From the IMG/VR virus record IMGVR_UViG_3300025732_000021, positions 1 through 64,000 of that record: 64,000 bases of DNA; one strand, 5' to 3'. The position numbers and the translations under genes are program-made. The notes below the pieces were generated by a model. That model worked only from the letters and a program-made list of their open reading frames with translations, was not told where the DNA came from and ran no database searches. Positions 1-64,000 of the stretch are shown here, one piece after another; within the stretch, counting starts at the first letter, position 1, and every line of letters starts with the position of its first letter. Source of the stretch: a virus.

Positions 1-283
1 CTGTAGCGTCCCAAACGTAATCAATGAAACGCTGTGCCTGTTCAGGGCGTAGGATACCGCTTCCAGCCTCACCCGAAGGATTTACTGCATTTGGTCCTGT
101 TGTAAGACCTAGGTTAGCGTTTGGAATATTACCAAGGACACCACCATCAGTATAGTTACCAGGGATATTAGAACCTGCTTCAGAACCTGATGCAAATGCA
201 CCTTGTGCCTGATAAAGACCTGGGGTTGTGCCACCGAGTTCTCCAGATTCTCCTGGTTGATTTTTCTTTATTTCTTCCGACAT
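1..283 (-). CDS. Major capsid protein, N-terminal part (runs off the window edge)
   Basis: Manual translation from ATG 283: MSEEIKKNQPGESGELGG...GSGILRPEQAQRFIDYVWDAT. GGAGGTG SD upstream. Follows the protease and portal genes, and the GxLxPEQ..RFID motif is typical of HK97-fold capsid N-termini. Confidence 0.8.
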   Translation of the reverse strand, partial: MSEEIKKNQPGESGELGGTTPGLYQAQGAFASGSEAGSNIPGNYTDGGVLGNIPNANLGLTTGPNAVNPSGEAGSGILRPEQAQRFIDYVWDAT

Positions 284-306
284 ATTGTCACCTCCAAGTA
301 TTTTAC

Positions 307-1644
307 TTATCTAAATAAGTCGGCTGTTTTGAGGAAACGTCCGCCCCATAAGGATTTTTCAACCATTTCTGGTTGTTCCTGAACGATCTCGCCTAGATCG
401 CCAGACTTTCGGAATGCTGTCTCTGCTTCTACTGCGTCAACACGCTTTCCAAAATTATTAAAACGGTCATTAATTGCAGCAATATCTTTGGCAACTGCAT
501 CTAATGAACTCTTCACTGCATCTGTATCAACTTTGTTTGACTTAAGTACTTCTACTTCTGTCTGTAAAGACTTTACAGTTTCAACTAAATCGCTAAAGGC
601 TGATGTAATTGTATTCTTTAGTTCTGCTATTGATTCAACAATAACATCATCTGATTTCTTTGCTTTCTTCTCTTCTTCCATCTCAGCATTAGGACCTTCC
701 TTAGAATCTTCTTCTTCGGTTTCCTTATCTGGATGTGCAGCCTTTTCTGCTTCAGCAACTTCAACTGTCTCAACGACAACTTCATCTGCTTTTTCAGTTT
801 CAACTACAGGAGTTTCGGCAATTGCCTCTGGAGCGACTTCTTCTGACTTAGCAATTTCTGTTACTTCTTCAGTAACCTTCTTTGTTTTTGCCATAGGATT
901 TTCCTCCTCTGAAATCTTAGCACCAATGCCTTTAGCACTATCTACTAAGAATTTTACTATATCCATTTTTTCGTTGTCTTCTTTTTCAACGAAACCTATA
1001 TTCTTCATCTCATTACCAGTAATTGGACTTTTTACTGTTTCTTGATCTGAAACCATTACTATTCCTGAATCTTCATCATAAAAAACATTTTCAAGTGCAA
1101 CATCTTGTCCCTTAACAATTTCAACACCATCAACTTTTTCTACATGCATAATATTTGCAAATTGATTTGCTGGTGAGTCTACTAACGATAGTTCAACAAG
1201 ATCATAATCTTTAATAATTCTAATTGTAGAATCTGACTTTTCGTCATAACCATCATCCCATTTATTCATTCTTCCACCAATTGAAAATCCTGTTAGTGTG
1301 CCGTCTAAAACTTTTTCCCATGTATCTTGTGCACCTTTAGAAACATATGCTGATACAAAAACTCCAGAATAAAACTTTTTAGATTCTGGATCAAAATATC
1401 TATCTTCTTTAAAATTAACCATTTTACCAACTGCTAATGGTTGATGCATTTCACGAATGTTTCCACGAAACTTTGAAAATGCTTTCATCGATGCTTCTGC
1501 TGTAACTATATCGCCTTGTTTATCAACATTATCAAGAGACGCAAAACCTGAGACAATGCGTCTTTCCTTATCAACCTTCGCAAATGGAAGGGAAAGTCTT
1601 ACTGAGTCGCCATCGGTATTCCAATGGGCTTTGGATATAGTCAT
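307..1644 (-). CDS. Prohead protease (HK97/XkdF-like) fused to an acidic scaffold domain
   Basis: Motifs VSGFAS..NVDKQGD, REMH, GFSIGG, ELSLVDSPAN and a Glu/Lys-rich coiled-coil C-terminus. Start placed at MTISKAHW (1644), downstream of TATAAT. Confidence 0.85.
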   Translation of the reverse strand: MTISKAHWNTDGDSVRLSLPFAKVDKERRIVSGFASLDNVDKQGDIVTAEASMKAFSKFRGNIREMHQPLAVGKMVNFKEDRYFDPESKKFYSGVFVSAYVSKGAQDTWEKVLDGTLTGFSIGGRMNKWDDGYDEKSDSTIRIIKDYDLVELSLVDSPANQFANIMHVEKVDGVEIVKGQDVALENVFYDEDSGIVMVSDQETVKSPITGNEMKNIGFVEKEDNEKMDIVKFLVDSAKGIGAKISEEENPMAKTKKVTEEVTEIAKSEEVAPEAIAETPVVETEKADEVVVETVEVAEAEKAAHPDKETEEEDSKEGPNAEMEEEKKAKKSDDVIVESIAELKNTITSAFSDLVETVKSLQTEVEVLKSNKVDTDAVKSSLDAVAKDIAAINDRFNNFGKRVDAVEAETAFRKSGDLGEIVQEQPEMVEKSLWGGRFLKTADLFR

Positions 1645-1710
1645 ACTAGAATATATTATAGAGCCTTTTTTACACAAATGTTAATAAATTGTGAATAAAC
1701 ATGTGTATAA

Positions 1711-3309
1711 CTATTGTGAAGATCTACCCTCACCCTTTGGGTTTCTACCACTTATAGTGGCAGGTCCATCGGATTGGTTATTAGTTCTTTCTCCATCCCT
1801 TGCCCTATCTGCTGGATTATTTTGCATATCTGGCTTTGGTTGGAAAGGCTCATCTCCTCCTTCCCTTTGTGGAAGTCCAAGTACTGTTCTTGCTTCATTT
1901 GGAAGCATAACCTGTGTCTTAACATATCTTTCTAATATTTGGGACTGTGCTATTTCATCTGTTAAGGTAAGTTCTTTAAACTTTAAAACTAAAACATCTG
2001 TTTTTTCTCTTATAATTTTATTTAATATTTTTTCTAGTTCTTTCTGTGCTGGTCTAGCAACCTGCTCCTTAAATGTTCTATCCTGAGACATTGCTGCTGC
2101 TATACCACCAGCATCTTCTCCACCTATTTTGGATAGGGGGACTTGATGTGCAATTAAAATATCATCACGATTTTGTTTTCTATACTTTTCAAAAGAACCT
2201 TCTTGAACACCATTTTCAATAGGTTCCATTTTAAACTCAACCTTATTAGTATCACTATCTCCAGGTAGTGGGATATAAAGAGTTCTATGGGATTGCCCCT
2301 TAAGATTAGTTTGTAAAAATCTAAACATCTTATCTTCAGCATCAGCAGAAAGTCTTGCACCCTTTAGTGTCACAACATAACGTGGAACAGCCTTATTGCT
2401 AAAGTAATCAATATTATATTGTGATGCTAATTGATCTCCATGAAGTGAGTTAATTGCTGACATAATGTCTGGAACTCCATAAAATGTATTTAATGGAGAG
2501 TATTGTTTAAAGTGAATAATTTCATTTGGTCTTGGATCCGATGTAATTGGATTAGGGTTAGTTGCTCCAAAATTTCTAAAATAAACAACCTTTTGACCAA
2601 TTATCTGAACATATCCGTCACGCAATCTTCTAGTACGCATTGTTGTTGCTGGTATATGTCCAATGTATCCAATTTCTCCACGTGTAGTTCTACCAACTTC
2701 TAGATATCCGTTTCCAATTGCCTGAACATCTGTATAAACTTTCATCATGGTAGTTGTAAAAGAATCATCATCATTTAATGATTCAATCCAATCGTGCATT
2801 TCAATCTTTGCTCGTTCAATTCTATTTCTTGCTCTTGCTACTTGTTCTTTATCTTTATTTGATTCAAGACGAAGCATTGTACTTGGAGAAACCTCAAAAT
2901 CGTATCCCAAGCCAACTATATTTTCAACCTTAGCATCGATAGCAGCATGGTTAGCAAAAGAAGTATCATAATAGTTAGCGAGTTCATATACATTCCATGG
3001 TGGTGTAATTACATCAAATAATCCATACGCATTTCTATATACTGTACCAGGGTTAATCTCTTTTGACTTTGCTCCATCAATACCGCTTTGTTCTGCTCTT
3101 GCGCTATCAATATATCCTTGCATATTTTCTGGTGCAAGTGACTTTTCTACTAAACGACCTGTTCTTCTTTTAAAGTTATTGTCTAATCCAGTATAGGTTT
3201 TTATTTCGTCCCAAGATTTATTAAATGGATCTTCAGTTTTGAACTGATCCAAAATATTAAATGCATTATCTATTCTTGCGCCTATAATAAATTCTTGATC
3301 ATCTGACAT
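1711..3309 (-). CDS. Portal protein
   Basis: 532 aa with GNGYLEV, EIIHFK..P...YGVP, YFSNKAVP and NEARTVLGLP motifs; sits upstream of the protease and capsid genes. Confidence 0.9.
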   Translation of the reverse strand: MSDDQEFIIGARIDNAFNILDQFKTEDPFNKSWDEIKTYTGLDNNFKRRTGRLVEKSLAPENMQGYIDSARAEQSGIDGAKSKEINPGTVYRNAYGLFDVITPPWNVYELANYYDTSFANHAAIDAKVENIVGLGYDFEVSPSTMLRLESNKDKEQVARARNRIERAKIEMHDWIESLNDDDSFTTTMMKVYTDVQAIGNGYLEVGRTTRGEIGYIGHIPATTMRTRRLRDGYVQIIGQKVVYFRNFGATNPNPITSDPRPNEIIHFKQYSPLNTFYGVPDIMSAINSLHGDQLASQYNIDYFSNKAVPRYVVTLKGARLSADAEDKMFRFLQTNLKGQSHRTLYIPLPGDSDTNKVEFKMEPIENGVQEGSFEKYRKQNRDDILIAHQVPLSKIGGEDAGGIAAAMSQDRTFKEQVARPAQKELEKILNKIIREKTDVLVLKFKELTLTDEIAQSQILERYVKTQVMLPNEARTVLGLPQREGGDEPFQPKPDMQNNPADRARDGERTNNQSDGPATISGRNPKGEGRSSQ

Positions 3310-3713
3310 TAGTCTTGTGCTCCATACTTTTTAATAGTTTGTTGTGCATCATAAACTGAGCCTAAGTCATTAAGGTTTGGAATCCAACCCTCAAGCATTC
3401 TTTGTTTTTGCTCAGAATACTCTTCATCAGTTACTCTTGCAAGTCCAGGGAAAAAGTGTGGTTCACCTTCTGGCTCTCCGTAGTATGCTGCTGCTTTTTT
3501 TAATTCCGCAATCTTTGAAATATCACCTTTCATTGCAGGTATATTTAAAATATTTCCATTTCCATCAGTAAACCATTTGCCATTAGACTTCTTCCATACA
3601 TAGAGTCCCCAATTATAATTTTTTTCAATCATCGTAACCTTTGTATCGCCTATTTGACCAGGCATGCGTGGCTTGCCGTCTTTGCCAAAAGGTAGATGAT
3701 TTTTGTCTTTCAT
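3309..3713 (-). CDS. Hypothetical phage protein
   Basis: Its stop overlaps the portal start; TGGTATACT -10 box lies 7 nt upstream of ATG 3713. Confidence 0.7.
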   Translation of the reverse strand: MKDKNHLPFGKDGKPRMPGQIGDTKVTMIEKNYNWGLYVWKKSNGKWFTDGNGNILNIPAMKGDISKIAELKKAAAYYGEPEGEPHFFPGLARVTDEEYSEQKQRMLEGWIPNLNDLGSVYDAQQTIKKYGAQD

Positions 3714-3731
3714 AACCACAAGTATACCATA

Positions 3732-6700
3732 TTAGACTGCATTTGATATCTGAGATTGCCAAGATATATCTTTAAATACTGCGTACTCATACTCCTGAAT
3801 ACTAAAAACTCTGTCATCCTCAACAATTATCTTATTAGTTCCTGTGTAAGATTTATATAGATCTACTGGATTTACTCCATAATAACTACTAGAAGATTGA
3901 ACTAAAACACCGTCCCACATATAAAAATCATTCCAATATTCCCAATCAAAAATACCATCAGATGAGAACCTTACCCTAGCCCAAGGCCTCTTTGTAACAG
4001 TCTTTACTTCCTGTAAATTTGTGGTTTCATAATATGATAATGCGTTAAAAGCAATTGGACCATTAATCATTATCGAACCATTATATGAATTAAAATTTAA
4101 AATATCAGAAAAACTAATTCCAAGTAATGCCCACTCATTAACATTTATTACTGGTTCTTTAACAATTTTTCCATTTAAATAAAATGCAATTGCATTATAT
4201 AATCCGCCAGTATTTGCATCTATTGCATAAATTTTTGCTCTTTTACCTGATGGATGGTCTGCAACCATGTAGAACTTTATTGTTTTATTTTTGGCATTTA
4301 TTTGCATGAATTGTGTGGGTGCATATGGGAAAAAATCATAATTAAATCTCATTAATGTTTGCATTGCCATAACTTCATATTTTTGAACTTTAGATGAGTT
4401 AATAGAGAGTGCGACGCCACGATTTACTAATGGATCATAGTCACCTCTTATTTCAATTCCAGAATCTTTAGTTAAATATAAATATGGAGAAGATCCTTTG
4501 TATATAGTAAACGGATTTTTACTTTTATAATTAAAATAATACCCGCTTGACTTGTATGGATAAACTAGAGTTCCAAATCTTGTGCCTACTCCATTTGCAC
4601 CGTTATAGTTAAATGCTTGAGATGCCAACTGTAAATTTTTTATTTTAAGTGGGCTATACTTGATTCCATCTATATTAATTTCAATATGTATAACAATTGC
4701 AAGATCTTTAAAATTTATTCCCTGCGGAGGATAAATAATCACATTGTCAACTACTTCATACCTAGTGTTAATCCAATCACTATCTGGTTCAATAACTCCG
4801 TTTTTTGGAACATCTTTTGTTTTAGCAAAAAAAGACTTCTTTTCATTGGCACCATCTTCTAAAAATTCAAAAGTTATATATGTTTTCAATATTTCATTAG
4901 ATGTATCATAGGTATATGTTTTGATAGATTTTTGTCTTAAATCTTCATAATCTAAATATCCAGTAAATAAAAAGTTATCTAGAGATGTGTATGCTCGTTG
5001 CTCAGGAAATGCATATTGAGATGTAAGTTCAGAATATGGCCAACCATTTTCATCAATTTGTTCTGTCTCTTTAAATTTAATAGATGCTGGATAATTAATA
5101 TTAAACTGAATAAAGTCTAAACCTAACTTTTGGTTGCCATATTCATCTAAAACATTTTGTGCAAAATATGATAATGGGACGTAATCGGTCCATGAACCAG
5201 AAATGCTTGCATCTAAATAAAATTTATCAAAATACTTAATTGGGGATATTCCAACACTTGGTATATGATCTAAAAGAATTCTAAGATCTGGTAATGATGG
5301 AGAGTAACTATAATTTTCTAATACTGGATCAAGAACGTCTAATTCATCTTCTTGTAAGTCTGTATTTGTTGCACCTATATAGTTGCCCCAAACAATTTGA
5401 TTTGCGGAACCTCCACTGTATGTAACAGAATTATCATATAAGTTAAATATATTTTCATAGTCTACTGGTACGCCTAAAATATTAAATAAGTTATTTATTT
5501 CAGAAATATTTTTTTCTGAACATAGACCTACCCTGTATATTTTTCCAGTGAATGTATTTTCAAACTCTTTTGTTCCTCCAACATACATTTTTAAAATTGC
5601 CTGATTTGTAAAGAATGCTGTTACATTTCCTCCAAAATAATTCTTAAACTTGTCTATTTCTAAACCAACTGCAAAAATTATGTTTTCTGTCTCTCCTATT
5701 TCGCCGTCATCTAGGTCTGTGGCAGAAAGTGCATTTATTCTATAGCATTCATAAATTGTTTTAATTACCCCATTATATTTTAATATATATTGTATTTTAT
5801 CATCTATACACTCTATTGAAAAATAATTTGAATTGTTATCCTCCAGTCTTATAAGTATTTGTTTATTAGCAAAACTTTCTTCTATTTCAAATAAACCATA
5901 TATTGCTTTTGTTGTTTGGTTATATAAAGAAAAATTATCAAAGTAAATATACGAATTAACTGAATCCCAAGAACTGTTCGGCTTTAAATTTAAATATAAC
6001 TTATTAGATAGTAGATTTTGATCTTCAAGTAAGTCTGCCTCTTTTTTAGTTGTATTATCTGTAAATATTTTTGGAATAGGCACTTCTGGTGTTGTCAACA
6101 TAGCATCTTGAACAATTAAATTATCAATTGACGCCTGTCCCCAAGAACCTAAATCTGGATAGTTATAATTTTTTGTATAATCGGCAAAAGAATAATCAAA
6201 TAGAACTGATTCCCCTCCATAAATAGAGTTTAAATTTTGTGGATATTGAACTCCTTGCCCAAAAACAAATCTTCTTTTAGCAACTATTGATGGAACAGAA
6301 TATGGGTATATTGCAACACAATCTATTTCTATTGGTTGTATTTTTTCATATGCATAAAATCCTATCCAATGCTGGTCTTTATTATCTTCTGAAAATTTAG
6401 ATGGTAATGATATTGTTTTTGAATCAATTGTCATTGATATTATTTCTTCTCCGTTTAACAAAACAGATGCTTGTGTGCTTGTATATCTAAGATGAATTAG
6501 CATTGGTCTTTCCCATTTACCTACATAATAAGACGCATAGTTATCATCTATTTTTAACATTATAAACGGCCCGTGCAAATATATTCCATCATCTGAGGAT
6601 ATTGGACCTATAATTCTTTTTTGTTCTGTAGATGCGTTATTTGTTCTAATCCAAAATTCTAATGTATACTCTTGATGTTTTCCTGAATCTGATAACATTC

Positions 6701-7523
6701 CTAAAGATGGAACAATTAAAGAAGGATTTCCATCATTATTATATAACTTAGTAATGCTTTGAGAACCAAAAACCATCGGTATACCAAAATTTTTTGCAAC
6801 CATTGCATTGTTGTTTGAAAAATAATATCCAGGATCTTGTATAAGTCCATATGAGTCTGCTGCAATTACTTGTGATGTTGGCAATGCTATATCTGAAGGA
6901 AGGGTTACTGTTGATATTCCTAAAGAATGTGAATGAAATTCTTCTGACCATTGACCAAAAGAAAGTCCGTTTGAATAAATTAAATAGTCTTCTAAAGAGT
7001 TTGTGGTAAAAACAAAATTAAATTTAATTACAACTTTAATGCTAGAGTTTTCAAAATCTGGATTAAATGTTTCTGATAAAAAGATCCATCTATCTCTTAT
7101 AGATATATCGTATGGTTTTAAAATATCTATATATTCAGAAAGAATGGTGTCATAGTATCTATACCCAATTTCAATACCAAGAACATAAGGGCTTTCTGTA
7201 TAAAAATATGACCCTATAGAAAATGTTTTTAATGTATTATTTAAGTCATTAATATCAATAATATCTGGGCTAACCAAAGTTACTGAAAATGTTTCTCCAG
7301 ATATTTGAGTTGGTGTTATTTTATTAACAACACTTTGTGGAAATGGTGTATCTAAAAACTGTTGAGTTATTTCAGATGAGCCATTTACTATATCCCAAGA
7401 AGAAAGATTTCTATTTTCTTCGCTTATTATAGAAACATAATCAGAAACATCATCTAAAGCCCAAAGTCTTTGTGGATGTTCTGCAAATATTTTTTCTGCA
7501 TATAAGTTTGATGGAATAGACAT
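3732..7523 (-). CDS. Large virion structural protein with LamG/ConA-like domain(s)
   Basis: 1263 aa; YTLEFW and LLNGEEI..IDCVAIYPY LamG-like pattern; lies in the structural module. Confidence 0.6.
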   Translation of the reverse strand: MSIPSNLYAEKIFAEHPQRLWALDDVSDYVSIISEENRNLSSWDIVNGSSEITQQFLDTPFPQSVVNKITPTQISGETFSVTLVSPDIIDINDLNNTLKTFSIGSYFYTESPYVLGIEIGYRYYDTILSEYIDILKPYDISIRDRWIFLSETFNPDFENSSIKVVIKFNFVFTTNSLEDYLIYSNGLSFGQWSEEFHSHSLGISTVTLPSDIALPTSQVIAADSYGLIQDPGYYFSNNNAMVAKNFGIPMVFGSQSITKLYNNDGNPSLIVPSLGMLSDSGKHQEYTLEFWIRTNNASTEQKRIIGPISSDDGIYLHGPFIMLKIDDNYASYYVGKWERPMLIHLRYTSTQASVLLNGEEIISMTIDSKTISLPSKFSEDNKDQHWIGFYAYEKIQPIEIDCVAIYPYSVPSIVAKRRFVFGQGVQYPQNLNSIYGGESVLFDYSFADYTKNYNYPDLGSWGQASIDNLIVQDAMLTTPEVPIPKIFTDNTTKKEADLLEDQNLLSNKLYLNLKPNSSWDSVNSYIYFDNFSLYNQTTKAIYGLFEIEESFANKQILIRLEDNNSNYFSIECIDDKIQYILKYNGVIKTIYECYRINALSATDLDDGEIGETENIIFAVGLEIDKFKNYFGGNVTAFFTNQAILKMYVGGTKEFENTFTGKIYRVGLCSEKNISEINNLFNILGVPVDYENIFNLYDNSVTYSGGSANQIVWGNYIGATNTDLQEDELDVLDPVLENYSYSPSLPDLRILLDHIPSVGISPIKYFDKFYLDASISGSWTDYVPLSYFAQNVLDEYGNQKLGLDFIQFNINYPASIKFKETEQIDENGWPYSELTSQYAFPEQRAYTSLDNFLFTGYLDYEDLRQKSIKTYTYDTSNEILKTYITFEFLEDGANEKKSFFAKTKDVPKNGVIEPDSDWINTRYEVVDNVIIYPPQGINFKDLAIVIHIEINIDGIKYSPLKIKNLQLASQAFNYNGANGVGTRFGTLVYPYKSSGYYFNYKSKNPFTIYKGSSPYLYLTKDSGIEIRGDYDPLVNRGVALSINSSKVQKYEVMAMQTLMRFNYDFFPYAPTQFMQINAKNKTIKFYMVADHPSGKRAKIYAIDANTGGLYNAIAFYLNGKIVKEPVINVNEWALLGISFSDILNFNSYNGSIMINGPIAFNALSYYETTNLQEVKTVTKRPWARVRFSSDGIFDWEYWNDFYMWDGVLVQSSSSYYGVNPVDLYKSYTGTNKIIVEDDRVFSIQEYEYAVFKDISWQSQISNAV

Positions 7524-7538
7524 TATGGGTCTATTTTA

Positions 7539-8060
7539 TCACACGATACGTGTAAACCATCTTGGAGTAGTATATCTTGTTCCAAGGTCTATTACTTTAA
7601 CCCCATGAATATAATCTGGATTATCTGGGAAACAAAGTAAATCTCCTGGATTTGGCTTATATGATATGTTATATTTTGGGAAATATATATCTCCGCCAAC
7701 ATAATCATTATTTAAATATACAAGAGTTGCAATATCATTTGGCCTATTTGAGTCAAAATGTTCATGCATGCCTCTTCCTGCTGTAAACTTTGCTATATGA
7801 GTTTTTTCATCAATAAAATCTTGAAATGGACCTTCATAATTTTCTAAAACAAAATCATAAACTTTATGAGCATATTCTTGCATTAAATGAAGAACTTCTT
7901 TATCTCTTGATGCTATCTCATTATATGTATGAACGGTAAATTCTTGTTCACCATTTCCATACTCTAAAAAGTCATCAGAATATTTTTTAGCATATTCAGA
8001 TATTTTTAATGCAACATCTACTGGCATAAAGCCTTCAACATATTTTATCTTATCTATCAT
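7539..8060 (-). CDS. 2OG-Fe(II) oxygenase (prolyl-4-hydroxylase-like)
   Basis: HFD...LVYLNNDYVGG..F...HGV...G.RY motifs. Confidence 0.85.
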   Translation of the reverse strand: MIDKIKYVEGFMPVDVALKISEYAKKYSDDFLEYGNGEQEFTVHTYNEIASRDKEVLHLMQEYAHKVYDFVLENYEGPFQDFIDEKTHIAKFTAGRGMHEHFDSNRPNDIATLVYLNNDYVGGDIYFPKYNISYKPNPGDLLCFPDNPDYIHGVKVIDLGTRYTTPRWFTRIV

Positions 8061-10090
8061 TAGTTTACCTTTATCTCACAAGCATCGGTTGTACAATACA
8101 TTTCTCCCTGTGCCTCCAAATTTTCAGCCCCATCATAAATGGCAGACCAATCAATTTTTTTAATTTGGCCAATATAACCATTATACTCTTCTTCGGTTAT
8201 TTGAGTATATGGTTGCTGTGGATAAGTATGATTTCCCATCGGTAGGAATGAGACAGCCTTTAGTTGTCCCTCGTACATGTGTAGAGCAGGCGCTACATGC
8301 TTTGCTTCAGTTTCTTTATCAAATGAAAGCGTTACAGAGACGCCATTATCAGACCAATATTTCTGAGCAGTAGCAGCAAGCGCAATCTTTTCAAATAATG
8401 TAACATCTTTTTCAGATCTTGGATGTCCAGAGTGAACTGGGAAATATACGACAGTTGTATTCGCAGATACAAGGTCAGCCTCCATCTTATATCCAGCAGC
8501 CTTGAACAAATGAATCATTGGGTCGGTATTCCCAAAACGAATTGCTCTCAAGAAATAATCTCCGCCTGGTGCCCAGTGAACTCCTGGAGTTGCGCCAGAA
8601 AGAATTGATACAGACCCTGATGGCTTAACAGTTGTGACCCTAATGGATTCACGAACACATAGCCATTCAGAATAAGAATGATCATATTTGCGAATAGTCT
8701 TGTATCCTTCGTCCATCCATTCACGCACAACAGGTAAGCCAAATTTGTCTGAGAATGATGCAATACCTGTAAGAGAGGTTCCAATACGACGATTACGCTG
8801 CATAATTCCATTTGTCTGTTGCCAATGTGTAGGTATCAGCGTTACCGTCTTGCCATATAGGTAAGCAAACTTGAGTGTCCGTAGGAAGTCCTCCTTAGAC
8901 TCATGACGATTTAGATGTACCTCTACAAGTGTACAAAGTTCGTATGATTCTAATGGCTGCTCCGCACACGGATTGAAGCCCATAACACGATAGTCTTTGC
9001 CATCCTTAGGATCTGCCAGACGACCATAGTTACGTGCCACATCAAGCCAGATAAATCCTGGTTCTCCGTTATTAACGATTAGGTCTACATAGTCTTCGTA
9101 TTTTGTACCTACCGTCGCAGCAATGGAGTTATTAGACATCCATGCCCAACCTGGATTTTCTGGATCAAATGAATTACGCTCTGGAAAAACCTCAGCGTTC
9201 TTCAAATTCATAAAATCTTTATCCTCTGATCCACCCAAAGCCAAGGTAGCAGATCGTCTAACATTTCCTGATACCACACAGGTACCAATGAGATTTACGA
9301 TATCAACTATTGCTCTTGAATCTAGGGTTTCTCCTGCTCTACCGCCGATTACAGACCTGATTTGCTTATGTAGTTGTATAAGTGGTGCAGGTCCACTTGC
9401 TGTACCGCCAAAACCTTTAATAGGGGCACCTAAAGGTCTAATAAGGTCATAGTTAAACTCTTGAATATACATATTAGGTTTTAAATATGAATTAATTAGT
9501 AATCTAACAGACTCTACCCAGCCTTCACGAGTATCTGGTATTTCATATACTTGTGGTGGTTCTGTAGGATCATAAATTGGTAAATTTTTCTCCCCGCCCA
9601 AAGTATCAAACCCTACACCTACACCCATCATGAGAGCATCCATTACCCATCCAAATAACTGGCCTGGATCATTGCGATCTATATCTTTTGTTGAAACCAT
9701 AGCGCAGTTCTGTAAGGCAGCAGAATTTTTCTTTTCCATAGTAAGAGCAGTGCCAAAAGACCAAAGCCCTCTTCCTGGTGGAGTCCATTTTAATTCAAAT
9801 AGACGCTGATAGGCTTCCTTAGCAGATGCCTGTGCCTTATAGTCATTCCAAGGCAATCTATTTTCTTTAGCATGATTCTTTTGTGCTGAATACATGCCCT
9901 CGATTACTCTACGACAAACCTCGTACCATCTTTCTTTGGTGCCATCATCCTTCATGCGAGAGTAGGTACGAATAAATGTAATCTCTCCTAATGAGTTACC
10001 ACCAGCATCACTAAAACCAAATGGTGGTTCTTTTGATTTATACTCATTTATAAACTCTTCAGACAAACGAAAACTAAAAAAATCAGACAC
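8060..10090 (-). CDS. nrdJ: Class II (adenosylcobalamin-dependent) ribonucleotide reductase
   Basis: PPGRGLW, LQNC, GNVRRSA, NPCAEQ, TTVKPSG and C-terminal YCTTDAC motifs; GTG start; no small subunit gene adjacent. Confidence 0.93.
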   Translation of the reverse strand: MSDFFSFRLSEEFINEYKSKEPPFGFSDAGGNSLGEITFIRTYSRMKDDGTKERWYEVCRRVIEGMYSAQKNHAKENRLPWNDYKAQASAKEAYQRLFELKWTPPGRGLWSFGTALTMEKKNSAALQNCAMVSTKDIDRNDPGQLFGWVMDALMMGVGVGFDTLGGEKNLPIYDPTEPPQVYEIPDTREGWVESVRLLINSYLKPNMYIQEFNYDLIRPLGAPIKGFGGTASGPAPLIQLHKQIRSVIGGRAGETLDSRAIVDIVNLIGTCVVSGNVRRSATLALGGSEDKDFMNLKNAEVFPERNSFDPENPGWAWMSNNSIAATVGTKYEDYVDLIVNNGEPGFIWLDVARNYGRLADPKDGKDYRVMGFNPCAEQPLESYELCTLVEVHLNRHESKEDFLRTLKFAYLYGKTVTLIPTHWQQTNGIMQRNRRIGTSLTGIASFSDKFGLPVVREWMDEGYKTIRKYDHSYSEWLCVRESIRVTTVKPSGSVSILSGATPGVHWAPGGDYFLRAIRFGNTDPMIHLFKAAGYKMEADLVSANTTVVYFPVHSGHPRSEKDVTLFEKIALAATAQKYWSDNGVSVTLSFDKETEAKHVAPALHMYEGQLKAVSFLPMGNHTYPQQPYTQITEEEYNGYIGQIKKIDWSAIYDGAENLEAQGEMYCTTDACEIKVN

Positions 10091-10304
10091 TGATTTGCTC
10101 CTTTGAAAACTGTTATTGATTAAGTATACCAGAGTTTTTTCTTTTTACAAACTCTAATGCTATTATTGAGAGTTACTGTTTACTTAAAACTCATTTTAGA
10201 GTGAACTTTTGGCGAACATCTTAAACATATATCTAATTTAGCATCAGTAACTGGACACTTAGAAGTTTTAATATTATGACCTTTTATAAAACAAATTATT
10301 TTTT

Positions 10305-10946
10305 TCATAGTTGTATCCATAAATCAGTAACAACATGAGAATTTTTTGGAGCAATATCATATGCTATTGTAATTCTTGGTTTATCTTCATACCAATCATC
10401 TCTTCCATGAGGATGTCCAGTTTCAGATACGATTGCTCTATTATTTTTATTATGATTTTCAAAAAGATCAGTGCCATTGATTTTATAATATGTTATCGAT
10501 GGTTCTGCATTTACACAGTAATATCCATGAAATATTGGAGCACCTAAACCTTCTGCATGATCATGAAAAAATATATCATTATTTAAAGGACTTACTCCAG
10601 TACCGCCTTGAGTTTTATAATCAAGATTATACCAACCATGTATCATAAATTCTGATTCATTAAAATTAATTCCGTAGTACTCGCAGGCTTCTTCAGTTAT
10701 ATTTTTTAAATTGTTTTTTAAATTTTTAATATTTGAATTATCAAAATTAAAAACATTATAAAATTTTCCTAACTGTGTAGTTGGTCCATTAGTTTTATCG
10801 TATTGATTAATGATATCTTCTGGAATTGTTGCAATTTTTTGAGAAAGCAATTCAGATTGCATAAAATCCAAATAACTGAATAAACTTTCTAAATCATTAT
10901 CTAATGTTTTTTCAAAAAATTTATGTGGAGGTTTCATTGCTATCAT
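10305..10946 (-). CDS. 2OG-Fe(II)-oxygenase-like protein (paralog A)
   Basis: HDH...FHGYY...HPH...RITIAYDI double-stranded beta-helix pattern. Confidence 0.6.
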   Translation of the reverse strand: MIAMKPPHKFFEKTLDNDLESLFSYLDFMQSELLSQKIATIPEDIINQYDKTNGPTTQLGKFYNVFNFDNSNIKNLKNNLKNITEEACEYYGINFNESEFMIHGWYNLDYKTQGGTGVSPLNNDIFFHDHAEGLGAPIFHGYYCVNAEPSITYYKINGTDLFENHNKNNRAIVSETGHPHGRDDWYEDKPRITIAYDIAPKNSHVVTDLWIQL

Positions 10947-11602
10947 ATTAAAGGAATCCAGTGTTGCTCTGCTGCATTTGCTTTAACTAGATATTCCAAC
11001 GGAATTATGTCATATGCAATAGTTATTCTTGGACCTTCCCAATCCCAGTCTGCCATAGCATGTTGATGACCCATCTCTGAAACTATTAACTTATTGTCAA
11101 TATTATTATGATCAACAACTTCTCCATATACATGATAATGTGTAATTGATGGTTCAGCCTTTACACTATAATAACCGTGAAAATTTGGAGCACCAGGTTG
11201 ACCGTGATCATGCCAGTCTAATTTACCCTTGCCTTTATGAGTAATATTAAACCATCCTTGAACCATAAAATTTTGCTCATCAAAGTTTATATCATAATAT
11301 TCACATGCTTCTTGAGTTGCACTTTTAACTGCTTTAAATACATTATAAATTTCTTTATTATGAAATTGAAAAACGTTATATTCTCTCCATTTAACTGTAG
11401 ATGTACTTCCAGATTTGGTCCAATATTCGTGACCTGCAGAACCTAAAGGCGTAACACCATCAATTTCTGCTTTTTCTATTTTTTCATATCTATCTGATAA
11501 AAAATTAACTAGACTATTTAAATCGTTGTTTAAATGACGTTCAAAAAATTTATGTGGTTTTGTACCAAATTTAGGAGTTGGCATCATACCTTGATTTTGC
11601 AT
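10943..11602 (-). CDS. 2OG-Fe(II)-oxygenase-like protein (paralog B)
   Basis: WHDH...FHGYY...HQH...RITIAYDI; clear tandem paralog of 10305..10946. Confidence 0.6.
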   Translation of the reverse strand: MQNQGMMPTPKFGTKPHKFFERHLNNDLNSLVNFLSDRYEKIEKAEIDGVTPLGSAGHEYWTKSGSTSTVKWREYNVFQFHNKEIYNVFKAVKSATQEACEYYDINFDEQNFMVQGWFNITHKGKGKLDWHDHGQPGAPNFHGYYSVKAEPSITHYHVYGEVVDHNNIDNKLIVSEMGHQHAMADWDWEGPRITIAYDIIPLEYLVKANAAEQHWIPLI

Positions 11603-11642
11603 TATTTTACCTCTCTACTGTATTACTACAGTATACCATGTT

Positions 11643-12839
11643 TTAACCCCAAGGAGCGAAGTTAAATGCTGGCGAGAATCCGAAAACGCCAAATGGCGAG
11701 AATCCGAACACACCGAATGGTGAAAATCCAAATACTCCGAATGGTGAAAATCCAAATACTGAGAATGGCGAGAATCCGAATACTGAGAATGGTGAAAATC
11801 CGAACACACCAAATGGTGAAAATCCGAATACTGAGAATGGTGTGAATGAAAATACACCAAATGGCGAGAATCCAAATACTGAGAACGGTGTAAACTGAAA
11901 CGTAGTTACTGATGGAGATGCAGAAGAATAATTTCCCCATCCATTAGCATTGTATGCTCTAACCTGATAAGTTTGAGAAGTTGCACCTTCCTGGTTAACG
12001 CTTACTGATGTAGATGCAGTTTCTCCAGATTTGCTATCTGAAGATGTCCACCCATAATTACTTATAGCCTTACCACCATTTGCAGGAGCAACCCAAGATA
12101 CTGTATCTGTTGTTGTTCCAGCAACGTTAACTCCAGCAGAAGGTGTTGGAGAAGAAACGCTTGGGGCAGCAGGAGTATCTGGAACTGTTGTTATTGTAAC
12201 TGAGCCAGATGCTGAAGATGCCAGAGATGTACCATTGGCATTAGTTGCAGTTACAGTAAAAGTAGGAGTTGCTCCAGCAGCAAATCCACCAACTGTTATT
12301 GGAGAAGTTGCTCCTTGCACTGAAGTACCAGAACTTGGTATTGCTGTATATGTGCTTAAAGCCTTTCCACCAGTTGCTCCACCAGTAAATTGAACTGATG
12401 CAGCACCATTATTCCATGCTCTTCCAGTTCCAACATCTGTCGCAGAAACTCCAGATGGGGCCTGTGGAACAGTTGTTGCAGTTACAGAAGATGAAACTAC
12501 TGGCTGAGAAGATCCTGATGCATTATTTGCTACAACAGAAAATGTATAAGATACTCCAGATGCTAATCCCTGAAATGTATAAGATGTATTACTTGTTGTA
12601 ACTGTATAAGTTGAAGGAGAAGAAGTAATGGTATAAGATAATGCTGAAGCAGATCCTGCTGGTTGTGTCCAAGATAAGGATACAGCACCACCAGTGTTGG
12701 CTGCAGAGGCTTCAGATGTAGTATTTGCTGTTGCTAGATATGGACGGTTTGTTCCAACATCAGAAGCGCTTAATGATGCTACATCGTTTGGCCAGGTTAT
12801 TGCACCTGATATCTTGCCGAGTCTCTTATTTGTTGCCAT
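11643..12839 (-). CDS. Fibronectin type III repeat virion protein with a C-terminal Phe-rich repeat tail
   Basis: About three FN3 repeats (VSLSW...Y.F.V.A.N..G) followed by (F[ST]PF[SG]VF[GS])9 and FSPAFNFAPWG. Confidence 0.8.
   Translation of the reverse strand: MATNKRLGKISGAITWPNDVASLSASDVGTNRPYLATANTTSEASAANTGGAVSLSWTQPAGSASALSYTITSSPSTYTVTTSNTSYTFQGLASGVSYTFSVVANNASGSSQPVVSSSVTATTVPQAPSGVSATDVGTGRAWNNGAASVQFTGGATGGKALSTYTAIPSSGTSVQGATSPITVGGFAAGATPTFTVTATNANGTSLASSASGSVTITTVPDTPAAPSVSSPTPSAGVNVAGTTTDTVSWVAPANGGKAISNYGWTSSDSKSGETASTSVSVNQEGATSQTYQVRAYNANGWGNYSSASPSVTTFQFTPFSVFGFSPFGVFSFTPFSVFGFSPFGVFGFSPFSVFGFSPFSVFGFSPFGVFGFSPFGVFGFSPFGVFGFSPAFNFAPWG
11679..11894 (-). repeat. Nine 24-bp coding tandem repeats (8-aa unit FSPFGVFG)
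   Basis: Units counted in the translation; third codon positions vary between copies. Confidence 0.9.
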
Positions 12840-12867
12840 TATTCTTCTCCTTTATTATTAATATTTA

Positions 12868-15108
12868 TTAGGCAGTTGCAAGGTCTCCAATTAAGACCCA
12901 TGTATTTGCTGCTCTCTTAAATAATGTTGCTGCAGACCATTGTGCACGTAGATATGCTCCAGGTGTTGAATTTACAGTAACACCAGATGCTCCTACGACA
13001 CGTACTCCGCCTGTATTAGTTCTTAAAATATCAATTGATGTTCCTACTGGGAAGTTTAATGTAGCATCAGTTGGTACTGTAATATCTACTGCAGTTCCTC
13101 CAGTATGAGAAACCTCAATCATATTATCTCTTTCAGTAAGAGCACCTAATGTATAGGCTGCTGATTTCTGAAGAATAGTTGTTCTAGATGGTACGCCTTC
13201 CTTTGTCTGTGTACCATCTGTAAATGCTACTCCAGATGCTGCAACTGTTACAGTTCCTGTAAATGTTGGAGAAGCGGTAGGAGCCTTTGCATCTAATTGT
13301 GTTTGAATTGCTGAAGTAACTCCATCAAGATATCCAATTTCTGTATCTGAAACTCCAGATACTCTATATTGAACAGTTGATGAGTCTACAGAAAGTGTAC
13401 CTGGTGTACTTTCTGTCAAACCAGTTCCAGCAGTTACAGCCTTTGCTGCATTGAATGCTGAATATGTAATATTTGTTGTACCGATAGTAATTGCTGATGT
13501 ATTAGAGCAAACATATCCATAACCTGCGTTTACTGTACCCTCAAGAACTAGGGAGAAATCTCCTCCTGCTAACTCTCCTGAAGGTGTATTATCAGCATCT
13601 GTTGCTCTTGTCCAAGGACCTGAAGCAACTACATAAATACCATTTGTCTTTTGATCTGTTTGATCCTTAACAAGTACACGATCACCAGCAACTACTGATA
13701 CTCCATCAATTGTTTGAGTTCCACTAAGTGTAATGTTTCCTGTTGTAGCAACACGAACTGGCTGATGGAAATTAATTCCTGCAGTTACATTATCTACATA
13801 TGCCTTTGTTGCTGCATGTGCATCTTGTGTTGGTGCACCTGAAAGTGTAAGTGCTCCTGTCATTGTTCCGCCAGAAAGTGATAACTTAGCATCTAATGCT
13901 GTTTGTGTAGCAGTAGAAACTGGCTTATTGGCATCTGATATATTATCTACGTTACCAAGGCCAACCATTGACTTAGATACACCAGAAACTGTTCCAGTAA
14001 ATGTTGGTGAAGCAATTGGAGCATAAGTTGATGCTGCTGTTGAAGAATTCAACTTATCATTTAATTGTCCCTGTACTGAAGATGTTACTCCATCTACATA
14101 ACCTATTTCTGTGGCAGATACTGTTGAAGATATTGCTAACTTTGTCCAATCAATTGCTGCAGATGCATTAATATCTGCATTTACAATTGCGCCGTCTGCA
14201 ATCTTTGCAGATGTAACTGCTCCATCAACAATTTTTGCTTCTGATACAGTGTTATCCGTTGGAGTTCTTGTATCAGATAATCTTGAATCGTTTGTGTATA
14301 CAAGATTTGATGTATTAGAAATACCATGTACATCTGTTGTGTCTGAATTATGTGTTGATACAGCAGTGTCTGCATGTGTTTCTGCTGCAGACTGTGCAGT
14401 AGATACATCAGAAGTTGTTGCTAAAACTGATGTGTCTGCAATACCATGTACGTCTAATGTATCATCATTGTGATTTCCAATTTGAGTTCCTATAGCAGTA
14501 TTTCTATCTGTTACTTCAGTTGAAATTGCATCATCAATTGCTGCATCTCTGTTTGTTACTTCAAGATCGATTGCATCATTGATTGCTTGGTTTCTATTAG
14601 TTACTTCAAGATCGACTGCATCATTAATTGCTTGATTTCTATTTGATACTTCGGTTGTAATTGCATCAGAGATTGCATCATTTCTGTCTCCAACTTCAGT
14701 TGTTATTGCTGAATTAATTGCATCATTTCTATTTATTACTTCTGTATCAATAGCATCTGATAAATCATTAACATAAACTAGGTTTGCTGTATCAGAAATA
14801 CCATGAACGCTAGTTGTTTCATTGTTGTGATCCTCTATATACTGTGTTAGTTCAGCATCTAATGCTACTCCCTGTGGAATTAATGCAATATCAATCATTC
14901 CATTTGCATTAAGGGTTACAATTCCACCTACTCCATCAAGACCGTCTAAATTTTTAAAATAGGAGAGAGCAGACCATGCCGAAGACCCGTTTCCAATTTT
15001 GAACTGGTTGGTATCGGTTTCAAATCCGATTTCTCCTGCTGCTAAAGTTGGATTCGCTGCAGTCCATTGTGCTGCGGTTCCTCTGCGCTGTTGCATTCTT
15101 GTTGCCAT
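12868..15108 (-). CDS. Tail fibre protein with Mtd-N-like N-terminus
   Basis: MATRMQQRRGTAAQW...GEIGFETDT..FKIGNG N-terminus; 15-aa coiled-coil repeats (AI..EV.NRN); three HN..T..VHGI.DT motifs; C-terminal ATLFKRAANTWVLIGDL. Confidence 0.8.
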   Translation of the reverse strand: MATRMQQRRGTAAQWTAANPTLAAGEIGFETDTNQFKIGNGSSAWSALSYFKNLDGLDGVGGIVTLNANGMIDIALIPQGVALDAELTQYIEDHNNETTSVHGISDTANLVYVNDLSDAIDTEVINRNDAINSAITTEVGDRNDAISDAITTEVSNRNQAINDAVDLEVTNRNQAINDAIDLEVTNRDAAIDDAISTEVTDRNTAIGTQIGNHNDDTLDVHGIADTSVLATTSDVSTAQSAAETHADTAVSTHNSDTTDVHGISNTSNLVYTNDSRLSDTRTPTDNTVSEAKIVDGAVTSAKIADGAIVNADINASAAIDWTKLAISSTVSATEIGYVDGVTSSVQGQLNDKLNSSTAASTYAPIASPTFTGTVSGVSKSMVGLGNVDNISDANKPVSTATQTALDAKLSLSGGTMTGALTLSGAPTQDAHAATKAYVDNVTAGINFHQPVRVATTGNITLSGTQTIDGVSVVAGDRVLVKDQTDQKTNGIYVVASGPWTRATDADNTPSGELAGGDFSLVLEGTVNAGYGYVCSNTSAITIGTTNITYSAFNAAKAVTAGTGLTESTPGTLSVDSSTVQYRVSGVSDTEIGYLDGVTSAIQTQLDAKAPTASPTFTGTVTVAASGVAFTDGTQTKEGVPSRTTILQKSAAYTLGALTERDNMIEVSHTGGTAVDITVPTDATLNFPVGTSIDILRTNTGGVRVVGASGVTVNSTPGAYLRAQWSAATLFKRAANTWVLIGDLATA

Positions 15109-15171
15109 ATTTTTATTCTCTCCTTATGGTATTTCTACCAGTTTATTTCTGTGCTAATTATAACATCAATT

Positions 15172-15627
15172 TTAATTGAAGTTATCTACTGCACTTCCTC
15201 CATCAAATACGATTGTCCATTCTGTTGTAGATGGTCCACCCGCATCTAAACCTGCACCTTGTGGGCTATTAAAACTTGCACCGTCATAAAATTGAGATAC
15301 GATAAAACCAGTTCCATCAATTGCTGTATCGTGAATATGCTGTGGAAGATTTTGTGTATCATCAATAGTTGCCTGTGTATACCACACGCCATTATAATAA
15401 AAGTTAACCCTATTTGTAAGGGTATCTAACCATTGAGTTCCATTATTTGGTGATGAGGGAGCGGTAGACCCTACGGCCATAGACCCAGTTAGTGAGTCTA
15501 CATATTCTTTGGTGGCTGCATGATTATTTTCTGTAGGATTTGCTACAACTACAGCACCTCCAAAGGTACCGCCGTTATTTACGACAAGCCCATTCTTGAC
15601 TTTAAAATCTTTGTCTACTGTTGCCAA
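15172..15627 (-). CDS. Virion structural protein
   Basis: Shares the N-terminus MATV.KDFKVKNGL with 15658..17523; contains the ATKEYVD fibre motif. Confidence 0.65.
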   Translation of the reverse strand: MATVDKDFKVKNGLVVNNGGTFGGAVVVANPTENNHAATKEYVDSLTGSMAVGSTAPSSPNNGTQWLDTLTNRVNFYYNGVWYTQATIDDTQNLPQHIHDTAIDGTGFIVSQFYDGASFNSPQGAGLDAGGPSTTEWTIVFDGGSAVDNFN

Positions 15628-15657
15628 GATCTACCACTCCCTCTTTTTATTTATTTT

Positions 15658-17523
15658 TTATACTAAAAGTGTTCCAACAACAGAAACTGTTGAGTTATTG
15701 TTGTCAGTTGTTACACGAAGGCGTACATCTGAACCGTTTACATCTGCTGAAACAGATCCAAGTGAGCCATTTGTTCCTACCATCGCATACTCTGTAATTG
15801 CAATGTTGTTTGATGTATCAAGGGTAAGAATTACCTTTGAAACTTCAGTATGTGTACCCTGAGCAATCTTAACAAGGAATTCAGCAGACTTATAATCTGC
15901 TACAGCCCATGAGACTGCTGTGTTTGTGCTTGCAGTTCCAACAAGTGCAGATGCTGCAACCTGCTTTGCTACAGATGCAATTTCTACTGCAGGGAAGTTA
16001 GGTGTGACTGCCTCAAGAGCAGATACTGCACGAGCATCTGTAAAGTAAAGATTATTATCTCCCTCTACAAGATCATCTGTTGTTGAATCTGCAACACCGT
16101 TTTCTGCGGTAATTGTAAGATTATCTGATCCATCCTTTGTAATTATAATGTTTGTCTTAGTAGCATTTGCAAGAAGAGTTGCTGCTTCTGCCTTTGCACG
16201 GGCTGCAGTGTAATAAAGGTTTGTACCCTCTTCAATGTCAGATGTTGTAAGAGCATTAATTGCATTATTAATTGCATTATTACGGTCAGTTACTTCGTCA
16301 GCAACTAAGTCATCTGCGTAAGACTTTGCATTCTGCTCTGCAGTTAATGCTACACCATTAGCGTATCCTTCGTATGCGGATGTAATTGCAATTTCACGAG
16401 CATCTGTATGTGCAATTGCTGCATCTTCTGCATCTTGTGCAACACCTTCTGCATATAACTTTGTAGCAGTAACATTTGTATCAATTTCAAATGTTGAACC
16501 ATCAAGAGTTAAACCATTACCAGCAAGGTATGTACCTTGACCTGAGAACTGTGTCCAATCCTGACCTGAGAATGCTGTTAAGTAATGATCAGCCTGTACC
16601 CATGCTGTTGAAGCATAGTTATCTCCTTCCATTACGAATACTGCTGCGCCAACTAATTCAGAATAAGCATCTGCATCTGCTGGGCGAGAAAGTGTGTATG
16701 AACCACCAGTTATAGACATTTCGTAGATACCGTTTTCGGAATCTGTTGACTGTCCCTTCAAAAGAACACGGTATCCATCAGATACTGTGTGGTTATCAAT
16801 TGATAGTGGTGTAGAACCAGATAAAGCAATATTTGATGTTGCAAGAACATTTACTGCTTGCTTCCAGTTAAGACCAGAAGATAGTCCGTCTGCATATGCC
16901 TTAGCATTATTTTCTGCTGTTGTGGCTGCTGCATCAGCGTAACTGTTTGAACGAGTTACTTCTGCAGCAATCTCATCATCTGTATAATCTTTTGCGTTTT
17001 GTTCTGCTGCATTTGCTTTTGTTGTAGCATCTGATGCTGCGTCTGCAATTGCATCATTCTTAGCAAGAAGAATTGCTGCATCACGAGCAGCAACTTCGTC
17101 AGAGATTTCTCCGTCTGTGTATTGCTGTGCTGCAAGAATTGCGTCTGCTTCTGCATCTGCTGCGGAGCCAATTGTGTCCCACAAACCAGTGTTTGCAGTT
17201 ACTGCTCTTGCATCTGTAAAATATTTATTTGATGCACCTTCTGAAAGGTCATCTGTGTCATGGTTTGAAATATCTGATACTTGACCAGTTACATCACCAA
17301 CAAGGTCTGCTGTGATTTCTCCAGCAGCGAAGTTGCCTGAACCATCACGCTTTACAACTGCGTCTGGTGTATTTGTTGAGGTGGCTGTTCCACCAATAAG
17401 ACCAATAATATAATTTTGGTCATCTACTTTCTTTGTAAGAATATCTTGACCGTCGATGGTACCTGTTGTGCCTTCAACAATAAGACCATTCTTTACTTTA
17501 AAGTCTTTTGTTACTGTTGCCAT
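15658..17523 (-). CDS. Tail fibre / virion structural protein
   Basis: Three DDL.EG..NLYFTDARA-type repeats; RVLLKGQ...ENGIY motif shared with the 746-aa fibre. Confidence 0.7.
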   Translation of the reverse strand: MATVTKDFKVKNGLIVEGTTGTIDGQDILTKKVDDQNYIIGLIGGTATSTNTPDAVVKRDGSGNFAAGEITADLVGDVTGQVSDISNHDTDDLSEGASNKYFTDARAVTANTGLWDTIGSAADAEADAILAAQQYTDGEISDEVAARDAAILLAKNDAIADAASDATTKANAAEQNAKDYTDDEIAAEVTRSNSYADAAATTAENNAKAYADGLSSGLNWKQAVNVLATSNIALSGSTPLSIDNHTVSDGYRVLLKGQSTDSENGIYEMSITGGSYTLSRPADADAYSELVGAAVFVMEGDNYASTAWVQADHYLTAFSGQDWTQFSGQGTYLAGNGLTLDGSTFEIDTNVTATKLYAEGVAQDAEDAAIAHTDAREIAITSAYEGYANGVALTAEQNAKSYADDLVADEVTDRNNAINNAINALTTSDIEEGTNLYYTAARAKAEAATLLANATKTNIIITKDGSDNLTITAENGVADSTTDDLVEGDNNLYFTDARAVSALEAVTPNFPAVEIASVAKQVAASALVGTASTNTAVSWAVADYKSAEFLVKIAQGTHTEVSKVILTLDTSNNIAITEYAMVGTNGSLGSVSADVNGSDVRLRVTTDNNNSTVSVVGTLLV

Positions 17524-17538
17524 TTTTTATCTCCTTAT

Positions 17539-17985
17539 TTATGCCTTAAGTCCAATTCGTGCATAACGAACTGTGACTGGCTTAATTGTTGGGTCTGGAG
17601 TAACAGTTAACGAAACTGTGCTTCCTACCCTAGAGACGCTAATGGTGCCAATATTCCCATCATTGTCTATCGTGCCATACTCAGAAACGTTTACATTTGT
17701 ACCGTCTACCAAGATGGTCAACTCTGTTGCATAAAACTTATTGTCTCCTGCTGTTGTTTTAGCAATAGAAACAATATATTTAACCATTCGCCACTCTGTG
17801 GCATCAAAATTATCAATCACTGTGGCATTCTCAATACCAGTAATTGTATTTTCATTATTACCCATTGTCCCAAGATCTGTGGAACGTGCTGAGGTTGAGT
17901 CAATTAAATCTTCATAATCCTGTTGTGTAGGACGATCACCAGTTTGAAATTTGGTTTTTAGTGTTGGAACTGAGATTTTTGCCAT
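17539..17985 (-). CDS. Virion structural protein
   Basis: KFQTGDRPTQQDYEDLIDS motif; C-terminal domain resembles that of 15658..17523. Confidence 0.65.
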   Translation of the reverse strand: MAKISVPTLKTKFQTGDRPTQQDYEDLIDSTSARSTDLGTMGNNENTITGIENATVIDNFDATEWRMVKYIVSIAKTTAGDNKFYATELTILVDGTNVNVSEYGTIDNDGNIGTISVSRVGSTVSLTVTPDPTIKPVTVRYARIGLKA

Positions 17986-18014
17986 GTGCCTATTATAACT
18001 CCTTTTTTATATTT

Positions 18015-18236
18015 TTAAAGAATCCAGTTACTAAAACCAATTACCTGTAATGGAATTGGAGGGGGATTAGAAGCACTGTATCCTTCAATTTGTATAGACT
18101 TAAATCTTACTCTAAATGGTAAGTCACTTTTTATTGTTACTGTAGGAGAAATTAAACTTATTTGTTTTACAGAATAATCTATTGGTTTTATATACTTTGT
18201 TTTATGTTGTAGGTTTGATAGTGTTGCTGTTGCCAT
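18015..18236 (-). CDS. Hypothetical protein
   Basis: Start overlaps the stop of the upstream gene. Confidence 0.6.
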   Translation of the reverse strand: MATATLSNLQHKTKYIKPIDYSVKQISLISPTVTIKSDLPFRVRFKSIQIEGYSASNPPPIPLQVIGFSNWIL

Positions 18237-18640
18237 TAATCAGTTACATCTTCAAGAATCTTCATACTACCCTGAGCGACTGTCCAGACTCTTGTAGCAT
18301 CTGATAACTGAATATCAAAGATGTCTCCAGTTTGTAAAATAAAAGATTCTGAAGAAGTTAGCCAAACAGTAAACTCTCCAATTAAATCATCTGCATCTGC
18401 TGCTGGATTTAATTCCATAATTAATGTTGCATCATCTGTAATAATGCCTAAGTCAGCAGAATTATTTGGTCTTTTAATTTTCATATTAATATTCCAATCT
18501 GGAATTATTAAAGGCTGTCCAGCATCATCAACAACGTAAACTTTAAAACCAGAGGTATCTCCACGAACTACAGTCCAAATAACTGTTGGTGGTTTTTCAC
18601 CTATATCATATGAAGAAGCGGATCCACGATATGTTGCCAT
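18236..18640 (-). CDS. Putative baseplate/BppU-N-like structural protein
   Basis: WTVVRGDT...FDIQ pattern, also seen in 23222..23656 and 25301..25699. Confidence 0.5.
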   Translation of the reverse strand: MATYRGSASSYDIGEKPPTVIWTVVRGDTSGFKVYVVDDAGQPLIIPDWNINMKIKRPNNSADLGIITDDATLIMELNPAADADDLIGEFTVWLTSSESFILQTGDIFDIQLSDATRVWTVAQGSMKILEDVTD

Positions 18641-18657
18641 GTGTTGATTATATCATA

Positions 18658-19209
18658 TTAGGCTAATCCAGCCTTCAATGCTCCCCAAGTTCCATTTCCT
18701 TTTGATGAAATAACTATTACTCCATTATTTACAGATCTAATTGCAACAACTCCTATTGCGCCACCAACTGCTTCTGTTGTTAATGATCCATTTGAGTCTA
18801 CATATAAAATATCTCCAGGGTTATAAGAACTTGTATTTAGTCCATAATATGAAAGAACACCAGAAGTTACAACTTCTCCAACTCCACCATTTGCATTAAT
18901 TGTTCCATTTGTTAATCCTAATAATGGATAATTATCTGAAAAATTAGATGTAAATGGTTTTATTATTGTTCTACCATCGTATTGTCCAATTAAATTAGAA
19001 CCATCTAGATATGTAGCAGCATATACTGGTGTTGCTCCAGAAATATTTTCTGTTGTTTTATTAATAACTTTTATTCTAACATTTGATGCATCTAATGATT
19101 CTAGTGCAGTTTCTACAGAATCCGCTAATTTTTTAATATCATTGTGTACATTTACAGAGTCTGTTGCCTCTGGAAATTTTAATCCATACGTTTCTGTTAT
19201 ATCTGCCAT
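18658..19209 (-). CDS. Virion structural protein
   Basis: YGLKFPEATD.V.V..DIKKLA N-terminus typical of fibre or cement proteins; TGATATAAT just upstream. Confidence 0.55.
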   Translation of the reverse strand: MADITETYGLKFPEATDSVNVHNDIKKLADSVETALESLDASNVRIKVINKTTENISGATPVYAATYLDGSNLIGQYDGRTIIKPFTSNFSDNYPLLGLTNGTINANGGVGEVVTSGVLSYYGLNTSSYNPGDILYVDSNGSLTTEAVGGAIGVVAIRSVNNGVIVISSKGNGTWGALKAGLA

Positions 19210-19312
19210 AAAGTTAATTATATCATTATTTGACTATTTGATGTAAACTATGTTATACTAAGAAATGTCAAGCACCCCTAAAAAGGTGTTTTTCGTTTCT
19301 AAGGAGGAAACT

Positions 19313-19873
19313 ATGATTAACTTTATGTATAATAACAAAAGAATCATTGGTACACTCAGCATCATGGCTATGTTTACCATATGGTCAAACATTGCTAATG
19401 CTTCTGAAAACCGATTAAACGATAGTAATATCGTGCTGGGAGAAACAATAGAGGCCACGGAAGTGGCCGAAAGTGTTTCTGAGGCTAAAGAAGATCAGTT
19501 AGAAAAATATAAAAGTGCTATAAATCTATCTGACAAAGATCTTAAAAATCTACTATCTTTAGTAGGATTTGAAGGTCAAAATCTTAAGGAGGCGTGGGCA
19601 ATTGCCAAGAAAGAATCTGGCGGTAGACCATTAGCCCTTAACAACAGTAAAAGAACTGGTGATAGTTCTTATGGCTTATTTCAAATAAATATGATTGGTG
19701 ACCTTGGTCCTGACCGTAGAGATAAGTTTAACTTAGAATCAAATGTTGAGTTATTTAATCCAGTATTAAATGCTGAAGTTGCATTCTATATGTCAAAAGG
19801 TGGAAAAGATTGGAGTTCCTGGAAAGGATTAACTCCAAGAACATTAGAACTTATGAAAAAGTTCCCAAATTAA
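19313..19873 (+). CDS. Lytic transglycosylase (SLT/lysozyme-like) with an N-terminal signal-like segment
   Basis: AIAKKESGG (catalytic Glu), SYGLFQINM, W.SW; AAGGAGG SD before ATG 19313; TTGACT-18-TATACT promoter at about 19230-19259. Confidence 0.85.
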   Translation: MINFMYNNKRIIGTLSIMAMFTIWSNIANASENRLNDSNIVLGETIEATEVAESVSEAKEDQLEKYKSAINLSDKDLKNLLSLVGFEGQNLKEAWAIAKKESGGRPLALNNSKRTGDSSYGLFQINMIGDLGPDRRDKFNLESNVELFNPVLNAEVAFYMSKGGKDWSSWKGLTPRTLELMKKFPN

Positions 19874-19896
19874 ATAATTGTGCCTTGGGGGTATTT

Positions 19897-20922
19897 TTAT
19901 CCCCAAGGTGCAAAATTAAATGTTGCTTCAGGTGTAAATGAGAATGTTGCTTCAGGCGTAAATGAGAACACCGAAAATGCTGGCGTAAATGAAAATACTG
20001 AGAATGCTGGCGTAAATGAAAATACTGAGAACGGTGGCATAAAGTTAAATGCTGGTGTAAATGAGAACACCGAGAATGCTGGTGTAAATGAGAACACCGA
20101 GAATGCTGGTGTAAACGAGAATACCGAGAATGCTGGTGTAAACGAGAACACCGAGAACGGTGGCATAAAGTTAAATGCTGGTGTAAATGAGAACACCGAG
20201 AATGCTGGTGTAAACGAGAACACCGAGAACGGTGGCATAAAGTTAAATGCTGGTGTAAATGAGAACACCGAGAATGCTGGTGTAAACGAGAACACCGAGA
20301 ATGCAGGTGTGAATGAGAATACTGAAAACGGTGGCATAAAGTTAAACGTTGGAGTACCACAGGATTCTACGTTTACATCTTGCATTGTTTCTGTATCTGT
20401 TTCAGTTCCAGCAGTACATACTCCATTTACAAGAGTATAGACAGTTCTAGTTCTAGTTCTGGTATAAGTTCTATATTGTCTTTTATATCCATCTGCTTCA
20501 CATTCTCCCCATGGACCCCATTCACCTATACTCCATTGAGACCACTCACTCCATGGGCCTGGATCTGGGCATGCTCCAGGAGAAAATGAAAAAACACCAA
20601 ATGGTGAAAAACCAAAGACACCAAATGGTGAAAAACCAAAAACGCCGAATGGTGAAAAACCAAATACACCAAATGTTGAAAATGAAAATGTATGAACTTT
20701 ATAATTTACAACACTTTCATAATCTAATAAAGTACTTGGAGCAACATCTTGTGACTTGACCTTACCAGTTAATGCTTCGTTGTCTTGAACTTCTTCTGTT
20801 TCTATTCCATAATTAAATCCAGCATTCTGTAGAGATTGTCTTGCATCTAATCTTGGAAGTCCAACTATATTTGGGACTACTCCCATTCCCTTTTTAAAGA
20901 AGGCCCAAATAGAATTAAGCAT
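19897..20922 (-). CDS. PASTA-domain protein with a WxxW (TSP1-like) segment and Phe-rich repeats
   Basis: VPNIVGL...A...L..AGF...GKV.SQ PASTA signature; four FSPFGVFG-type units; WSEWSQW..WGPWGEC..RTRTR; twelve FSVFSFTP[AE] units; ends in FNFAPWG. Confidence 0.75.
   Translation of the reverse strand: MLNSIWAFFKKGMGVVPNIVGLPRLDARQSLQNAGFNYGIETEEVQDNEALTGKVKSQDVAPSTLLDYESVVNYKVHTFSFSTFGVFGFSPFGVFGFSPFGVFGFSPFGVFSFSPGACPDPGPWSEWSQWSIGEWGPWGECEADGYKRQYRTYTRTRTRTVYTLVNGVCTAGTETDTETMQDVNVESCGTPTFNFMPPFSVFSFTPAFSVFSFTPAFSVFSFTPAFNFMPPFSVFSFTPAFSVFSFTPAFNFMPPFSVFSFTPAFSVFSFTPAFSVFSFTPAFSVFSFTPAFNFMPPFSVFSFTPAFSVFSFTPAFSVFSFTPEATFSFTPEATFNFAPWG
19900..20350 (-). repeat. Coding tandem repeats: 27-bp unit FSVFSFTPA interspersed with FNFMPP
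   Basis: Directly visible gagaatgctggtgtaaa repeats. Confidence 0.9.
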
Positions 20923-20930
20923 TTTGGAAC

Positions 20931-21563
20931 CTACGCTTTCAAATCGCCAATAAGAACCCAGGTATTCGTATCATATTTGATAAGGGTTGCGCCAGAATAC
21001 CTTGCAGCAATTTTTTTATTAGAATTTTTACTATTGATTATTACTCCAACTGATGCTCCAACAAAAGAAACCTCTCCTGCACCAACTCTTACTATATCTA
21101 GTCTTTGTCCTATTTCAAACGGTACAGAAGCATTAAGTGGTATTGTAATAGTTGTATCAGATCCAGAATTTATTGTTAATGTCTTTCCAGCATCTCCAAG
21201 CACTAAAGTATGATTTGATGTTTTTTCAGCAAAAACTAATGTGTCTAATAATCCTATCCATTTTATTCCGTTATAGTATTGAATTTGACTTATTTCTGTG
21301 CCACCATCAGTTTGTTCAACAAAACATACAGTTCCTTCTGTTGGAGATGTTATTGCTGCATCTCTTGCAGAAGGATTTTGAAATATATTAACTCCGCCTT
21401 TTGCCTTAATAACATCATTAACAGTTACCTTATCACCAAAAATATGTGCTTGTGTCCATGTATAAGGAACGTTTGTATTTGCAACACCTGCAATTGCATA
21501 CCACATATCTGAAGCAGAATCATACATATATGCAACTTTACTATTTGAACTTATATTTGCCAT
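20931..21563 (-). CDS. Virion structural / fibre-associated protein
   Basis: C-terminal domain ATLIKYDTNTWVLIGDL is paralogous to the end of the 746-aa fibre. Confidence 0.65.
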   Translation of the reverse strand: MANISSNSKVAYMYDSASDMWYAIAGVANTNVPYTWTQAHIFGDKVTVNDVIKAKGGVNIFQNPSARDAAITSPTEGTVCFVEQTDGGTEISQIQYYNGIKWIGLLDTLVFAEKTSNHTLVLGDAGKTLTINSGSDTTITIPLNASVPFEIGQRLDIVRVGAGEVSFVGASVGVIINSKNSNKKIAARYSGATLIKYDTNTWVLIGDLKA

Positions 21564-21564
21564 A

Positions 21565-22614
21565 TTAGATCTCCTCCACTATAAATGTGTCAGATGTTTC
21601 TCCAAATCTTTGTGTAATAACGTTAGGAGAATATCCATTTGGTGTAATATTTATAAGTCTATATGTAATGACATCTCCAGTTGTTGCTCCATGAGTATCT
21701 AGCCATTCAAAATGTAAACTTGTAAATTCTTTTGATACTAAACCTATATTAATTGTAGAATATGCTCCAGTATTAATCTTTCTTTGCAATCCAATAAATG
21801 CTTCTGTATTTGTATCAGTTGTTGGCCTACATATTCCAGTAAAGTTAATTTTTGTTTTTGTAGAAGATGCACTTTTTGTTATTGCTAATTCAAGATCATC
21901 ATTATCAATTGTTTGTAATATTTCATCTTCTGCAACTCCATTAACAGCAATTCCAGTTAAACTAGTTTGTGAATAATCCCCAAAATAAATTGATGCTATA
22001 TTTTTATTATTTTCATAATCAGGATCTATCCAAGAAACTCCAAGAGGTGCGCTGGAGTCTGCAGTTAAAATTTTACCATTATCTCCAATAGGGAGTATTT
22101 GAGTTACACCCTCAGATGCACCAACAATTAAATCACCTTTTGCTTCTGTGTAGGTTCCAACTTTTACAAAATTATTATCATCATAAACATATACATCTTT
22201 ATTTTCTGAATTTTTATCGATCCAAACAATTCCATCTATTAAGTTTGTTGTTGGTTCATCATTTTGATATAAAGCAATTCCATATGTGCTTTGTACTGCT
22301 GCACCAGTTGAATCTGAAGCCATTGCAATAAAGCCGTCTGTTGGATTAGACAAAGATTGTATTGCTGAAACTGTTAAATAATCAGATCCTATGCCTAACT
22401 CTTCTTGATCTTCTATTCTATTTTTTAGATCTTGAAGGTGTCTTGCTATACCATTATTTGTTGCTAGTGCTGCTTTTTGTGATGACTCAGATGCATCTGT
22501 ATTAAAATTATAATCTCCATATAAAAATAGTTTTAATGCTGCCTGAATGTCAGCCTTGTCGTCATAGCCTGGCTGCTTAACATTCCATATACCGCCGATA
22601 TTTTCTTCTGCCAC
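21565..22614 (-). CDS. Virion structural protein
   Basis: KGDLIVG...LPIG..GKILTADS fibre-type motif; GTG start with GGGGTG SD. Confidence 0.6.
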   Translation of the reverse strand: MAEENIGGIWNVKQPGYDDKADIQAALKLFLYGDYNFNTDASESSQKAALATNNGIARHLQDLKNRIEDQEELGIGSDYLTVSAIQSLSNPTDGFIAMASDSTGAAVQSTYGIALYQNDEPTTNLIDGIVWIDKNSENKDVYVYDDNNFVKVGTYTEAKGDLIVGASEGVTQILPIGDNGKILTADSSAPLGVSWIDPDYENNKNIASIYFGDYSQTSLTGIAVNGVAEDEILQTIDNDDLELAITKSASSTKTKINFTGICRPTTDTNTEAFIGLQRKINTGAYSTINIGLVSKEFTSLHFEWLDTHGATTGDVITYRLINITPNGYSPNVITQRFGETSDTFIVEEI

Positions 22615-22631
22615 CTAAATCACCCCCATGA

Positions 22632-23222
22632 TTATACCACCGAAATGTGAATATGTGCTGTTCTAGTTTCTGTAATATTAGACCAAGATGTTCCGTTGAA
22701 TTCGGCTGCATAAAATGTAATTTTTAAATGGTCTTTTTCGTCAATTTGAACTATTTCTGTTTTTATTGAACTTGCTATTGGATATCCTGCGGGGGTAGCC
22801 AAAATTGCCTGAACACTAAAATTAGAAGAGTTTGTATTTCCAGTATATGATGGGTCTACAATAGAAGATATTGGGATTGTGCAATAATTATTTGTAGCAA
22901 ATGGTATTTCTTCAATTCCACTGTAAGTATTAGGAATTAATTTATTTAAAGGTTCCCATTGAGCCTCTGACGATCCTAGTCCATAAGAATATTGATAAAT
23001 CATTAAATATTCAGAATCATCTTTTTTTAAATTTATATATAAATCGAAAACATTTGGTGTCTGTCCAATATCAATAGAATCTGGTTTTCCATTTCCTACA
23101 AATATTAAACTACCACGATCACCCTTATTGCCAAAGCCTAATTCAACTTTTACAGTTTCTGGTCCACCTATTACAAGAAGGTCGTCATTTGTTAGTTTAA
23201 CATCATAGTTAAATATTGCCAT
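22632..23222 (-). CDS. Hypothetical structural protein
   Basis: Coupled to the neighbouring ORF in the structural operon. Confidence 0.55.
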   Translation of the reverse strand: MAIFNYDVKLTNDDLLVIGGPETVKVELGFGNKGDRGSLIFVGNGKPDSIDIGQTPNVFDLYINLKKDDSEYLMIYQYSYGLGSSEAQWEPLNKLIPNTYSGIEEIPFATNNYCTIPISSIVDPSYTGNTNSSNFSVQAILATPAGYPIASSIKTEIVQIDEKDHLKITFYAAEFNGTSWSNITETRTAHIHISVV

Positions 23223-23656
23223 TACGGAGTTACCTGGCCTGTTACCTCTATTGTTCCAGTTAAAAGAGTGTGTACTTGTGGATAATTTGGAACACCGTCT
23301 GGCAAATCTGGGGTAGTGCTTTTTGCAATTTGAACGTCGTAAACATATGTTTTATCTGGATCTAAATATTGAGAATCCTCTGGTCTAATCGCACAATGAA
23401 CATATGTTGAGTCAGTTGAAATATATGCTAAACATTTATGCCAATTGCTAGATTCTCTAGTTTCTGCAAAAACAAACATTACATTATCATAGTCAACCTC
23501 TGGAGTACTAGGATTATTATCATCATCATATGTACCTCCACCGCCTGTGTATGCGTTCATCAAAAAAGAAGTATCGTTAGAATTTTTAGGGTAAATACGA
23601 AATTCGTAAGTATCACCCTTATAGTAATTTATATTATATGTTCCTGGAAATGCCAT
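23222..23656 (-). CDS. Putative baseplate-like structural protein
   Basis: YNINYYKGDT...YVYDVQI...TLLTG pattern; GGAGG SD. Confidence 0.55.
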   Translation of the reverse strand: MAFPGTYNINYYKGDTYEFRIYPKNSNDTSFLMNAYTGGGGTYDDDNNPSTPEVDYDNVMFVFAETRESSNWHKCLAYISTDSTYVHCAIRPEDSQYLDPDKTYVYDVQIAKSTTPDLPDGVPNYPQVHTLLTGTIEVTGQVTP

Positions 23657-23672
23657 AGTTCCTCCGTGTAAA

Positions 23673-24392
23673 TTATATCACAGACACATATATTGAATTC
23701 ATTAAAACTGATGAGTCGTAGTCAGTTCTAATTTGAGGTACTGCCCCAGAATTCCACATAGAGTTGTCTTCAATAAAAAAATGTTGAGTAACATACATAT
23801 TATAGACATATTGGTATTTTAATGACGCAACAAACTGTGAAATTTCAGTAGTAGATTTAGGAAAAAATGTTCTAATCCAAACCTCTGTATTATTGCTATA
23901 AGTTGTAAGTTCAAAGTTATATGTAACAAATACTTGAGATCCTATCTTTAAACCGTGAAAATTTAGCATTCTTTGTTCTGCATTCCAAAGACTTGTGCAT
24001 TCTTCTGGTAAATATTTTTCATTTGTATTACTACCTTTTGAGTCTACCCAAACGCTTACCCAGCCATCATCTCCTTGATTGACTCCAAGCCTAATATCTT
24101 TTCTATTTTGATTAAAATATGCACCCCATCCAGCCTGTTGTCCAGAAGAAGACAAAGAACTCTTTCCGTCTTTTCCAGATGGTCCTTTTTCGCCTTTAGG
24201 ACCCTGAATGCCGTCTTTTCCAGGAACACCCTGAGGTCCAGGTACACCTTGTGGCCCTTGAGGCCCCATTGGACCAGGAACAGGAACATAGTTAATTAAA
24301 ATATCAGAATTAGTGTTTTGAGTTTCTACAACCTGTGCAGCATAACTTGATTTTTTATTTCCTGGAAAGTCCATTGATTTTGATACGGGCAT
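23673..24392 (-). CDS. Collagen triple-helix repeat protein
   Basis: About 13 G-X-Y repeats (GPMGPQGPQGVPG...). Confidence 0.8.
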   Translation of the reverse strand: MPVSKSMDFPGNKKSSYAAQVVETQNTNSDILINYVPVPGPMGPQGPQGVPGPQGVPGKDGIQGPKGEKGPSGKDGKSSLSSSGQQAGWGAYFNQNRKDIRLGVNQGDDGWVSVWVDSKGSNTNEKYLPEECTSLWNAEQRMLNFHGLKIGSQVFVTYNFELTTYSNNTEVWIRTFFPKSTTEISQFVASLKYQYVYNMYVTQHFFIEDNSMWNSGAVPQIRTDYDSSVLMNSIYVSVI

Positions 24393-24412
24393 GGACTTAT
24401 TATCCCATAATA

Positions 24413-24931
24413 TTAGCCAACTTGATTGACTGTAATAATTGCTGAAGGAATTGCAGGCCCACCCATTGTTCCAGTATTATGTGTCAATTGAATATGATGA
24501 TTATCTGTTGCCCAATAAAGTTGAACATAATCGTTAGCATTCAATTTTTGAAATAAATTCCACGCAGCAACAACATATGGGCTGTTTGTATTTACTGCAA
24601 TACGAGTATTTGAATCTGGAATTGCTGTGCCATTTTTTACAAACCATACCTCTACAGTTGTTCCTTGTCCGCCACCGCCAGTATTATGAAATTGAAATGA
24701 GAAAGCAAAGTTATAAACTCCAGCATGGGATGCTTTCATTTTGCTATTATCTATAATAGTAAAACCATTTGTTGAATCTGAGTCTAATTGCCTAATTAAA
24801 ACTGGAATGCCAGTAGATTCTTGTGCCTGAGTAACAGTTTGAGTTTGGACATCATAAAATGAGCCGTAGTAAGGATTTAACTGTGATAATCCACTATCAT
24901 CAAAAATGGCAGGGTGTGTAAAACGTGCCAT
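24413..24931 (-). CDS. C1q/TNF-like beta-sandwich structural protein
   Basis: GVYNFAFSFQF...WFVKNG...LNANDYVQL pattern. Confidence 0.5.
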   Translation of the reverse strand: MARFTHPAIFDDSGLSQLNPYYGSFYDVQTQTVTQAQESTGIPVLIRQLDSDSTNGFTIIDNSKMKASHAGVYNFAFSFQFHNTGGGGQGTTVEVWFVKNGTAIPDSNTRIAVNTNSPYVVAAWNLFQKLNANDYVQLYWATDNHHIQLTHNTGTMGGPAIPSAIITVNQVG

Positions 24932-25209
24932 TATGACCCTACTTCTAGTCTTGCTTTTAGAACAGCAAGAGATAATCCATTGGAAGATGCTATTGCATAA
25001 ATTGCATCATTACCATTTAGTTCAATTGAAAAAGAGTGTTTTGGCATAACTCTAAAACCATAATTAGAAGATGTCACACCTTCTCCACCAATATAAATAT
25101 AACCAGACTCATTTACATTTTGTAATGTAATGTCCATACCAGAATGCTTACCATTTGGTGTAAGTTTTGTTGCAGTTACATTTGAAAGTGTAAGTAATGA
25201 ATGATCCAT
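24931..25209 (-). CDS. Hypothetical structural protein
   Basis: ORF with a GGAG SD, coupled to the next gene. Confidence 0.55.
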   Translation of the reverse strand: MDHSLLTLSNVTATKLTPNGKHSGMDITLQNVNESGYIYIGGEGVTSSNYGFRVMPKHSFSIELNGNDAIYAIASSNGLSLAVLKARLEVGS

Positions 25210-25300
25210 ATTATCTCCTATTTAACCTTATATATTTTTCCATTAATTTTAATTATTGATGGAATGTTTTCTTTTTTGTCTGTAATTTTTACCACTGGCA

Positions 25301-25699
25301 TTATAGTGTTCCTCCAGGGGTAATGTCTCCTATAACATAAATAGTTCCTATTACTGGAGTCCAGATAATATCGTTATCTTCATCTGGTATTTTTATTTGT
25401 AAATCAAATGGCAACTCTGCAACTGTAGATAGATACTTTGTTCCCCAATTTTCAGTTACTGAGGGAAGAGCAGTAACTGTAACATAACCATCCGATGCGC
25501 TACAATCTAATGCGTCTAATACATCTCCAGATTGATCGTATGCTGTTGCTTTATATGTCCATCCCTCAGTATTGTAGTATGTTGATTCATCATTTTCAAA
25601 AAATTCTATTTTTAATGTTGCGGTATCACCACGAACAACTCTCCACTGTAAAGATGCTGGATCAGCACCAAAAATTTCTGGAGAACAAGAATTTGCCAT
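25301..25699 (-). CDS. Baseplate/BppU-N-like structural protein
   Basis: WRVVRGDT...FDLQ; paralog of 18236..18640; TGGTATAAT upstream of ATG 25699. Confidence 0.55.
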   Translation of the reverse strand: MANSCSPEIFGADPASLQWRVVRGDTATLKIEFFENDESTYYNTEGWTYKATAYDQSGDVLDALDCSASDGYVTVTALPSVTENWGTKYLSTVAELPFDLQIKIPDEDNDIIWTPVIGTIYVIGDITPGGTL

Positions 25700-25728
25700 G
25701 ATAAACAGATTATACCATGAAATATGGA

Positions 25729-25773
25729 CTTGTCCCAAGGTCGGTGGGTATGAGAGACAGACCAAGGGACAAG
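25729..25773 (-). ncRNA. Candidate small hairpin RNA with a C/U-rich loop
   Basis: CTTGTCCC/GGGACAAG and GGTC/GACC stems; an extended -10 (TGATATACT) lies about 8 nt upstream on the minus strand. Confidence 0.4.
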
Positions 25774-26004
25774 CAATTAAAAGTATATCATAAGGGATAA
25801 AATGGACATTTAGTATTTACAATGTTTGCTTAAGAAAATTGTTTATGGTATAGTGTTTATAGGGTTTGTGGGGACTTTGCACTAGAGATAAAACTCACTT
25901 CAACTATAGATATAAACATAAAAAATCTATGGGGGGAGGGGGGGACTTTCCCTCAGAGATAAATTACTATATATATAATATATAAACAATGTTATAATCA
26001 ATAT

Positions 26005-26631
26005 ATGATTAAAATTTATAAAAATCTAATGACTGAAGAAGATAGACTTTCTGTTTTAGAAGCAGTAAAGCAGTTTCCAGATGCATTGTGGACTCAAAGC
26101 GTTTGTACAGATGAACCAGTTAGACAATTAAGAGAATGGCTTCCTCATACAGTACATAGAAAAATTTATTCTGTTCATAAAAAAGCAATGCCAATGATAA
26201 ATAAAGATTTTAAACTTGCAGAAAGAAATGTAGTATTAAGAGAACCAGATTACGGTGGTTTAGAAAATACAACTTTTTTAACAGTAGACAGAAGAGATCC
26301 AGGTATGAGCCTTGGACCACATCCAGACATCCCAACTGGAACTTATCAACCACACCCAGGAGCATTAGAAGGTGGAAGAAGTCCTATTACTATTTCTGGA
26401 ATTTTTTATTGGAATGACGATATAGATGGTGGAGAATTACATTTTCATAATGATGATGTTCCAATAGAATATCCAGAACTTTCTGATATAAAAGATCCAT
26501 ATATATATAAACCAGTTGCTGGAGACTTTGTTGTATTTGAATCAAAATATATACATGAAATATTTGAAGTAAGATCTGGAAGCAGATACTCTACTCAATA
26601 TTTCTTTGATAATTTAAATTGGCAAAAATAA
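26005..26631 (+). CDS. 2OG-Fe(II) oxygenase
   Basis: HPD...YWNDDIDGGEL.F...HEI...G.RY motifs. Confidence 0.8.
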   Translation: MIKIYKNLMTEEDRLSVLEAVKQFPDALWTQSVCTDEPVRQLREWLPHTVHRKIYSVHKKAMPMINKDFKLAERNVVLREPDYGGLENTTFLTVDRRDPGMSLGPHPDIPTGTYQPHPGALEGGRSPITISGIFYWNDDIDGGELHFHNDDVPIEYPELSDIKDPYIYKPVAGDFVVFESKYIHEIFEVRSGSRYSTQYFFDNLNWQK

Positions 26632-26856
26632 TTAATTCTTATTTTTAATAACTATGTCGTAAATTATATTTACTTTTTCTTCAAGCCTATTTACTTGATC
26701 CTTTAGGCTTGATCCGCTATTAGGTTTAAATTCTGCCTTTATTTCATCAAAGTAATGTTTTGTAAGCCACTTGATTGAAACGCCAACACCTGCTAGAATA
26801 GTAGACATGCCTATTATTATTTCAATCACTAATGCTGTACCCTCAGTAGTAAACAT
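26632..26856 (-). CDS. Small membrane protein (holin-like or lysis-associated)
   Basis: One transmembrane helix followed by PNSGSSLKDQVNRLE, a motif seen in actinophage membrane proteins. Confidence 0.5.
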   Translation of the reverse strand: MFTTEGTALVIEIIIGMSTILAGVGVSIKWLTKHYFDEIKAEFKPNSGSSLKDQVNRLEEKVNIIYDIVIKNKN

Positions 26857-26888
26857 AACAGGGTTAATTATAACAGGAGTTTTTTAAA

Positions 26889-27809
26889 ATGATAAACTCT
26901 AGAGAGCCAATAAAGTTTTTTGATAAAGTTAAGGATTTTTTTTCTGATAAAAAACTTATAGGATTTTATCCAGGTTTTGACAAAACAAGTCAAACACAAA
27001 TTCTTAAGTTTCCGTGTACGGTTAAAGAATTTTGCTACGATTGTAGTTGTCACGGACATCAAGATAATAAAAAAGATGATATAGAGTATTCTTTTAATAG
27101 TGATGGTTTTAGATCAAAAGAGTTTAAAGACATAGATACTACTAATAGTTTTATATATGCTGGATGTTCAAATACCATGGGTACCGCATTGCCTAATGAT
27201 TTAATTTGGCCACAATTTTTAAATGACAAGTTAAATGGAAAAGATATAATAAATTTAGGATTAAATGGTGGGTCTGTAACATCTATAATAACAAATATTT
27301 ATAGATATATAAAGATATATGGAAAACCACTCGGTATTTTTGTTGTGTTTCCAAATTTAGGAAGAATTGACGTATTTTTAGATGAGGATCCAGAAAGAAT
27401 ATTTTCTACTTTACACTTTAACGATGGAGAATTTTTAAAGGTTGTTCCAAAAGATATTGCACATGAAAACGCAAGACCAAAAAGTTCTGCTGTTGACATG
27501 CTTTCTTTATTTTATATGTTTAACACTCAAATAAAAATACTAGAAGACTATTTAGATGCAATAGGAGTTCCATTTTTTTGGACAACATGGAATAATACAA
27601 TAACAGATATAGTAGAAAAACATAATTTTAATTATAAGGGATATATGGACTTTGCTAAGTCTACGGATTTTGAATTAATTAATAAATATAAAGATCATCA
27701 TTACTTTAAGTATGGTAGAGATAACAAACACTTTGGTATAGAAATACAAATTGCAATAGCACAATCATTTTTTGAAGAATGGAGAAAACTTGAAAAAAGA
27801 AATTCTTAA
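26889..27809 (+). CDS. SGNH-hydrolase-like protein
   Basis: NSDGFRS...YAGCSNTMG...NLG..G...D.KH; one of four paralogs in the window. Confidence 0.55.
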   Translation: MINSREPIKFFDKVKDFFSDKKLIGFYPGFDKTSQTQILKFPCTVKEFCYDCSCHGHQDNKKDDIEYSFNSDGFRSKEFKDIDTTNSFIYAGCSNTMGTALPNDLIWPQFLNDKLNGKDIINLGLNGGSVTSIITNIYRYIKIYGKPLGIFVVFPNLGRIDVFLDEDPERIFSTLHFNDGEFLKVVPKDIAHENARPKSSAVDMLSLFYMFNTQIKILEDYLDAIGVPFFWTTWNNTITDIVEKHNFNYKGYMDFAKSTDFELINKYKDHHYFKYGRDNKHFGIEIQIAIAQSFFEEWRKLEKRNS

Positions 27810-28557
27810 TACTATCGAAGGTTTTGACAAGATAATAATTTCTCCAGATATGGATGGTTTTATCTCGGCGAAATTACTAAATCGCTTTAACGGTTCGGTA
27901 GTAGTAGGTACATATGATAAAAATATTCTTTGCCTTTCAGACGGCGTGGATCCAAAAGATTGCCTGTTTGTAGACTGTGACATAAATAACTTTGATTATG
28001 TGTCTATAGGCAATCATATGCGTATGGCAAATGATAGAATGTCGGAAAAATCTTTTAATCCAAATATACATTTTGAAATTACAAAGTACAGCGACAAATT
28101 TCCATTCGCAACCGCTTATTTAATTGCGTTCGCAACAGGAATTGAAACATCGGCGACAGAGATGATACGCATGGCCTACGCTGACTCTACCCTACGCAAT
28201 ATGGAGTCTTACAGCGAAAACATGCGAGTATGGTCTGAAAGGATGAATTGTCCTGCAGTAGAATATGTTATACATAATACAGATGTAGCAAAACAAATAG
28301 ATGATGGAATTCGGACGGTATATACAAAACAGTCATTTACAAACCGAGCATACGGTAAACCAAGATATATACAGGAGTTGTCCGATAATCTCATCAAGGA
28401 AAATGTTTCACATGAAACAATTGTGGATGGATATAAATATAAGACCGATAAGGTAGGTGCTGTAACCGTGAAGAAATATATGGCTGATATTTTCTCATAT
28501 GCTGAAGTGTTTGGTGGTGAGTATTCTGTTACGTATTATGATAGAATGGAATGGTGA
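27772..28557 (+). CDS. DHH-like phosphoesterase (divergent)
   Basis: SPDMDG, FVDCD and GNH motifs. Confidence 0.45.
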   Translation: MKNGENLKKEILNTIEGFDKIIISPDMDGFISAKLLNRFNGSVVVGTYDKNILCLSDGVDPKDCLFVDCDINNFDYVSIGNHMRMANDRMSEKSFNPNIHFEITKYSDKFPFATAYLIAFATGIETSATEMIRMAYADSTLRNMESYSENMRVWSERMNCPAVEYVIHNTDVAKQIDDGIRTVYTKQSFTNRAYGKPRYIQELSDNLIKENVSHETIVDGYKYKTDKVGAVTVKKYMADIFSYAEVFGGEYSVTYYDRMEW

Positions 28558-28754
28558 GTGATGATGTTAAGCCTTGGGATTTATTAAATCCTAATCAGCC
28601 AAGAAGTGATGAAGAGATCGTTAAATCCCGTCTCGAAATATGCATGTCTTGCGAACATCTAAACAAACGTTTGGTAAAATGTAATAAGTGTGGTTGTTTT
28701 ATGAAACTTAAGACAACACTAAAACAAGCAAAATGTCCAATAGGAAAGTGGTGA
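28551..28754 (+). CDS. Small Cys-rich protein (DUF6171-like)
   Basis: RLEICMSC...CNKCGCFM..K......CPIGKW. Confidence 0.65.
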   Translation: MVSDDVKPWDLLNPNQPRSDEEIVKSRLEICMSCEHLNKRLVKCNKCGCFMKLKTTLKQAKCPIGKW

Positions 28755-28758
28755 TTAA

Positions 28759-28947
28759 ATGTTGAGAGAAGAAGGCGTTACTCTTATGACACAAACCGTC
28801 AATGAGTACAATCGTAGAATGGCTGCTAATGCAGGTGTTCCGCTTGATCAAGTGGAATCTGTTATTTCACAACAGCAAGAACAACTTAACGCTGTTAATG
28901 GGATGCTATTTGATACCTTGAAGGAAAACGGATATATTCGTGACTAA
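28759..28947 (+). CDS. Hypothetical protein
   Basis: ORF within the operon. Confidence 0.55.
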   Translation: MLREEGVTLMTQTVNEYNRRMAANAGVPLDQVESVISQQQEQLNAVNGMLFDTLKENGYIRD

Positions 28948-29539
28948 TAAAACCTTATTTTCTGACTTTGAGCCTATTGTAATTAACAATGTGTTCACTG
29001 AAGAAGAAATTAAGGAAATCTATGAATCCCGCTCACAAAGCGAGAATTTTATAGTAGATGGCAGTTGTGGATATATAACAAATACAAAACCTTTTAGCGA
29101 ACATATTAGAAATAAAATCGTAGAGATAGTTCAGAAAAATGTTCCTATAAAAGTTAAAGAGTGGGGAAACCATATGCCTAGGTATACGCTAGAATCAAAT
29201 AGCAAGCCTAGGCTTCATCCTCATTATGATGTTGGATTAGACCAAGCATCATTTACATTGAGTATACAGTTAGATCATACTCTACCCTGGACAGTTTACG
29301 TAGGACATCAGGGTTATGATATTACAAGAAATAGCGCTGTGTTATTTTCTGGATCTCATCAAATACATTGGAGACCAGATATAGAGTTTTCTAAAGATGA
29401 CTACTATGACATTATTGTTGCACAGGTTGTTGAAGATACAGAAAACCCACTTGTTCTAGATGATACTCATAGAGAGTATATGTCAGACCAAGTGGGATTT
29501 TTTGTTTCGAAGTATTTTACTTCACAATCGGGAAATTAG
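28940..29539 (+). CDS. 2OG-Fe(II)-oxygenase-like protein (PHxD...HWR subfamily)
   Basis: LHPHYD...W....F.G..Q.HWRP. Confidence 0.65.
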   Translation: MTNKTLFSDFEPIVINNVFTEEEIKEIYESRSQSENFIVDGSCGYITNTKPFSEHIRNKIVEIVQKNVPIKVKEWGNHMPRYTLESNSKPRLHPHYDVGLDQASFTLSIQLDHTLPWTVYVGHQGYDITRNSAVLFSGSHQIHWRPDIEFSKDDYYDIIVAQVVEDTENPLVLDDTHREYMSDQVGFFVSKYFTSQSGN

Positions 29540-29789
29540 CCTTTTCTAAAGCATCCTTTAATGGTGGATCTAATTCATCATACTTCTTATGTATTGAAGA
29601 ACCATCATTTGAATTAATATGAACTATTTCTGTTTGCTGCAAATTATTTGTATCATTTAAATCAGCAAATGTCTTAATAACAAGAATATAATCGCAAAAA
29701 TCCTTAAAAATAAAGTCTCTTGCCTGTCTATCGCCTTGCTGTGTTACGTACCAGTCTGTTTCTACAGAACTCATTTTTTCTAGTGCCAT
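29517..29789 (-). CDS. Hypothetical protein
   Basis: AGGAGG SD and TGATATACT promoter upstream. Confidence 0.6.
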   Translation of the reverse strand: MALEKMSSVETDWYVTQQGDRQARDFIFKDFCDYILVIKTFADLNDTNNLQQTEIVHINSNDGSSIHKKYDELDPPLKDALEKANFPIVK

Positions 29790-29843
29790 ATAGGCCTCCT
29801 AACGTCCTTATTAGTATATCATAATCAATGCTATAATCTAAAT

Positions 29844-30527
29844 ATGAAAATAGAAGCCATCAAGCCACATATCGAAGAAAACTTTTTTACTCCAGAAGAA
29901 TATGCGTCTATATACAAGAGCATACAAGATACTATGGATCTTGGCATTAAAGAGGCTAACGATCCTTGGTTACATTTCCGTAAAAATACTAATAATGGCT
30001 TTTTAGTTATATTCTTTAGTGAACGTAGAAATGGTCCACTACCTGGATTGTCTAAAGAAGTTGAAGACAAGATTCGTAAAAAGTTTGAAGAAAAGACAGG
30101 TGGTCCTGTTGATCATATAGGTATTCTTTGGGCTAGATATTCTCCTCTTAGTGGAGAAATTCCTTCTTTGTACCCGCACCAAGATAGATCTGAAACACAT
30201 ACAGCATATATGTTTACAATTGAATTAGATAAAACACTTGATTGGGACTTTTATGTTGAAGACGATAAATTTGAAATGAAAAAGAATCAAGCAATCTGGT
30301 TCTCTGGAACAAATCAAGCACACTGGAGACCAGATAGATATTTTGGTGATGAAGATTATTATGACATCTTATTATGTCAAACACATCATGGAGAAGATGA
30401 TAATCCTTTAGAAGAAGAACACTATTTAGATGGTGACGATCATGCTACTGAGGTTGCCCATAAATATGCTCATCTTCTACCTGAAACACTGAAGAAGGCT
30501 TCACGCCTCCAAGGTCCTTGTCAATAA
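29844..30527 (+). CDS. 2OG-Fe(II)-oxygenase-like protein (PHxD...HWR subfamily)
   Basis: LYPHQD...FSGTNQAHWRP; TGCTATAAT 7 nt before the ATG. Confidence 0.65.
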   Translation: MKIEAIKPHIEENFFTPEEYASIYKSIQDTMDLGIKEANDPWLHFRKNTNNGFLVIFFSERRNGPLPGLSKEVEDKIRKKFEEKTGGPVDHIGILWARYSPLSGEIPSLYPHQDRSETHTAYMFTIELDKTLDWDFYVEDDKFEMKKNQAIWFSGTNQAHWRPDRYFGDEDYYDILLCQTHHGEDDNPLEEEHYLDGDDHATEVAHKYAHLLPETLKKASRLQGPCQ

Positions 30528-30608
30528 GATGATCTTTTTCTGATTTACAAGTACAACCATCACAACAAAATTCTGAAAAAATTTTTAATGTCCAACTATT
30601 ATTTTCTG

Positions 30609-30764
30609 TCATATTGATGTCCATCCTTGTGACTCTGCTTTACCTGATGCTATCCAATCTCTATGCAACTCATGTTGATATGACCAATTAGTTTTGTGTG
30701 TGTCCCCGCCACAAAGTTCACAAATTTCTGAATTCATTTCTTTATATACATGATCGCAATACAT
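30609..30764 (-). CDS. Small Cys/His protein (51 aa)
   Basis: Manual translation MYCDHVY...CELCGGDTH...; TGCTATAAT leaderless promoter. Confidence 0.5.
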   Translation of the reverse strand: MYCDHVYKEMNSEICELCGGDTHKTNWSYQHELHRDWIASGKAESQGWTSI

Positions 30765-30871
30765 AGATTCTATTATAGCAAAAATCTGAATTTTTTGTTA
30801 TTGTGTATGATACATAAAACAAAAATAAACGATCAAAAAAATAGTGAGCACTTTTTAGGTGCACACTTTTC

Positions 30872-31057
30872 TTAGTTTATTTTTTGTCCAAACAACCAAC
30901 CACTGTGAATTCCGATGAGTGGGGCGTCAATATTTACAGCAATCCCCTGTGGCAGTGAACTTGAGAATGTTGAAATAAAAGTTTCAACTGTTTCTTTGTT
31001 AGGTAGATTTATAGTCTTAGTTTCTCCGTTAGTTGTTGTTAGTCTTACTGGTATCAT
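30872..31057 (-). CDS. Small early-region protein
   Basis: AAAGGAG SD upstream. Confidence 0.6.
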   Translation of the reverse strand: MIPVRLTTTNGETKTINLPNKETVETFISTFSSSLPQGIAVNIDAPLIGIHSGWLFGQKIN

Positions 31058-31172
31058 TTTTATTTTCTCCTTTGTTTATTGTATCATAATGTGAGCGGTC
31101 ATAGTTAGCAATTGTGCCACCATTTTCTAAGTGGGCTTTTCTGCGTAGTTGTTCTGCTGAGTAGTTAGCCAT
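31029..31172 (-). CDS. Small early-region protein (47 aa)
   Basis: Manual translation MANYSAEQLRRKAHLENGG...; overlaps its neighbours. Confidence 0.45.
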   Translation of the reverse strand: MANYSAEQLRRKAHLENGGTIANYDRSHYDTINKGENKNDTSKTNNN

Positions 31173-31281
31173 TGGCTACACACTCGCAAGGTTCTACATC
31201 ATAATCGGTATCGTTACCCCAAAAGATAACTCCGTGTCCATAGCATTCATCGCATTCAATTCTAGTTAGTGCGTTTATCAT
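31165..31281 (-). CDS. Mini zinc-finger protein (38 aa)
   Basis: MINALTRIECDECYGHG...YDVEPCEC; AGAAAGGA SD; resembles 34039..34251. Confidence 0.6.
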   Translation of the reverse strand: MINALTRIECDECYGHGVIFWGNDTDYDVEPCECVANG

Positions 31282-31305
31282 TTATTTATCCTTTCTAATA
31301 ATGTA

Positions 31306-31327
31306 ATTCTATCAGGTAGCACTGACA
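31306..31327 (-). promoter_or_regulatory. PafBC/RecA-NDp-like promoter
   Basis: TGTCAG-tgctacctga-TAGAAT. Confidence 0.7.
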
Positions 31328-31331
31328 AGGT

Positions 31332-31508
31332 TTAGCCTTGCCAATGTGGAGAGTAATCTCCGTCACCCACCTCTGTGGTGAGTATTGTATAGCCATTTGA
31401 TACTAGGCTATCTAATAGGTTATTTATTTGATACTCGCTAACCATAAGGCGATTTGATACAGAAACAAGGGTGTCTCCCTTTTCTGCTGTGTAACTAAGT
31501 GTTTTCAT
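31332..31508 (-). CDS. Small early-region protein (58 aa)
   Basis: Manual translation MKTLSYTAEKG...; AGAAAGGA SD. Confidence 0.6.
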   Translation of the reverse strand: MKTLSYTAEKGDTLVSVSNRLMVSEYQINNLLDSLVSNGYTILTTEVGDGDYSPHWQG

Positions 31509-31536
31509 TTAGTTATCCTTTCTATTTAGTAATCTT

Positions 31537-31558
31537 ATCCTATACCCTGCCACTGACA
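31537..31558 (-). promoter_or_regulatory. PafBC/RecA-NDp-like promoter
   Basis: TGTCAG-tggcagggta-TAGGAT. Confidence 0.7.
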
Positions 31559-31597
31559 AATTGGGGTGTCTGTGGGGTGTGTCCCCTGTGATTTATA

Positions 31598-31687
31598 TCA
31601 CTCGTGGATACACTCACTCTCAATCTCATGTCCAAACTCTGAGACGAGTTCCTCGTAAATTTCATCCATATAATCTAAAAAGTCCAT
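31598..31687 (-). CDS. Acidic mini-protein (29 aa)
   Basis: MDFLDYMDEIYEELVSEFGHEIESECIHE; GAAAGGT SD; TTGACT-17-TAGACT promoter. Confidence 0.5.
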   Translation of the reverse strand: MDFLDYMDEIYEELVSEFGHEIESECIHE

Positions 31688-31774
31688 AATTTAGACCTAA
31701 CCTTTCTTAATTTCTAATACTGGAAGTCTAACATAAAAATATCAAAAAGTCAAGTCCTATTGCGGCGTGTCGTG

Positions 31775-31878
31775 TGTGATTTACACCACATGGCTGCGAC
31801 ACTCCCGAGTGCGTCGGCCAAATGTCCGTTTTGTACCTTTTATGTGTGTGGTTTAAGTCACATGTGAGGTACATCACA
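31775..31878. promoter_or_regulatory. Cluster of CRP/GlxR-like boxes (TGTGA-N6-TCACA) in a divergent promoter region
   Basis: 31775 (1 mismatch), 31847 (1 mismatch) and 31863 (perfect), plus 31587 (1 mismatch). Confidence 0.65.
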
Positions 31879-31911
31879 AAGTCCTAAATGTCCGTTTTGT
31901 ACCCCCAAAAA

Positions 31912-31933
31912 TGTCAGACCCCCCTGCTAGAAT
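31912..31933 (+). promoter_or_regulatory. PafBC/RecA-NDp-like promoter
   Basis: TGTCAG-acccccctgc-TAGAAT. Confidence 0.7.
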
Positions 31934-31967
31934 ACTTGTATTAGATAAAAGAAAGGTAGGTCAAAAA

Positions 31968-32165
31968 ATGACTACACTAAATAGAAATGAAATAGTAGAT
32001 TTGCTAATTGAAAAAGGTATCTGCGTGACAGATAACATCTGCGTATTCTGTTCACTACAAATGGACGGGTGGGATAGCATCTGTCGTAGATGTAGAGAAT
32101 ACAAAGGTGTAATGAACATAGTAAAAGCCATAGAACACTATGACTTAGAAATTATTGGATACTAA
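31968..32165 (+). CDS. Small zinc-ribbon protein
   Basis: CVFC...CRRC; GAAAGGTAGG SD. Confidence 0.65.
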   Translation: MTTLNRNEIVDLLIEKGICVTDNICVFCSLQMDGWDSICRRCREYKGVMNIVKAIEHYDLEIIGY

Positions 32166-32182
32166 AGAAAGGTAAATAAATA

Positions 32183-32392
32183 ATGTCTATTGAAATTTTT
32201 GAAATGAATAAAAGCGGTGCTGGTTGGGTATCGCTAGAAAATGCTTCTGCTGATACTAAATTAGATTTAGAATTAGCAATACTAACAAAAGCAGAAATGA
32301 AAATGCTCTGCTTCAAATGCCATGTTGAAATCCCTCGTGGTAATGTTTGCGTAAATCATAAAAATGTAAAAGGAGCAATTTACTTTGAATAA
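32183..32392 (+). CDS. Small early protein with CxxC...CxxH
   Basis: GAAAGGT SD. Confidence 0.65.
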   Translation: MSIEIFEMNKSGAGWVSLENASADTKLDLELAILTKAEMKMLCFKCHVEIPRGNVCVNHKNVKGAIYFE

Positions 32393-32411
32393 AATGAAAG
32401 GAGTAACTAAA

Positions 32412-32534
32412 ATGGTTACAGAAAAAGTAAAACGAATTCAAGAATTGCGTCGTAGCAATGCTGCAACAGCAATTCCTTCAAAGAAAAAATATTCACGAAA
32501 AGTAAAACACAAAAATAAATTTACTGATTTGTGA
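32412..32534 (+). CDS. Small basic protein (40 aa)
   Basis: MVTEKVKRIQELRRSNAA...KKKYSRKVKHK; GAAAGGAG SD. Confidence 0.6.
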   Translation: MVTEKVKRIQELRRSNAATAIPSKKKYSRKVKHKNKFTDL

Positions 32535-32585
32535 TCACAAAAATTTGCCGACCCCCGCGTTCGGGCGTGTCGCATTTACGGGGTT

Positions 32586-32601
32586 TGTGATTTTTCTCAC
32601 A
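32586..32601. promoter_or_regulatory. CRP-like box
   Basis: Perfect TGTGA-tttttc-TCACA. Confidence 0.65.
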
Positions 32602-32649
32602 AAAATAATTTCAAAAATGTCCGATTTATCCGCATTTTGGATTTGATTT

Positions 32650-32671
32650 TGTCAGATAAAAATGCTAAACT
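32650..32671 (+). promoter_or_regulatory. PafBC/RecA-NDp-like promoter (also has a TTGATT -35)
   Basis: TGTCAG-ataaaaatgc-TAAACT. Confidence 0.7.
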
Positions 32672-32702
32672 TACAGAGTAAGAAAATGAAAGAAGGTAAA
32701 AA

Positions 32703-32903
32703 ATGAGTGCTAATTTATACTCAATTCCAAGCCTATTAGTAGGCAAAACTTATCGTTCCAATTCCCTTGTTGGAGAAATTGTATCAGCAGAAAAACACCC
32801 TGCTTGCGTATGGTATGAAAACGCTGAGGCGTATCTTGTTGAAGTTAGAAATCAAAATGGCGGTTATGCTTACCGCACACTAGCAGTTAGGAATGATGAA
32901 TAA
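32703..32903 (+). CDS. Small SH3-like early protein
   Basis: LLVG..YR...GEI..AEK; paralog of 33790..33990. Confidence 0.65.
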   Translation: MSANLYSIPSLLVGKTYRSNSLVGEIVSAEKHPACVWYENAEAYLVEVRNQNGGYAYRTLAVRNDE

Positions 32904-33015
32904 TGAAATTAGATGAATTCAAGGCTCTCATTGAAACACAGCGAAAAGCGCAAAAATTGACAAACCTAGAAAAAATTGCTAAAATAGTAAAAACGAAAGA
33001 AAAGGAAAATAACTA

Positions 33016-33270
33016 ATGACTAACGCAACCTATACAGACTACCCATTCACCTCTAATGGTGTAAATTTTATCTCTCGCATTGCTGACCATTCGCCATTCT
33101 TAGGCGCTATCAAAAACCTGCCTGCGGATGTATTTATTCAGATGAACATTCAAGCAGTAACAGAAATGCTTGGTGACGCTTCACTATTTACTCGTGATGA
33201 ATTACTTGCTGAACTCGATAGAGTAAATGAGGGAGCCACTCACTCATGGATTTTGTTAGGAGATGAATAG
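33016..33270 (+). CDS. Hypothetical early protein
   Basis: AAAGGA SD. Confidence 0.65.
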   Translation: MTNATYTDYPFTSNGVNFISRIADHSPFLGAIKNLPADVFIQMNIQAVTEMLGDASLFTRDELLAELDRVNEGATHSWILLGDE

Positions 33271-33463
33271 AATGACGCTAACTAAAACACATTTCAAGGC
33301 TATCGCTTCAATCCTCGCAGATGTAAAAGATGAAATTCATCCGCAAGTCTATGAGGATTTGGTAGAAGGCTTTTCAACTTATTTCGGAACTAAAAACGAA
33401 TTATTTGATAAGGCAAAATTCGAAACTGCTTGCGGTGTTGATGAGTTAGGAATTATTTCATGA
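33263..33463 (+). CDS. Hypothetical early protein
   Basis: LTKTHFKAIA...N..FD..KF..ACG pattern, common in small phage proteins. Confidence 0.65.
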   Translation: MNRMTLTKTHFKAIASILADVKDEIHPQVYEDLVEGFSTYFGTKNELFDKAKFETACGVDELGIIS

Positions 33464-33650
33464 CAAGATTTCTAACTACACTTGTTCAAATTTCGTTATG
33501 GCTTTCAATTTATTTTATAATTAAAATTGCCAAAAAAGAAATTTAAATTTAAAACATGCGAAATCTGCGGTAGAATTTTTGTCGCAGATCTAAAATGTTT
33601 TGTATGCGCTGCTAAACAATAGTTGAACTTTCAACAAAAATGTCGGCCCC

Positions 33651-33670
33651 TTATCCACAGGTTATCCACA
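33651..33670 (+). promoter_or_regulatory. Two tandem perfect DnaA boxes
   Basis: TTATCCACA at 33651-33659 and 33662-33670, intergenic. Confidence 0.6.
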
Positions 33671-33789
33671 GGCTGTTAAGATGTGATTAAAAACACACCC
33701 AAAATTTTTCTTAAATTACGGCGTGTCGATTTGATTTTATAAAATAAAAATGATAGGCTAGAAGCCTGAAAATAAAGAAAGGAAATTCA

Positions 33790-33990
33790 ATGAGAAGTTA
33801 TTCAATTGAAGATTTACTTGTAGGTCAGTATTATAGACCTACCTCTTATGCCCGTAAATTTCAGGGCGGAGAAATAAACTTTGCTGAAAAGCGAGATGAT
33901 GTATGGGTAGGTACTGATTATCAGGCTTATTCAATTAGGTTCAATGGCTCTAAATGGGCTACTATTGCGGTTCGTGTGTCTGACTTGTAA
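33790..33990 (+). CDS. Small SH3-like early protein
   Basis: AGAAAGGA SD; TTGATT-17-TAGGCT promoter; paralog of 32703..32903. Confidence 0.65.
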   Translation: MRSYSIEDLLVGQYYRPTSYARKFQGGEINFAEKRDDVWVGTDYQAYSIRFNGSKWATIAVRVSDL

Positions 33991-33991
33991 T

Positions 33992-34013
33992 TGTCAGACC
34001 ACTATGGTAAGAT
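33992..34013 (+). promoter_or_regulatory. PafBC/RecA-NDp-like promoter
   Basis: TGTCAG-accactatgg-TAAGAT. Confidence 0.7.
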
Positions 34014-34038
34014 TTTTATATAAAGAAAGGAAATAAAA

Positions 34039-34251
34039 ATGGATAAATTGGAATACGCACTACGCACAATTCAGAATTGTAATTTGTGTAATGGAAAAGG
34101 TGTTGATTACTTCGGTAATGGAGATGCCTATGATTTTGAGGATTGTATTTGTAATCCTTATGGGCTAATCTTAGATGAAGATGGCTCAGTTATTTTTGAC
34201 AATGGCTTACTAAGTGAGCCTGAACTATTTGCTACTATGGAGGCTAACTAA
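34039..34251 (+). CDS. Small zinc-finger protein
   Basis: CNLCNGKG...CIC; AGAAAGGA SD. Confidence 0.65.
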   Translation: MDKLEYALRTIQNCNLCNGKGVDYFGNGDAYDFEDCICNPYGLILDEDGSVIFDNGLLSEPELFATMEAN

Positions 34252-34252
34252 A

Positions 34253-34534
34253 ATGGGAAGTAATTTTGCTAATGATTTATCAGACATGGATAATTTAGAC
34301 ATTGAACAACAGATAGGAATTCACTTATCTGCTAATCACTACCCGCCCGTTCCTAAGTCTATGGTTCAGCCTTGTGTTGAGGCTATTGACATGGTTAATG
34401 ATTTAGGACTATGGGACGCTTACATTACCCTGCCAGAAGGCATATCGTGGCAAGGTAAGAATTTTGCCCCTGCTTCTGCTATTATTGAAGCACACCACCT
34501 AGATGCGTGGATTATTGAAAGAGAGGAATACTAA
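34253..34534 (+). CDS. Hypothetical early protein
   Basis: HL..NHYPPVP...C..AI...HHL motif; GGAGG SD. Confidence 0.65.
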   Translation: MGSNFANDLSDMDNLDIEQQIGIHLSANHYPPVPKSMVQPCVEAIDMVNDLGLWDAYITLPEGISWQGKNFAPASAIIEAHHLDAWIIEREEY

Positions 34535-34535
34535 A

Positions 34536-34745
34536 ATGGAATACACTTATGCGCTTACTACTTCGTATGACGGAGAATTGGTAAATACTATGCGAGTATC
34601 AGATATGCTAACTGCTGTTGATGCGTGGGAAAAATGCGTGGACTTTGGAGATGCTAAAGAATACGCAACCTATAATCTATCTGACCCAACAGGTAAAATG
34701 TATACAAAAACTTTTTATCGTAACGGAGAGGTTGTTATTCGATAA
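34536..34745 (+). CDS. Hypothetical early protein
   Basis: GAGG SD. Confidence 0.6.
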   Translation: MEYTYALTTSYDGELVNTMRVSDMLTAVDAWEKCVDFGDAKEYATYNLSDPTGKMYTKTFYRNGEVVIR

Positions 34746-34973
34746 ATGTCTGATACAATGATGAACATGGAACTTGTCTTTGCTGATTATCTTCTGCCAA
34801 ACCAATTGGCGGAAGGTGATCTAATAAAGGTCGATGAACAATATCTAACAGTAAAAGAAATATCAGAAACTAAAGAAGGTTTCAATTTAGTTTTACTTGA
34901 TGACTTTGATGATGAGGTTGAGACCTTTGTTGGTGATGATGATAAACTTGAGTGGTATGTTTTTATAGAATAA
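34746..34973 (+). CDS. Hypothetical acidic early protein
   Basis: Abuts the previous ORF. Confidence 0.55.
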   Translation: MSDTMMNMELVFADYLLPNQLAEGDLIKVDEQYLTVKEISETKEGFNLVLLDDFDDEVETFVGDDDKLEWYVFIE

Positions 34974-35097
34974 ACATTCACATAATGAAAATGCAATATA
35001 TATTTTTAGCATGGATGATATTGTTCTTTTTTCTTATTCAATAAATCCCCGCAAAAGTGCTCGGCCCGCAAAACATAGATTTGTCAAGTTACGACTT

Positions 35098-35113
35098 TGT
35101 GATTAAGGTCACA
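35098..35113. promoter_or_regulatory. CRP-like box
   Basis: Perfect TGTGA-ttaagg-TCACA upstream of an early promoter. Confidence 0.65.
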
Positions 35114-35204
35114 TTAAAAAACCTCCCAAAATCCCCCCTTGATTTGTATTTCTTGTATTTTTTTGCTAAACTTATACTAAGACCCAAAACAGAAAGGAAA
35201 ACAA

Positions 35205-35372
35205 ATGACACTAGGCGGATACACTTATCAGGTAGGCGATTTATTCACTACTAGCAAGACAGGTGTTACAGGTCGTATTGAGAAGTTCGTTCCAATGCGC
35301 CACAATGTTACAAAGGTCATGCTTCGCTTGGCAAATAATCAAACTAGATTTGCTATGGTCAAAACCTACTAA
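35205..35372 (+). CDS. Small SH3-like protein (55 aa)
   Basis: MTLGGYTYQVGDLFTTSKTGVTGRI...; AGAAAGGA SD; absent from the ORF track. Confidence 0.65.
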   Translation: MTLGGYTYQVGDLFTTSKTGVTGRIEKFVPMRHNVTKVMLRLANNQTRFAMVKTY

Positions 35373-35470
35373 TCTCAAAATGTGAGAAATGTCAGGTTTC
35401 GACTTGACATTATCTCTCAAAAATGTCATAATAATACAAGTAATAACAACAACTAATAAAGGAGAAAGAA

Positions 35471-35638
35471 ATGGCAGTAAAGAACGCACAATACAAGGTT
35501 GGCGACACCTACACCTCACAGAAGTCAAAGGTGACAGGCGTTATCACAGAAATCAAGCCAAACACAGACGGAACTTCTGTTCGTGTCAAACTTGATGTCA
35601 ATGGCACACCTCGCTGGACTACTTGGACAGCAAAGTAA
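35471..35638 (+). CDS. Small SH3-like protein (55 aa), paralog of 35205..35372
   Basis: MAVKNAQYKVGDTYTSQKSKVTGVI...; AAGGAG SD; TTGACA-17-CATAAT promoter. Confidence 0.65.
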   Translation: MAVKNAQYKVGDTYTSQKSKVTGVITEIKPNTDGTSVRVKLDVNGTPRWTTWTAK

Positions 35639-35655
35639 TTTAGCAAACGCTAACG

Positions 35656-35686
35656 CCACCTGAGCAAGTGGAGGCTAAACTGCTCA
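35656..35686 (+). ncRNA. H-type pseudoknot motif, copy 1
   Basis: CCAC-CTGAGCAA-GTGG-aggcTAAAC-TGCTCA. Confidence 0.7.
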
Positions 35687-35755
35687 CTTGATTTTCTATC
35701 GTAGAAATGCTATGATAGTGTAAGACCCAAAAACCCAAAAAGAAAGGAAACACCA

Positions 35756-36178
35756 ATGGCTAGAAATGGCAAAGCGATAAATGTAAAAATCGCTACAACT
35801 AAGGTTATCAAGGCACTAGAAAGCGCACTTGATAAACTAAATAAAGACTTCGCTTCACAAGAGGCGAACGAAGCAAAGCACGACAAGGCAGTAAAGGCTT
35901 GGAACAAGGAAGTCGCTAAATTAGCACTTGATAAAATTGCTAAGGCAGAGGACTTATCTGCTCATAAGAGATACAATAACGAAATCCAAGTATCTTTCTC
36001 TCTACCTGCTGGAACTATCACGCTACCTGATGAACCCAAGAAAGACTATGTGTCTATTCATGAGTGGCAGTATCGTGAGCAGAAAGAGGAAATTGAGAAC
36101 GCAATTCGTATTCTCAAGATGACAGATGAGGAAGTAGTTTCTACTTCTACTTACAACGCTATCGCAAGATACTTGTAA
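35756..36178 (+). CDS. Hypothetical coiled-coil early protein
   Basis: AGAAAGGA SD; TTGATT-17-TATGAT promoter. Confidence 0.7.
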   Translation: MARNGKAINVKIATTKVIKALESALDKLNKDFASQEANEAKHDKAVKAWNKEVAKLALDKIAKAEDLSAHKRYNNEIQVSFSLPAGTITLPDEPKKDYVSIHEWQYREQKEEIENAIRILKMTDEEVVSTSTYNAIARYL

Positions 36179-36184
36179 AATTAC

Positions 36185-36212
36185 TTTCCTGAGCATGAAA
36201 TAAAACTGCTTA
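36185..36212 (+). ncRNA. H-type pseudoknot motif, copy 2
   Basis: TTTC-CTGAGCAT-GAAA-TAAAAC-TGCTTA. Confidence 0.7.
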
Positions 36213-36363
36213 AAGTTTTTCTCTCCTGATAAGCACTACTAAACAATGAAGTGATCGCAGGGTCCTTGTAGTTATTCCTGGAGAGATTGTCATAGCAGGT
36301 TTTGAATGTGTAATCGCAATTGCCCCTGCTATGACCACCCCCCCTTTTTTTGGGGCCGATCCG

Positions 36364-36379
36364 TGTGATGTAAATCACA
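36364..36379. promoter_or_regulatory. CRP-like box
   Basis: Perfect TGTGA-tgtaaa-TCACA. Confidence 0.65.
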
Positions 36380-36466
36380 GTCCATTATGTGAGATTATTT
36401 ACGACTTTGATTTGTATTTCTGCCCTAAAAATGATATTATTAGATTATAGAAAGAAAGGAAACAAA

Positions 36467-36742
36467 ATGATAGCAACAATGCTAGAACTACAAAACGCAA
36501 CACAAGAAGCGGTTCATGATGAAATCATAATGAGCATGGCTTCTGCTATTTATCATCACAAAGACGAAATGTCATCAGAGGAATTCGCTAGGGCTTTATT
36601 TGAGTATTCCGCAGCACTTTCAGCAATGACAACTACACTCGTGACCCATGTATTATTGACAGAATCAGAATTAGGTGTTATGCTTGATACTATTAGAGAA
36701 TTTGATGAACTAGGAAAGGATATCACAAATGGAGACAACTAA
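36467..36742 (+). CDS. Hypothetical early protein
   Basis: GAAAGAAAGGA SD before ATG 36467. Confidence 0.65.
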   Translation: MIATMLELQNATQEAVHDEIIMSMASAIYHHKDEMSSEEFARALFEYSAALSAMTTTLVTHVLLTESELGVMLDTIREFDELGKDITNGDN

Positions 36743-37187
36743 CGAAGTACTGGTACCTGAGCACTACAATGCAAATCAACTTGTAACTTATAAGAAGATT
36801 GAAAATGATGTAGTATCATTTCCTACTATCAAGGTTAATGACCTTGAATGGGAACTGGACCGTAAGCGCTTATTGCAAAAACAAATCGATGAACTTAATT
36901 ATACAATTAGTCGAATCACCGATAACATGACTGAGGAATCCTGGTATAACCCAAATACAGAGGCTGCAGAAATTTTAAATGATTTGTGTGAAATCCTTGG
37001 CCATAATCCAGTGAAGACAATTGATTTCACTGCAAACGTAACAATTAATGGTCAAATTGATATTCCAATGAATGAGGTCGAAGATTTTGATTTAGATTCA
37101 TTTATCTTTGATGTTGTTTCAATTGACACATATCACGGTAATGTTGAAATTCATGATTGGGACGTAAATTCTGTAGAAGAGTGTTAA
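36729..37187 (+). CDS. Hypothetical acidic early protein
   Basis: GAAAGGA SD; overlaps the upstream ORF. Confidence 0.65.
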   Translation: METTNEVLVPEHYNANQLVTYKKIENDVVSFPTIKVNDLEWELDRKRLLQKQIDELNYTISRITDNMTEESWYNPNTEAAEILNDLCEILGHNPVKTIDFTANVTINGQIDIPMNEVEDFDLDSFIFDVVSIDTYHGNVEIHDWDVNSVEEC

Positions 37188-37264
37188 ATATTTGCAGGGT
37201 TCATGAAAGGCCCTGCAATGTACGCAGCATCCCTCTTTCATCCTTTCTTTCAGGGATCTGCAAG

Positions 37265-37293
37265 GGACCTGAGCATGTCCACGTAAACTGCTC
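37265..37293 (+). ncRNA. H-type pseudoknot motif, copy 3
   Basis: GGAC-CTGAGCAT-GTCC-acgTAAAC-TGCTC. Confidence 0.7.
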
Positions 37294-37379
37294 CCTTCCA
37301 AAAAGTGGTCGGCCCGTTTTGTACTAAATGTCCGTTTTACGTAGTTACGAGCAAATCGCCCAAATTCAGGACTTGATTT

Positions 37380-37401
37380 TGTCAGCCCATTGTGCTAAGA
37401 T
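37380..37401 (+). promoter_or_regulatory. PafBC/RecA-NDp-like promoter
   Basis: TGTCAG-cccattgtgc-TAAGAT. Confidence 0.7.
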
Positions 37402-37432
37402 TAGAATAACTAAAAATAGAAAGGAAATAAAT

Positions 37433-38440
37433 ATGGCTCATGAATTAGAATCTGCTAATTCTTTCGCTTCATTCCGTGAACCTGCTTGGCATGGTTTAGG
37501 AACTGTTTTTCAGGAGGAAGTTACTACTGAAAAAATGTTAGAACTCGCTAACCTTGATGGTTGGAATGTTCGTCTTGAAGATGTAGAAATCCCATCTACT
37601 CTTACATCTGATAAATCTTATCAATATGTTGTGCGTGATAATCCATTCACAGCAAATCAAGTTGATGTTCTTGGTGTTGTAGGTGAGCGTTATGTCCCAC
37701 TACAAAATGAAGAACTATTCACATTCGGTGACGCAATTCTTGATGGCGGAGGTCGTTGGGAAACTGCTGGTTCATTGCGTAATGGTCGTGTTGTATTCGG
37801 TTCTCTCGCTCTTGAGCGTGAAACTGTTCTTGACCCAAATGGCGTAGCGGATAAAATCAAAACTTATCTTCTTGTCAATACATCACATGATGGCTCAATC
37901 GCTATTCAAGCAAGCGTAACACCTGTTCGTGTTGTATGCGCTAACACTCTCGCTGTTGCGTTAGGTCGCACTAAGAAAAAGAATGGTGTCAAGCAATCTT
38001 TCAAGATTCGCCACACACAATCTGCTGAGGGTAAGGTTCAACAGGCTCGTGAGGCTCTTGCTGTTGCTAATGCCTACATGGACGAATTTTCTATCATGGC
38101 TAAACTCATGATTGAAAAAGAAATCACAGCACAACAATTCAATGATATTGTTCTTGCTGCGTATCCTAAACCTGATGAAACTAAGAAAGGCGCACTTTCT
38201 AAGTGGACAAATAAAGTTGACCTAATCAATGATATTTACACAGGTGAATTCAATGGCATGATTGCTAATACAGCATGGGGTGCTTGGAACGCACTTACAG
38301 AACGAATCGATTGGTATCGTGGTGGTAAGCGTGGTCTTACTGAATCAATTCTAATGGGTTCAAGTGGTTTTGACCCTGCTATTACAGCAGAAAAAAATCG
38401 TTTGCTAAATGTTGTTCGCAACACTTTAGAATTAGTATAA
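37433..38440 (+). CDS. DUF932 / LGT_TIGR03299 family phage-plasmid protein
   Basis: MAHEL...PAWHGLG...ETAGSL.NG..VF...NTSHDGS...TPVRVVCANTL...HT. Confidence 0.85.
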   Translation: MAHELESANSFASFREPAWHGLGTVFQEEVTTEKMLELANLDGWNVRLEDVEIPSTLTSDKSYQYVVRDNPFTANQVDVLGVVGERYVPLQNEELFTFGDAILDGGGRWETAGSLRNGRVVFGSLALERETVLDPNGVADKIKTYLLVNTSHDGSIAIQASVTPVRVVCANTLAVALGRTKKKNGVKQSFKIRHTQSAEGKVQQAREALAVANAYMDEFSIMAKLMIEKEITAQQFNDIVLAAYPKPDETKKGALSKWTNKVDLINDIYTGEFNGMIANTAWGAWNALTERIDWYRGGKRGLTESILMGSSGFDPAITAEKNRLLNVVRNTLELV

Positions 38441-38449
38441 ACTAATTCA

Positions 38450-38477
38450 ACTCCTGAGCATGAGTATAAACTGCTCA
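38450..38477 (+). ncRNA. H-type pseudoknot motif, copy 4
   Basis: ACTC-CTGAGCAT-GAGT-ATAAAC-TGCTCA. Confidence 0.7.
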
Positions 38478-38961
38478 ATTTTTTATTTGACAAAAGATCA
38501 AAAAAGTGGCCGACTAAAAATATCATCTAATGTTTTTATTACGTAGGACTTGACTTTTCCCCCAAATTTTGGTATTCTAAATTTATGACCCAAACTAAAA
38601 CACCACTATATGTGGACGAACTAATAATGAAAATCTATGAGGATAATTATTCTCATTTTGATTTTATAGAAAACATGAATGGTGGAGATTGTGATTGTAA
38701 TCTTCATTTTGCTATCAACCTTATCTACGAATATGTGAGGGATTAATGCTAGGATATACAGTTGAGCAGGTAGAGAATATGGCTACAGTTTTAAACTATT
38801 CTTTACATCATCATATTAAGGATACTAAGTTTGCAGAGGAAGACAAAGCAGTTCTTAGAGATCTAGAAGATTTATTACTAGGATTATTAGCAGAGGGACG
38901 TGTTTGACATCCCCTTGATAATTTGCTAGAATAATACAAGACCTAATAGAAAGGACCCACA

Positions 38962-39648
38962 ATGCCAAATTGGTGTTATAACTATCTATCTGCGGAGGGA
39001 CCTGTAGATGAGATATCAAAACTAAAACAACAACTCAATAAACCATTCACTAAGGTTCACGACCAATGGAATCCTGAGACTGGGCAAATGGAATTGACAG
39101 AAACAACATATTCAAATCCTATATTTGCATTTCATAACATCTATAACCATATTCAAGACGGTGTATCTGAAGAAGAGTACATCAAACAACCTGACCACTC
39201 ATTACCATTAGCAGAAGCATTGAAGTTTGAGGGTAATCATTGGTACGACTGGAATGTACGCCATTGGGGAACTAAATGGGACGTTGCTGTTCATGATGAT
39301 AGAGAGTATTCAGATACTGAGATAACAGATGAAAGCGATAGTTCTATTGGTTATAAATTCAATACCGCTTGGTCTCCACCACATCCTATTATTCATACGT
39401 TGTCAGAGCAATATCCTAATATAAAGTTTACCTTATCTTATGAAGAAGAAACAGGTTGGGGTGGCGAGACTATAATTGTTGCTGGTATGGAAGAATCACA
39501 CGAATCATACGGTTGGAAATGTAGAGAATGTGACCATGCTGAGGAAGAAACACCATACTGTGAAGAATGTGATTTTGACACATGCCCTTCGTGTGGGTAT
39601 AATGAAGCAGACGAACCATGCGAGGAGCACAGAGAGGAACATCAATGA
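38962..39648 (+). CDS. YubB/DUF1281-like ferredoxin-fold protein with a C-terminal Zn ribbon
   Basis: MPNWC, WYDWN..HWGTKWD, FNTAWSPP and CxxC motifs; TTGACA-17-TAGAAT promoter. Confidence 0.75.
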   Translation: MPNWCYNYLSAEGPVDEISKLKQQLNKPFTKVHDQWNPETGQMELTETTYSNPIFAFHNIYNHIQDGVSEEEYIKQPDHSLPLAEALKFEGNHWYDWNVRHWGTKWDVAVHDDREYSDTEITDESDSSIGYKFNTAWSPPHPIIHTLSEQYPNIKFTLSYEEETGWGGETIIVAGMEESHESYGWKCRECDHAEEETPYCEECDFDTCPSCGYNEADEPCEEHREEHQ

Positions 39649-39860
39649 TTGATTATATAAAAAACTATCTTCAATTACATATGCAGTCTTTGAATCAGGA
39701 CCTAGAAGTATTATCTAATAAAATGGATGAGTTAGACCCTGCCTCAAAAGACTTTGCTGAATTAGATATTGAATATAACTTTATAAGTGGACAAGCAACT
39801 GGTATTAGCCATATAATTGCTGTAATAATGGAAAAGGAGGAAGAAAATGGAACTAACTGA
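39645..39860 (+). CDS. Hypothetical protein
   Basis: GAGG SD; ATGA overlap with the upstream stop. Confidence 0.6.
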   Translation: MIDYIKNYLQLHMQSLNQDLEVLSNKMDELDPASKDFAELDIEYNFISGQATGISHIIAVIMEKEEENGTN

Positions 39861-40113
39861 TAATCTACAAAAGCAAGTAGACATTGGCAGCAGTGGCCTT
39901 GACATCATGCACGGTGAACTCAAATGGCTTATGAAAGAGGCTGAAGAGCAACTGGAATTAGCACAAGAAGCAGAGAACCAATCTGGGGAGGCTATGGATT
40001 CCATGGACCGCACATATTGGCAGGGACAGTTAGACGCTTTATCTCACGTATATTCTCTAACTTATCAATTATCATTCGCTATAGCAGAAAGGGAAGACAA
40101 TGGAAGAAACTAA
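39847..40113 (+). CDS. Hypothetical protein
   Basis: AAGGAGG SD. Confidence 0.6.
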   Translation: MELTDNLQKQVDIGSSGLDIMHGELKWLMKEAEEQLELAQEAENQSGEAMDSMDRTYWQGQLDALSHVYSLTYQLSFAIAEREDNGRN

Positions 40114-40331
40114 AACATATGAGGTAGAAATCATTCACGAGCCTTCTGGGATCTATATGAACTTTACTACAGAACTAGAAGGAGACCATATTGATGACGA
40201 GAACGCTTGGGAATTCGTAATGGATGAACTCTCAGTTATTTGTAATAGGATAGAATAATGTATGAGCAGTTGATATTAGACCTAGAATTTGATATCATGG
40301 AAGAAAACCCTACTACCGAAAGGACCCTATA

Positions 40332-40688
40332 ATGGGAGCACGTTGTACATTCGTTTTTAAGCAATCAGAGGACCAGGCAGTTGCCTTATACAGCCATTGG
40401 GGCGAGTACTCCATGTATGAAGACCTGGCAGCAGCCTTGCAGCATGCAGCACCACGTCTTGGCGATGAGTCATACTACGTACGTATGGCTGTAAGTTATC
40501 TAATTAAGGATAGTATTATGGATGAGACTGGGTATGGAATTTATGCCTGCAATCCTAACGACCTTGGATTTATGGACCACCCCGTACTAATCGACTTAAT
40601 TAATAAGACTGTAACTGATGACACTGGGACACATTCTATACAAGATTTTATTAACTACCATAATCTTGTGACGACGGTCACATCATAA
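40332..40688 (+). CDS. Hypothetical phage protein
   Basis: MGAR...LYSHWG motif; GAAAGGA SD. Confidence 0.65.
   Translation: MGARCTFVFKQSEDQAVALYSHWGEYSMYEDLAAALQHAAPRLGDESYYVRMAVSYLIKDSIMDETGYGIYACNPNDLGFMDHPVLIDLINKTVTDDTGTHSIQDFINYHNLVTTVTS
40667..40682. promoter_or_regulatory. CRP-like box
   Basis: Perfect TGTGA-cgacgg-TCACA at the 3' end of the ORF. Confidence 0.5.
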
Positions 40689-40709
40689 AGAGGGTTGGGT
40701 CCCCTCTAC

Positions 40710-40753
40710 GGGAGCGCATGTTTGTCGTGGGCTTGCGCTCCCCCTTTCTTTTT
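40710..40753 (+). terminator. Intrinsic terminator
   Basis: GGGAGCGCA...TGCGCTCCC stem followed by a T-rich tail; preceded by an AGAGGG/CCCTCT hairpin. Confidence 0.6.
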
Positions 40754-40776
40754 GATACAATGATGATAGGAGAACT

Positions 40777-40992
40777 ATGATTAGACGACACAGACTAACT
40801 GACGAGGAAAAAGTTGCCATGCGACTTTCTGCCCTTGTTTCTGACCTGCGCCTTGACATCGAACAGGTTGGTGAGTATTTGGCAGTAATAGCACCAACAG
40901 TTTCCTACAACAGACTTATCACAATAGCCCAAAGCGCACAATACCACAAAGAGGAGAAATACAATGAGCAATACCAATACAGACTTTTCTGA
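40777..40992 (+). CDS. Hypothetical protein
   Basis: AGGAG SD. Confidence 0.6.
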   Translation: MIRRHRLTDEEKVAMRLSALVSDLRLDIEQVGEYLAVIAPTVSYNRLITIAQSAQYHKEEKYNEQYQYRLF

Positions 40993-41233
40993 TAAGTGTA
41001 ACATCTTGGGAGATTTATGGTGTAACTATAAAGGTGATGTTGACTTCTCTGACTTCATAGAGTACAATGACATTGGTTTGCCATTAGCATTTGCTATCTC
41101 ACAAGAAATTGTTCCTGCCACTGATATGGCAACTAACTATGTAAATGAAACATGGGATTTATTTTTAGAAAGCCTTGAAGTAAAAGATAAGGGTTTCAAA
41201 ACTTTAGATGAAATCCTGGGTCCACTTGCATAA
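40964..41233 (+). CDS. Hypothetical protein
   Basis: GAGGAG SD. Confidence 0.6.
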   Translation: MSNTNTDFSDKCNILGDLWCNYKGDVDFSDFIEYNDIGLPLAFAISQEIVPATDMATNYVNETWDLFLESLEVKDKGFKTLDEILGPLA

Positions 41234-41264
41234 GCCCTGAAACGGGTCGGTCAGTATTTTCAGG

Positions 41265-41890
41265 TTATCAAACCATTACGATATCAAACCATTTTTCCCA
41301 GATTACGATCCAAACCATTTTATGGCCAAACCATAATAAATTGTGTTATGATAGTTTGTATGGCCAGACACTTTTATAGAATGAAGTATCCAAACCAAGC
41401 AAAAGATCATGATAGGTCTTTATCTAATGCCTTTGTAGCCTTTACTCATATGATTGGTTTGTCTAAGTACTTTTCCTTTACCCCGCTCGATTTTGACAGG
41501 GATGCCTGGAGGACGGCCCATGAGGCGGGGAATAAAAAAGATTACGATCATACCACTAATACCCCTAATAGTCAATAACAAACCATATTTTCTGGTTTTA
41601 AAACATTTTCAAACCTTTTAAATCTTATTTCGGATTATTTCGGATTTATTTTATTTTTTGGCAATTTTCATGCAAATTCCTTTACGAAGACACTTGACAA
41701 ACCATGGTTTTGCATGTATAATGCCAAACCTTTTATACATGGTTTGACAGATATGGGGCATATATGATATAAGGGTTTGGGGATATATGGTTTGATAGAT
41801 AGGATGGTTTGTCAGCGCATTACGATCCCCGCCTTAAAAAGCGCTCCATCACCCATTACTCTCCACTATGCTCCACTTTACTCCACTTAT
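41265..41890. repeat. Symmetric CAAACCAT/ATGGTTTG repeat array (candidate origin or packaging region)
   Basis: About eight AAACC copies left of the palindrome AAACCATGGTTT (41699-41710) and four GGTTTG copies to its right; ATTACGAT x4; CTCCACT x3. Confidence 0.6.
41694..41722 (+). promoter_or_regulatory. Consensus sigma70/SigA promoter
   Basis: TTGACA-17 nt-TATAAT. Confidence 0.7.
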
Positions 41891-41955
41891 AAAATAACAG
41901 TAAGATTTTTATAAGGCTAAATATCATGGTAAACTAACTATTCAGGGGTGGTTAG

Positions 41956-42453
41956 ATGCAAAATATAGTGTTTAAAGATGTTTTTACAGATGAAGAAATT
42001 GCATCCATAAAACAAACAATCAAGGATAACTCTCACCTTAAACTGGTGGGTAAAACAATTCATCAAATTGACAGAGGCAGAGATGACTTATATCTAAACT
42101 ATATTATTGATCCTAAAATCCTAGATAAGATACAAAACTATTTAAATACATTAGGGGATTACGAACTAGGTCCTGTTACTTGGATAGAATATAATAACAA
42201 AATAACAAACCCTAATCTTCCACCACATAAAGATCCAAAAAATGTTAAATTAACATTCGACTATCAACTAGAATCAAACGTAGATTGGCCAATAGTAATT
42301 GATGATATAGAGTATCAATTAAAAGATAATGAAGCCATAGCATTTGACTCAAGATCTCAGTGGCATTGGAGACCAGAGAAAATATTTAAGGATGGGGACT
42401 ATATGCAACTTATATTTTTCTATATCAATGATCCAGATGTGGTGCTTGAATAA
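41956..42453 (+). CDS. 2OG-Fe(II)-oxygenase-like protein (PHxD...HWR subfamily)
   Basis: LPPHKD...FDYQL...W...HWRP. Confidence 0.65.
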   Translation: MQNIVFKDVFTDEEIASIKQTIKDNSHLKLVGKTIHQIDRGRDDLYLNYIIDPKILDKIQNYLNTLGDYELGPVTWIEYNNKITNPNLPPHKDPKNVKLTFDYQLESNVDWPIVIDDIEYQLKDNEAIAFDSRSQWHWRPEKIFKDGDYMQLIFFYINDPDVVLE

Positions 42454-42811
42454 TGTTATCTGATGAATCCAAAATAGATATCATATCTGAGATTATTCAT
42501 GAGCACCTTAAGGGCAAACATAAGGATGCTCTATCTAAGAAATTGGCGGGGGATATTGTTGAGGCCTTATCTATAGACGAAGAACCGCCATCATGGTATA
42601 TTCATGGTTAGTGTATAATGGAAATATGATTGAAACATTGAAATGTTATTACTGTGATAACAAACCAGAGTTTACTCAACCAGATAAAGATACTGGCGTT
42701 ATCGTCGATGTATGTAAGAAACATTTCATTTATATGTATATGGGGTAATTATGAACGATAAGAAAGCAAATGAAAGTATCAAGGCTCTAGGGTATATTAT
42801 CCTAGGTATGG

Positions 42812-43018
42812 TTGTCTTTACTGTACTATGGAGTGTGTTTATTGGGTAATAGGCCTCATAGGGATTACGAAGAACTTCCCTATCCCGTCGAACTTTTGAT
42901 AAAAACAAAAGCACCTACCAAATGGCTCTTAATAGATAGAGAAACAGGACAAGTCTATCAAGGTAATCCTGCTGGTCATTGGGATAGGCTTGATCCAGTT
43001 ATAAAGGAGATAGAATGA
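42812..43018 (+). CDS. Hypothetical protein (start uncertain)
   Basis: TKAPTKWLLIDRETGQVYQG segment. Confidence 0.5.
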   Translation: MSLLYYGVCLLGNRPHRDYEELPYPVELLIKTKAPTKWLLIDRETGQVYQGNPAGHWDRLDPVIKEIE

Positions 43019-43419
43019 AAGTAGTTTGTGTAACAAATAGCGATTTAGCATCCATGATTGGAGAACTATTACGACAGAGATTTGAAATCCCACATGTTCC
43101 AATGCAGTCTTTTGTGGTTTTAAATGTAGATTCTGATACCAAACCAGATTACGAACATGTCCTTATCGGTATTAATGATAAGAACGTATCAAACCTAGTA
43201 TTTGATGCCTTAAGCGATAGTTTAGACTTTAAACTAGACATAGATGTATTGAATAAGGATAACATGATTGATCATATTAAGATTATCTATGAATTCCTTG
43301 CGAAAAATGGTCTAGATGATGATAACTGGAAAAACAAAACAGGCCTAACCTCTCTGATTGATCACATATTAAACATTGAATCAGTTAATTGGAAATGTCC
43401 ATGTGGGCAGTGTAACTAG
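43015..43419 (+). CDS. Hypothetical protein
   Basis: AAGGAG SD; C-terminal CPCGQC. Confidence 0.6.
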   Translation: MKVVCVTNSDLASMIGELLRQRFEIPHVPMQSFVVLNVDSDTKPDYEHVLIGINDKNVSNLVFDALSDSLDFKLDIDVLNKDNMIDHIKIIYEFLAKNGLDDDNWKNKTGLTSLIDHILNIESVNWKCPCGQCN

Positions 43420-43483
43420 ATACTAAACCTTATTGACCGTATAGGTCATAAATAGGTTTGATATTTCTATTTACCGCCGAACT

Positions 43484-44362
43484 TTAAATCTTTAATTTTG
43501 AATTTATTAATTGAAGCATTTTGTCCGCTACTTCTTTATTCCATCCGCCACCTGGATGATTGTTATCTCCAGCCTTGCCCCAATACTTTATATCATGATT
43601 TCCATAATCTTTTGACAATGTTTGTGGCCACATAGTATCTAATTCAAAATACGAATCATATGATTTAGAAAAAAACTCAAAAGTATCTCTTGTTCCATTT
43701 TCCCAAAAAGTCCACAAAAATAAAACATTATTTGCTTTACATATTTGGTCAAGCATATGAATCATTGTTGTGTATATAACTAAATTATGATGAGGCAGAT
43801 AATTTTTTTTCCATGATTCTAATGTTTCTTTAATCCAACCACGTGCTGCAATAGTATATAAATTGGTTTCTATAAAACGTGACTGCTCTAAATCAAAATG
43901 AAAACCTCTGTGCATATCTGGAAAAGTAATTAATAAAACATCTGGATATCCGTATTTATTAAAAAATGTGCATACATTTTTTGTTATTAAGTGAATAGAG
44001 GCACTCATCAATGAAACATTATATTCTTCAACATCATATTTATCTCTTAAACTTTCTGCAACTACATTAGAATATCTAAATTCTTCTGGCATGTCTTGAC
44101 CAAAACCAAACGAACATCCTGATGATAGTATAGTTAATTTATTATTGCCTTTTTCAACTTTTTTAAAGTTATTTGTTCTAAAACCTTCTTTATTTATTTT
44201 ATATATTACATCGCTAACATTTTCACTCATAGTGTAATAATAATCATCTACCCATTTTCCTTTTCTTCTTAATAATGATCCGCCCATTCTTTCAGTACAA
44301 AATTGTGAAAAATCAAAAAATGAAATATTGTTTTCTATATCTTTGCTTATATTAAGTTTCAT
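43484..44362 (-). CDS. SGNH-hydrolase-like protein
   Basis: NKEGFR...SGCSFGFG...DNNHPG. Confidence 0.55.
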   Translation of the reverse strand: MKLNISKDIENNISFFDFSQFCTERMGGSLLRRKGKWVDDYYYTMSENVSDVIYKINKEGFRTNNFKKVEKGNNKLTILSSGCSFGFGQDMPEEFRYSNVVAESLRDKYDVEEYNVSLMSASIHLITKNVCTFFNKYGYPDVLLITFPDMHRGFHFDLEQSRFIETNLYTIAARGWIKETLESWKKNYLPHHNLVIYTTMIHMLDQICKANNVLFLWTFWENGTRDTFEFFSKSYDSYFELDTMWPQTLSKDYGNHDIKYWGKAGDNNHPGGGWNKEVADKMLQLINSKLKI

Positions 44363-45237
44363 ATGTTATCCTTTAAAATTTTTAAAACTCTTTCAGCAAA
44401 TAATTCATGCCATCCTCCGCCAGGATGTTTTCTATCTGCAGCCTTGTCCCAATATTGAACATCATTTTCTCTTAAATTTAATTCATCATTTATTAGGCAT
44501 TCCGATTTAAAAAATGATGGAAGTTCAACAGAAAATTTATCAAAAATATTTTGTGTCATTTTATCATAAGCAGAAAATAAAAATTTAGATCCAGAAACAT
44601 TACATAAATTTTGCAACAAATTTATATTTATAATACTTTGCAAAAATATATTTTCTGGCATCATTTGTTCCATTGAAAGTTTTCCTTCTTTAGTTCTAGG
44701 TGTTAAATCTATATAGCAATCTTCAACTGGATCGTAAGATATTGTTCTAAAAGTATCTGGAACTAACATTATTATTAAATCTGGCATTCCGTATATATTA
44801 ATAAAAGCAGATATATTTTTTATGCAAAGCATTATAGATGAACCCATAATACCTAAATTATAATAATCAATATTATATTTTTTAGATAATTCTTTTGCAA
44901 CTAATTCAGTCCAAAGCATTTCCTCAGGTAGGTCTTGTCCAAATGTAACTGAACATCCTGTAAAAAGTACTGTATATTTATTTTTATCTATATTTTTAAA
45001 ATTGTTAGATCTAAAGCCGTCTTTATTTAATTTATATTGTATTTTAAAATTTTTATGATTGGTATGAACATTTGTTGTATACAAATAATCGTCCTTCCAA
45101 AAACCTTCGCCTTTTCTTCCATCTTCTCTTGGTTTTGCATTTTCAAAAACCTTAAGCATTCTATTATTATAAATAATATTAGGGTTTAATGTTTTCCAGT
45201 TTTCAGGTCTTTCAAAAAACTTATCATCTTGTATCAT
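44359..45237 (-). CDS. SGNH-hydrolase-like protein (tandem paralog)
   Basis: NKDGFR...TGCSVTFG...DRKHPG; TATAAT 7 nt before ATG 45237. Confidence 0.55.
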   Translation of the reverse strand: MIQDDKFFERPENWKTLNPNIIYNNRMLKVFENAKPREDGRKGEGFWKDDYLYTTNVHTNHKNFKIQYKLNKDGFRSNNFKNIDKNKYTVLFTGCSVTFGQDLPEEMLWTELVAKELSKKYNIDYYNLGIMGSSIMLCIKNISAFINIYGMPDLIIMLVPDTFRTISYDPVEDCYIDLTPRTKEGKLSMEQMMPENIFLQSIININLLQNLCNVSGSKFLFSAYDKMTQNIFDKFSVELPSFFKSECLINDELNLRENDVQYWDKAADRKHPGGGWHELFAERVLKILKDNI

Positions 45238-45648
45238 GTATACCATTATACTTGACTTTTGAATTAGCATAAGATATAATGATTATATGAATGTTACTTA
45301 TTTACACCCCTTTTGGCTCATTGCTGCTATGATAGCAGGGTGGGTTGTTTGTTATATTCAAATGAAATATGGTAAAAATGACAGGGAATAGAGTAGTCAT
45401 ATGCAGCACGTGTAAAAAAGAAATCGAATTGCGTTGGGGAATATTTGGTCACGATGCATTGTCTAGACACATGAAGGAGCATAAATGAAATCATACAGAT
45501 TTGATGATTTAGATAATGAAGGATATGAAATTGAAATACCTTCTGATATTGTAAAAGACATAATAATAGATCATCTTAGAAAAACATATTATTGGCCAGT
45601 TGCCATACTTTCATTTATTATAGGTATTTTATTAGGAGTTTTAGTATC

Positions 45649-46011
45649 ATGAGTAATTTATTTGAAGACACCGTTAGAATTAATAAATCCCGTCCACCAT
45701 TAAGATGGGTTGCAGATTTATTTGGAGATGTAGCAGGCTGGGCAATACTTCGTATTTCATATTTAGATGAATCAAAAGATTTAGGAATGATGTATCAATT
45801 TTATTCTTTTGTTTGGCGAATGACATGGCCACTATATAATAAGTTTGGCACTGTATATAAATGGGATTTTGATATGAGCGGTGACGGGTGGAATGATTAT
45901 GATGAAGATGGAATACCTTATTGGGAGAAGCCAGACTTTATTGATGCATTTGTTTGGGACTTTGAAGATGAAGAAACAGGCGATGCTTTTAGAGTTTTAA
46001 ATAAAGAATAA
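45649..46011 (+). CDS. Hypothetical protein
   Basis: AGGAG SD before ATG 45649. Confidence 0.55.
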   Translation: MSNLFEDTVRINKSRPPLRWVADLFGDVAGWAILRISYLDESKDLGMMYQFYSFVWRMTWPLYNKFGTVYKWDFDMSGDGWNDYDEDGIPYWEKPDFIDAFVWDFEDEETGDAFRVLNKE

Positions 46012-46018
46012 AACTCAT

Positions 46019-46092
46019 GGAGCAGTAGCCAAGTTGGTCAAGGCCCCGAACTCATAATTCGGTTATCGTAGGTTCAAGTCCTACCTGCTCTA
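46019..46092 (+). tRNA. trnM: tRNA-Met(CAT)
   Basis: Cloverleaf; CCGAA-CT-CAT-AA-TTCGG anticodon arm; TTCAAGT T-loop. Confidence 0.85.
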
Positions 46093-46096
46093 CTTT

Positions 46097-46170
46097 GGAA
46101 TATGGCTGGCTGGTGGTCAGAAGGTGTCTTATAAGCATCTTAGAGTTTGGTTCAATTCCAAAATATTCTA
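46097..46170 (+). tRNA. trnI: tRNA-Ile(TAT)
   Basis: GGAATAT/ATATTCT acceptor; GGTGT-CT-TAT-AA-GCATC arm; TTTGG-TTCAATT-CCAAA; several G-U pairs. Confidence 0.7.
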
Positions 46171-46171
46171 C

Positions 46172-46244
46172 GCCCTTGTAGCCCAGTGGCAGAGGCACAC
46201 GACTTAAAATCGTGCAAGCGTTGGTTCGAATCCAACCAAGGGCA
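46172..46244 (+). tRNA. trnL: tRNA-Leu(TAA), short variable arm
   Basis: GCCCTTG/CAAGGGC acceptor; CACGA-CT-TAA-AA-TCGTG. Confidence 0.88.
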
Positions 46245-46248
46245 CTAA

Positions 46249-46320
46249 ACCTCTGTAACTCAGTGGAAGAGTAGCGGACTTCTAATCCGTTTGTCGATGG
46301 TTCGAATCCATTCAGGGGTG
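46249..46320 (+). tRNA. trnR: tRNA-Arg(TCT)
   Basis: ACCTCTG/CAGGGGT acceptor; GCGGA-CT-TCT-AA-TCCGT. Confidence 0.88.
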
Positions 46321-46334
46321 CTACAATTAAACAT

Positions 46335-46410
46335 TGGTCTGTAGTTCAGTTGGTAGAACACTCGACTGTTAATCGAGATGTCGCAGGATCGAGACCTGCC
46401 AGACCAGCCA
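46335..46410 (+). tRNA. trnN: tRNA-Asn(GTT) with encoded CCA
   Basis: TGGTCTG/CAGACCA acceptor; CTCGA-CT-GTT-AA-TCGAG; atypical T-loop ATCGAGA. Confidence 0.85.
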
Positions 46411-46411
46411 A

Positions 46412-46488
46412 GGTCCGTTAGTTCAGTTGGTTAGAACGCTACCCTGTCACGGTAGAGGTCGTCGGTTCAAGTCCGATACGGATCGCCA
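46412..46488 (+). tRNA. trnD: tRNA-Asp(GTC) with encoded CCA
   Basis: CTACC-CT-GTC-AC-GGTAG anticodon arm. Confidence 0.9.
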
Positions 46489-46489
46489 A

Positions 46490-46562
46490 GTCTCCATGGT
46501 CTAGAGGCCTAGGACTCCACCCTTTCACGGTGGCAACACGGGTTCGAATCCCGTTGGAGATA
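46490..46562 (+). tRNA. trnE: tRNA-Glu(TTC)
   Basis: CCACC-CT-TTC-AC-GGTGG anticodon arm. Confidence 0.9.
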
Positions 46563-46563
46563 C

Positions 46564-46635
46564 GCCTCCTTAACTCAGGGGTAGAGTACTCGCCTTGTAA
46601 GCGAGTTGTCGTAGGTTCAAATCCTACAGGAGGCT
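46564..46635 (+). tRNA. trnT: tRNA-Thr(TGT)
   Basis: GCCTCCT/AGGAGGC acceptor; CTCGC-CT-TGT-AA-GCGAG. Confidence 0.9.
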
Positions 46636-46661
46636 CGTAATACTAAACAAAAGGAGAAAAT

Positions 46662-46883
46662 ATGAAACCAGGAATAATTGTAATGGTTATTAGTGATGAT
46701 CATAATGACAAAAAGGCTGCAGAAGTATTATCTGTGGATAATGATTTGTGTACAATAAAAATGTGTGATACTCAAGAAATTATAAAAATGAATCAATCAA
46801 ATTTAAAACGTAAAAAATTATGTGTATGTAATACTTCAAAAAATAAACCATTTTGTGATGGATCTCATTCATTAATGTTTTAG
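46662..46883 (+). CDS. CDGSH iron-sulfur domain protein
   Basis: LCVCNTSKNKPFCDGSH; AAGGAG SD. Confidence 0.8.
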   Translation: MKPGIIVMVISDDHNDKKAAEVLSVDNDLCTIKMCDTQEIIKMNQSNLKRKKLCVCNTSKNKPFCDGSHSLMF

Positions 46884-47629
46884 TTATAGTTTTTACTTTC
46901 TATTACTATACAAATCTGATCACTCATAATTCTAGTATTAGTATTAAAATATTCTTTTAAATTATCCAATGTATTATGAATAACTTTTTCTGTATCCATA
47001 GTTAAGTTATAACAAAGAGATGCCCATCTGTTTTCCCCTAGTATTTCACATGCTTCTTCTAAAAACTCTGGTATTTCATTATGAAATTCTTGTCCTCTTT
47101 TTACATTTCTAAGCATTATAACCATTGGATAATTGTAGTCTTTTCTTTCTTTTAAGAATTGAATTCTTTCATTTTTTACAAATGGCAAAAAAGATTCAAA
47201 TATAAAATTATGCATAGTTCCAGTAACTGCTACTGCAGCCATAACAACAGAAGGTCCTGGTGTTGATGTCACATGTATTCCTTCAGCAATACATTTTTTA
47301 ACTATCCTTGCTCCTGGGTCTGCTACCCCTGGCATACCTTCATCTGAAATTAAGAATACATCTTCTCCATTTTTTAATAAATCAATTATTTTATTCATGT
47401 TATGAAGTTCGTATGCTTCTCCAGGTTCTCCGCCATCAGAATCATACTCAATGGATATAGTATTGACATTTGGTTTTTGCATTCCAAGTGCGGGCCAAAT
47501 TCTTTCAAATGCCTCTTCTCTTTCTATCACTATATTTTTTGCATTTTGAATATATTTAAATGCTCTTACTGACATATCTTCCCAATTGCCAATAGGCAAT
47601 CCAACTAAATATAATTTTCCAAACGACAT
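46880..47629 (-). CDS. rsmI: RsmI-like tetrapyrrole-methylase-fold SAM methyltransferase, copy 1
   Basis: LYLVGLPIGNWEDMS.RA, LISDEGMPGVADPG, PGPS, F.FE.FLP. Confidence 0.75.
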   Translation of the reverse strand: MSFGKLYLVGLPIGNWEDMSVRAFKYIQNAKNIVIEREEAFERIWPALGMQKPNVNTISIEYDSDGGEPGEAYELHNMNKIIDLLKNGEDVFLISDEGMPGVADPGARIVKKCIAEGIHVTSTPGPSVVMAAVAVTGTMHNFIFESFLPFVKNERIQFLKERKDYNYPMVIMLRNVKRGQEFHNEIPEFLEEACEILGENRWASLCYNLTMDTEKVIHNTLDNLKEYFNTNTRIMSDQICIVIESKNYN

Positions 47630-47664
47630 ATATTCATTATACACTATGGTATAATTTTAATATT

Positions 47665-48327
47665 ATGAAAACTCCAGAAAAAGGTCCAGCATATAATCAA
47701 TACATTGAATTAAAAAACTCTCAAACTCCTATTTCTAATCAAGATTTTGAGCCAATAATTGTAGATAACATATTTTCAAAAGAAGATATAGATCATTTAT
47801 ATGAAATAATTAATAACACTCCAGAAGAAAAAACTCAAATACAAAAATGGGGCGGAATGAAAGCATGGCATATAGACTTAGGGCCAAGAATAAAAGATAA
47901 AATTAATGAGGCAGTCAAAAAATCTTTAGGCGACCATGTTCGCTTAGTAGAAGATCACTCATTTGCTAGATATAGTATGGAATATGGATGGATGACAAAG
48001 TTATTTCCACATACAGATATGAGAGATAAACAAAGAATTACTTTTGATATTCAGGTGCATGCTGATGAAGAATGGGGAGTAGTTGTTGAAGATGTAGAAT
48101 ACTTTTTACAAGATAATCAAGCATTAGTATTTGCTGGGACGCAACAGCCACATTGGCGTAGAGCAAAAGAATTAAAACCAGGAAGTCATCAAGACATGAT
48201 ATTTTGTCATTTAGAATATGTTGATGATGTACCTTATGATGACGGTCAAGATCAAATATTACATGAAAGAAATAAGTTCTTTTCTGAATATTACGATATG
48301 CATCCAGACCCAACAACTTTTTATTAA
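47665..48327 (+). CDS. 2OG-Fe(II)-oxygenase-like protein (PHxD...HWR subfamily)
   Basis: LFPHTD...FAGTQQPHWR. Confidence 0.65.
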   Translation: MKTPEKGPAYNQYIELKNSQTPISNQDFEPIIVDNIFSKEDIDHLYEIINNTPEEKTQIQKWGGMKAWHIDLGPRIKDKINEAVKKSLGDHVRLVEDHSFARYSMEYGWMTKLFPHTDMRDKQRITFDIQVHADEEWGVVVEDVEYFLQDNQALVFAGTQQPHWRRAKELKPGSHQDMIFCHLEYVDDVPYDDGQDQILHERNKFFSEYYDMHPDPTTFY

Positions 48328-48328
48328 T

Positions 48329-48502
48329 ATGGACAATATAGAAGAGTCAATTAAAAATGTTCTTTTTCAAATTGGAAAAGATATAAAGGTACATAAATTA
48401 ATAGATGGTAACTTAATATTAGATATTGATTATGATAAATATACAAAAGAAATAGTAGATATTTGTAATAAACATATAGAAAGAAGAAAAGGTGTTTGGT
48501 AA
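48329..48502 (+). CDS. Small hypothetical protein
   Basis: ATG 48329 follows the upstream stop. Confidence 0.5.
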   Translation: MDNIEESIKNVLFQIGKDIKVHKLIDGNLILDIDYDKYTKEIVDICNKHIERRKGVW

Positions 48503-49253
48503 ATTACATCTAATTGGATCTCCAATTGGCAACATGTTGGATACATCTCAAAGGTTATTAAATGCATTTAATGACGCTAAATATATATGCGTTGAAGATA
48601 TAGATAGATTTAAAGAATATTGTTCTTTTAATAATTTTATATATAATGCAGAACTAATTGATATATGTTTTTCGTTAAACAATAACAGAGAAAACGAAGT
48701 AAAAGAAAGAATAATTTCAATTTTAAAAAATGGCGAGGATGTTTATATAATATCTGATGAAGGTATGCCTGGTCTTGCAGATCCTGGTACTATACTTGTT
48801 GATGAAGCAATTAAAAATGATATACAAATTATAACTACTCCAGGGCCATCTGTTGCTCTTGCTGCAGCATCATTATCCAATATATTAAATAACTTTTTAT
48901 TTGAAGGCTTTATGCACAGCGTAGATGAAGAAAGACATAAAAAGTTTGAATTTTTAAAAATGTCTCCTGTTCCTATGATTTTTTTATTACATAATTCAAA
49001 TCATAGACCAATTGATAAAGAAGATAAAATACACATGCTTCATAATTGTTTTGATCATGATATTTTTATTAATGAATGTATTACATTTTTTGGCGAAGAA
49101 AGAAAAGCAGTTTTTTGTATTGATTTAACTACAGATCATCAAAAAGTAATTCGTAGTACTTTAAAAAATATAAAACAATATATAGATCAAAATAAAATAT
49201 TTGGCAATTTATGCATTGTGGTAGATGGAATAAATAATAATTTATCTATTTAG
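48492..49253 (+). CDS. rsmI: RsmI-like methyltransferase, copy 2
   Basis: LHLIGSPIGN..D.S.R, ISDEGMPGLADPG, PGPS, FLFEGF. Confidence 0.75.
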   Translation: MFGKLHLIGSPIGNMLDTSQRLLNAFNDAKYICVEDIDRFKEYCSFNNFIYNAELIDICFSLNNNRENEVKERIISILKNGEDVYIISDEGMPGLADPGTILVDEAIKNDIQIITTPGPSVALAAASLSNILNNFLFEGFMHSVDEERHKKFEFLKMSPVPMIFLLHNSNHRPIDKEDKIHMLHNCFDHDIFINECITFFGEERKAVFCIDLTTDHQKVIRSTLKNIKQYIDQNKIFGNLCIVVDGINNNLSI

Positions 49254-49395
49254 TATCTTTTTTATATTCTCCATATTTACCAAGAATTGCTTTAATTGTA
49301 CCGTCTTTTCTTAAGCGTACAACATTACCATTCTTAATTTGTATGGGATTAAATCCATCGTGCCTTTTGTATGAACCAGATGATTTTTTAGACAT
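49246..49395 (-). CDS. Small basic protein (49 aa)
   Basis: Manual translation MSKKSSGSYKRHDGFNPIQIKNG...RLRKDG. Confidence 0.5.
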   Translation of the reverse strand: MSKKSSGSYKRHDGFNPIQIKNGNVVRLRKDGTIKAILGKYGEYKKDTK

Positions 49396-49398
49396 ATA

Positions 49399-50142
49399 TC
49401 ACCAAATTTCTGTTATTCTTTCTGTTTTTGAAATTATTTTTCCAAAACCTTCAAACAAAGTTTTTTCTACTGGTACACAATTTGGAACCATTTTGCCGTT
49501 TTTTTCTTTCATTCCTCTTTGTACATATCCTTCCCAGCATGGATTTGCTTTATTTACATCCCCGCAGCAATCGCCCTTCATTTCATTGGCTTGACAAACT
49601 GGACATAAATCACAGCACACATTCATATCTTTACATGTAGGACATCCGCAACCATCATATGTACAGGGGTCATTAGACGATTGACCAACTACAGAAATAT
49701 CTTCTTTTATAACTTCAGTCTTGTCCATATTTTCATTTAATTCAAGTGATGGCATTATCATTATATCTTTTGCTTTTGCTCCAACAAAATACTCTGTCTC
49801 TTCAAGTTCGCCATCTTCCATTTCAAATAACTGAATTAAAATAGCAGGATCTTCTGAAGATGCTTCAATAGAATATTCAGATCCTGGCATTCCAAGCATA
49901 CCTTCTGTCATTACGTGAACTACACGACCAACATACATTTCTTCTTCATGTGGGGCCATAACCATATCGCCCTCTTTAACCATGGCCTTACCTATATTTC
50001 CTTCAGATCTATTGATTGCATAAATTTGTCCTGCTGCTTCTTTTTTTGTTTTATGGCAGCCCATGACTTCTCCAGTACTGGTTTTAACTGCAGGGTAACC
50101 AGAACATCCGTGAGATCCTTTAGCACCTACTTTATAAGGCAT
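49399..50142 (-). CDS. Hypothetical protein with a Cys cluster and a PCWEGY...MVPNCVP motif
   Basis: The motif recurs in large-phage proteins; leaderless TGATATAAT promoter. Confidence 0.65.
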   Translation of the reverse strand: MPYKVGAKGSHGCSGYPAVKTSTGEVMGCHKTKKEAAGQIYAINRSEGNIGKAMVKEGDMVMAPHEEEMYVGRVVHVMTEGMLGMPGSEYSIEASSEDPAILIQLFEMEDGELEETEYFVGAKAKDIMIMPSLELNENMDKTEVIKEDISVVGQSSNDPCTYDGCGCPTCKDMNVCCDLCPVCQANEMKGDCCGDVNKANPCWEGYVQRGMKEKNGKMVPNCVPVEKTLFEGFGKIISKTERITEIW

Positions 50143-50165
50143 AAACCCATTATATCATCAAATAA

Positions 50166-50194
50166 GAGCAGTTTAACCACATGCTCAGGTGGTT
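50166..50194 (-). ncRNA. H-type pseudoknot motif, copy 5 (downstream of Hsp20)
   Basis: AACCAC-CTGAGCAT-GTGGTT-AAAC-TGCTC on the minus strand. Confidence 0.7.
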
Positions 50195-50241
50195 TATCTA
50201 CCGATAGGCCTTGCGGATATGTCGGATTACCTTAGATAATG

Positions 50242-50661
50242 TTATTTGATTTTAATTGCTTTTGGTTTCTTTTCTTCTGGAATGTTTCTTTCCACAAAGA
50301 CGCTAAGAATACCGTCTGCCATTTCAGCACGATCAACCTCCATATACTCTCCAAGAGCAAAGGTGCGTGTGAACTTTCTGCTTGCAATACCCTTGTGAAG
50401 AACATTAGAATTTTCTTCTTCTGTTTTCTCACCCTTGACAATCAAACTTCCATTATCCACAGAAACCTCAACTTCATCCTTGCTAAAACCAGCAATGGCT
50501 AAAGATAGTTTATAAGTATCCTCATCAAGTTTTACCACGTCATACGGTGGATAGGACTGACGAGTTGCCTCACGATGGATATTTGAAAGACGGTCCAACT
50601 CTCTGTTGAAACCAATAAAAAATGGATCTTTAAATAGATCCAATGCAAATGAACTTACCAT
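50242..50661 (-). CDS. hsp20: Small heat-shock protein (Hsp20/IbpA family)
   Basis: YPPYDV, LAIAGFSK, LHKGIA.R.F.R.F.L, GIL; AAGGAGG SD. Confidence 0.93.
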   Translation of the reverse strand: MVSSFALDLFKDPFFIGFNRELDRLSNIHREATRQSYPPYDVVKLDEDTYKLSLAIAGFSKDEVEVSVDNGSLIVKGEKTEEENSNVLHKGIASRKFTRTFALGEYMEVDRAEMADGILSVFVERNIPEEKKPKAIKIK

Positions 50662-50725
50662 TTTTCCTCCTTATTAAGCGAGTTCAATTAAGTACCCCCC
50701 TTTGGGCTGGTACATATATATTATA

Positions 50726-51313
50726 TCACAAACTAACCTTGCCAGTAAAGTCTATATTAATAACACATCTTATATCATTCTTTATTGGACTAGAAGATGA
50801 GTGATATTGGAGTCCATTAAATAATATTGCCCTTCCAGCCTTTGGATTAATTTTTTTGTCAATTGTTAAATTTTTATTTTCCATGGGGTATTTTTCATTA
50901 AATAAAATTGTATCACCATCTGAATCATTTACATAATATAAAAAAACAAAATGTTCATGATCTGTATCAATATGAGGATAATGTATTTTATTATTTGTAC
51001 CATCTTTTAAAATAAGATTTGCTTTAATTCTAAACACATTGTCTACAACTATATTATGTTTATTTATAAACTTGTTAAAAATATATAAAAATGTGTCTGA
51101 AAACTGAGAATGTTTTTGTGAGTTATGATAGGCAAGGTGAACAAATTGTTGTGAATCTAAATAATCGTCATTATTTAAGATGACACCAGAACTATCTTTT
51201 TTATTAGTTGAACCATAAAAATACCATGGAAAGTTAGAATTAGGTATATCATACATCATTTTTTGTAAACTAATTATTTCTTCTTGATTTAAAAATGAAT
51301 CATCTATAATCAT
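50726..51313 (-). CDS. 2OG-Fe(II) oxygenase
   Basis: PHID...LYYVNDSDGDT...HSS...R.VIN. Confidence 0.8.
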   Translation of the reverse strand: MIIDDSFLNQEEIISLQKMMYDIPNSNFPWYFYGSTNKKDSSGVILNNDDYLDSQQFVHLAYHNSQKHSQFSDTFLYIFNKFINKHNIVVDNVFRIKANLILKDGTNNKIHYPHIDTDHEHFVFLYYVNDSDGDTILFNEKYPMENKNLTIDKKINPKAGRAILFNGLQYHSSSSPIKNDIRCVINIDFTGKVSL

Positions 51314-51352
51314 AATAATTAATTCTACCATATGATGGTGTATAATTAAAAT

Positions 51353-52114
51353 ATGCCATTAACTGAAGAACAAAAACAACTTATATTAGAAAAAGAAAAA
51401 AATCATACAGCAAAACGGACCGTTCCACCTTTTGGATTTAATGAAATAAGAATGTTGCAGGAAGATGAAATTGAAGATCCTTATCAATTAAATCAAGAAC
51501 AATTAAACAACGCAAAGATTTTTATATCTAGAGAAGAATATACAAAGCATCTTAAAAAAGGATTAAATTATATGGAGGTTGGAGTTGCATGGGGATATTA
51601 TTCAGAAATAGTATGTCAAAATGCACAACCATCTTTAATCGATTTAGTATGTAGATATGACCAAGACATGAAGTGCTGGTCATGGAGAAGGTTTGGTGAA
51701 TGTCAATGTAGTCCAGTTAAACATACTTATGATTTTACTGCTGAAGAGTCAGAAAATTTTATAAAAAATAAATTTAAACAATATGGAAATGCAAATACAT
51801 ATAAGGGCGATGCAGAGGAAATACTTCCAAAATTTATTGAGGATGGAAAACTTTATGATTATATTTATATAGACATCCATAATGGTAGAAAAGCAACCAG
51901 AGAAGTACTATCTTGTGCATCAAAATTAATTCCTATTGGCGGTATTATTGGACTAAACGATTATACAATTTATGATGGAATAATAGATAATGTTTTTTAT
52001 GGTACATTTCAAACTGTAAATGAATTTTTATATTTTAATAAAAATTGGTCTGTGGATGCTTTAGCATTACATAAACTAGGCTTTTACGATATTTATTTAA
52101 GGAGGAATAGTTGA
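51353..52114 (+). CDS. Class I SAM-dependent methyltransferase (Methyltransf_24-like)
   Basis: MEVGVAWG, YDYIYID..., GGIIGLNDY. Confidence 0.75.
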   Translation: MPLTEEQKQLILEKEKNHTAKRTVPPFGFNEIRMLQEDEIEDPYQLNQEQLNNAKIFISREEYTKHLKKGLNYMEVGVAWGYYSEIVCQNAQPSLIDLVCRYDQDMKCWSWRRFGECQCSPVKHTYDFTAEESENFIKNKFKQYGNANTYKGDAEEILPKFIEDGKLYDYIYIDIHNGRKATREVLSCASKLIPIGGIIGLNDYTIYDGIIDNVFYGTFQTVNEFLYFNKNWSVDALALHKLGFYDIYLRRNS

Positions 52115-52995
52115 GTCTTTCTAAAGAGTATACATTGCCTAAGCATATAAGGTATAACGCAATGGACAGCATATTCAATAATGATTTTGATTTATCTTGG
52201 CATAGGCAATCACAGTCATACCGTGAAACAATTACTAAATCAGAAATAAATACTGGAGTAATTGATGATGGTACAGTTGAATATTTATATAATAAAAACT
52301 TTTTTAGATGTAGCGAATTTACTAAAACTCCATCAAGACCACATATATTGTTTGCTGGATGTTCTCAAACAGAAGGTATTGGAGGAAACTTAAATACTGT
52401 ATGGCCAACAATGTTTTTAAATAAAAGCAATATTGCTGATAAAAGTCTTTATAATTTGGCTAGATCTGGTTGGGGATGGCAAATGATAATATACAATCTA
52501 CATGTTTACGTAGAAAGATATACAAAGCCAGATTATTTATTTATCCTTTTACCTAACATATCTAGAAGATTTGAATTTGATACATATAACAAGGGAGATT
52601 ATTGTTATATGCAACGATATCCAGAAAGCGATTTACCCAAAATTAATGATGTAGGTGATATATCAAAAAATGAATATTTTGTAGAATTAATTAATTTTTC
52701 TGTATTTTGGAAATTCTTTTTACATTACTGTAAAACTAATAACATTAATGTATTATGGTCTACATGGTTTTTTAATGATTTAGAAAATTTAAAAACATTG
52801 AATATGCTTGATGATTCTTATGTTCCTTTAGATTTAAAAGGCCAATCAGAATATGTTGCAGAAATGTATTTATCTGGATGGGAAAAAACAGAGTATGATT
52901 TGAAAAAAAGAGATGGGCATGCTGGAACATTAATTAATATGTATTATGCAGACAGATTTTTAGAAGTAGCAAAGGAGAAATGGAATGTTTTCTAA
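52111..52995 (+). CDS. SGNH-hydrolase-like protein
   Basis: FRC.EF...LFAGCSQTEG...NLA.SG...RDGHAG. Confidence 0.55.
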   Translation: MSLSKEYTLPKHIRYNAMDSIFNNDFDLSWHRQSQSYRETITKSEINTGVIDDGTVEYLYNKNFFRCSEFTKTPSRPHILFAGCSQTEGIGGNLNTVWPTMFLNKSNIADKSLYNLARSGWGWQMIIYNLHVYVERYTKPDYLFILLPNISRRFEFDTYNKGDYCYMQRYPESDLPKINDVGDISKNEYFVELINFSVFWKFFLHYCKTNNINVLWSTWFFNDLENLKTLNMLDDSYVPLDLKGQSEYVAEMYLSGWEKTEYDLKKRDGHAGTLINMYYADRFLEVAKEKWNVF

Positions 52996-53066
52996 ATTAT
53001 ATAGAAAAATAAAAAAGTGGTATTACGTTCGTAAATTAAAAAAACAACTTAAAGAGCCACCAAATT

Positions 53067-53642
53067 TTATTTACTAGTTAAAAAACAACGAAGTGCATAT
53101 TTTTTACCATTAATTATTGAATTAGATCTATGACTATAAGGCCAGTTAGATGGAAAAATTATTAAACTATTTGCTGGCGGTTTTATTTTTATATTAAAGT
53201 GCTCAAATTCTAACTCTCCACCATCATAGTTATCGTTTAAATACGCCAATGCAGCGCCTATTCTAAAGTCTTCACCATTCAAGGTATCAGAATGAAATAT
53301 AATATTGTTATCTACTTCATATTTTAATAATGTTGCAACAGCCATATTAGAAGAATTATTTTGTGAAGAATCTGGGATCATAACATTTATATTATATAAA
53401 GATTGATATACTTCGGTTGTTTCTTTAATTGCTTTTTGAAATTCATCATATATTAATCTAGCATCTATATTGTCTGGATAATCACTTAATTGAATTGCAT
53501 ATGATTTTCTAACAATAGATCCATTTCTATTGTTTATTTTTAATTCAAAAAAATCTGATAAGTTTTTTTCAATAAAGTCTATATAGTTTTTACTAAATAC
53601 ATTTTCAAAAATAACTATTCCTGGTGCTAAAATTTTATACAT
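53067..53642 (-). CDS. 2OG-Fe(II) oxygenase (P4H-like)
   Basis: HSD...YLNDNYDGGELEF...FPSNWPYSH...G.KY. Confidence 0.85.
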   Translation of the reverse strand: MYKILAPGIVIFENVFSKNYIDFIEKNLSDFFELKINNRNGSIVRKSYAIQLSDYPDNIDARLIYDEFQKAIKETTEVYQSLYNINVMIPDSSQNNSSNMAVATLLKYEVDNNIIFHSDTLNGEDFRIGAALAYLNDNYDGGELEFEHFNIKIKPPANSLIIFPSNWPYSHRSNSIINGKKYALRCFLTSK

Positions 53643-53673
53643 AATTTAAGTATAGCATATGATACAATAAAGT

Positions 53674-54435
53674 GTGACTATTTTTCATAACCACATTCCA
53701 AGAACATCTGGTGGCGTGATTAATCACTATATTAGTCAAAATAAAAATATATCACAATATATTATTGAGCCAACAGATAAAATAGATCCGAAAAATTTTA
53801 AAGATAAACAATATATTGCTGGGCATATAGGACAACTTCCACAACAATATATAGATAATGTTATCTCTTTTTCTTTTGTAAGAAATCCTAAAGAACAATG
53901 GCTAAGTTGGTTTTGGCTTATGTATAGACAAGGTTTAACTGTAATTGATGGAAAAATAACAGAGTCTAGACTTGGCACACCCCAAGCGTATATGGAAAAG
54001 TTTTTATATGATGATTCTTTTTATCCTGGAACATCAAATATACAATCAAAATTTTTAATGGGATATGTTGACATTGATTTATGGAATAGGGTAGAAGAGC
54101 CTATAGATAAAACACAGTCCAATTGGTGTCTCAAAGAGTACAGTCTTGACAGGAAAGATATAGACGATGCTCTTGATAGATATATTGTTGAAACTGTTGA
54201 AAATAGAAATAATTTAATAGAATTTATTAATACCATTTTTGAAAAAAAATATAATATTGTAAGTGCAATTAGTGATTATGAGTGGTCTGGTCACAATACA
54301 CCAAAACCAAACTATCTTGAATTTGAAATCCCTAAGGCGTGGAGTGAAAGAATAAATGAATTAAACCCAGTAGATTATTACCTTTATGATAGGGTAAAAT
54401 CTAAACAGAAAAAATATGCTATAATGTCATTATGA
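53674..54435 (+). CDS. Sulfotransferase (family 2-like)
   Basis: HIPRTSG (5'-PSB) and FVRNP...S (3'-PB); D..LY C-terminal motif. Confidence 0.75.
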   Translation: MTIFHNHIPRTSGGVINHYISQNKNISQYIIEPTDKIDPKNFKDKQYIAGHIGQLPQQYIDNVISFSFVRNPKEQWLSWFWLMYRQGLTVIDGKITESRLGTPQAYMEKFLYDDSFYPGTSNIQSKFLMGYVDIDLWNRVEEPIDKTQSNWCLKEYSLDRKDIDDALDRYIVETVENRNNLIEFINTIFEKKYNIVSAISDYEWSGHNTPKPNYLEFEIPKAWSERINELNPVDYYLYDRVKSKQKKYAIMSL

Positions 54436-54662
54436 GTAATTTTGAAATCGGACGTGCTGGTACGGGGACCTGCCGTGAAAGACAATACCCAGTATACAAA
54501 GATGGCGAAAACATTGGATGTTTTTTCCTTCCAAAAGACGCTGCAAATTTTGCTAAAGATGAGCATGGCGCAACAGAAATTACAGTTTTTGATGTTGATA
54601 GTGTAGAGTCAGACGCAAAGTTTGTTATAACATATCAAGATGGAAAATGGATTCTTAAGTGA
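54432..54662 (+). CDS. Small Cys-containing protein A
   Basis: G.C...QYP....E.IGCF..PK.AA..A...GA; paralog of the next ORF. Confidence 0.65.
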   Translation: MSNFEIGRAGTGTCRERQYPVYKDGENIGCFFLPKDAANFAKDEHGATEITVFDVDSVESDAKFVITYQDGKWILK

Positions 54663-54910
54663 ATCAAGTTTTTAAAATAGAGAAGTCAGGAAGTTACGGT
54701 TGTCCTGATAACCAATACCCCCTTCTTGTTGATGAAGAGTGTGTTGGATGTTTTGAATATCCAAAAGAAGCAGCAGCAAAAGCAAGGGATCTTGGAGCAA
54801 ATTCTATAGATGCTTTTGATTATACAATGCCAGAAAGTGAAAGTTCAAGACATGCACTTGCTTTAAAACCAGACGGAACATGGTGCCATACTTTTTCAAA
54901 TATGGCTTAA
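54659..54910 (+). CDS. Small Cys-containing protein B
   Basis: GCPDNQYP...ECVGCFEYPKEAAAKARDLGA. Confidence 0.65.
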   Translation: MNQVFKIEKSGSYGCPDNQYPLLVDEECVGCFEYPKEAAAKARDLGANSIDAFDYTMPESESSRHALALKPDGTWCHTFSNMA

Positions 54911-54926
54911 TAGAAAGAGAAATTCA

Positions 54927-55625
54927 ATGTACGGAGATCCAAATAAATTACAAAACCAAATAGATAAAATAACAGAAAGTAGAAGCGGTGAACGTTTTTC
55001 TTTCACATCACCTATCCCTGGTCTTCATATTTATGATAATGTTTGGCCAAACTCTATGGATTTTATAAATGAAATAAGAACAGAGGAATATTGGAATAAC
55101 AATTCACATCGTGGTAGCAAACCTTGGATTCGTGAAGACTATTATAATGAATTAAATGGTAAAAAAGCAGAAACATGTTGGGTATGGAATGATCCAAGAT
55201 TTGCAGAACATTTTCAAGAAATTGTAGACTCTTATTTATGGCAGTGGGACTTGGCCCCATTAAGTAGAGAAGCCATGAGAATATCAAGATATGAGCCAGG
55301 TGAGTTTTTCTCTTTACATGCAGACGATTCGTATGGAACGCCAAGAACAGTATCCCTAGTTTATTATCCAAATGATGACTATGACGGAGGAGAATTAGAA
55401 TTTATTCATTTTGGTGTTAAAATTAAACCAAAGGCTGGACAACTATTTTTATTCCCGTCTGCGTATAGTTATATGCATAAAATACATGGCATTACTTCTG
55501 GTATAAGGTATACACTTGTTTCGTTTTTTGCAGAAATTTCAGAAAAAGAAAGACAAACTAGGATGTCTTCTATAGAATTTCCATATACTACTGATCTTCA
55601 ATATCAATTTTCAGATAATGCATAA
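54927..55625 (+). CDS. 2OG-Fe(II) oxygenase (P4H-like)
   Basis: HAD...YPNDDYDGGELEF...FPS.YSYMH...G.RY. Confidence 0.85.
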   Translation: MYGDPNKLQNQIDKITESRSGERFSFTSPIPGLHIYDNVWPNSMDFINEIRTEEYWNNNSHRGSKPWIREDYYNELNGKKAETCWVWNDPRFAEHFQEIVDSYLWQWDLAPLSREAMRISRYEPGEFFSLHADDSYGTPRTVSLVYYPNDDYDGGELEFIHFGVKIKPKAGQLFLFPSAYSYMHKIHGITSGIRYTLVSFFAEISEKERQTRMSSIEFPYTTDLQYQFSDNA

Positions 55626-56509
55626 TGACTTTAAAAAAAATAATTAACGACAAAGTTTATTCTGTACATGATGAAATAGAGTGTGAAAAAGGAATATTTC
55701 CAGCATGGATTGTTCAACCTGGATTTTTTTTAAAGGGTGGAGAATTAGTTTATAGAATTGAATGGGAAGATAACGTTCCAGAAAAGTCATTTTATTTTTT
55801 ACATATTCCAAAAACCTCTGGTATGTCTGTGAAAGAAGTATTGCTACATACCTATAAAGATCATAGAATCTATAGTAACTTTTTACAATATTTAGATGAT
55901 AAAGAAATGTTAAAATGTGATTTTATATCAGGTCATTTTGCGTTATATCCAATAGAATTATTTAAAAAACATGAAAAGAAATTATTTACATATACAATAC
56001 TTAGAAATCCAACAGACAGATATATAAGTAATTATTTATATAAAAATGAAAATCCTAGTTTAGAGAAGTTAGAAGAGCATATGTTTGATAATAGAAATGA
56101 TAATATGCAATATAAATATTTAACATGTACTCTCAATATGTCTGATTTAAAAAGATTTTATGATAAATTAGCATCAAAAGAAATTACTTTTGATCAATAT
56201 AAAGAATTTTCGTTATCATATAATGATTTAGTTCGGGTGTATAGCAACATTGATAGTGCTCTTTCAAATATAGATTATATTGAAACTATAGACAATCAAA
56301 ATGATTTATCAAATTTAAATAATTTTTTAGAAAAAAATATTAATATTTCTTTGTCAACAAAAATTAAAGGATATCAAAATACTGGAAGTGAAAAAAATAA
56401 TGAATTTAAAAAAACAATTCCAGATAGTTTTAAAAAATTAATAACAGAAAAACAAAATTTAGATTATGAATTATATGAAAAAGTAAAGATGGGCTACTAC
56501 AAAGAATAG
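55625..56509 (+). CDS. Sulfotransferase (family 2-like)
   Basis: FLHIPKTSGMS, ILRNPTDRYIS, LDYELY. Confidence 0.8.
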   Translation: MTLKKIINDKVYSVHDEIECEKGIFPAWIVQPGFFLKGGELVYRIEWEDNVPEKSFYFLHIPKTSGMSVKEVLLHTYKDHRIYSNFLQYLDDKEMLKCDFISGHFALYPIELFKKHEKKLFTYTILRNPTDRYISNYLYKNENPSLEKLEEHMFDNRNDNMQYKYLTCTLNMSDLKRFYDKLASKEITFDQYKEFSLSYNDLVRVYSNIDSALSNIDYIETIDNQNDLSNLNNFLEKNINISLSTKIKGYQNTGSEKNNEFKKTIPDSFKKLITEKQNLDYELYEKVKMGYYKE

Positions 56510-56522
56510 CCCATCCCTTTTA

Positions 56523-56774
56523 TTACTTCTTTTTTGCAGGAGCCTTCTTAGGCTTTACATTCTTAAGAACATCTTCAACAATAGATACTGCTGGTAATCT
56601 ACCAAATGCAGGATCGTTTGGATTCAATGCACGTAATGCAACTGGTGCTACAGCAGATACAAGAGACCACAATAATGTCTGTGGATCTGTAACTCCAGCC
56701 ATATATAAAGCAATTGCACCAGCGAGTACTGAACGTCCATATGATGCAAGCATTGCCTTCATTTCTTTATTCAT
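56523..56774 (-). CDS. Holin-like membrane protein
   Basis: Two hydrophobic segments followed by RALNPND.AFG and a basic tail; GGAGG SD. Confidence 0.6.
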   Translation of the reverse strand: MNKEMKAMLASYGRSVLAGAIALYMAGVTDPQTLLWSLVSAVAPVALRALNPNDPAFGRLPAVSIVEDVLKNVKPKKAPAKKK

Positions 56775-56783
56775 TTATTCCTC

Positions 56784-56942
56784 CTAGGATATGAATCTAG
56801 TTATGGCATCGTAACCTAGCCATAATCCAATTATACCAGCAACTCCTGCAAAAACTGGAGGTGCTGGAACTGGAAGTTTAAATGCTGCAAAAATAACTCC
56901 GCAGCCAAAACCAGTTATTATAGATAATAGTATATCTTTCAT
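56784..56942 (-). CDS. XapX/DUF1427 domain membrane protein
   Basis: Manual translation MKDILLSIITGFGCGVIFAAFKLPVPAPPVFAGVAGIIGLWLGY. Confidence 0.75.
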   Translation of the reverse strand: MKDILLSIITGFGCGVIFAAFKLPVPAPPVFAGVAGIIGLWLGYDAITRFIS

Positions 56943-57148
56943 GTTTCTCCTTTGATATTGTTTGGATGATCCATTGGTGTTGGAATGGTCATTAATGTAT
57001 CACACTCACTACACTCTCCATCTAAGAAATACATTCCAACTTCATAGTCAACTGGATCAAATATAACTTTAACCTTTATTATTTTTGATCCACACAAGGG
57101 ACAACAAGCAGAAGGAATGCCTCTTAAATCTAGTTTATTCTGTTTCAT
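56939..57148 (-). CDS. Zinc-ribbon protein
   Basis: DLRG.P...CPLCG...ECSEC. Confidence 0.65.
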   Translation of the reverse strand: MKQNKLDLRGIPSACCPLCGSKIIKVKVIFDPVDYEVGMYFLDGECSECDTLMTIPTPMDHPNNIKGET

Positions 57149-58679
57149 AAAATTTTTCTTTTAGTATTTCAAAATGCGACTTAGAATTATCTACAATACT
57201 ATCCCAATTTTTCTTTGCCTCTAATCTCTTACTAAAATATTCATCCATTTTAGTTTTTATATCAGAGTTATTAAAGTGCGACATTTTTTCTAATAAACTA
57301 ATATATGTTTTGTGGAAAGGCCTTATGCCAAATCCAGTTTTAATTGTATCAACATTTTTATTTGCCCACTCAACTGATGATTTAAAATAGTTTTCTGGAT
57401 ATTTTTTTGAAGTTATATGCTTCCAATATGGCGTATCTTCTCTTTGAGATAATGCATAATGCATTCCAACAAAATCAAACATTCTTTCAATTCTAGTTTT
57501 TGTCTTATAGTTAAAATTATCTATATCGTATTGTGTTACATGCTCTCTTTCAAGAGCATCAACCAAAGTAAAACAATTTTGATGAGTTAGTAACAATCCA
57601 GTACTTTCTAATGGTTCTAAAAATCCTGCAGATAATCCAATAGCAACTACATTTTTAACCCAAAATCTGTCATAATACCCATTAGTAATTTTTATATTTT
57701 TAAAAGTTAAATTTTTAGATCTATTTGGATCATGAACTACCATTTTGTCTGAATCTAAATAATTTTTATATTCTTCTAATGCATCATCATCTGAAATAAA
57801 TTCATTACAGTATACGTACCCAGAGCCTATTCTATTCCATAAAGGAATATTCCAAATCCACCCATTATTTATAGCAGTACAATTTGTAAAAGTTTGTAAT
57901 TCTTTCTCTTTATCAGTATATGGAATATGTGCAGTCCATGCTCTATTATTTGGAAGGTATTCAGCAGTAGAAATAAATTTTTCTTTCATAAAATTACCCA
58001 AAAGGATACTTTTAAATCCAGAACAATCTATAAATAAGTCAGCATAAACTTTAGTGCCATTGTCTAAAAGTATAGATGTTATACCATTTTCATTTCCATC
58101 AATATCAGTAACTGTACCAAATATTCTATTTACACCCCTGGGGATAGCATAATATTCTGCAAGCCAGTTACCAAGTTTAGTAGCATCCATCTGCAATGCT
58201 AAATCCCTATGAGGCTGATATGGATTCATTGAGTCTATATGATCAATTACAAGTTTGTTTGTTTCCATGCTTTTAGCCTGCGGGAAAAAATATCTTACAT
58301 AATCTTGATCTTCTGTTTTTGGATAAAATGCTTTTTTATAATGCCAATCATCAAGTCCATAATGTGTTATTTCTGGGTCTAAATTGGGGTGTCCAAACGG
58401 ATAATAAAATGTTGGCGAATCTTTAGTTTTAAAGTTAGTAAAACCTATTGCCACTTTATAGGCAGCATTTGTATATTTCATAATGCTTGAATAGTCTAAA
58501 TCTAAAAAATTAAAAAATCCATTTATTTCAAATGTAGTACTTTCTCCTACACCAATAATTGGAATATCTGTGCTTTCAATTAAAGAAATATTTTTTTCTG
58601 GGTATGCTTTTATTAGTGCAGATGCAGTCATCCATCCAGCAGAACCCCCGCCAACTATTACTATTTTATTAATTTGCAT
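57135..58679 (-). CDS. Flavin-dependent (tryptophan halogenase family) halogenase
   Basis: GGGSAGW, IGVGEST, conserved Lys in AAYK, FIDCSGF, WIWNIP, GFLEPLESTG. Confidence 0.9.
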   Translation of the reverse strand: MQINKIVIVGGGSAGWMTASALIKAYPEKNISLIESTDIPIIGVGESTTFEINGFFNFLDLDYSSIMKYTNAAYKVAIGFTNFKTKDSPTFYYPFGHPNLDPEITHYGLDDWHYKKAFYPKTEDQDYVRYFFPQAKSMETNKLVIDHIDSMNPYQPHRDLALQMDATKLGNWLAEYYAIPRGVNRIFGTVTDIDGNENGITSILLDNGTKVYADLFIDCSGFKSILLGNFMKEKFISTAEYLPNNRAWTAHIPYTDKEKELQTFTNCTAINNGWIWNIPLWNRIGSGYVYCNEFISDDDALEEYKNYLDSDKMVVHDPNRSKNLTFKNIKITNGYYDRFWVKNVVAIGLSAGFLEPLESTGLLLTHQNCFTLVDALEREHVTQYDIDNFNYKTKTRIERMFDFVGMHYALSQREDTPYWKHITSKKYPENYFKSSVEWANKNVDTIKTGFGIRPFHKTYISLLEKMSHFNNSDIKTKMDEYFSKRLEAKKNWDSIVDNSKSHFEILKEKFYETE

Positions 58680-59031
58680 CTGGCTTCATACTTTCTAAGT
58701 TATCAAAAGCCTTTTTAATTCTAAGAACAGATAAATCATTTGGAGACGATGACTCTTGATCTAAAATTTTAGCAAATGTAATTAATTCTTTTTGTAAATC
58801 TTCAATATACTTATACGCCATATCTCTTGTTTCAGTTAAAAATGCTATTAGATGTTCTTGTTCAATATTTTCTGAATTATTTTCTATTTTTTCTTTAATA
58901 CTGTTTATATCTATGGCAGATTGTGTTAACAAAAACATTAACTCTATATTTTTATTTTTTAATCTTATGTTTTCTATAACTGCGCCAACAATAACTATAA
59001 CAACTAAAATAAAAACTAATAAATCAAGCAT
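58669..59031 (-). CDS. Membrane-anchored coiled-coil protein
   Basis: N-terminal transmembrane helix. Confidence 0.6.
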   Translation of the reverse strand: MLDLLVFILVVIVIVGAVIENIRLKNKNIELMFLLTQSAIDINSIKEKIENNSENIEQEHLIAFLTETRDMAYKYIEDLQKELITFAKILDQESSSPNDLSVLRIKKAFDNLESMKPDAN

Positions 59032-59521
59032 ATTTATCCTCGTGTGTTGGCCAATAATACTTACAAGGTTCTTTACGATTTGGACAGCAAGGTGAGTTAT
59101 TTATGCTATAAATAGCGTGTTGAAATTTTGCATAATAAAGAGGATCTTTTTTAAATAAATTTGCTTTGTGTGTGGTAATAACAAGCATTAATTTATTTTT
59201 ATCTATAAACCATTTAGGTTTATTTTTACCCCAAATTTTAGAAAATCTTGTTTTTAATAATTTCATATTTTCTTGATTTTTATCAACTTTTATATTTCTA
59301 GACTTTGCTTCTTTAATCATTGCATAAACGTATTCATTAAGCATCCATTCGCTGCCTTTCCACATAAGTACGGCAGGATGATTGCGCCAACCACCAGTAG
59401 GTGAGTTTCCAGAGAGCACATTTAGTATTTGGTAGCCTTCTAATATTTGCTTATTTAATCTTTTAGAATCAAGCATTTTTGCACAGATATTAAAATCTGA
59501 TGATGGTAGAAATGTTTGCAT
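59024..59521 (-). CDS. Pyrimidine-dimer DNA glycosylase-like protein (MSMEG_6728 family)
   Basis: MQTFLP...LD.KRL.KQ..E...GW.NHPAV.MW.G...H..NL..KDP..Y. Confidence 0.85.
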   Translation of the reverse strand: MQTFLPSSDFNICAKMLDSKRLNKQILEGYQILNVLSGNSPTGGWRNHPAVLMWKGSEWMLNEYVYAMIKEAKSRNIKVDKNQENMKLLKTRFSKIWGKNKPKWFIDKNKLMLVITTHKANLFKKDPLYYAKFQHAIYSINNSPCCPNRKEPCKYYWPTHEDKYA

Positions 59522-59651
59522 TATAGATCTTCCTCGTCTTCTATATCTCCAAATATATCAAAGTCTTCAATTTTTGTCAACTGCCTAACCCAAAATGTTA
59601 ATATTGTTGATAAGGTTATTATTCCAATAATGCCAAAAATAAATTTATTTT

Positions 59652-59888
59652 TCATTTTCCGCCTTCTCTTACTAATAAGACAATGGCACCATTATCTTCT
59701 AATGCTTTTTTTACTCTTACCATATATTCTACAGCACGACGCTTGTCTTCGTCAAGTAACGACATAAAAGATTTTTCTGATGCTTTAACAGTAATAAAAT
59801 TATCATTATCTATAAGTTCTAAACTAAAACCTTTAGGACAAAAATGGTTTAATGACCTAAAAGCCCTACGCATTCCATCTGTATACAT
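59652..59888 (-). CDS. Hypothetical protein
   Basis: ORF within the operon. Confidence 0.6.
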   Translation of the reverse strand: MYTDGMRRAFRSLNHFCPKGFSLELIDNDNFITVKASEKSFMSLLDEDKRRAVEYMVRVKKALEDNGAIVLLVREGGK

Positions 59889-60191
59889 TTATGACAAAAG
59901 GTCTTCTGATTGTTTTGGCGCTGTAATAATAATAGCCTTAGAACCTTCCCAACGAACTCTTCCCTTACATCCAACATTCCATTTTGTCTCACCGTTATGC
60001 TGATTCACAATATCATAAACATATCCATGAATTTCAAATCCACTTGCTAAATTTTCAACTCCATTAATAAAAATTCTCCATACCAAAGGATCTTCTGGTT
60101 GTGCCTTTGTATTAAACCTTACAGTAATTTCATCATATGGTCTAATCCAACGGTCTTTTACTATTTCCCAAATATATTTAATTTTATTCAT
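59889..60191 (-). CDS. Hypothetical protein
   Basis: ORF within the operon. Confidence 0.6.
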   Translation of the reverse strand: MNKIKYIWEIVKDRWIRPYDEITVRFNTKAQPEDPLVWRIFINGVENLASGFEIHGYVYDIVNQHNGETKWNVGCKGRVRWEGSKAIIITAPKQSEDLLS

Positions 60192-60949
60192 ATTCCCATT
60201 TCCTTACGTTTTTGTGTCGCAGAAATAGCCTGTATTTCTGGAGCAAGTTCAATCTGTTCAATTTTATATCCTACATCACGACCATAAACTATGTTAGTAA
60301 TATTTGGCAAACGTAGCACCATTGCCCCATCCATAAACTCATCTTTTGAAATATATTCTTTAACTTGATCAAATTTAAGCGGATCTTTTGGACTTGTGTT
60401 ATATGTATTGCGTACCCCAAGAAGCACTTGTTTTGTTCTTTTCCCAGCCTCTTCATACAAAGCATGATGGCCTTCATGCCAAGGCTGATATCTACCAAGC
60501 ATTAATGTTGTAGGTGCTGACCAATCGTGTAAATTAAATTGATTAATGATTACCGATGCTTTTTCATTGGCATCCCATTCATGACTAATAAATGCCATAT
60601 CAAAGTTAGATGGCACTTCAAACATTTTATTAGTATCTTCAAATCTACCAGCCTCAATTGTTTCCATATAAACTAAAATATCTGGCTTACCAAATGCTGC
60701 ACGAGTTAATTCTGTAGGACAAACAAAATCAACTACTACTGGTGCAACCCCTTGTTTTGCAATAAGACGAGCCATCTCACCCATTCGTCTTGCCTGCTCA
60801 ATCCTATCTTCATGGCTAAAGCCAAGGTCAGAATTTACGGTAGCACGAACCTCATCCGCATTAAGATGAATAGCATTAATTCGTTCTTTTAATGCTTTTG
60901 CTAACTCTGTCTTACCAGAACCTGGTAATCCTATAATTTGTATAATCAT
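60188..60949 (-). CDS. cysC: Adenylyl-sulfate kinase fused to a HIGH-motif nucleotidyltransferase domain
   Basis: GLPGSGKT, NADEVR...DLGFS.EDR, FE.P; C-terminal GRYQPWHEGH...ISAT..R. Confidence 0.8.
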   Translation of the reverse strand: MIIQIIGLPGSGKTELAKALKERINAIHLNADEVRATVNSDLGFSHEDRIEQARRMGEMARLIAKQGVAPVVVDFVCPTELTRAAFGKPDILVYMETIEAGRFEDTNKMFEVPSNFDMAFISHEWDANEKASVIINQFNLHDWSAPTTLMLGRYQPWHEGHHALYEEAGKRTKQVLLGVRNTYNTSPKDPLKFDQVKEYISKDEFMDGAMVLRLPNITNIVYGRDVGYKIEQIELAPEIQAISATQKRKEMGI

Positions 60950-61152
60950 TCAAAATCCCTCTGACTTTCAAAAATTTTATTTATATCATCTTCAATTATA
61001 TCAAATGATCTATTATCATGATTTTTACATACAGGATGTATTGAGTAACCATCTGCAATTATTGTTATTGCAAAACCATCACAGTAATAACATTTAGACA
61101 TAATTTTTTTATTTTTTTGTCTTAAAAATTCTAAATATTCTTTATTGTTCAT
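60946..61152 (-). CDS. Small Zn-binding protein
   Basis: CYYC...VCKNH. Confidence 0.55.
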   Translation of the reverse strand: MNNKEYLEFLRQKNKKIMSKCYYCDGFAITIIADGYSIHPVCKNHDNRSFDIIEDDINKIFESQRDFE

Positions 61153-61154
61153 TT

Positions 61155-61595
61155 TTATACTCTTCCAATATGATCACTACAGATTCCAGCCATCTGCATA
61201 TTTAAAACATCTGCGGTTGGCATTTCTTGATGAACCAAAATACTTTTTGGTGTAACTGGCATACCAGGGTATGTCCATATATAATGATTAGTAGTTATTG
61301 TAAAATCATCTTCTTGGTGCCAAAACGCATTATAATATTTTGGCATTGATAAAACTAAATCTAAGGCTTCTAAATTTTTACAATGAATCCATAACTTTTT
61401 AATATAAGAATTTAAAAAATATATGTCGATCTCATATGTTGGTTTATCATGTCCTAAATACATTTTATTATTTACAAACCAAAAATCTATTTCAACATTG
61501 TATCCAGCATTTATAGCCTCAGCAATATAATCTGGGGAGTTTTCTCTTGATTCATTTTTACCATATAGATTACCCCTATGTGATATTTTAATCAT
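61155..61595 (-). CDS. PI-PLC/GDPD-like phosphodiesterase (minimal)
   Basis: ISHRGN...EN...G.NVEID...LGHD...WIHCKN...GICSD. Confidence 0.75.
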   Translation of the reverse strand: MIKISHRGNLYGKNESRENSPDYIAEAINAGYNVEIDFWFVNNKMYLGHDKPTYEIDIYFLNSYIKKLWIHCKNLEALDLVLSMPKYYNAFWHQEDDFTITTNHYIWTYPGMPVTPKSILVHQEMPTADVLNMQMAGICSDHIGRV

Positions 61596-62793
61596 TAACA
61601 ATTCCCCACTTTTCTATAGCAGAAATATATTCTGGACCATAGGACTTATCTATAGCCTGCCTCATGGCCATAGTGCCCCCTAAAGTGCCACCAGAATGCC
61701 CGTGGATGGCTCCTCCTACGTTTGCCATATAGTTTATACCAAACCTTCTGCTTATAGCCTCTACAAGGCCAGGATGCATTCCGCAACTTAGCGCTGGCAC
61801 AACATTATTATCATTTAATAAATCTATAGATCTTTTTAAATTATCTTCGTCATCACTTAAATACCCACCCCACATACCAGTATGTATCGTATCTACTCCC
61901 ATTAATGCTGCTAACTTACAAATAACATACCAATCAATTCTAAAATTATGACTAGGATTTGTTAATATCTTATCCCCGCTTTTTTGAAAATGCATATATA
62001 TTGGAAGATCCATTTTTCGTATAGAGTTATATGCTCCAAATCCGCTCCAGAAGTTTACATGTACACCATTACCACCATTTTCATATACTGTTTTTACTCT
62101 ATTTAAAATAGCATGTGGATCAGCATTAATACAATGAGCAAAAACTACCTTTCTTCCAGAATCTGCGATAATGTTAGCAATGTGCTCAACTCTTTCTTCT
62201 AGCCTACAAAATGTTGGGTTAGATAATATTTCATCTTCTTTAATAAAATCAACGCCACCATCAATTAACTCTTTAACTATATATCCTAGTTGTTTAACTG
62301 ATATTCCAGTTTTAGGTTTTACAATACCGCCTAACAATGGCTTATTTTTTTGTCCAGTTAACTCTCTTATTCCAGACATACCAAACTTAGGGCCAAGAAA
62401 ACTCTTTTTTACACTTTCTGGAAATTCAACATCTACCACTCTACATACTTTAAATACATCAATGTCTAATTGTCCACCCATAATCTGACATAAGAAATGC
62501 GAAATACCATCGTTATCCCAATCTGAATTTATTTTTGGAAAACCAATTTTAACAAAACCATTTAGTGCTAATTTTAATTTTTCTTCATCATCATAAATAA
62601 CACATGATGACATTTCAAATATATCATCAGTTTCCCAACTATTTCTTTGTTTTGGATTACCAACACTTTGTCCAATAGCAAGCGCCCATGCAGCATCATT
62701 TAATCTACCATGTGAAGGATTGACTTCTATATAATATGTTACAACTATACATCTTTGTTTTTCAGAGTCGTCTAAGTCTCTATAAAACTTCAT
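61588..62793 (-). CDS. RuBisCO-like protein (form IV RLP)
   Basis: GPKFG..GIR, IVKPKTG, GGVDFIKEDE, HTG, P.LS.G.H, GGAIHGH. Confidence 0.9.
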   Translation of the reverse strand: MKFYRDLDDSEKQRCIVVTYYIEVNPSHGRLNDAAWALAIGQSVGNPKQRNSWETDDIFEMSSCVIYDDEEKLKLALNGFVKIGFPKINSDWDNDGISHFLCQIMGGQLDIDVFKVCRVVDVEFPESVKKSFLGPKFGMSGIRELTGQKNKPLLGGIVKPKTGISVKQLGYIVKELIDGGVDFIKEDEILSNPTFCRLEERVEHIANIIADSGRKVVFAHCINADPHAILNRVKTVYENGGNGVHVNFWSGFGAYNSIRKMDLPIYMHFQKSGDKILTNPSHNFRIDWYVICKLAALMGVDTIHTGMWGGYLSDDEDNLKRSIDLLNDNNVVPALSCGMHPGLVEAISRRFGINYMANVGGAIHGHSGGTLGGTMAMRQAIDKSYGPEYISAIEKWGIVND

Positions 62794-63103
62794 ACTTATC
62801 TCCTATAATAGATGGAACTTTTACTACTAAAACTGAACAATCTTCTAAAAATATTGGATCTGCTATATCTCCTGGATTAAAAACAAAAACGTCTCCAGAT
62901 TTTAATTCTTTTCCTTGTATTATCATTCTACCAGATACAAGAACATTATATTCTGTTGCAACCTCATGGTAATGTTTTGGCCACATTTCTCCAGCCTTAT
63001 GAGTTAACAAACCAACCTCAAATTTATCTGTTTTTAATAAAGACGGATCAAAGTTTCCTATAATCCATCCTCTGGTAAAGTCTTCTATTCTTCTAATTTC
63101 CAT
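62780..63103 (-). CDS. Cupin-fold protein
   Basis: RGWIIGNFDP...HYHEVATEY...VVKVPS..GDKY. Confidence 0.75.
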   Translation of the reverse strand: MEIRRIEDFTRGWIIGNFDPSLLKTDKFEVGLLTHKAGEMWPKHYHEVATEYNVLVSGRMIIQGKELKSGDVFVFNPGDIADPIFLEDCSVLVVKVPSIIGDKYEVL

Positions 63104-63813
63104 AGTTTCTCCATATATAGTTCTAAATCAGAAGGTACTCCAACAGCATTATGTTGAAAAGAAGGTATGTGATAAATTCCAATTTTTTTACCATCTTTAA
63201 TCATTGAATTATAAGTAGGTCCTACATAAAATTCTCCATTATATCTTTCGTTATTTAATATCATTTTGCTTGCACTATCAACAAAATCTTTTCCATGTTT
63301 CCAATAATGTATTCCATTTAATGATATATCACTTATAATTTCTTTTTCTTTTATTTCTAAAACTAATCCATTTTTATTTATTTTAGCATAACTATTTTTA
63401 TCTGTATTTGCGGTATAAGTTACAATCATTCCATCATATTTTGAATTACGTGCTACCTGTAAAAATAAATCAGAATCCCACCACATTATTTGATCAGAGT
63501 TAGCAATTATGAGTTCTTCATCATTATTGATAAAATCTTTTGCCATCAAGCATGTTTCTGCTGGTCCATTTGTTAATTTATCAATCTTAATAATATTACA
63601 TGTTGGCTCAATGTTTTTTAATGTTGAATATAATTCATCAAAAAATATGTTATCTCTAACTACAAAATTATACTTTCCTTTTATAGATAAAGAATTTATG
63701 GCATGCTGTATCATAGAAATTCCATTTATTTTTATTAATGGCTTAGTTGTTTTATATATGTCTACTGGAAACCTACTACCAAGTCCAGCAATTGGAATAA
63801 GTATATTAGTCAT
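63085..63813 (-). CDS. Sugar-phosphate nucleotidyltransferase (GT-A, RfbA/GlmU-like)
   Basis: LIPIAGLGSRF...KPLI, T.GPAET, IANSDQ, EK..IS, NGEFYV.P.YN. Confidence 0.85.
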   Translation of the reverse strand: MTNILIPIAGLGSRFPVDIYKTTKPLIKINGISMIQHAINSLSIKGKYNFVVRDNIFFDELYSTLKNIEPTCNIIKIDKLTNGPAETCLMAKDFINNDEELIIANSDQIMWWDSDLFLQVARNSKYDGMIVTYTANTDKNSYAKINKNGLVLEIKEKEIISDISLNGIHYWKHGKDFVDSASKMILNNERYNGEFYVGPTYNSMIKDGKKIGIYHIPSFQHNAVGVPSDLELYMEKLWKLEE

Positions 63814-64000
63814 ATATTTTTATAAACCTTTCAAGTTCTTTTTCTATTTTATCATATTTTCTAGTGACATTTGGTACTGATACATATATTTTTTCAGAAA
63901 ATAAAGAAGATATTAGATAAAAATGAAAATGAAATTCTATATTCTGTTTAAGTAATTGTGTTGTACTTAACTCTATAATGGTTGTATTTTTTCTCATAAA
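63806..64000 (-). CDS. C-terminal end of a probable glycosyltransferase (GT61/DUF563-like); 5' part lies outside the window
   Basis: FM.KNTTIIEL...H..Y pattern; the frame is open to the window edge. Confidence 0.4.
   Translation of the reverse strand, partial: FMRKNTTIIELSTTQLLKQNIEFHFHFYLISSLFSEKIYVSVPNVTRKYDKIEKELERFIKIYD

Follow-up and report, generated by a model that had tools for sequence, protein, structure and literature searches.

The six TGTCAG-N10-TANNNT elements described here are, on the sequence evidence, reasonably likely to be real PafBC (RecA-NDp)-type promoters carried by a virulent freshwater actinophage. Since they are built like the promoters that PafBC switches on in actinobacterial hosts, the phage probably borrows the host's switch. 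PafBC-dependent promoters of actinobacteria, including Mycobacterium, are read by 'sigma adaptation' (PMC8635444, PMC6789036, PMC11804915).

The source is an uncultured lake phage of 121,867 bp (~122 kb), of which a stretch of 64,000 nt (the window; 33% G+C) was analysed. The phage encodes a WhiB protein (PF02467, 45.6 bits against a cut-off of 23.6; 65695–65979 of the whole phage, minus strand). This family is confined to actinobacteria and their phages (PMC6802176, PMC10202952), and the sequence therefore identifies the source as an actinophage despite its 33% G+C. A search of the phage for an integrase or resolvase found none. Lake metagenomes commonly contain its family, whose hosts are probably among the most abundant bacteria of fresh water.

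Promoter elements in the phage island

A pattern scan of the window returned seven exact TGTCAG-N10-TANNNT matches, among them all six listed by an earlier, sequence-only reading. In 100 dinucleotide shuffles of the window the mean was 0.75 and the maximum 3, with none reaching seven, and the N10 spacing stands out in the phage with seven matches versus 0–4 at the other spacings from N4 to N19; both controls had been proposed by that reading, and both speak for it. Widening the box to TGTCRG added zero sites in the window, while the entire phage holds the same seven matches only and none of the reversed pattern. The seventh match (39401..39422, plus strand), which was not on the earlier list, lies inside a gene (38962–39648, DUF1281_C) and has neither a TG before the -10 nor a start codon nearby; we therefore take it as probably due to chance.

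The other six sites are intergenic by crude gene calls, and each faces a gene with an AGAAAGG-type Shine-Dalgarno between the -10 and the start codon, as had been claimed, the start codon lying 24–34 nt past the last T of the -10. They belong to an island of ~35 small genes (30872..41233), most of them without a family match by gene calls and domain search, in which a long rightward array is joined by two short units running leftward. P1 (31306..31327, minus strand; box TGTCAGTG, N8, TAGAAT) faces a 38-aa CxxC gene (31165–31281). P2 (31537..31558, minus strand; box TGTCAGTGGC, -10 TAGGAT) faces a 58-aa gene (31332–31508), and the first 14 bases of P2 exactly match the box found upstream of recA in one high-G+C genome (L203). 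P3 (31912..31933, plus strand; box TGTCAGACCCCCC, -10 TAGAAT) faces genes 31968–32165, 32183–32392 and 32412–32534. No -35-like hexamer is present at these three promoters. An extended -10 TG occurs at five of the six promoters, P1 included, and is missing at P2.

P4, P5 and P6, all on the plus strand, are hybrids in which a -35-like hexamer lies exactly 17 nt 5' of the -10. P4 (32643..32671, box from 32650) reads TTGATT, T, TGTCAG, N10, TAAACT and faces gene 32703–32903. P5 (33985..34013, box from 33992) reads TTGTAA, T, TGTCAG, N10, TAAGAT; its TTGTAA overlaps the stop codon of gene 33790–33990, and it faces gene 34039–34251 and the genes after it. P6 (37373..37401, box from 37380) reads TTGATT, T, TGTCAG, N10, TAAGAT and faces the DUF932 gene (37433..38440, plus strand; 335 aa; PF06067, 159.7 bits). 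The earlier statement that DUF932 stands under such a promoter holds here and in 57 of 76 related loci. Over 58 distinct upstream regions orthologous to P6, the TTG, TGTC and -10 are conserved, the TTG being kept in at least 90% of the 58. A second conserved box, ATGTCCGTTTTGTAC, found 21–40 nt upstream of the TGTCAG box, occurs at 31822..31836 (plus strand), with more copies starting at 31888, 32617 and 37328.

Conservation across related phage loci

The comparison covered 80 related loci, 1.32 Mb in all. They contain 469 copies of TGTCAG-N10, versus 4–54 at most other spacings and, in one larger case, 136 at N16. The higher off-spacing counts come from these N10 sites being read again (124 of 136 at N16, 42 of 51 at N15 and 50 of 54 at N5), and the enrichment of N10 predicted by the sequence-only reading is thus seen in relatives as well. 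Among 18 single-base variants of the box, TGTCGG is the sole one enriched at N10 (34 versus 1.8), the other 17 being at most 2.2-fold. T1 and G6 are invariant in the family, and position 5 favours A over G (92%). The four bases 3' of the box are most commonly ACCC and TGGC, a G+C-rich flank that is far commoner in -35-less promoters than in hybrids. Sites run in the same direction as DUF932 in 447 of 503 cases, and 423 of the 503 have a Shine-Dalgarno and start codon within 90 nt; a single 21-kb locus carries up to 15 boxes.

The motif and its activator in candidate hosts

The published PafBC motif is tGTCgg(N10)tA(N3)T with an invariant GTC, in promoters without a -35 element (PMC8635444). 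The phage elements agree with it in the box, the N10 spacing and the choice of A or G only at position 5, which supports the assignment to the PafBC/RecA-NDp type. The same box is present upstream of recA in 23 of 30 actinobacterial genomes, where ACCC and TGGC are again the commonest flanks, and the TGTCAG form stands at recA and lexA in a small-genome actinobacterial order. We infer that the host belongs to this order, probably 'Ca. Nanopelagicales', a name suggested by the small size and G+C of the genomes.

A tandem WYL pair is present in four of five small-genome actinobacteria searched, the fifth being an incomplete assembly. In one of them (G088) the pair adjoins tatC, finds its best solved-structure matches in PafB and PafC of 7P5X and 9FND (E 2.5e-32 and 2.3e-28), and conserves the RMFERDK arginines, the two that read DNA. 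The pafBC genes looked for in the predicted host are thus found as PafB and PafC orthologues in the likely host order, the order itself being our own assignment. A scan of 41 host genomes gave 535 box matches versus 404 in a reversed control (~13 per 1.4-Mb genome), so most host matches are noise; those tied to the box are at recA, lexA and a few islands only.

A model for promoter use

We propose that the host housekeeping RNA polymerase (sigma A) would read the -10, usually with its extended TG, while host PafBC, after binding single-stranded DNA, would be placed between sigma region 4 and the TGTCAG box (~-28 to -23). The box geometry relative to the -10 fits the predicted -23 to -28 placement; in contigs of the RNA runs no ends of transcripts are visible. 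PafBC would then turn on the island, whose small genes, DUF932 among them, probably have early and counter-defence roles. P1–P3, having no -35 element, would depend on the activator, whereas the hybrids P4–P6 could have basal expression that PafBC modulates. PafBC as the factor, single-stranded DNA from infection as the trigger and early timing of the island are inferences from the sequence.

The proposed wiring of phage genes to host PafBC is partly supported, by motif, spacing, conservation and the presence of pafBC in the likely host order, but half of the window's promoters and ~41% of those in the family add a -35-like element. Mycobacterial PafBC promoters have no such element, so the hybrids may fire without PafBC.

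A further reading, which we offer as speculative and rather doubtful, is that, through the host's alarm for single-stranded DNA, the phage senses when its own DNA is under attack. The -35-less promoters would be off at first and come on once short single strands arise, whether from restriction, end-processing nucleases or the first replication rounds. They would then express genes for counter-defence and takeover, including those for DUF932, DUF1281-type and small zinc-ribbon proteins, with the hybrid promoters providing a floor of expression.

Alternative explanations

TGTCAG could instead be the target of a protein made by the phage, or of some host factor that is not PafBC. Such a factor would activate the -35-less promoters or, as a repressor, shut off the hybrids, and the resemblance to the PafBC motif would be convergent. 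The island is rich in small family-less proteins, several with CxxC pairs (31165–31281, 31968–32165, 32183–32392 and 34039–34251), and such small phage proteins without annotated function could still bind the box. The phage also encodes WhiB, from a family whose members bind region 4 of sigma A. The box of the hybrids lies within the spacer, a typical operator position, and with T1 and G6 fixed it is stricter than the mycobacterial consensus, a point against PafBC. Yet recA and lexA of candidate hosts carry this box too, with matching spacing, A/G choice and flank, and a six-frame domain search of the phage found no WYL, HTH_11 or Sigma70_r2 domain. Moreover, the candidate proteins are encoded downstream of the very promoters that they would need to activate, and the WhiB gene lies 28 kb off, within a leftward gene block. 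We consider such a factor unlikely.

The elements could also be ordinary sigma A extended -10 promoters, constitutive from entry and without a link to DNA damage, in which the box is a spacer feature read by polymerase or general factors. A TG precedes the -10 in 71–77% of family sites, and a -35-like TTG occurs at a 17- or 18-nt spacer in 117 and 55, respectively, of 417 (172/417, ~41%). Most sites with this TTG have an extended -10 too, so sigma A alone might suffice there. Box-less, working-looking promoters with ordinary -35/-10 elements also occur in the island (near 31.1, 33.74, 35.15, 35.42, 35.70, 36.43 and 38.55 kb), but the same promoters show that ordinary ones here do without the box. 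In 245 of the 417 family sites (59%) TTG is missing at both spacings. A strict N10 and an invariant TGTC would be unexpected of a spacer, and in host genomes the box marks the damage genes recA and lexA. This explanation is quite improbable in our estimate.

That the boxes are mainly decoys, soaking up active PafBC to blunt the host damage response with phage transcription secondary, would suit up to 15 boxes per 21-kb locus against ~13 mostly-noise matches per 1.4-Mb host genome, and replication would multiply the phage copies, but we give it very little credence given that PafBC is reported to join only promoter-bound polymerase and not naked DNA (PMC11804915), and that 423 of 503 boxes are positioned to drive a gene.

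Comparison with known systems

The phage promoters share with published PafBC promoters the box tGTCgg, 10 nt and tA(N3)T with the box at ~-28 to -23, the choice between A and G at position 5 of the box, the G+C-rich flank, the housekeeping -10 and, in half of the window's promoters, the lack of a -35. They differ in being on a virulent phage at up to 15 per locus, in preceding small function-unassigned genes rather than repair genes, in preferring A at position 5 (92%) with T1 and G6 fixed, and in that ~41% in the family add a -35-like hexamer.

T4 middle promoters (MotA box plus AsiA, 'sigma appropriation') are drawn as a parallel in PMC8635444. There too a box near -30 replaces or overrides the -35, the host sigma reads the -10 and a phage gene class is timed; however, T4 supplies both factors itself and remodels sigma region 4, whereas here the box is the host's own and the six-frame search (WYL, HTH_11, Sigma70_r2) yielded no phage factor. 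Phage and prophage genes under LexA (SOS-box) control are likewise tied to the host's DNA-damage state. LexA is, however, a repressor with a palindromic box (in actinobacteria TCGAAC-N4-GTTCGA, observed beside lexA), whereas the phage element is an activator box that lies within the promoter and has no palindrome, on a phage without an integrase.

The leading regions of conjugative plasmids are early-entering DNA with anti-defence genes and single-stranded promoters. Like the island, they hold a block of small genes with DUF932 and DUF1281-type proteins that may be expressed on fresh DNA entry, and single-stranded DNA is part of the signal, as proposed for the phage. In plasmids, however, the strand folds into a promoter, whereas here the promoter would be double-stranded with single-stranded DNA acting through PafBC.

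Implications

To our knowledge, PafBC and sigma adaptation are known solely from host repair genes, and a literature search found no description of PafBC-type promoters driving such phage genes. The finding, if true, would represent viral takeover without a viral transcription factor, achieved by placing a host signal before early genes, and would tie infection timing to DNA damage or incoming-DNA processing. The hybrid promoters, with a -35 plus a -26 box, would lend themselves naturally to studying how one promoter is shared between PafBC and sigma region 4. Should the more doubtful sensor reading also be true, a virulent phage family abundant in lakes would have copied the regulon signal of a host WYL-type activator up to 15 times, and a host immune or repair sensor would serve as the phage's early switch.

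PafBC-type promoter matches in the phage

The sequence-only reading had listed six intergenic TGTCAG-N10-TANNNT elements, at 31306–31327(-), 31537–31558(-), 31912(+), 32650(+), 33992(+) and 37380(+), and had likened them to the actinobacterial DNA-damage promoters that depend on PafBC. All six are present, and all are intergenic by our own crude gene calls. The window holds seven matches in total, against a mean of 0.75 and a maximum of 3 in dinucleotide shuffles (0 of 100 shuffles with seven or more). The seventh, at 39401–39422(+), was absent from that list; since it lies within a gene, lacks an extended -10 and has no start nearby, we treat it as a chance match. The virus record, rated complete, is 121,867 bp long, and the window takes up its first 64 kb; a scan of this whole phage added no match to the seven, and a reversed-pattern control gave none. 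They fall within 8.1 kb, and the N10 spacing gives seven matches over the whole phage versus 0–4 at the other spacings from N4 to N19. Allowing TGTCRG in place of TGTCAG adds no site in the window.

The earlier claim that each element faces a gene with a ribosome site also holds, with a start codon 24–34 nt past the -10 at all six listed sites and an AGAAAGG-type site between. A TG lies one base ahead of the -10 in five of the six. A -35-like hexamer is found exactly 17 nt before the -10 at 32650 (TTGATT), 33992 (TTGTAA) and 37380 (TTGATT, facing the DUF932 gene at 37433–38440), while nothing resembling a -35 is seen at 31327, 31558 or 31912.

The PafBC motif is given, in passages of PMC8635444, as tGTCgg(N10)tA(N3)T, with the box at -23 to -28 and the 3' part forming a sigma A -10; the same passages describe contacts of PafB arginines 46 and 50 with the GTC triplet, and promoters devoid of a -35 consensus. 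Positions 1 and 6 of the phage box allow less variation than this mycobacterial consensus does.

Conservation across the phage family

A DUF932 (PF06067) protein search of IMG/VR yielded 161 relatives, from which 80 loci were kept (1.32 Mb, 37% G+C). The spacing preference extends to these relatives, where TGTCAG-N10-TANNNT occurs 469 times as opposed to 4–54 times at most other spacings; the high off-spacing counts are the same sites reached via a second TANNNT (124 of 136 at N16, 42 of 51 at N15 and 50 of 54 at N5). TGTCGG-N10 occurs 34 times in the 80 loci versus 0–17 at other spacings, and among the 18 single-base variants of TGTCAG it alone is enriched at N10 (34 versus a mean of 1.8), the other 17 being at most 2.2-fold. 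No N10 peak was found in the 80 loci for TGTCCG, TGTCTG or the reversed box. Loci carry from 0 to 15 TGTCRG sites; 447 of the 503 sites point in the same direction as DUF932, and 423 are followed within 90 nt by a ribosome site and then a start codon. Where enough upstream sequence was available, a site lies within 150 nt of DUF932 in 57 of 76 loci. When 58 distinct DUF932 upstream regions are aligned, four elements are conserved amid drifting sequence: an ATGTCCG box upstream, a TTG where a -35 would lie, the TGTC and the -10.

Unlike the known PafBC promoters with their lack of a -35 consensus, many family sites have a TTG at that position: of 417 distinct sites, 117 carry it 17 nt before the -10, 55 carry it at 18 nt and 245 have neither. 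A G+C-rich flank (ACCC, TGGT, TGGC, TCCC, TGCC) is far commoner in the TTG-less sites than in the TTG-bearing ones. Our reading is of two promoter classes, one of which would depend on the activator and has the full host-like box, the other being hybrids that may be able to lean on sigma region 4.

A long form of the box, used as the seed of a further scan of IMG/VR, gave matches in at least 120 loci. Among the matches listed (120 loci), 67 loci are of this family and contain another 338 N10 sites, versus 2–18 at N8, N9, N11 and N12; in the 53 that are unrelated there are 8 N10 sites, versus 1–8 at those spacings. Within this sample of matches listed, multi-copy use of the box is peculiar to this phage family.

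Type of phage and candidate host

The G+C content (27–41% across the window, 33% for the whole genome) and AGAAAGGA ribosome sites had pointed to a low-G+C Gram-positive host, which would be incompatible with PafBC. That candidate was dropped on finding a Pfam-confirmed WhiB gene at 65695–65979(-) of the whole phage record (45.6 bits, cut-off 23.6). According to PMC6802176 and PMC10202952, WhiB occurs solely in actinobacteria and the phages that infect them; both papers identify freshwater actinophages by it.

The phage also encodes a portal, a prohead protease, a ribonucleotide reductase and eight tRNA genes. A six-frame search for tyrosine integrase and serine recombinase domains found neither, which fits a virulent phage. 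Auxiliary genes comprise two tryptophan-halogenase-family proteins, a RuBisCO-like protein and a carbamoyltransferase (57135–58679 and 61588–62793 of the window; L088:6434–7870 and L089:11664–13121, two loci cut from genomes).

Several searches for the host gave little. Megablast of the island (the small-gene block at 30872–41233) against deposited phages returned no match, and tblastn with a phage tail protein gave only scattered domain matches that pointed to no host. In a protein atlas WhiB fell into viral clusters only. Searched against a genome collection, a WhiB alignment matched nothing but phage-like contigs that had been binned into lake MAGs of many phyla; two of these contigs served solely as an entry to actinobacterial genomes. 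A 507-aa phage protein without a Pfam family (76833–78356(-) of the whole record, L088:12833–14356, outside the window) has strong relatives in just two of the 151 class-level genomes, and these two belong to one small-genome order. It shares 35–37% identity over ~480 residues with a secreted protein of these two genomes, G088 and G130, and this relative lies behind a TGTCGG-N10 box. Genome size and G+C suggest that the order is 'Ca. Nanopelagicales': 38 of 41 sampled genomes are at most 1.5 Mb, and the examined loci are 45–49% G+C. We infer that this small-genome order is the probable host of the phage.

Boxes, and probable PafB and PafC, on the candidate host side

Thirty recA loci were drawn from the class-level sample of 151 actinobacterial genomes, and 23 of them have a TGTC[AG]G-N10-TANNNT a short way upstream of the gene (17 TGTCGG, 6 TGTCAG). 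The four bases after these recA boxes are most commonly ACCC or TGGC, the same top two as in the phage family (64 and 46 of 405). The first 13 bases of the phage site at 31912 are identical in boxes of two small genomes, and the site at 31558 has 14 bases in common with the recA box of a high-G+C genome. The candidate order uses the TGTCAG form, its recA box being TGTCAGTGGC.CCTGCTACCTT in G088 and G130; eight look-alike sites in other members are, from their likeness, probably recA boxes too. The order also has a box between lexA and nrdR, amid LexA boxes.

The sequence-only reading had called for pafBC to be confirmed in the predicted host. A tandem WYL pair is present in four of five genomes searched in this order, a putative host, the fifth assembly being incomplete. 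In G088 the pair adjoins tatC. Among solved structures it best matches PafB and PafC as they stand in 7P5X and 9FND, two M. smegmatis polymerase complexes (E 2.5e-32 and 2.3e-28), and it keeps the RMFERDK stretch that includes both arginines.

Across the 41 genomes there are 535 box matches versus 404 for the reversed control, and because this genome-wide enrichment is weak we regard most host matches as noise. Box clusters occur in small-gene islands of the order, at 450–474 kb of G088, 439–471 kb of G130 and in L264, a locus cut from a third genome (G186:C1:822749–825327), where six boxes lie in 2.6 kb, including two back-to-back CTGACA-AATT-TGTCAG pairs. No homology was found between phage island proteins and these box-bearing islands.

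Other elements and genes of the island

Ordinary box-free promoters lie at 35373–35470, 35639–35755, 36179–36466 and 38441–38745, with examples such as TTGACA-17-CATAAT, TTGATT-17-TATGAT, TTGTAT-17-TATTAT and TTGACT-17-TATTCT. A second conserved box, AAATGTCCG(A/T)TTT, lies on the plus strand at 31822, 31888, 32617 and 37328, 21–40 nt upstream of a TGTCAG box, and recurs in 102 of 425 family contexts. TGTCCG was considered as a weak form of the TGTCAG box and rejected, as N10 is not enriched (11 versus 9.8); it is a separate upstream element instead. In ~307 kb of host loci, no host box had a TGTCCG-type second box next to it (one unrelated match). Exact TGTGA-N6-TCACA palindromes of CRP/GlxR type lie at 31863–31878 and 32586–32601, upstream of the sites at 31912 and 32650, and occur at most 110 nt upstream in 107 of 425 family contexts; they suggest a second layer of host control.

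Ten island proteins compared with PHROGs and ten with Pfam gave only DUF932, DUF1281_C and two unnamed phage families. The DUF1281_C (Api92-like) domain (47 bits) is at 38962–39648, in the gene after DUF932, a pairing we take to be reminiscent of early-entering regions of conjugative plasmids. The island is presumably early, to judge by the abundance of small genes that match no family, the density of promoters and the presence of DUF932 and DUF1281-type genes. Contigs at least 99% alike to parts of it occur in four metatranscriptome runs from four studies (36 of 120 in run X1, 33 of 123 in run X4), and 24 RNA runs contain 0.07–0.19 of sampled words; such libraries may include DNA and the contigs do not show starts or strands, and we draw nothing from them on transcription, start sites or habitat.

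How the promoters may be read

PafBC, as described in part of PMC11804915, binds solely polymerase that is already at such a promoter, and solely with single-stranded DNA bound. In our best reading, which we consider moderately likely, the phage box promoters would be read by the host's sigma A polymerase together with its PafBC, and the island would thereby respond to single-stranded DNA.

A phage-encoded or other host factor could bind the box instead, which we think unlikely: a six-frame search of the phage found no WYL, HTH_11 or Sigma70_r2 domain, and host damage genes share the box, the spacing, the A/G choice and the flank. The sites could also be ordinary extended -10 promoters in which the spacer is conserved, a reading that is quite improbable given the same sharing and the box-free promoters of the island, which show that the box is not general to this phage's promoters. 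That the boxes are decoys for PafBC is very improbable. Together these three observations weaken the alternatives.

Full-text searches of open-access papers found no description of PafBC-type promoters on any phage; a 2025 paper in ACS Infect Dis reportedly deals with pafBC and mycobacteriophage resistance. On our reading the phage sites would represent a promoter type already known, in a carrier new to it, partly as hybrids and repeated many times.

What the first reader, a model, noticed from the sequence alone, without database searches (positions are those of the whole stretch)
35656..50194. Five dispersed copies of a compact H-type RNA pseudoknot with covarying stem 1
Seen: the pattern P1-C-TGAGCA-(A/T)-P1'-..AAAC-TGCT[CT] occurs at 35656, 36185, 37265, 38450 (+) and 50194 (-). 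Stem 1 changes sequence between copies yet always pairs (CCAC/GTGG, TTTC/GAAA, GGAC/GTCC, ACTC/GAGT, AACCAC/GTGGTT). The loop GAGCA pairs with the downstream TGCTC. All copies lie in the sense orientation 6-80 nt downstream of a stop codon, including DUF932 and Hsp20. Inference: a functional RNA element. It could be an exonuclease-blocking cap, a processing site, a ligand or protein aptamer (preQ1-I-like architecture), or a decoy for type III toxin-antitoxin defence, whose antitoxins are H-type pseudoknots.
Basis: partly seen in the sequence, partly recalled or inferred. Interest (0 to 1): 0.85.

Follow-up and report, generated by a model that had tools for sequence, protein, structure and literature searches.

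The report
Widespread phage gene-end RNA pseudoknot
The five look-alike stretches are real copies of a tiny knotted RNA fold, absent from the RNA family catalogue, that phages and other mobile DNA of many bacterial groups place a few bases after a gene's stop codon, most likely as a roadblock that seals the end of that gene's message.

Summary
Observation confirmed. The window holds exactly five copies, the only ones in the 121,867-bp phage genome. Each is a ~30-nt H-type pseudoknot: P1 (4-6 bp, closing C-G), L1 = C, P2 UGAGCA/UGCUCA, L3 = NNAAAC.

P1 covaries freely. P2 also covaries in a sample fetched through a protein, so unbiased for P2. There is no Rfam 15 match.

The family is large. 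Three cultured phages carry it.

It lies on the sense strand. P1 starts at least 5 nt after the upstream stop codon. It travels with the upstream gene: all 80 DUF932 homologue loci have it. A tRNA, a hammerhead, a terminator or the next ribosome-binding site often follows.

Best reading, at moderate confidence: a gene-end mechanical roadblock that protects the 3' end of the upstream message. Its core matches the register of the plant-virus coremin xrRNA, but it is not a member. The preQ1-I and ToxI readings are not supported.

The scan has noted this family before on other DNA. Function is untested.

The parts
35656..35686 (+). Pseudoknot copy 1. P1 35656-35659 pairs with 35668-35671. L1 is C at 35660. 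The P2 5' strand is 35661-35666. L3 is 35672-35680. The P2 3' strand is 35681-35686.
   Evidence: Sequence. Model R1 scores it at 37.6 bits. It begins 17 nt after the stop of the 55-aa ORF 35471-35638.
36185..36212 (+). Pseudoknot copy 2. P1 is TTTC/GAAA and the tail is UGCUUA (G.U at pair 11-36).
   Evidence: Sequence. 40.2 bits. It begins 6 nt after the TAA of ORF 35756-36178.
37265..37294 (+). Pseudoknot copy 3. P1 is GGAC/GTCC and L3 is ACGUAAAC.
   Evidence: Sequence. 37.6 bits. It begins 77 nt after the stop of ORF 36729-37187. An orthologous copy with one loop change stands in L018.
38450..38477 (+). Pseudoknot copy 4. P1 is ACTC/GAGT. It lies directly after the DUF932 gene.
   Evidence: Sequence. 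46.6 bits. It begins 9 nt after the DUF932 stop. The same position is filled in all 80 DUF932 homologue loci.
50165..50194 (-). Pseudoknot copy 5. P1 is AACCAC/GTGGTT (6 bp) and L3 is AAAC only. It lies after the Hsp20 gene.
   Evidence: Sequence. 46.6 bits. It begins 37 nt after the nearest upstream ORF in my ORF call. The gene upstream is Hsp20, ORF 50242-50661 (-). Hsp20 homologues stand in other pseudoknot-bearing loci, where P1 has a different sequence.
37328..38440 (+). DUF932 gene, the cistron that copy 4 ends.
   Evidence: Pfam PF06067, E 1.5e-46.
50242..50661 (-). Hsp20 gene, the cistron that copy 5 follows.
   Evidence: Pfam PF00011, E 1.7e-20.

Best explanation
Each copy is a cis-acting RNA on the phage's polycistronic messages. 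It is a compact H-type pseudoknot. A short hairpin (P1) closes with a C-G pair. Its loop (UGAGCA) pairs with UGCUCA six bases downstream of the hairpin. The adenines of the AAAC linker are inferred to lie in the minor groove of P1.

The element belongs to the gene upstream of it. It sits as close to that gene's stop codon as a terminating ribosome allows, with a spacer of at least 5 nt.

My committed reading is that the knot is a mechanical roadblock that seals the 3' end of the upstream cistron's RNA. The long message is first cut or ended just downstream. The cut or end comes from RNase P at a tRNA, a hammerhead, a host endonuclease in the G-poor, U-rich tail, or a terminator. 3'-to-5' exonucleases then trim back to the knot and stop, so the gene upstream stays translatable.

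Shown here: the fold, the family, the strand, the position rules and the linkage to the upstream gene.
Inferred: the triplex, the blocking activity and its direction.
For: Structure:
- P1 pairs in 92-97% of cells, with 3 of its 4 pairs changed on both sides in many rows.
- The whole structure is 93-95% paired against 78-82% after shuffling. 0 of 500 shuffles reach the observed covariation score. Slid controls give 24-47%.
- In the sample fetched through the DUF932 protein, which puts no constraint on P2, pairs 11-14 of P2 are paired in every one of the 92-93 distinct rows that have letters at both positions. Pair 11-36 is GC 85, AU 6, UA 1, GU 1. Pair 13-34 is GC 92, AU 1. Pair 14-33 is CG 73, UG 18, UA 1.
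- The eightieth locus, L290, has UAGGCA/UGCCUG, with two compensated pairs.
- A base pair has been inserted on both sides in L009 and L140.

Strand: 287 of 288 hits lie on the gene strand.

Position:
- Of 152 instances with an upstream open frame of at least 60 codons, 102 have the stop 9-16 nt before the loop C.
- The left edge is sharp: 31 at 9 nt, 2 below 9, and 4 that end at the loop UGA.
- Independent GenBank gene calls agree for three cultured phages.

Linkage to the upstream gene:
- 80 of 80 DUF932 homologue loci carry the knot 9-22 nt after the stop.
- In several relatives (L010, L038, L044, L068, L073) homology to the window ends at the 3' border of copy 4. Three others run on across it or end inside the gene.

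What follows the knot:
- A tRNA starts 3-12 nt downstream in 11 of 106 instances, and a tRNA-Asp follows in 62 of 80 DUF932 loci.
- A type III hammerhead whose cleavage site lies about 6 nt after the knot follows in 3 of 240.
- Positions +3 to +9 after the knot hold 5-15% G against about 16-28% further on, and positions +3 to +11 hold 31-45% U against 18-35%.

In the tRNA and hammerhead arrangements the knot ends up at the 3' terminus of the upstream fragment.

Background from a paper: hammerheads flank single genes, ardA among them, in prophages. The authors read this as processing of long transcripts (PMC3088659, passages read).
Against: - No RNA end was observed. The metatranscriptome data are contigs, which cannot show ends, and some contigs run on past copy 2.
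- P2 and L3 are nearly invariant in sequence across phyla. A purely mechanical block does not obviously need that. It hints at recognition by a conserved partner or at a demanding tertiary fold.
- The closest analogues (coremin, luteoviral pseudoknots) resist machines that move 5' to 3', not 3' to 5'.
- In some phages the knot stands between the minor head gene and the scaffold and capsid genes. There it is the downstream message that should need protection.
- Where a terminator hairpin follows, as in the micro-ORF loci, a 3' barrier is redundant.
- In 12 micro-ORF loci and one annotated CDS the stop codon is the loop UGA, so translation must melt the knot.
Confidence: 0.42

Rival explanations
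1. It is an xrRNA-like barrier to machines that move 5' to 3': RNase J, RNase E scanning from a 5' end, or sliding ribosomes. It would shield or insulate what lies downstream, as coremin does against Xrn1.
For: - The register matches coremin: a C-G closing pair, a first loop C that serves as L1, and the linker NN-AAAC-U at the same distance from the hairpin. I compared the consensus with passages of PMC6546385 and PMC10321173.
- Coremin and its Watson-Crick variant stall Xrn1 and scanning ribosomes and stimulate -1 frameshifting.
- The knot precedes scaffold and capsid genes in 6 of 124 downstream ORFs and in two phage-like plasmids.
- About half of instances have the next start codon or tRNA within 40 nt.
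Against: - When a tRNA or a hammerhead follows within 3-12 nt, cleavage severs the knot from everything downstream.
- The knot is inherited with the upstream gene, not the downstream one.
- From recalled knowledge, RNase J is absent from some of the host groups named in the scans.
Confidence: 0.2
2. It is a translation-directed element. It meets the terminating ribosome at the mRNA entry site. It would hold or stop that ribosome, prevent read-through or sliding into the next cistron, and so uncouple neighbouring genes.
For: - The minimum 5-nt spacer between stop codon and P1, with the mode at that minimum, equals the spacing of recoding pseudoknots (established knowledge, recalled).
- The ribosome is the one partner common to all the hosts seen.
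- Coremin-type knots stall ribosomes (PMC10520033, PMC10321173; passages read).
Against: - The five window copies and the three cultured-phage copies show no slippery heptamer before the knot and no long extended frame after the stop (by eye).
- One third of instances lie further than 16 nt from the stop.
- The micro-ORF class terminates inside the knot.
- Many copies are followed by a tRNA or a terminator, where there is nothing to uncouple.
Confidence: 0.12
3. It is a specific binding site, an operator or aptamer, for a conserved protein or a small molecule.
For: P2, L1 and L3 are almost invariant across phyla. This is typical of recognition sites. The architecture resembles small aptamers such as preQ1-I.
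Against: - No Rfam riboswitch hit.
- Flanking genes are heterogeneous: 18 Pfam families upstream and 41 downstream.
- Up to several copies occur per 4 kb in one phage.
- No shared partner gene was sought or found.
- P2 does tolerate compensated changes.
Confidence: 0.1
4. It is itself a processing site or a very small self-cleaving RNA.
For: It occurs in the same neighbourhoods as hammerheads and other phage RNA motifs. The topology recalls the P1-loop pseudoknot of pistol ribozymes (recalled).
Against: It has only two helices and about six conserved unpaired bases. No Rfam ribozyme family matches it. It sits beside true ribozymes rather than replacing them in L140 and L143.
Confidence: 0.05
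5. It is a decoy for type III toxin-antitoxin or other RNA-sensing defences, or a DNA-level recombination site that marks gene cassettes.
For: - Upstream genes include anti-defence types (ArdA, DUF932, RadC, SSB, antirepressor).
- Mosaic junctions with relatives fall at the knot's borders.
Against: - There are no tandem repeats and no hit to an antitoxin RNA family.
- The element also occurs in head-gene operons and in a chromosomal locus of Saccharibacteria.
- Strict strand bias and G.U pairs argue for RNA and against duplex DNA.
- Gene borders are mosaic junctions in phages anyway.
Confidence: 0.05

Closest known systems
Coremin motif (xrRNA-C) and its Watson-Crick variant (xrRNA-WCC) of beny-, cucumo- and other eukaryotic RNA viruses (PMC6546385, PMC10520033, PMC10321173)
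   Same: - A short hairpin with a sequence-specific C-G closing pair.
- A first loop base C that acts as L1 and cannot be replaced.
- A linker (G)UU-AAAC-U in the same register after the hairpin, with essential A, A, C and U.
- In the Watson-Crick variant, loop bases pair with the stretch right after AAA.
- Usual location after coding regions.
- Acts as a mechanical roadblock.
   Different: - The loop here is CUGAGCAW, not YGAD or YGNNAD.
- The second helix is 5-6 bp and is made with the loop itself.
- The obligatory separate hairpin hp2 is missing.
- The hosts are bacteria, which have no Xrn1.
- Blocking activity and its direction are untested here.
Luteoviral and retroviral recoding pseudoknots (BWYV -1 frameshift, MuLV read-through)
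   Same: A compact H-type fold with a 1-2-nt L1 and an A-rich L3 ending in AAAC before stem 2. It is placed 5-8 nt after the codon in the ribosomal A site. These features are recalled, apart from what PMC10321173 says of BWYV.
   Different: There is no slippery site, no conserved extended frame, and the distance to the stop is variable in a third of instances.
Hammerhead 'punctuation' of prophage and phage operons (Perreault et al. 2011, PMC3088659; Rfam RF00008)
   Same: Small RNAs that flank single genes, ardA among them, in mobile DNA. They are read as dividing long transcripts into gene units. In L140, L143 and L220 a hammerhead follows the knot directly.
   Different: The knot has no hammerhead core and no known cleavage. 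It would protect an end rather than make one.
Phage T4/T2 gene 32 mRNA pseudoknot
   Same: A phage mRNA H-type pseudoknot with a one-base L1 that spans a 6-7-bp stem 2 (recalled). No Rfam model exists for it, as noted in PMC10690425.
   Different: It lies in one 5' leader and is bound by gp32 for autoregulation. There is no sequence likeness, and it does not occur as multiple gene-end copies.
preQ1-I riboswitch aptamer (RF00522) and ToxI-type antitoxin RNAs
   Same: Pseudoknots of about 30-36 nt. preQ1-I has an A-rich L3.
   Different: There are no model matches. The context is wrong (que genes, or tandem arrays beside a toxin gene). L2 is too short to form a ligand pocket.

Membership tests
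preQ1-I riboswitch (RF00522) | Match to the Rfam covariance model | tested here: not met
   No hit at the gathering score, nor at E<=10 on 2951 nt or on 66 nt.
preQ1-I riboswitch (RF00522) | 5' UTR of queuosine or preQ1 genes, with the ribosome-binding site in P2 | tested here: not met
   Flanking genes are heterogeneous. The P2 3' strand is UGCUCA, not a Shine-Dalgarno sequence.
Type III antitoxin RNA (ToxI-like) | Tandem array of repeats next to an endoribonuclease toxin gene | tested here: not met
   The five copies are single and spread over 14.5 kb. No Rfam family matches. I did not scan the neighbours for toxin families.
Coremin xrRNA-C | Hairpin 1 of 3-5 bp with a C-G loop-closing pair | tested here: met
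   C-G in 93 of 93, 121 of 121 and 123 of 127 distinct rows. The requirement is stated in PMC6546385.
Coremin xrRNA-C | Loop YGAD (or YGNNAD) | tested here: not met
   The loop is CUGAGCAW. Only the first C agrees (compared).
Coremin xrRNA-C | Conserved spacer ..UUAAACUAC with essential A16-A20 | tested here: inconclusive
   NN-AAAC-U is shared in the same register. The next bases differ: GCUC here against AC there.
Coremin xrRNA-C | A separate hairpin hp2 directly after the spacer | tested here: not met
   The bases after the spacer pair with the loop of hairpin 1 instead. The 50 nt downstream fold only slightly better than shuffles: -7.7 against -6.5 kcal/mol.
Coremin xrRNA-C | Stalls a 5'-3' exoribonuclease | not testable with these tools
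   Needs an enzyme assay.
Recoding (-1 frameshift or read-through) pseudoknot | Slippery heptamer or leaky stop 5-9 nt upstream, with a conserved extended frame | tested here: not met
   The spacing is met. The window copies and three cultured phages show no slippery site and only short frames after the stop (by eye). Distances are not in one frame.
Intrinsic terminator | G+C-rich hairpin immediately followed by a U tract | tested here: inconclusive
   No terminator-like site is called at any of the five copies. 60 of 222 instances (27%) have at least 5 U in 8 nt just after the knot. Many others are followed within about 10 nt by the next gene's ribosome-binding site.
Small self-cleaving ribozymes in Rfam (hammerhead, pistol and the like) | Match to a family model | tested here: not met
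   No Rfam family of any kind reaches E<=10 on the knots themselves. The only ribozyme hit is a hammerhead elsewhere in locus L143.

The most novel reading that the evidence does not exclude
The knot is the prokaryotic counterpart of the coremin xrRNA: a host-independent, possibly two-way RNA roadblock. It would stop exonucleases, and perhaps ribosomes, at gene borders. Phages, prophages and plasmids across bacterial phyla would use it together with hammerheads and tRNAs to cut long messages into separately stable one-gene units. The shared C-G/C/AAAC-U core with viruses of plants and fungi would then be one physical solution found in both domains.
Probability: 0.2. Interest if true: 0.85.

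Novelty: new variant of a known kind. Interest (0 to 1): 0.72.

Why it matters
If the reading holds, a 30-nt RNA that works without any phage protein sets message boundaries and stability in a very wide range of phages and mobile elements. Cultured phages of Mycobacterium, Synechococcus and Paracoccus are among them.

That would:
- explain how tightly packed early and accessory genes of mixed origin keep independent expression;
- add a bacterial branch to exonuclease-resistant RNAs, so far known from eukaryotic viruses;
- give a compact, portable part for stabilising or insulating cistrons in synthetic operons.

The family is absent from Rfam 15, so phage annotation currently passes over hundreds of copies.

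Tried and rejected
- Rfam at the gathering score on the whole window gave only seven tRNAs. At E<=10 on 35600-38550 and on 50150-50215 it gave only chance-level hits such as PutA thermometer, mir-1912, DdR11 and RybB.
- megablast of 35400-38600 against the phage collection found nothing.
- Protein searches with DUF932 and a tail protein gave only distant phage relatives and no host.
- PHROGs named portal, ribonucleotide reductase and others. This was useful only to show that the genome is a phage.
- Single-strand folds have unremarkable z-scores.
- The promoter and terminator scan found no more sites than shuffles do: 87 against 90.8 promoter-like, 5 against 9.5 terminator-like. The promoter-like words I saw after copies 1, 3 and 4 therefore carry no weight.
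- Stable structure in the 50 nt after the knot is only mildly enriched: 27% against 19% at -10 kcal/mol or below.
- The CCA-end or tRNA-minihelix idea was dropped. After UGCUC, A follows in 79 of 110 instances, but CC does not follow consistently.
- The boxA (NusB/E) likeness rests on UGCUC alone and was dropped once P2 was seen to covary.
- Metatranscriptome runs: the four runs laid held 20-25% of the sampled words. Laid as contigs they cannot show ends, strand or level. The high summed depth over 36042-36255 may come from relatives and is not used as evidence.
- Paper searches:
  - 'CUGAGCA' with 'pseudoknot' gave 2 unrelated papers.
  - 'DUF932' with 'pseudoknot' gave 0.
  - 'DUF2800' with 'motif' and 'RNA' gave nothing on the RNA motif.
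  - A six-term search listed 20 papers, none describing this element.
  - A search for Patience RNA-seq was too loose to help.
- Papers opened:
  - The Patience paper has no transcript data in the passages found.
The motif may be among them.
  - PMC12397905 concerns class 3 xrRNAs and mentions neither coremin nor phages.
  - The Minerva preprint concerns other RNAs.
- The 20-aa micro-ORF has no Pfam or NCBIfam family at E<=1.
- BLAST of a 36-nt copy against the plasmid collection gave weak hits. I checked two with the model and left the other eleven unchecked. The Staphylococcus and Vibrio rows were likewise not checked.

Full report
THE OBSERVATION

They share the plan P1 - C - UGAGCA - W - P1' - N0-5 - AAAC - UGCU(C/U).

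The combined pattern occurs 5 times in the window against 0.09 expected. The window is the first 64 kb of a 121,867-bp virus record with 33% G+C. That record encodes portal and ribonucleotide reductase proteins and eight tRNAs. A regular-expression scan of the whole record finds only these five. A covariance model scores them at 37.6-46.6 bits and nothing else above 10.9 bits.

All five lie on the sense strand of their neighbours. They begin 6-77 nt after an upstream ORF. Two of those ORFs are DUF932 and Hsp20.

IT IS A LARGE FAMILY

- 92 of the 138 have the same 7-nt gap. Chance matches would spread evenly over the ten allowed gap lengths.
- 120 of the 138 have at least 3 complementary bases flanking the loop.

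A stricter pattern in one genome per prokaryotic species also stopped at its limit, with 118 loci.
- My own estimate of the chance yield is about 9. This is a calculation, not a tool result.
- 115 of 120 hits have P1 of at least 3 bp.
- The record titles name Saccharibacteria, Aminicenantes, Anaerolineae, Firmicutes, Bacteroidota, Cyanobacteria, Actinobacteria, Proteobacteria and one DPANN archaeal bin. Most are metagenome bins, so a phage contig may have been binned with them.

Model R1 finds one copy each in three cultured phages of different families: Mycobacterium phage Labelle (46.1 bits), Paracoccus phage ParMal1 (40.9 bits) and cyanophage S-RIM4 (38.2 bits). It also scores the checked stretches of two phage-like plasmids of Staphylococcus and Bacillus, at 33.2 bits and at 21.2 bits for a partial match.

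Rfam 15 has no matching family.

THE STRUCTURE

P1 varies freely and stays paired. Pairs 5-7 each show four to six pair types, and the closing pair is C-G almost without exception.

My first two samples had P2 fixed by the search pattern. I therefore fetched 80 loci through the DUF932 protein alone and searched them with a model that encodes only P1.
- Of 288 hits, 287 lie on the gene strand.
- The count was made on the 93 distinct rows of the 121 hits at E<=0.01 in the first 40 loci. P2 pairs 11-14 are paired in every row that has letters at both positions. Both-sided changes occur at pair 11-36 (AU 6, UA 1), pair 13-34 (AU 1) and pair 14-33 (UA 1). There are 18 U.G and 1 G.U wobbles.
- A15-U32 holds in 87 of 92 rows. 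The recurrent variant AAAAGGCUCA breaks it.
- U10-A37 holds in 60 of 93 rows, counting U.G.
- The one DUF932 locus that my loose pattern missed, L290, has UAGGCA paired with UGCCUG, which means two compensated pairs.
- Two copies have gained a whole base pair on both sides (L009, L140).

Results against the structure:
- L193:6996 has C14.A33, L163:2011 has A15.C32, and the S. aureus copy has U11.U36.
- The measure 'further pair types' does not exceed shuffles.

The fold is thus an H-type pseudoknot with L1 = C, L2 = 1 nt and L3 = 4-9 nt ending in AAAC. That the adenines lie in the P1 minor groove is inference from known pseudoknots.

WHERE IT SITS

Among 224 distinct instances, 152 have an upstream open frame of at least 60 codons that ends within 60 nt or at the loop UGA.
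- The distance from the stop to the loop C is 9 nt in 31, 10 in 19, 11 in 14, 12 in 12 and 13 in 14.
- 102 of the 152 lie at 9-16 nt. Only 2 lie below 9.
- P1 therefore starts at least about 5 nt after the stop, and most often exactly there.
- GenBank gene calls for Labelle, S-RIM4 and ParMal1 show the same: 6, 9 and 6 nt from stop to P1.

The downstream side is looser. Start codons cluster 18-35 nt after the knot in about a third of instances and are otherwise scattered.

Few copies lie inside long ORFs: 5 of 106 on the same strand and 10 of 106 on the opposite strand, by my crude ORF calls.

Five nucleotides is about what lies inside the ribosome's mRNA channel beyond the A site (established knowledge, recalled). 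The knot therefore stands as close as it can without having to be melted for termination.

IT BELONGS TO THE GENE UPSTREAM

All 80 DUF932 homologues, at 69-98% protein identity, are followed by the knot 9-22 nt after the stop. P1 sequences differ among them.

Hsp20 homologues lie in at least nine other pseudoknot-bearing loci. The knots in those loci have P1 sequences different from the window's.

In L010, L038, L044, L068 and L073 the DNA homology to the window ends at the 3' border of copy 4. It runs on across that border in L018 and L088 and ends inside the gene in others.

Pfam scans of the neighbouring ORFs gave:
- Upstream, 135 ORFs scanned: DUF932 15, DUF7249 5, ArdA 2, DUF3768 2, and single cases of RadC, antirepressor, SSB, Hsp20, minor capsid protein and others.
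- Downstream, 124 ORFs scanned: mixed families, with scaffold proteins in 6.

WHAT FOLLOWS IT

- A tRNA begins 3-12 nt after the knot in 11 of 106 instances. tRNA-Asp follows in 62 of the 80 DUF932 loci.
- A type III hammerhead begins directly after the knot in L140, L143 and probably L220, which is 3 of 240 by my pattern. By eye, its cleavage site is about 6 nt after UGCUC. Rfam confirms a hammerhead elsewhere in L143.
- The DUF2800 RNA motif (RF02960) starts within about 2 nt of the knot in 5 of 18 loci scanned.
- Terminator hairpins follow in the micro-ORF loci.
- Otherwise the next gene's ribosome-binding site follows.
- Positions +3 to +9 hold 5-15% G, against about 16-28% further downstream. 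Positions +3 to +11 hold 31-45% U, against 18-35%.

In the tRNA and hammerhead arrangements, cleavage leaves the knot at the very 3' end of the upstream RNA. It is then cut off from everything downstream.

COMPARISON WITH COREMIN

Earlier notes of this scan on other genomes pointed to the coremin motif. I read the cited papers myself.

In the passages of PMC6546385, coremin is:
- a 3-bp hairpin with a sequence-specific C-G closing pair and loop YGAD;
- then G-UU-AAACUAC, in which A16, A17, C18, U19 and A20 are essential;
- then a second hairpin.

In PMC10321173:
- the first loop base is modelled as L1 and cannot be replaced;
- selected variants pair the loop with spacer bases 18-21;
- both forms stimulate -1 frameshifting.

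PMC10520033 shows that coremin blocks scanning ribosomes and tolerates longer loops.

The phage knot has the same closing pair, the same L1 base and the same NN-AAAC-U register. The U pairs with the last loop A. It differs in the loop sequence, in a longer Watson-Crick stem 2 and in lacking the second hairpin. It therefore fails membership but plausibly works alike.

MECHANISM

I commit to a gene-end roadblock that protects the 3' end of the upstream cistron, at confidence about 0.4. The grounds are inheritance with the upstream gene, tight coupling to its stop codon, and placement just before sites where an RNA end is made.

The main rival, at about 0.2, is a 5'-to-3' barrier as in coremin. 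The analogy favours it, and so does the placement before scaffold and capsid genes. The tRNA and hammerhead arrangements weaken it.

A ribosome-directed role (about 0.12) would explain the 5-nt rule and the universality. It lacks any recoding signature.

The strong sequence conservation of P2 and L3 remains unexplained by any purely mechanical model. It keeps a binding-site reading alive (about 0.1).

No RNA ends could be observed. The metatranscriptome data are contigs only.

NOVELTY

Rfam 15 has no family for it. My paper searches found no description. Closed supplements, notably those of PMC10690425, may list it as an unnamed candidate. The scan itself has met this family in other genomes.

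As a kind, a compact pseudoknot roadblock is known from eukaryotic RNA viruses. Its use as a gene-end mark in DNA phages and mobile elements of bacteria is, as far as I could check, undescribed.

Noticed in passing
Loci L127, L134, L137, L148, L153, L157, L161, L164, L186, L187, L200, L234 (genome contigs): A conserved micro-ORF of about 20 aa (M-K/R-R/K-F/Y-x-V/M-P-R-x-A-H-C-x-E-G-C-x-x-x-S) with its own Shine-Dalgarno sequence ends at the UGA inside the pseudoknot loop. A terminator hairpin often follows. Translating it must melt the knot. It has no Pfam or NCBIfam family.
   Followed up: partly
L182, L183, L213 (genome contigs): Here the pseudoknot sequence lies between direct repeats that look like CRISPR repeats. 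It therefore appears to be a spacer taken from a knot-bearing phage. The bins are a Leptolyngbyaceae cyanobacterium, a Cloacimonadota bin and one other. Seen by eye.
   Followed up: no
window 37301-37313 and 38502-38514 (+); one-mismatch copy at 35053-35065: A second repeated word, AAAAGTGGYCGRC, stands 7 and 25 nt after copies 3 and 4. It is found 3 times against 0.06 expected. L018 has it too, after its copy-3 orthologue. It may be a regulator site.
   Followed up: partly
window 36250-36360 and 37194-37218: A G+C-rich, self-complementary island lies in the 290-nt gap after copy 2. A hairpin (TGCAGGG...CCCTGCA) lies before copy 3. This is unusual in a 33% G+C genome. Neither matches an Rfam family.
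   Followed up: no
L031, L165, L179, L230, L235: The DUF2800 RNA motif (RF02960, 140-160 bits) begins within about 2 nt of the 3' end of the pseudoknot, after a 64-aa ORF.
   Followed up: partly
L126, L154, L167, L176, L190 (Saccharibacteria bins): The knot lies in what looks like a chromosomal locus. It is 22 nt before the start of an unnamed 138-aa ORF. Neighbours are a D-Ala-D-Ala carboxypeptidase, a HIT protein and valyl-tRNA synthetase. This is a non-phage context.
   Followed up: partly
L250 (Bacillus tropicus pBEMB20-3) and L251 (Staphylococcus aureus pC322_2): In these phage-like plasmids the knot sits between the minor head protein gene and the DUF4355 scaffold and major capsid genes. 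In L250 the annotated HTH-domain CDS stops at the loop UGA.
   Followed up: partly
L252-L331 (relatives of this phage): Relatives carry far more copies than this genome: 288 model hits at E<=1 in 310 kb, about 3.6 per 4-kb locus. This genome has five in 122 kb.
   Followed up: partly
window 46019-46636: A cluster of eight tRNA genes (Met, Ile, Leu, Arg, Asn, Asp, Glu, Thr) by ARAGORN. Rfam lists seven of them. No pseudoknot precedes this cluster, unlike in relatives where one precedes tRNA-Asp.
   Followed up: no
window 36042-36255: In three river metatranscriptome runs the summed contig depth over the 3' end of ORF 35756-36178 plus copy 2 is 120-810, against 0.4-35 over the 107 nt just before it. 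Relatives' contigs diverge exactly at 36178 or 36210. Contigs cannot rank expression, so this is only a lead.
   Followed up: no
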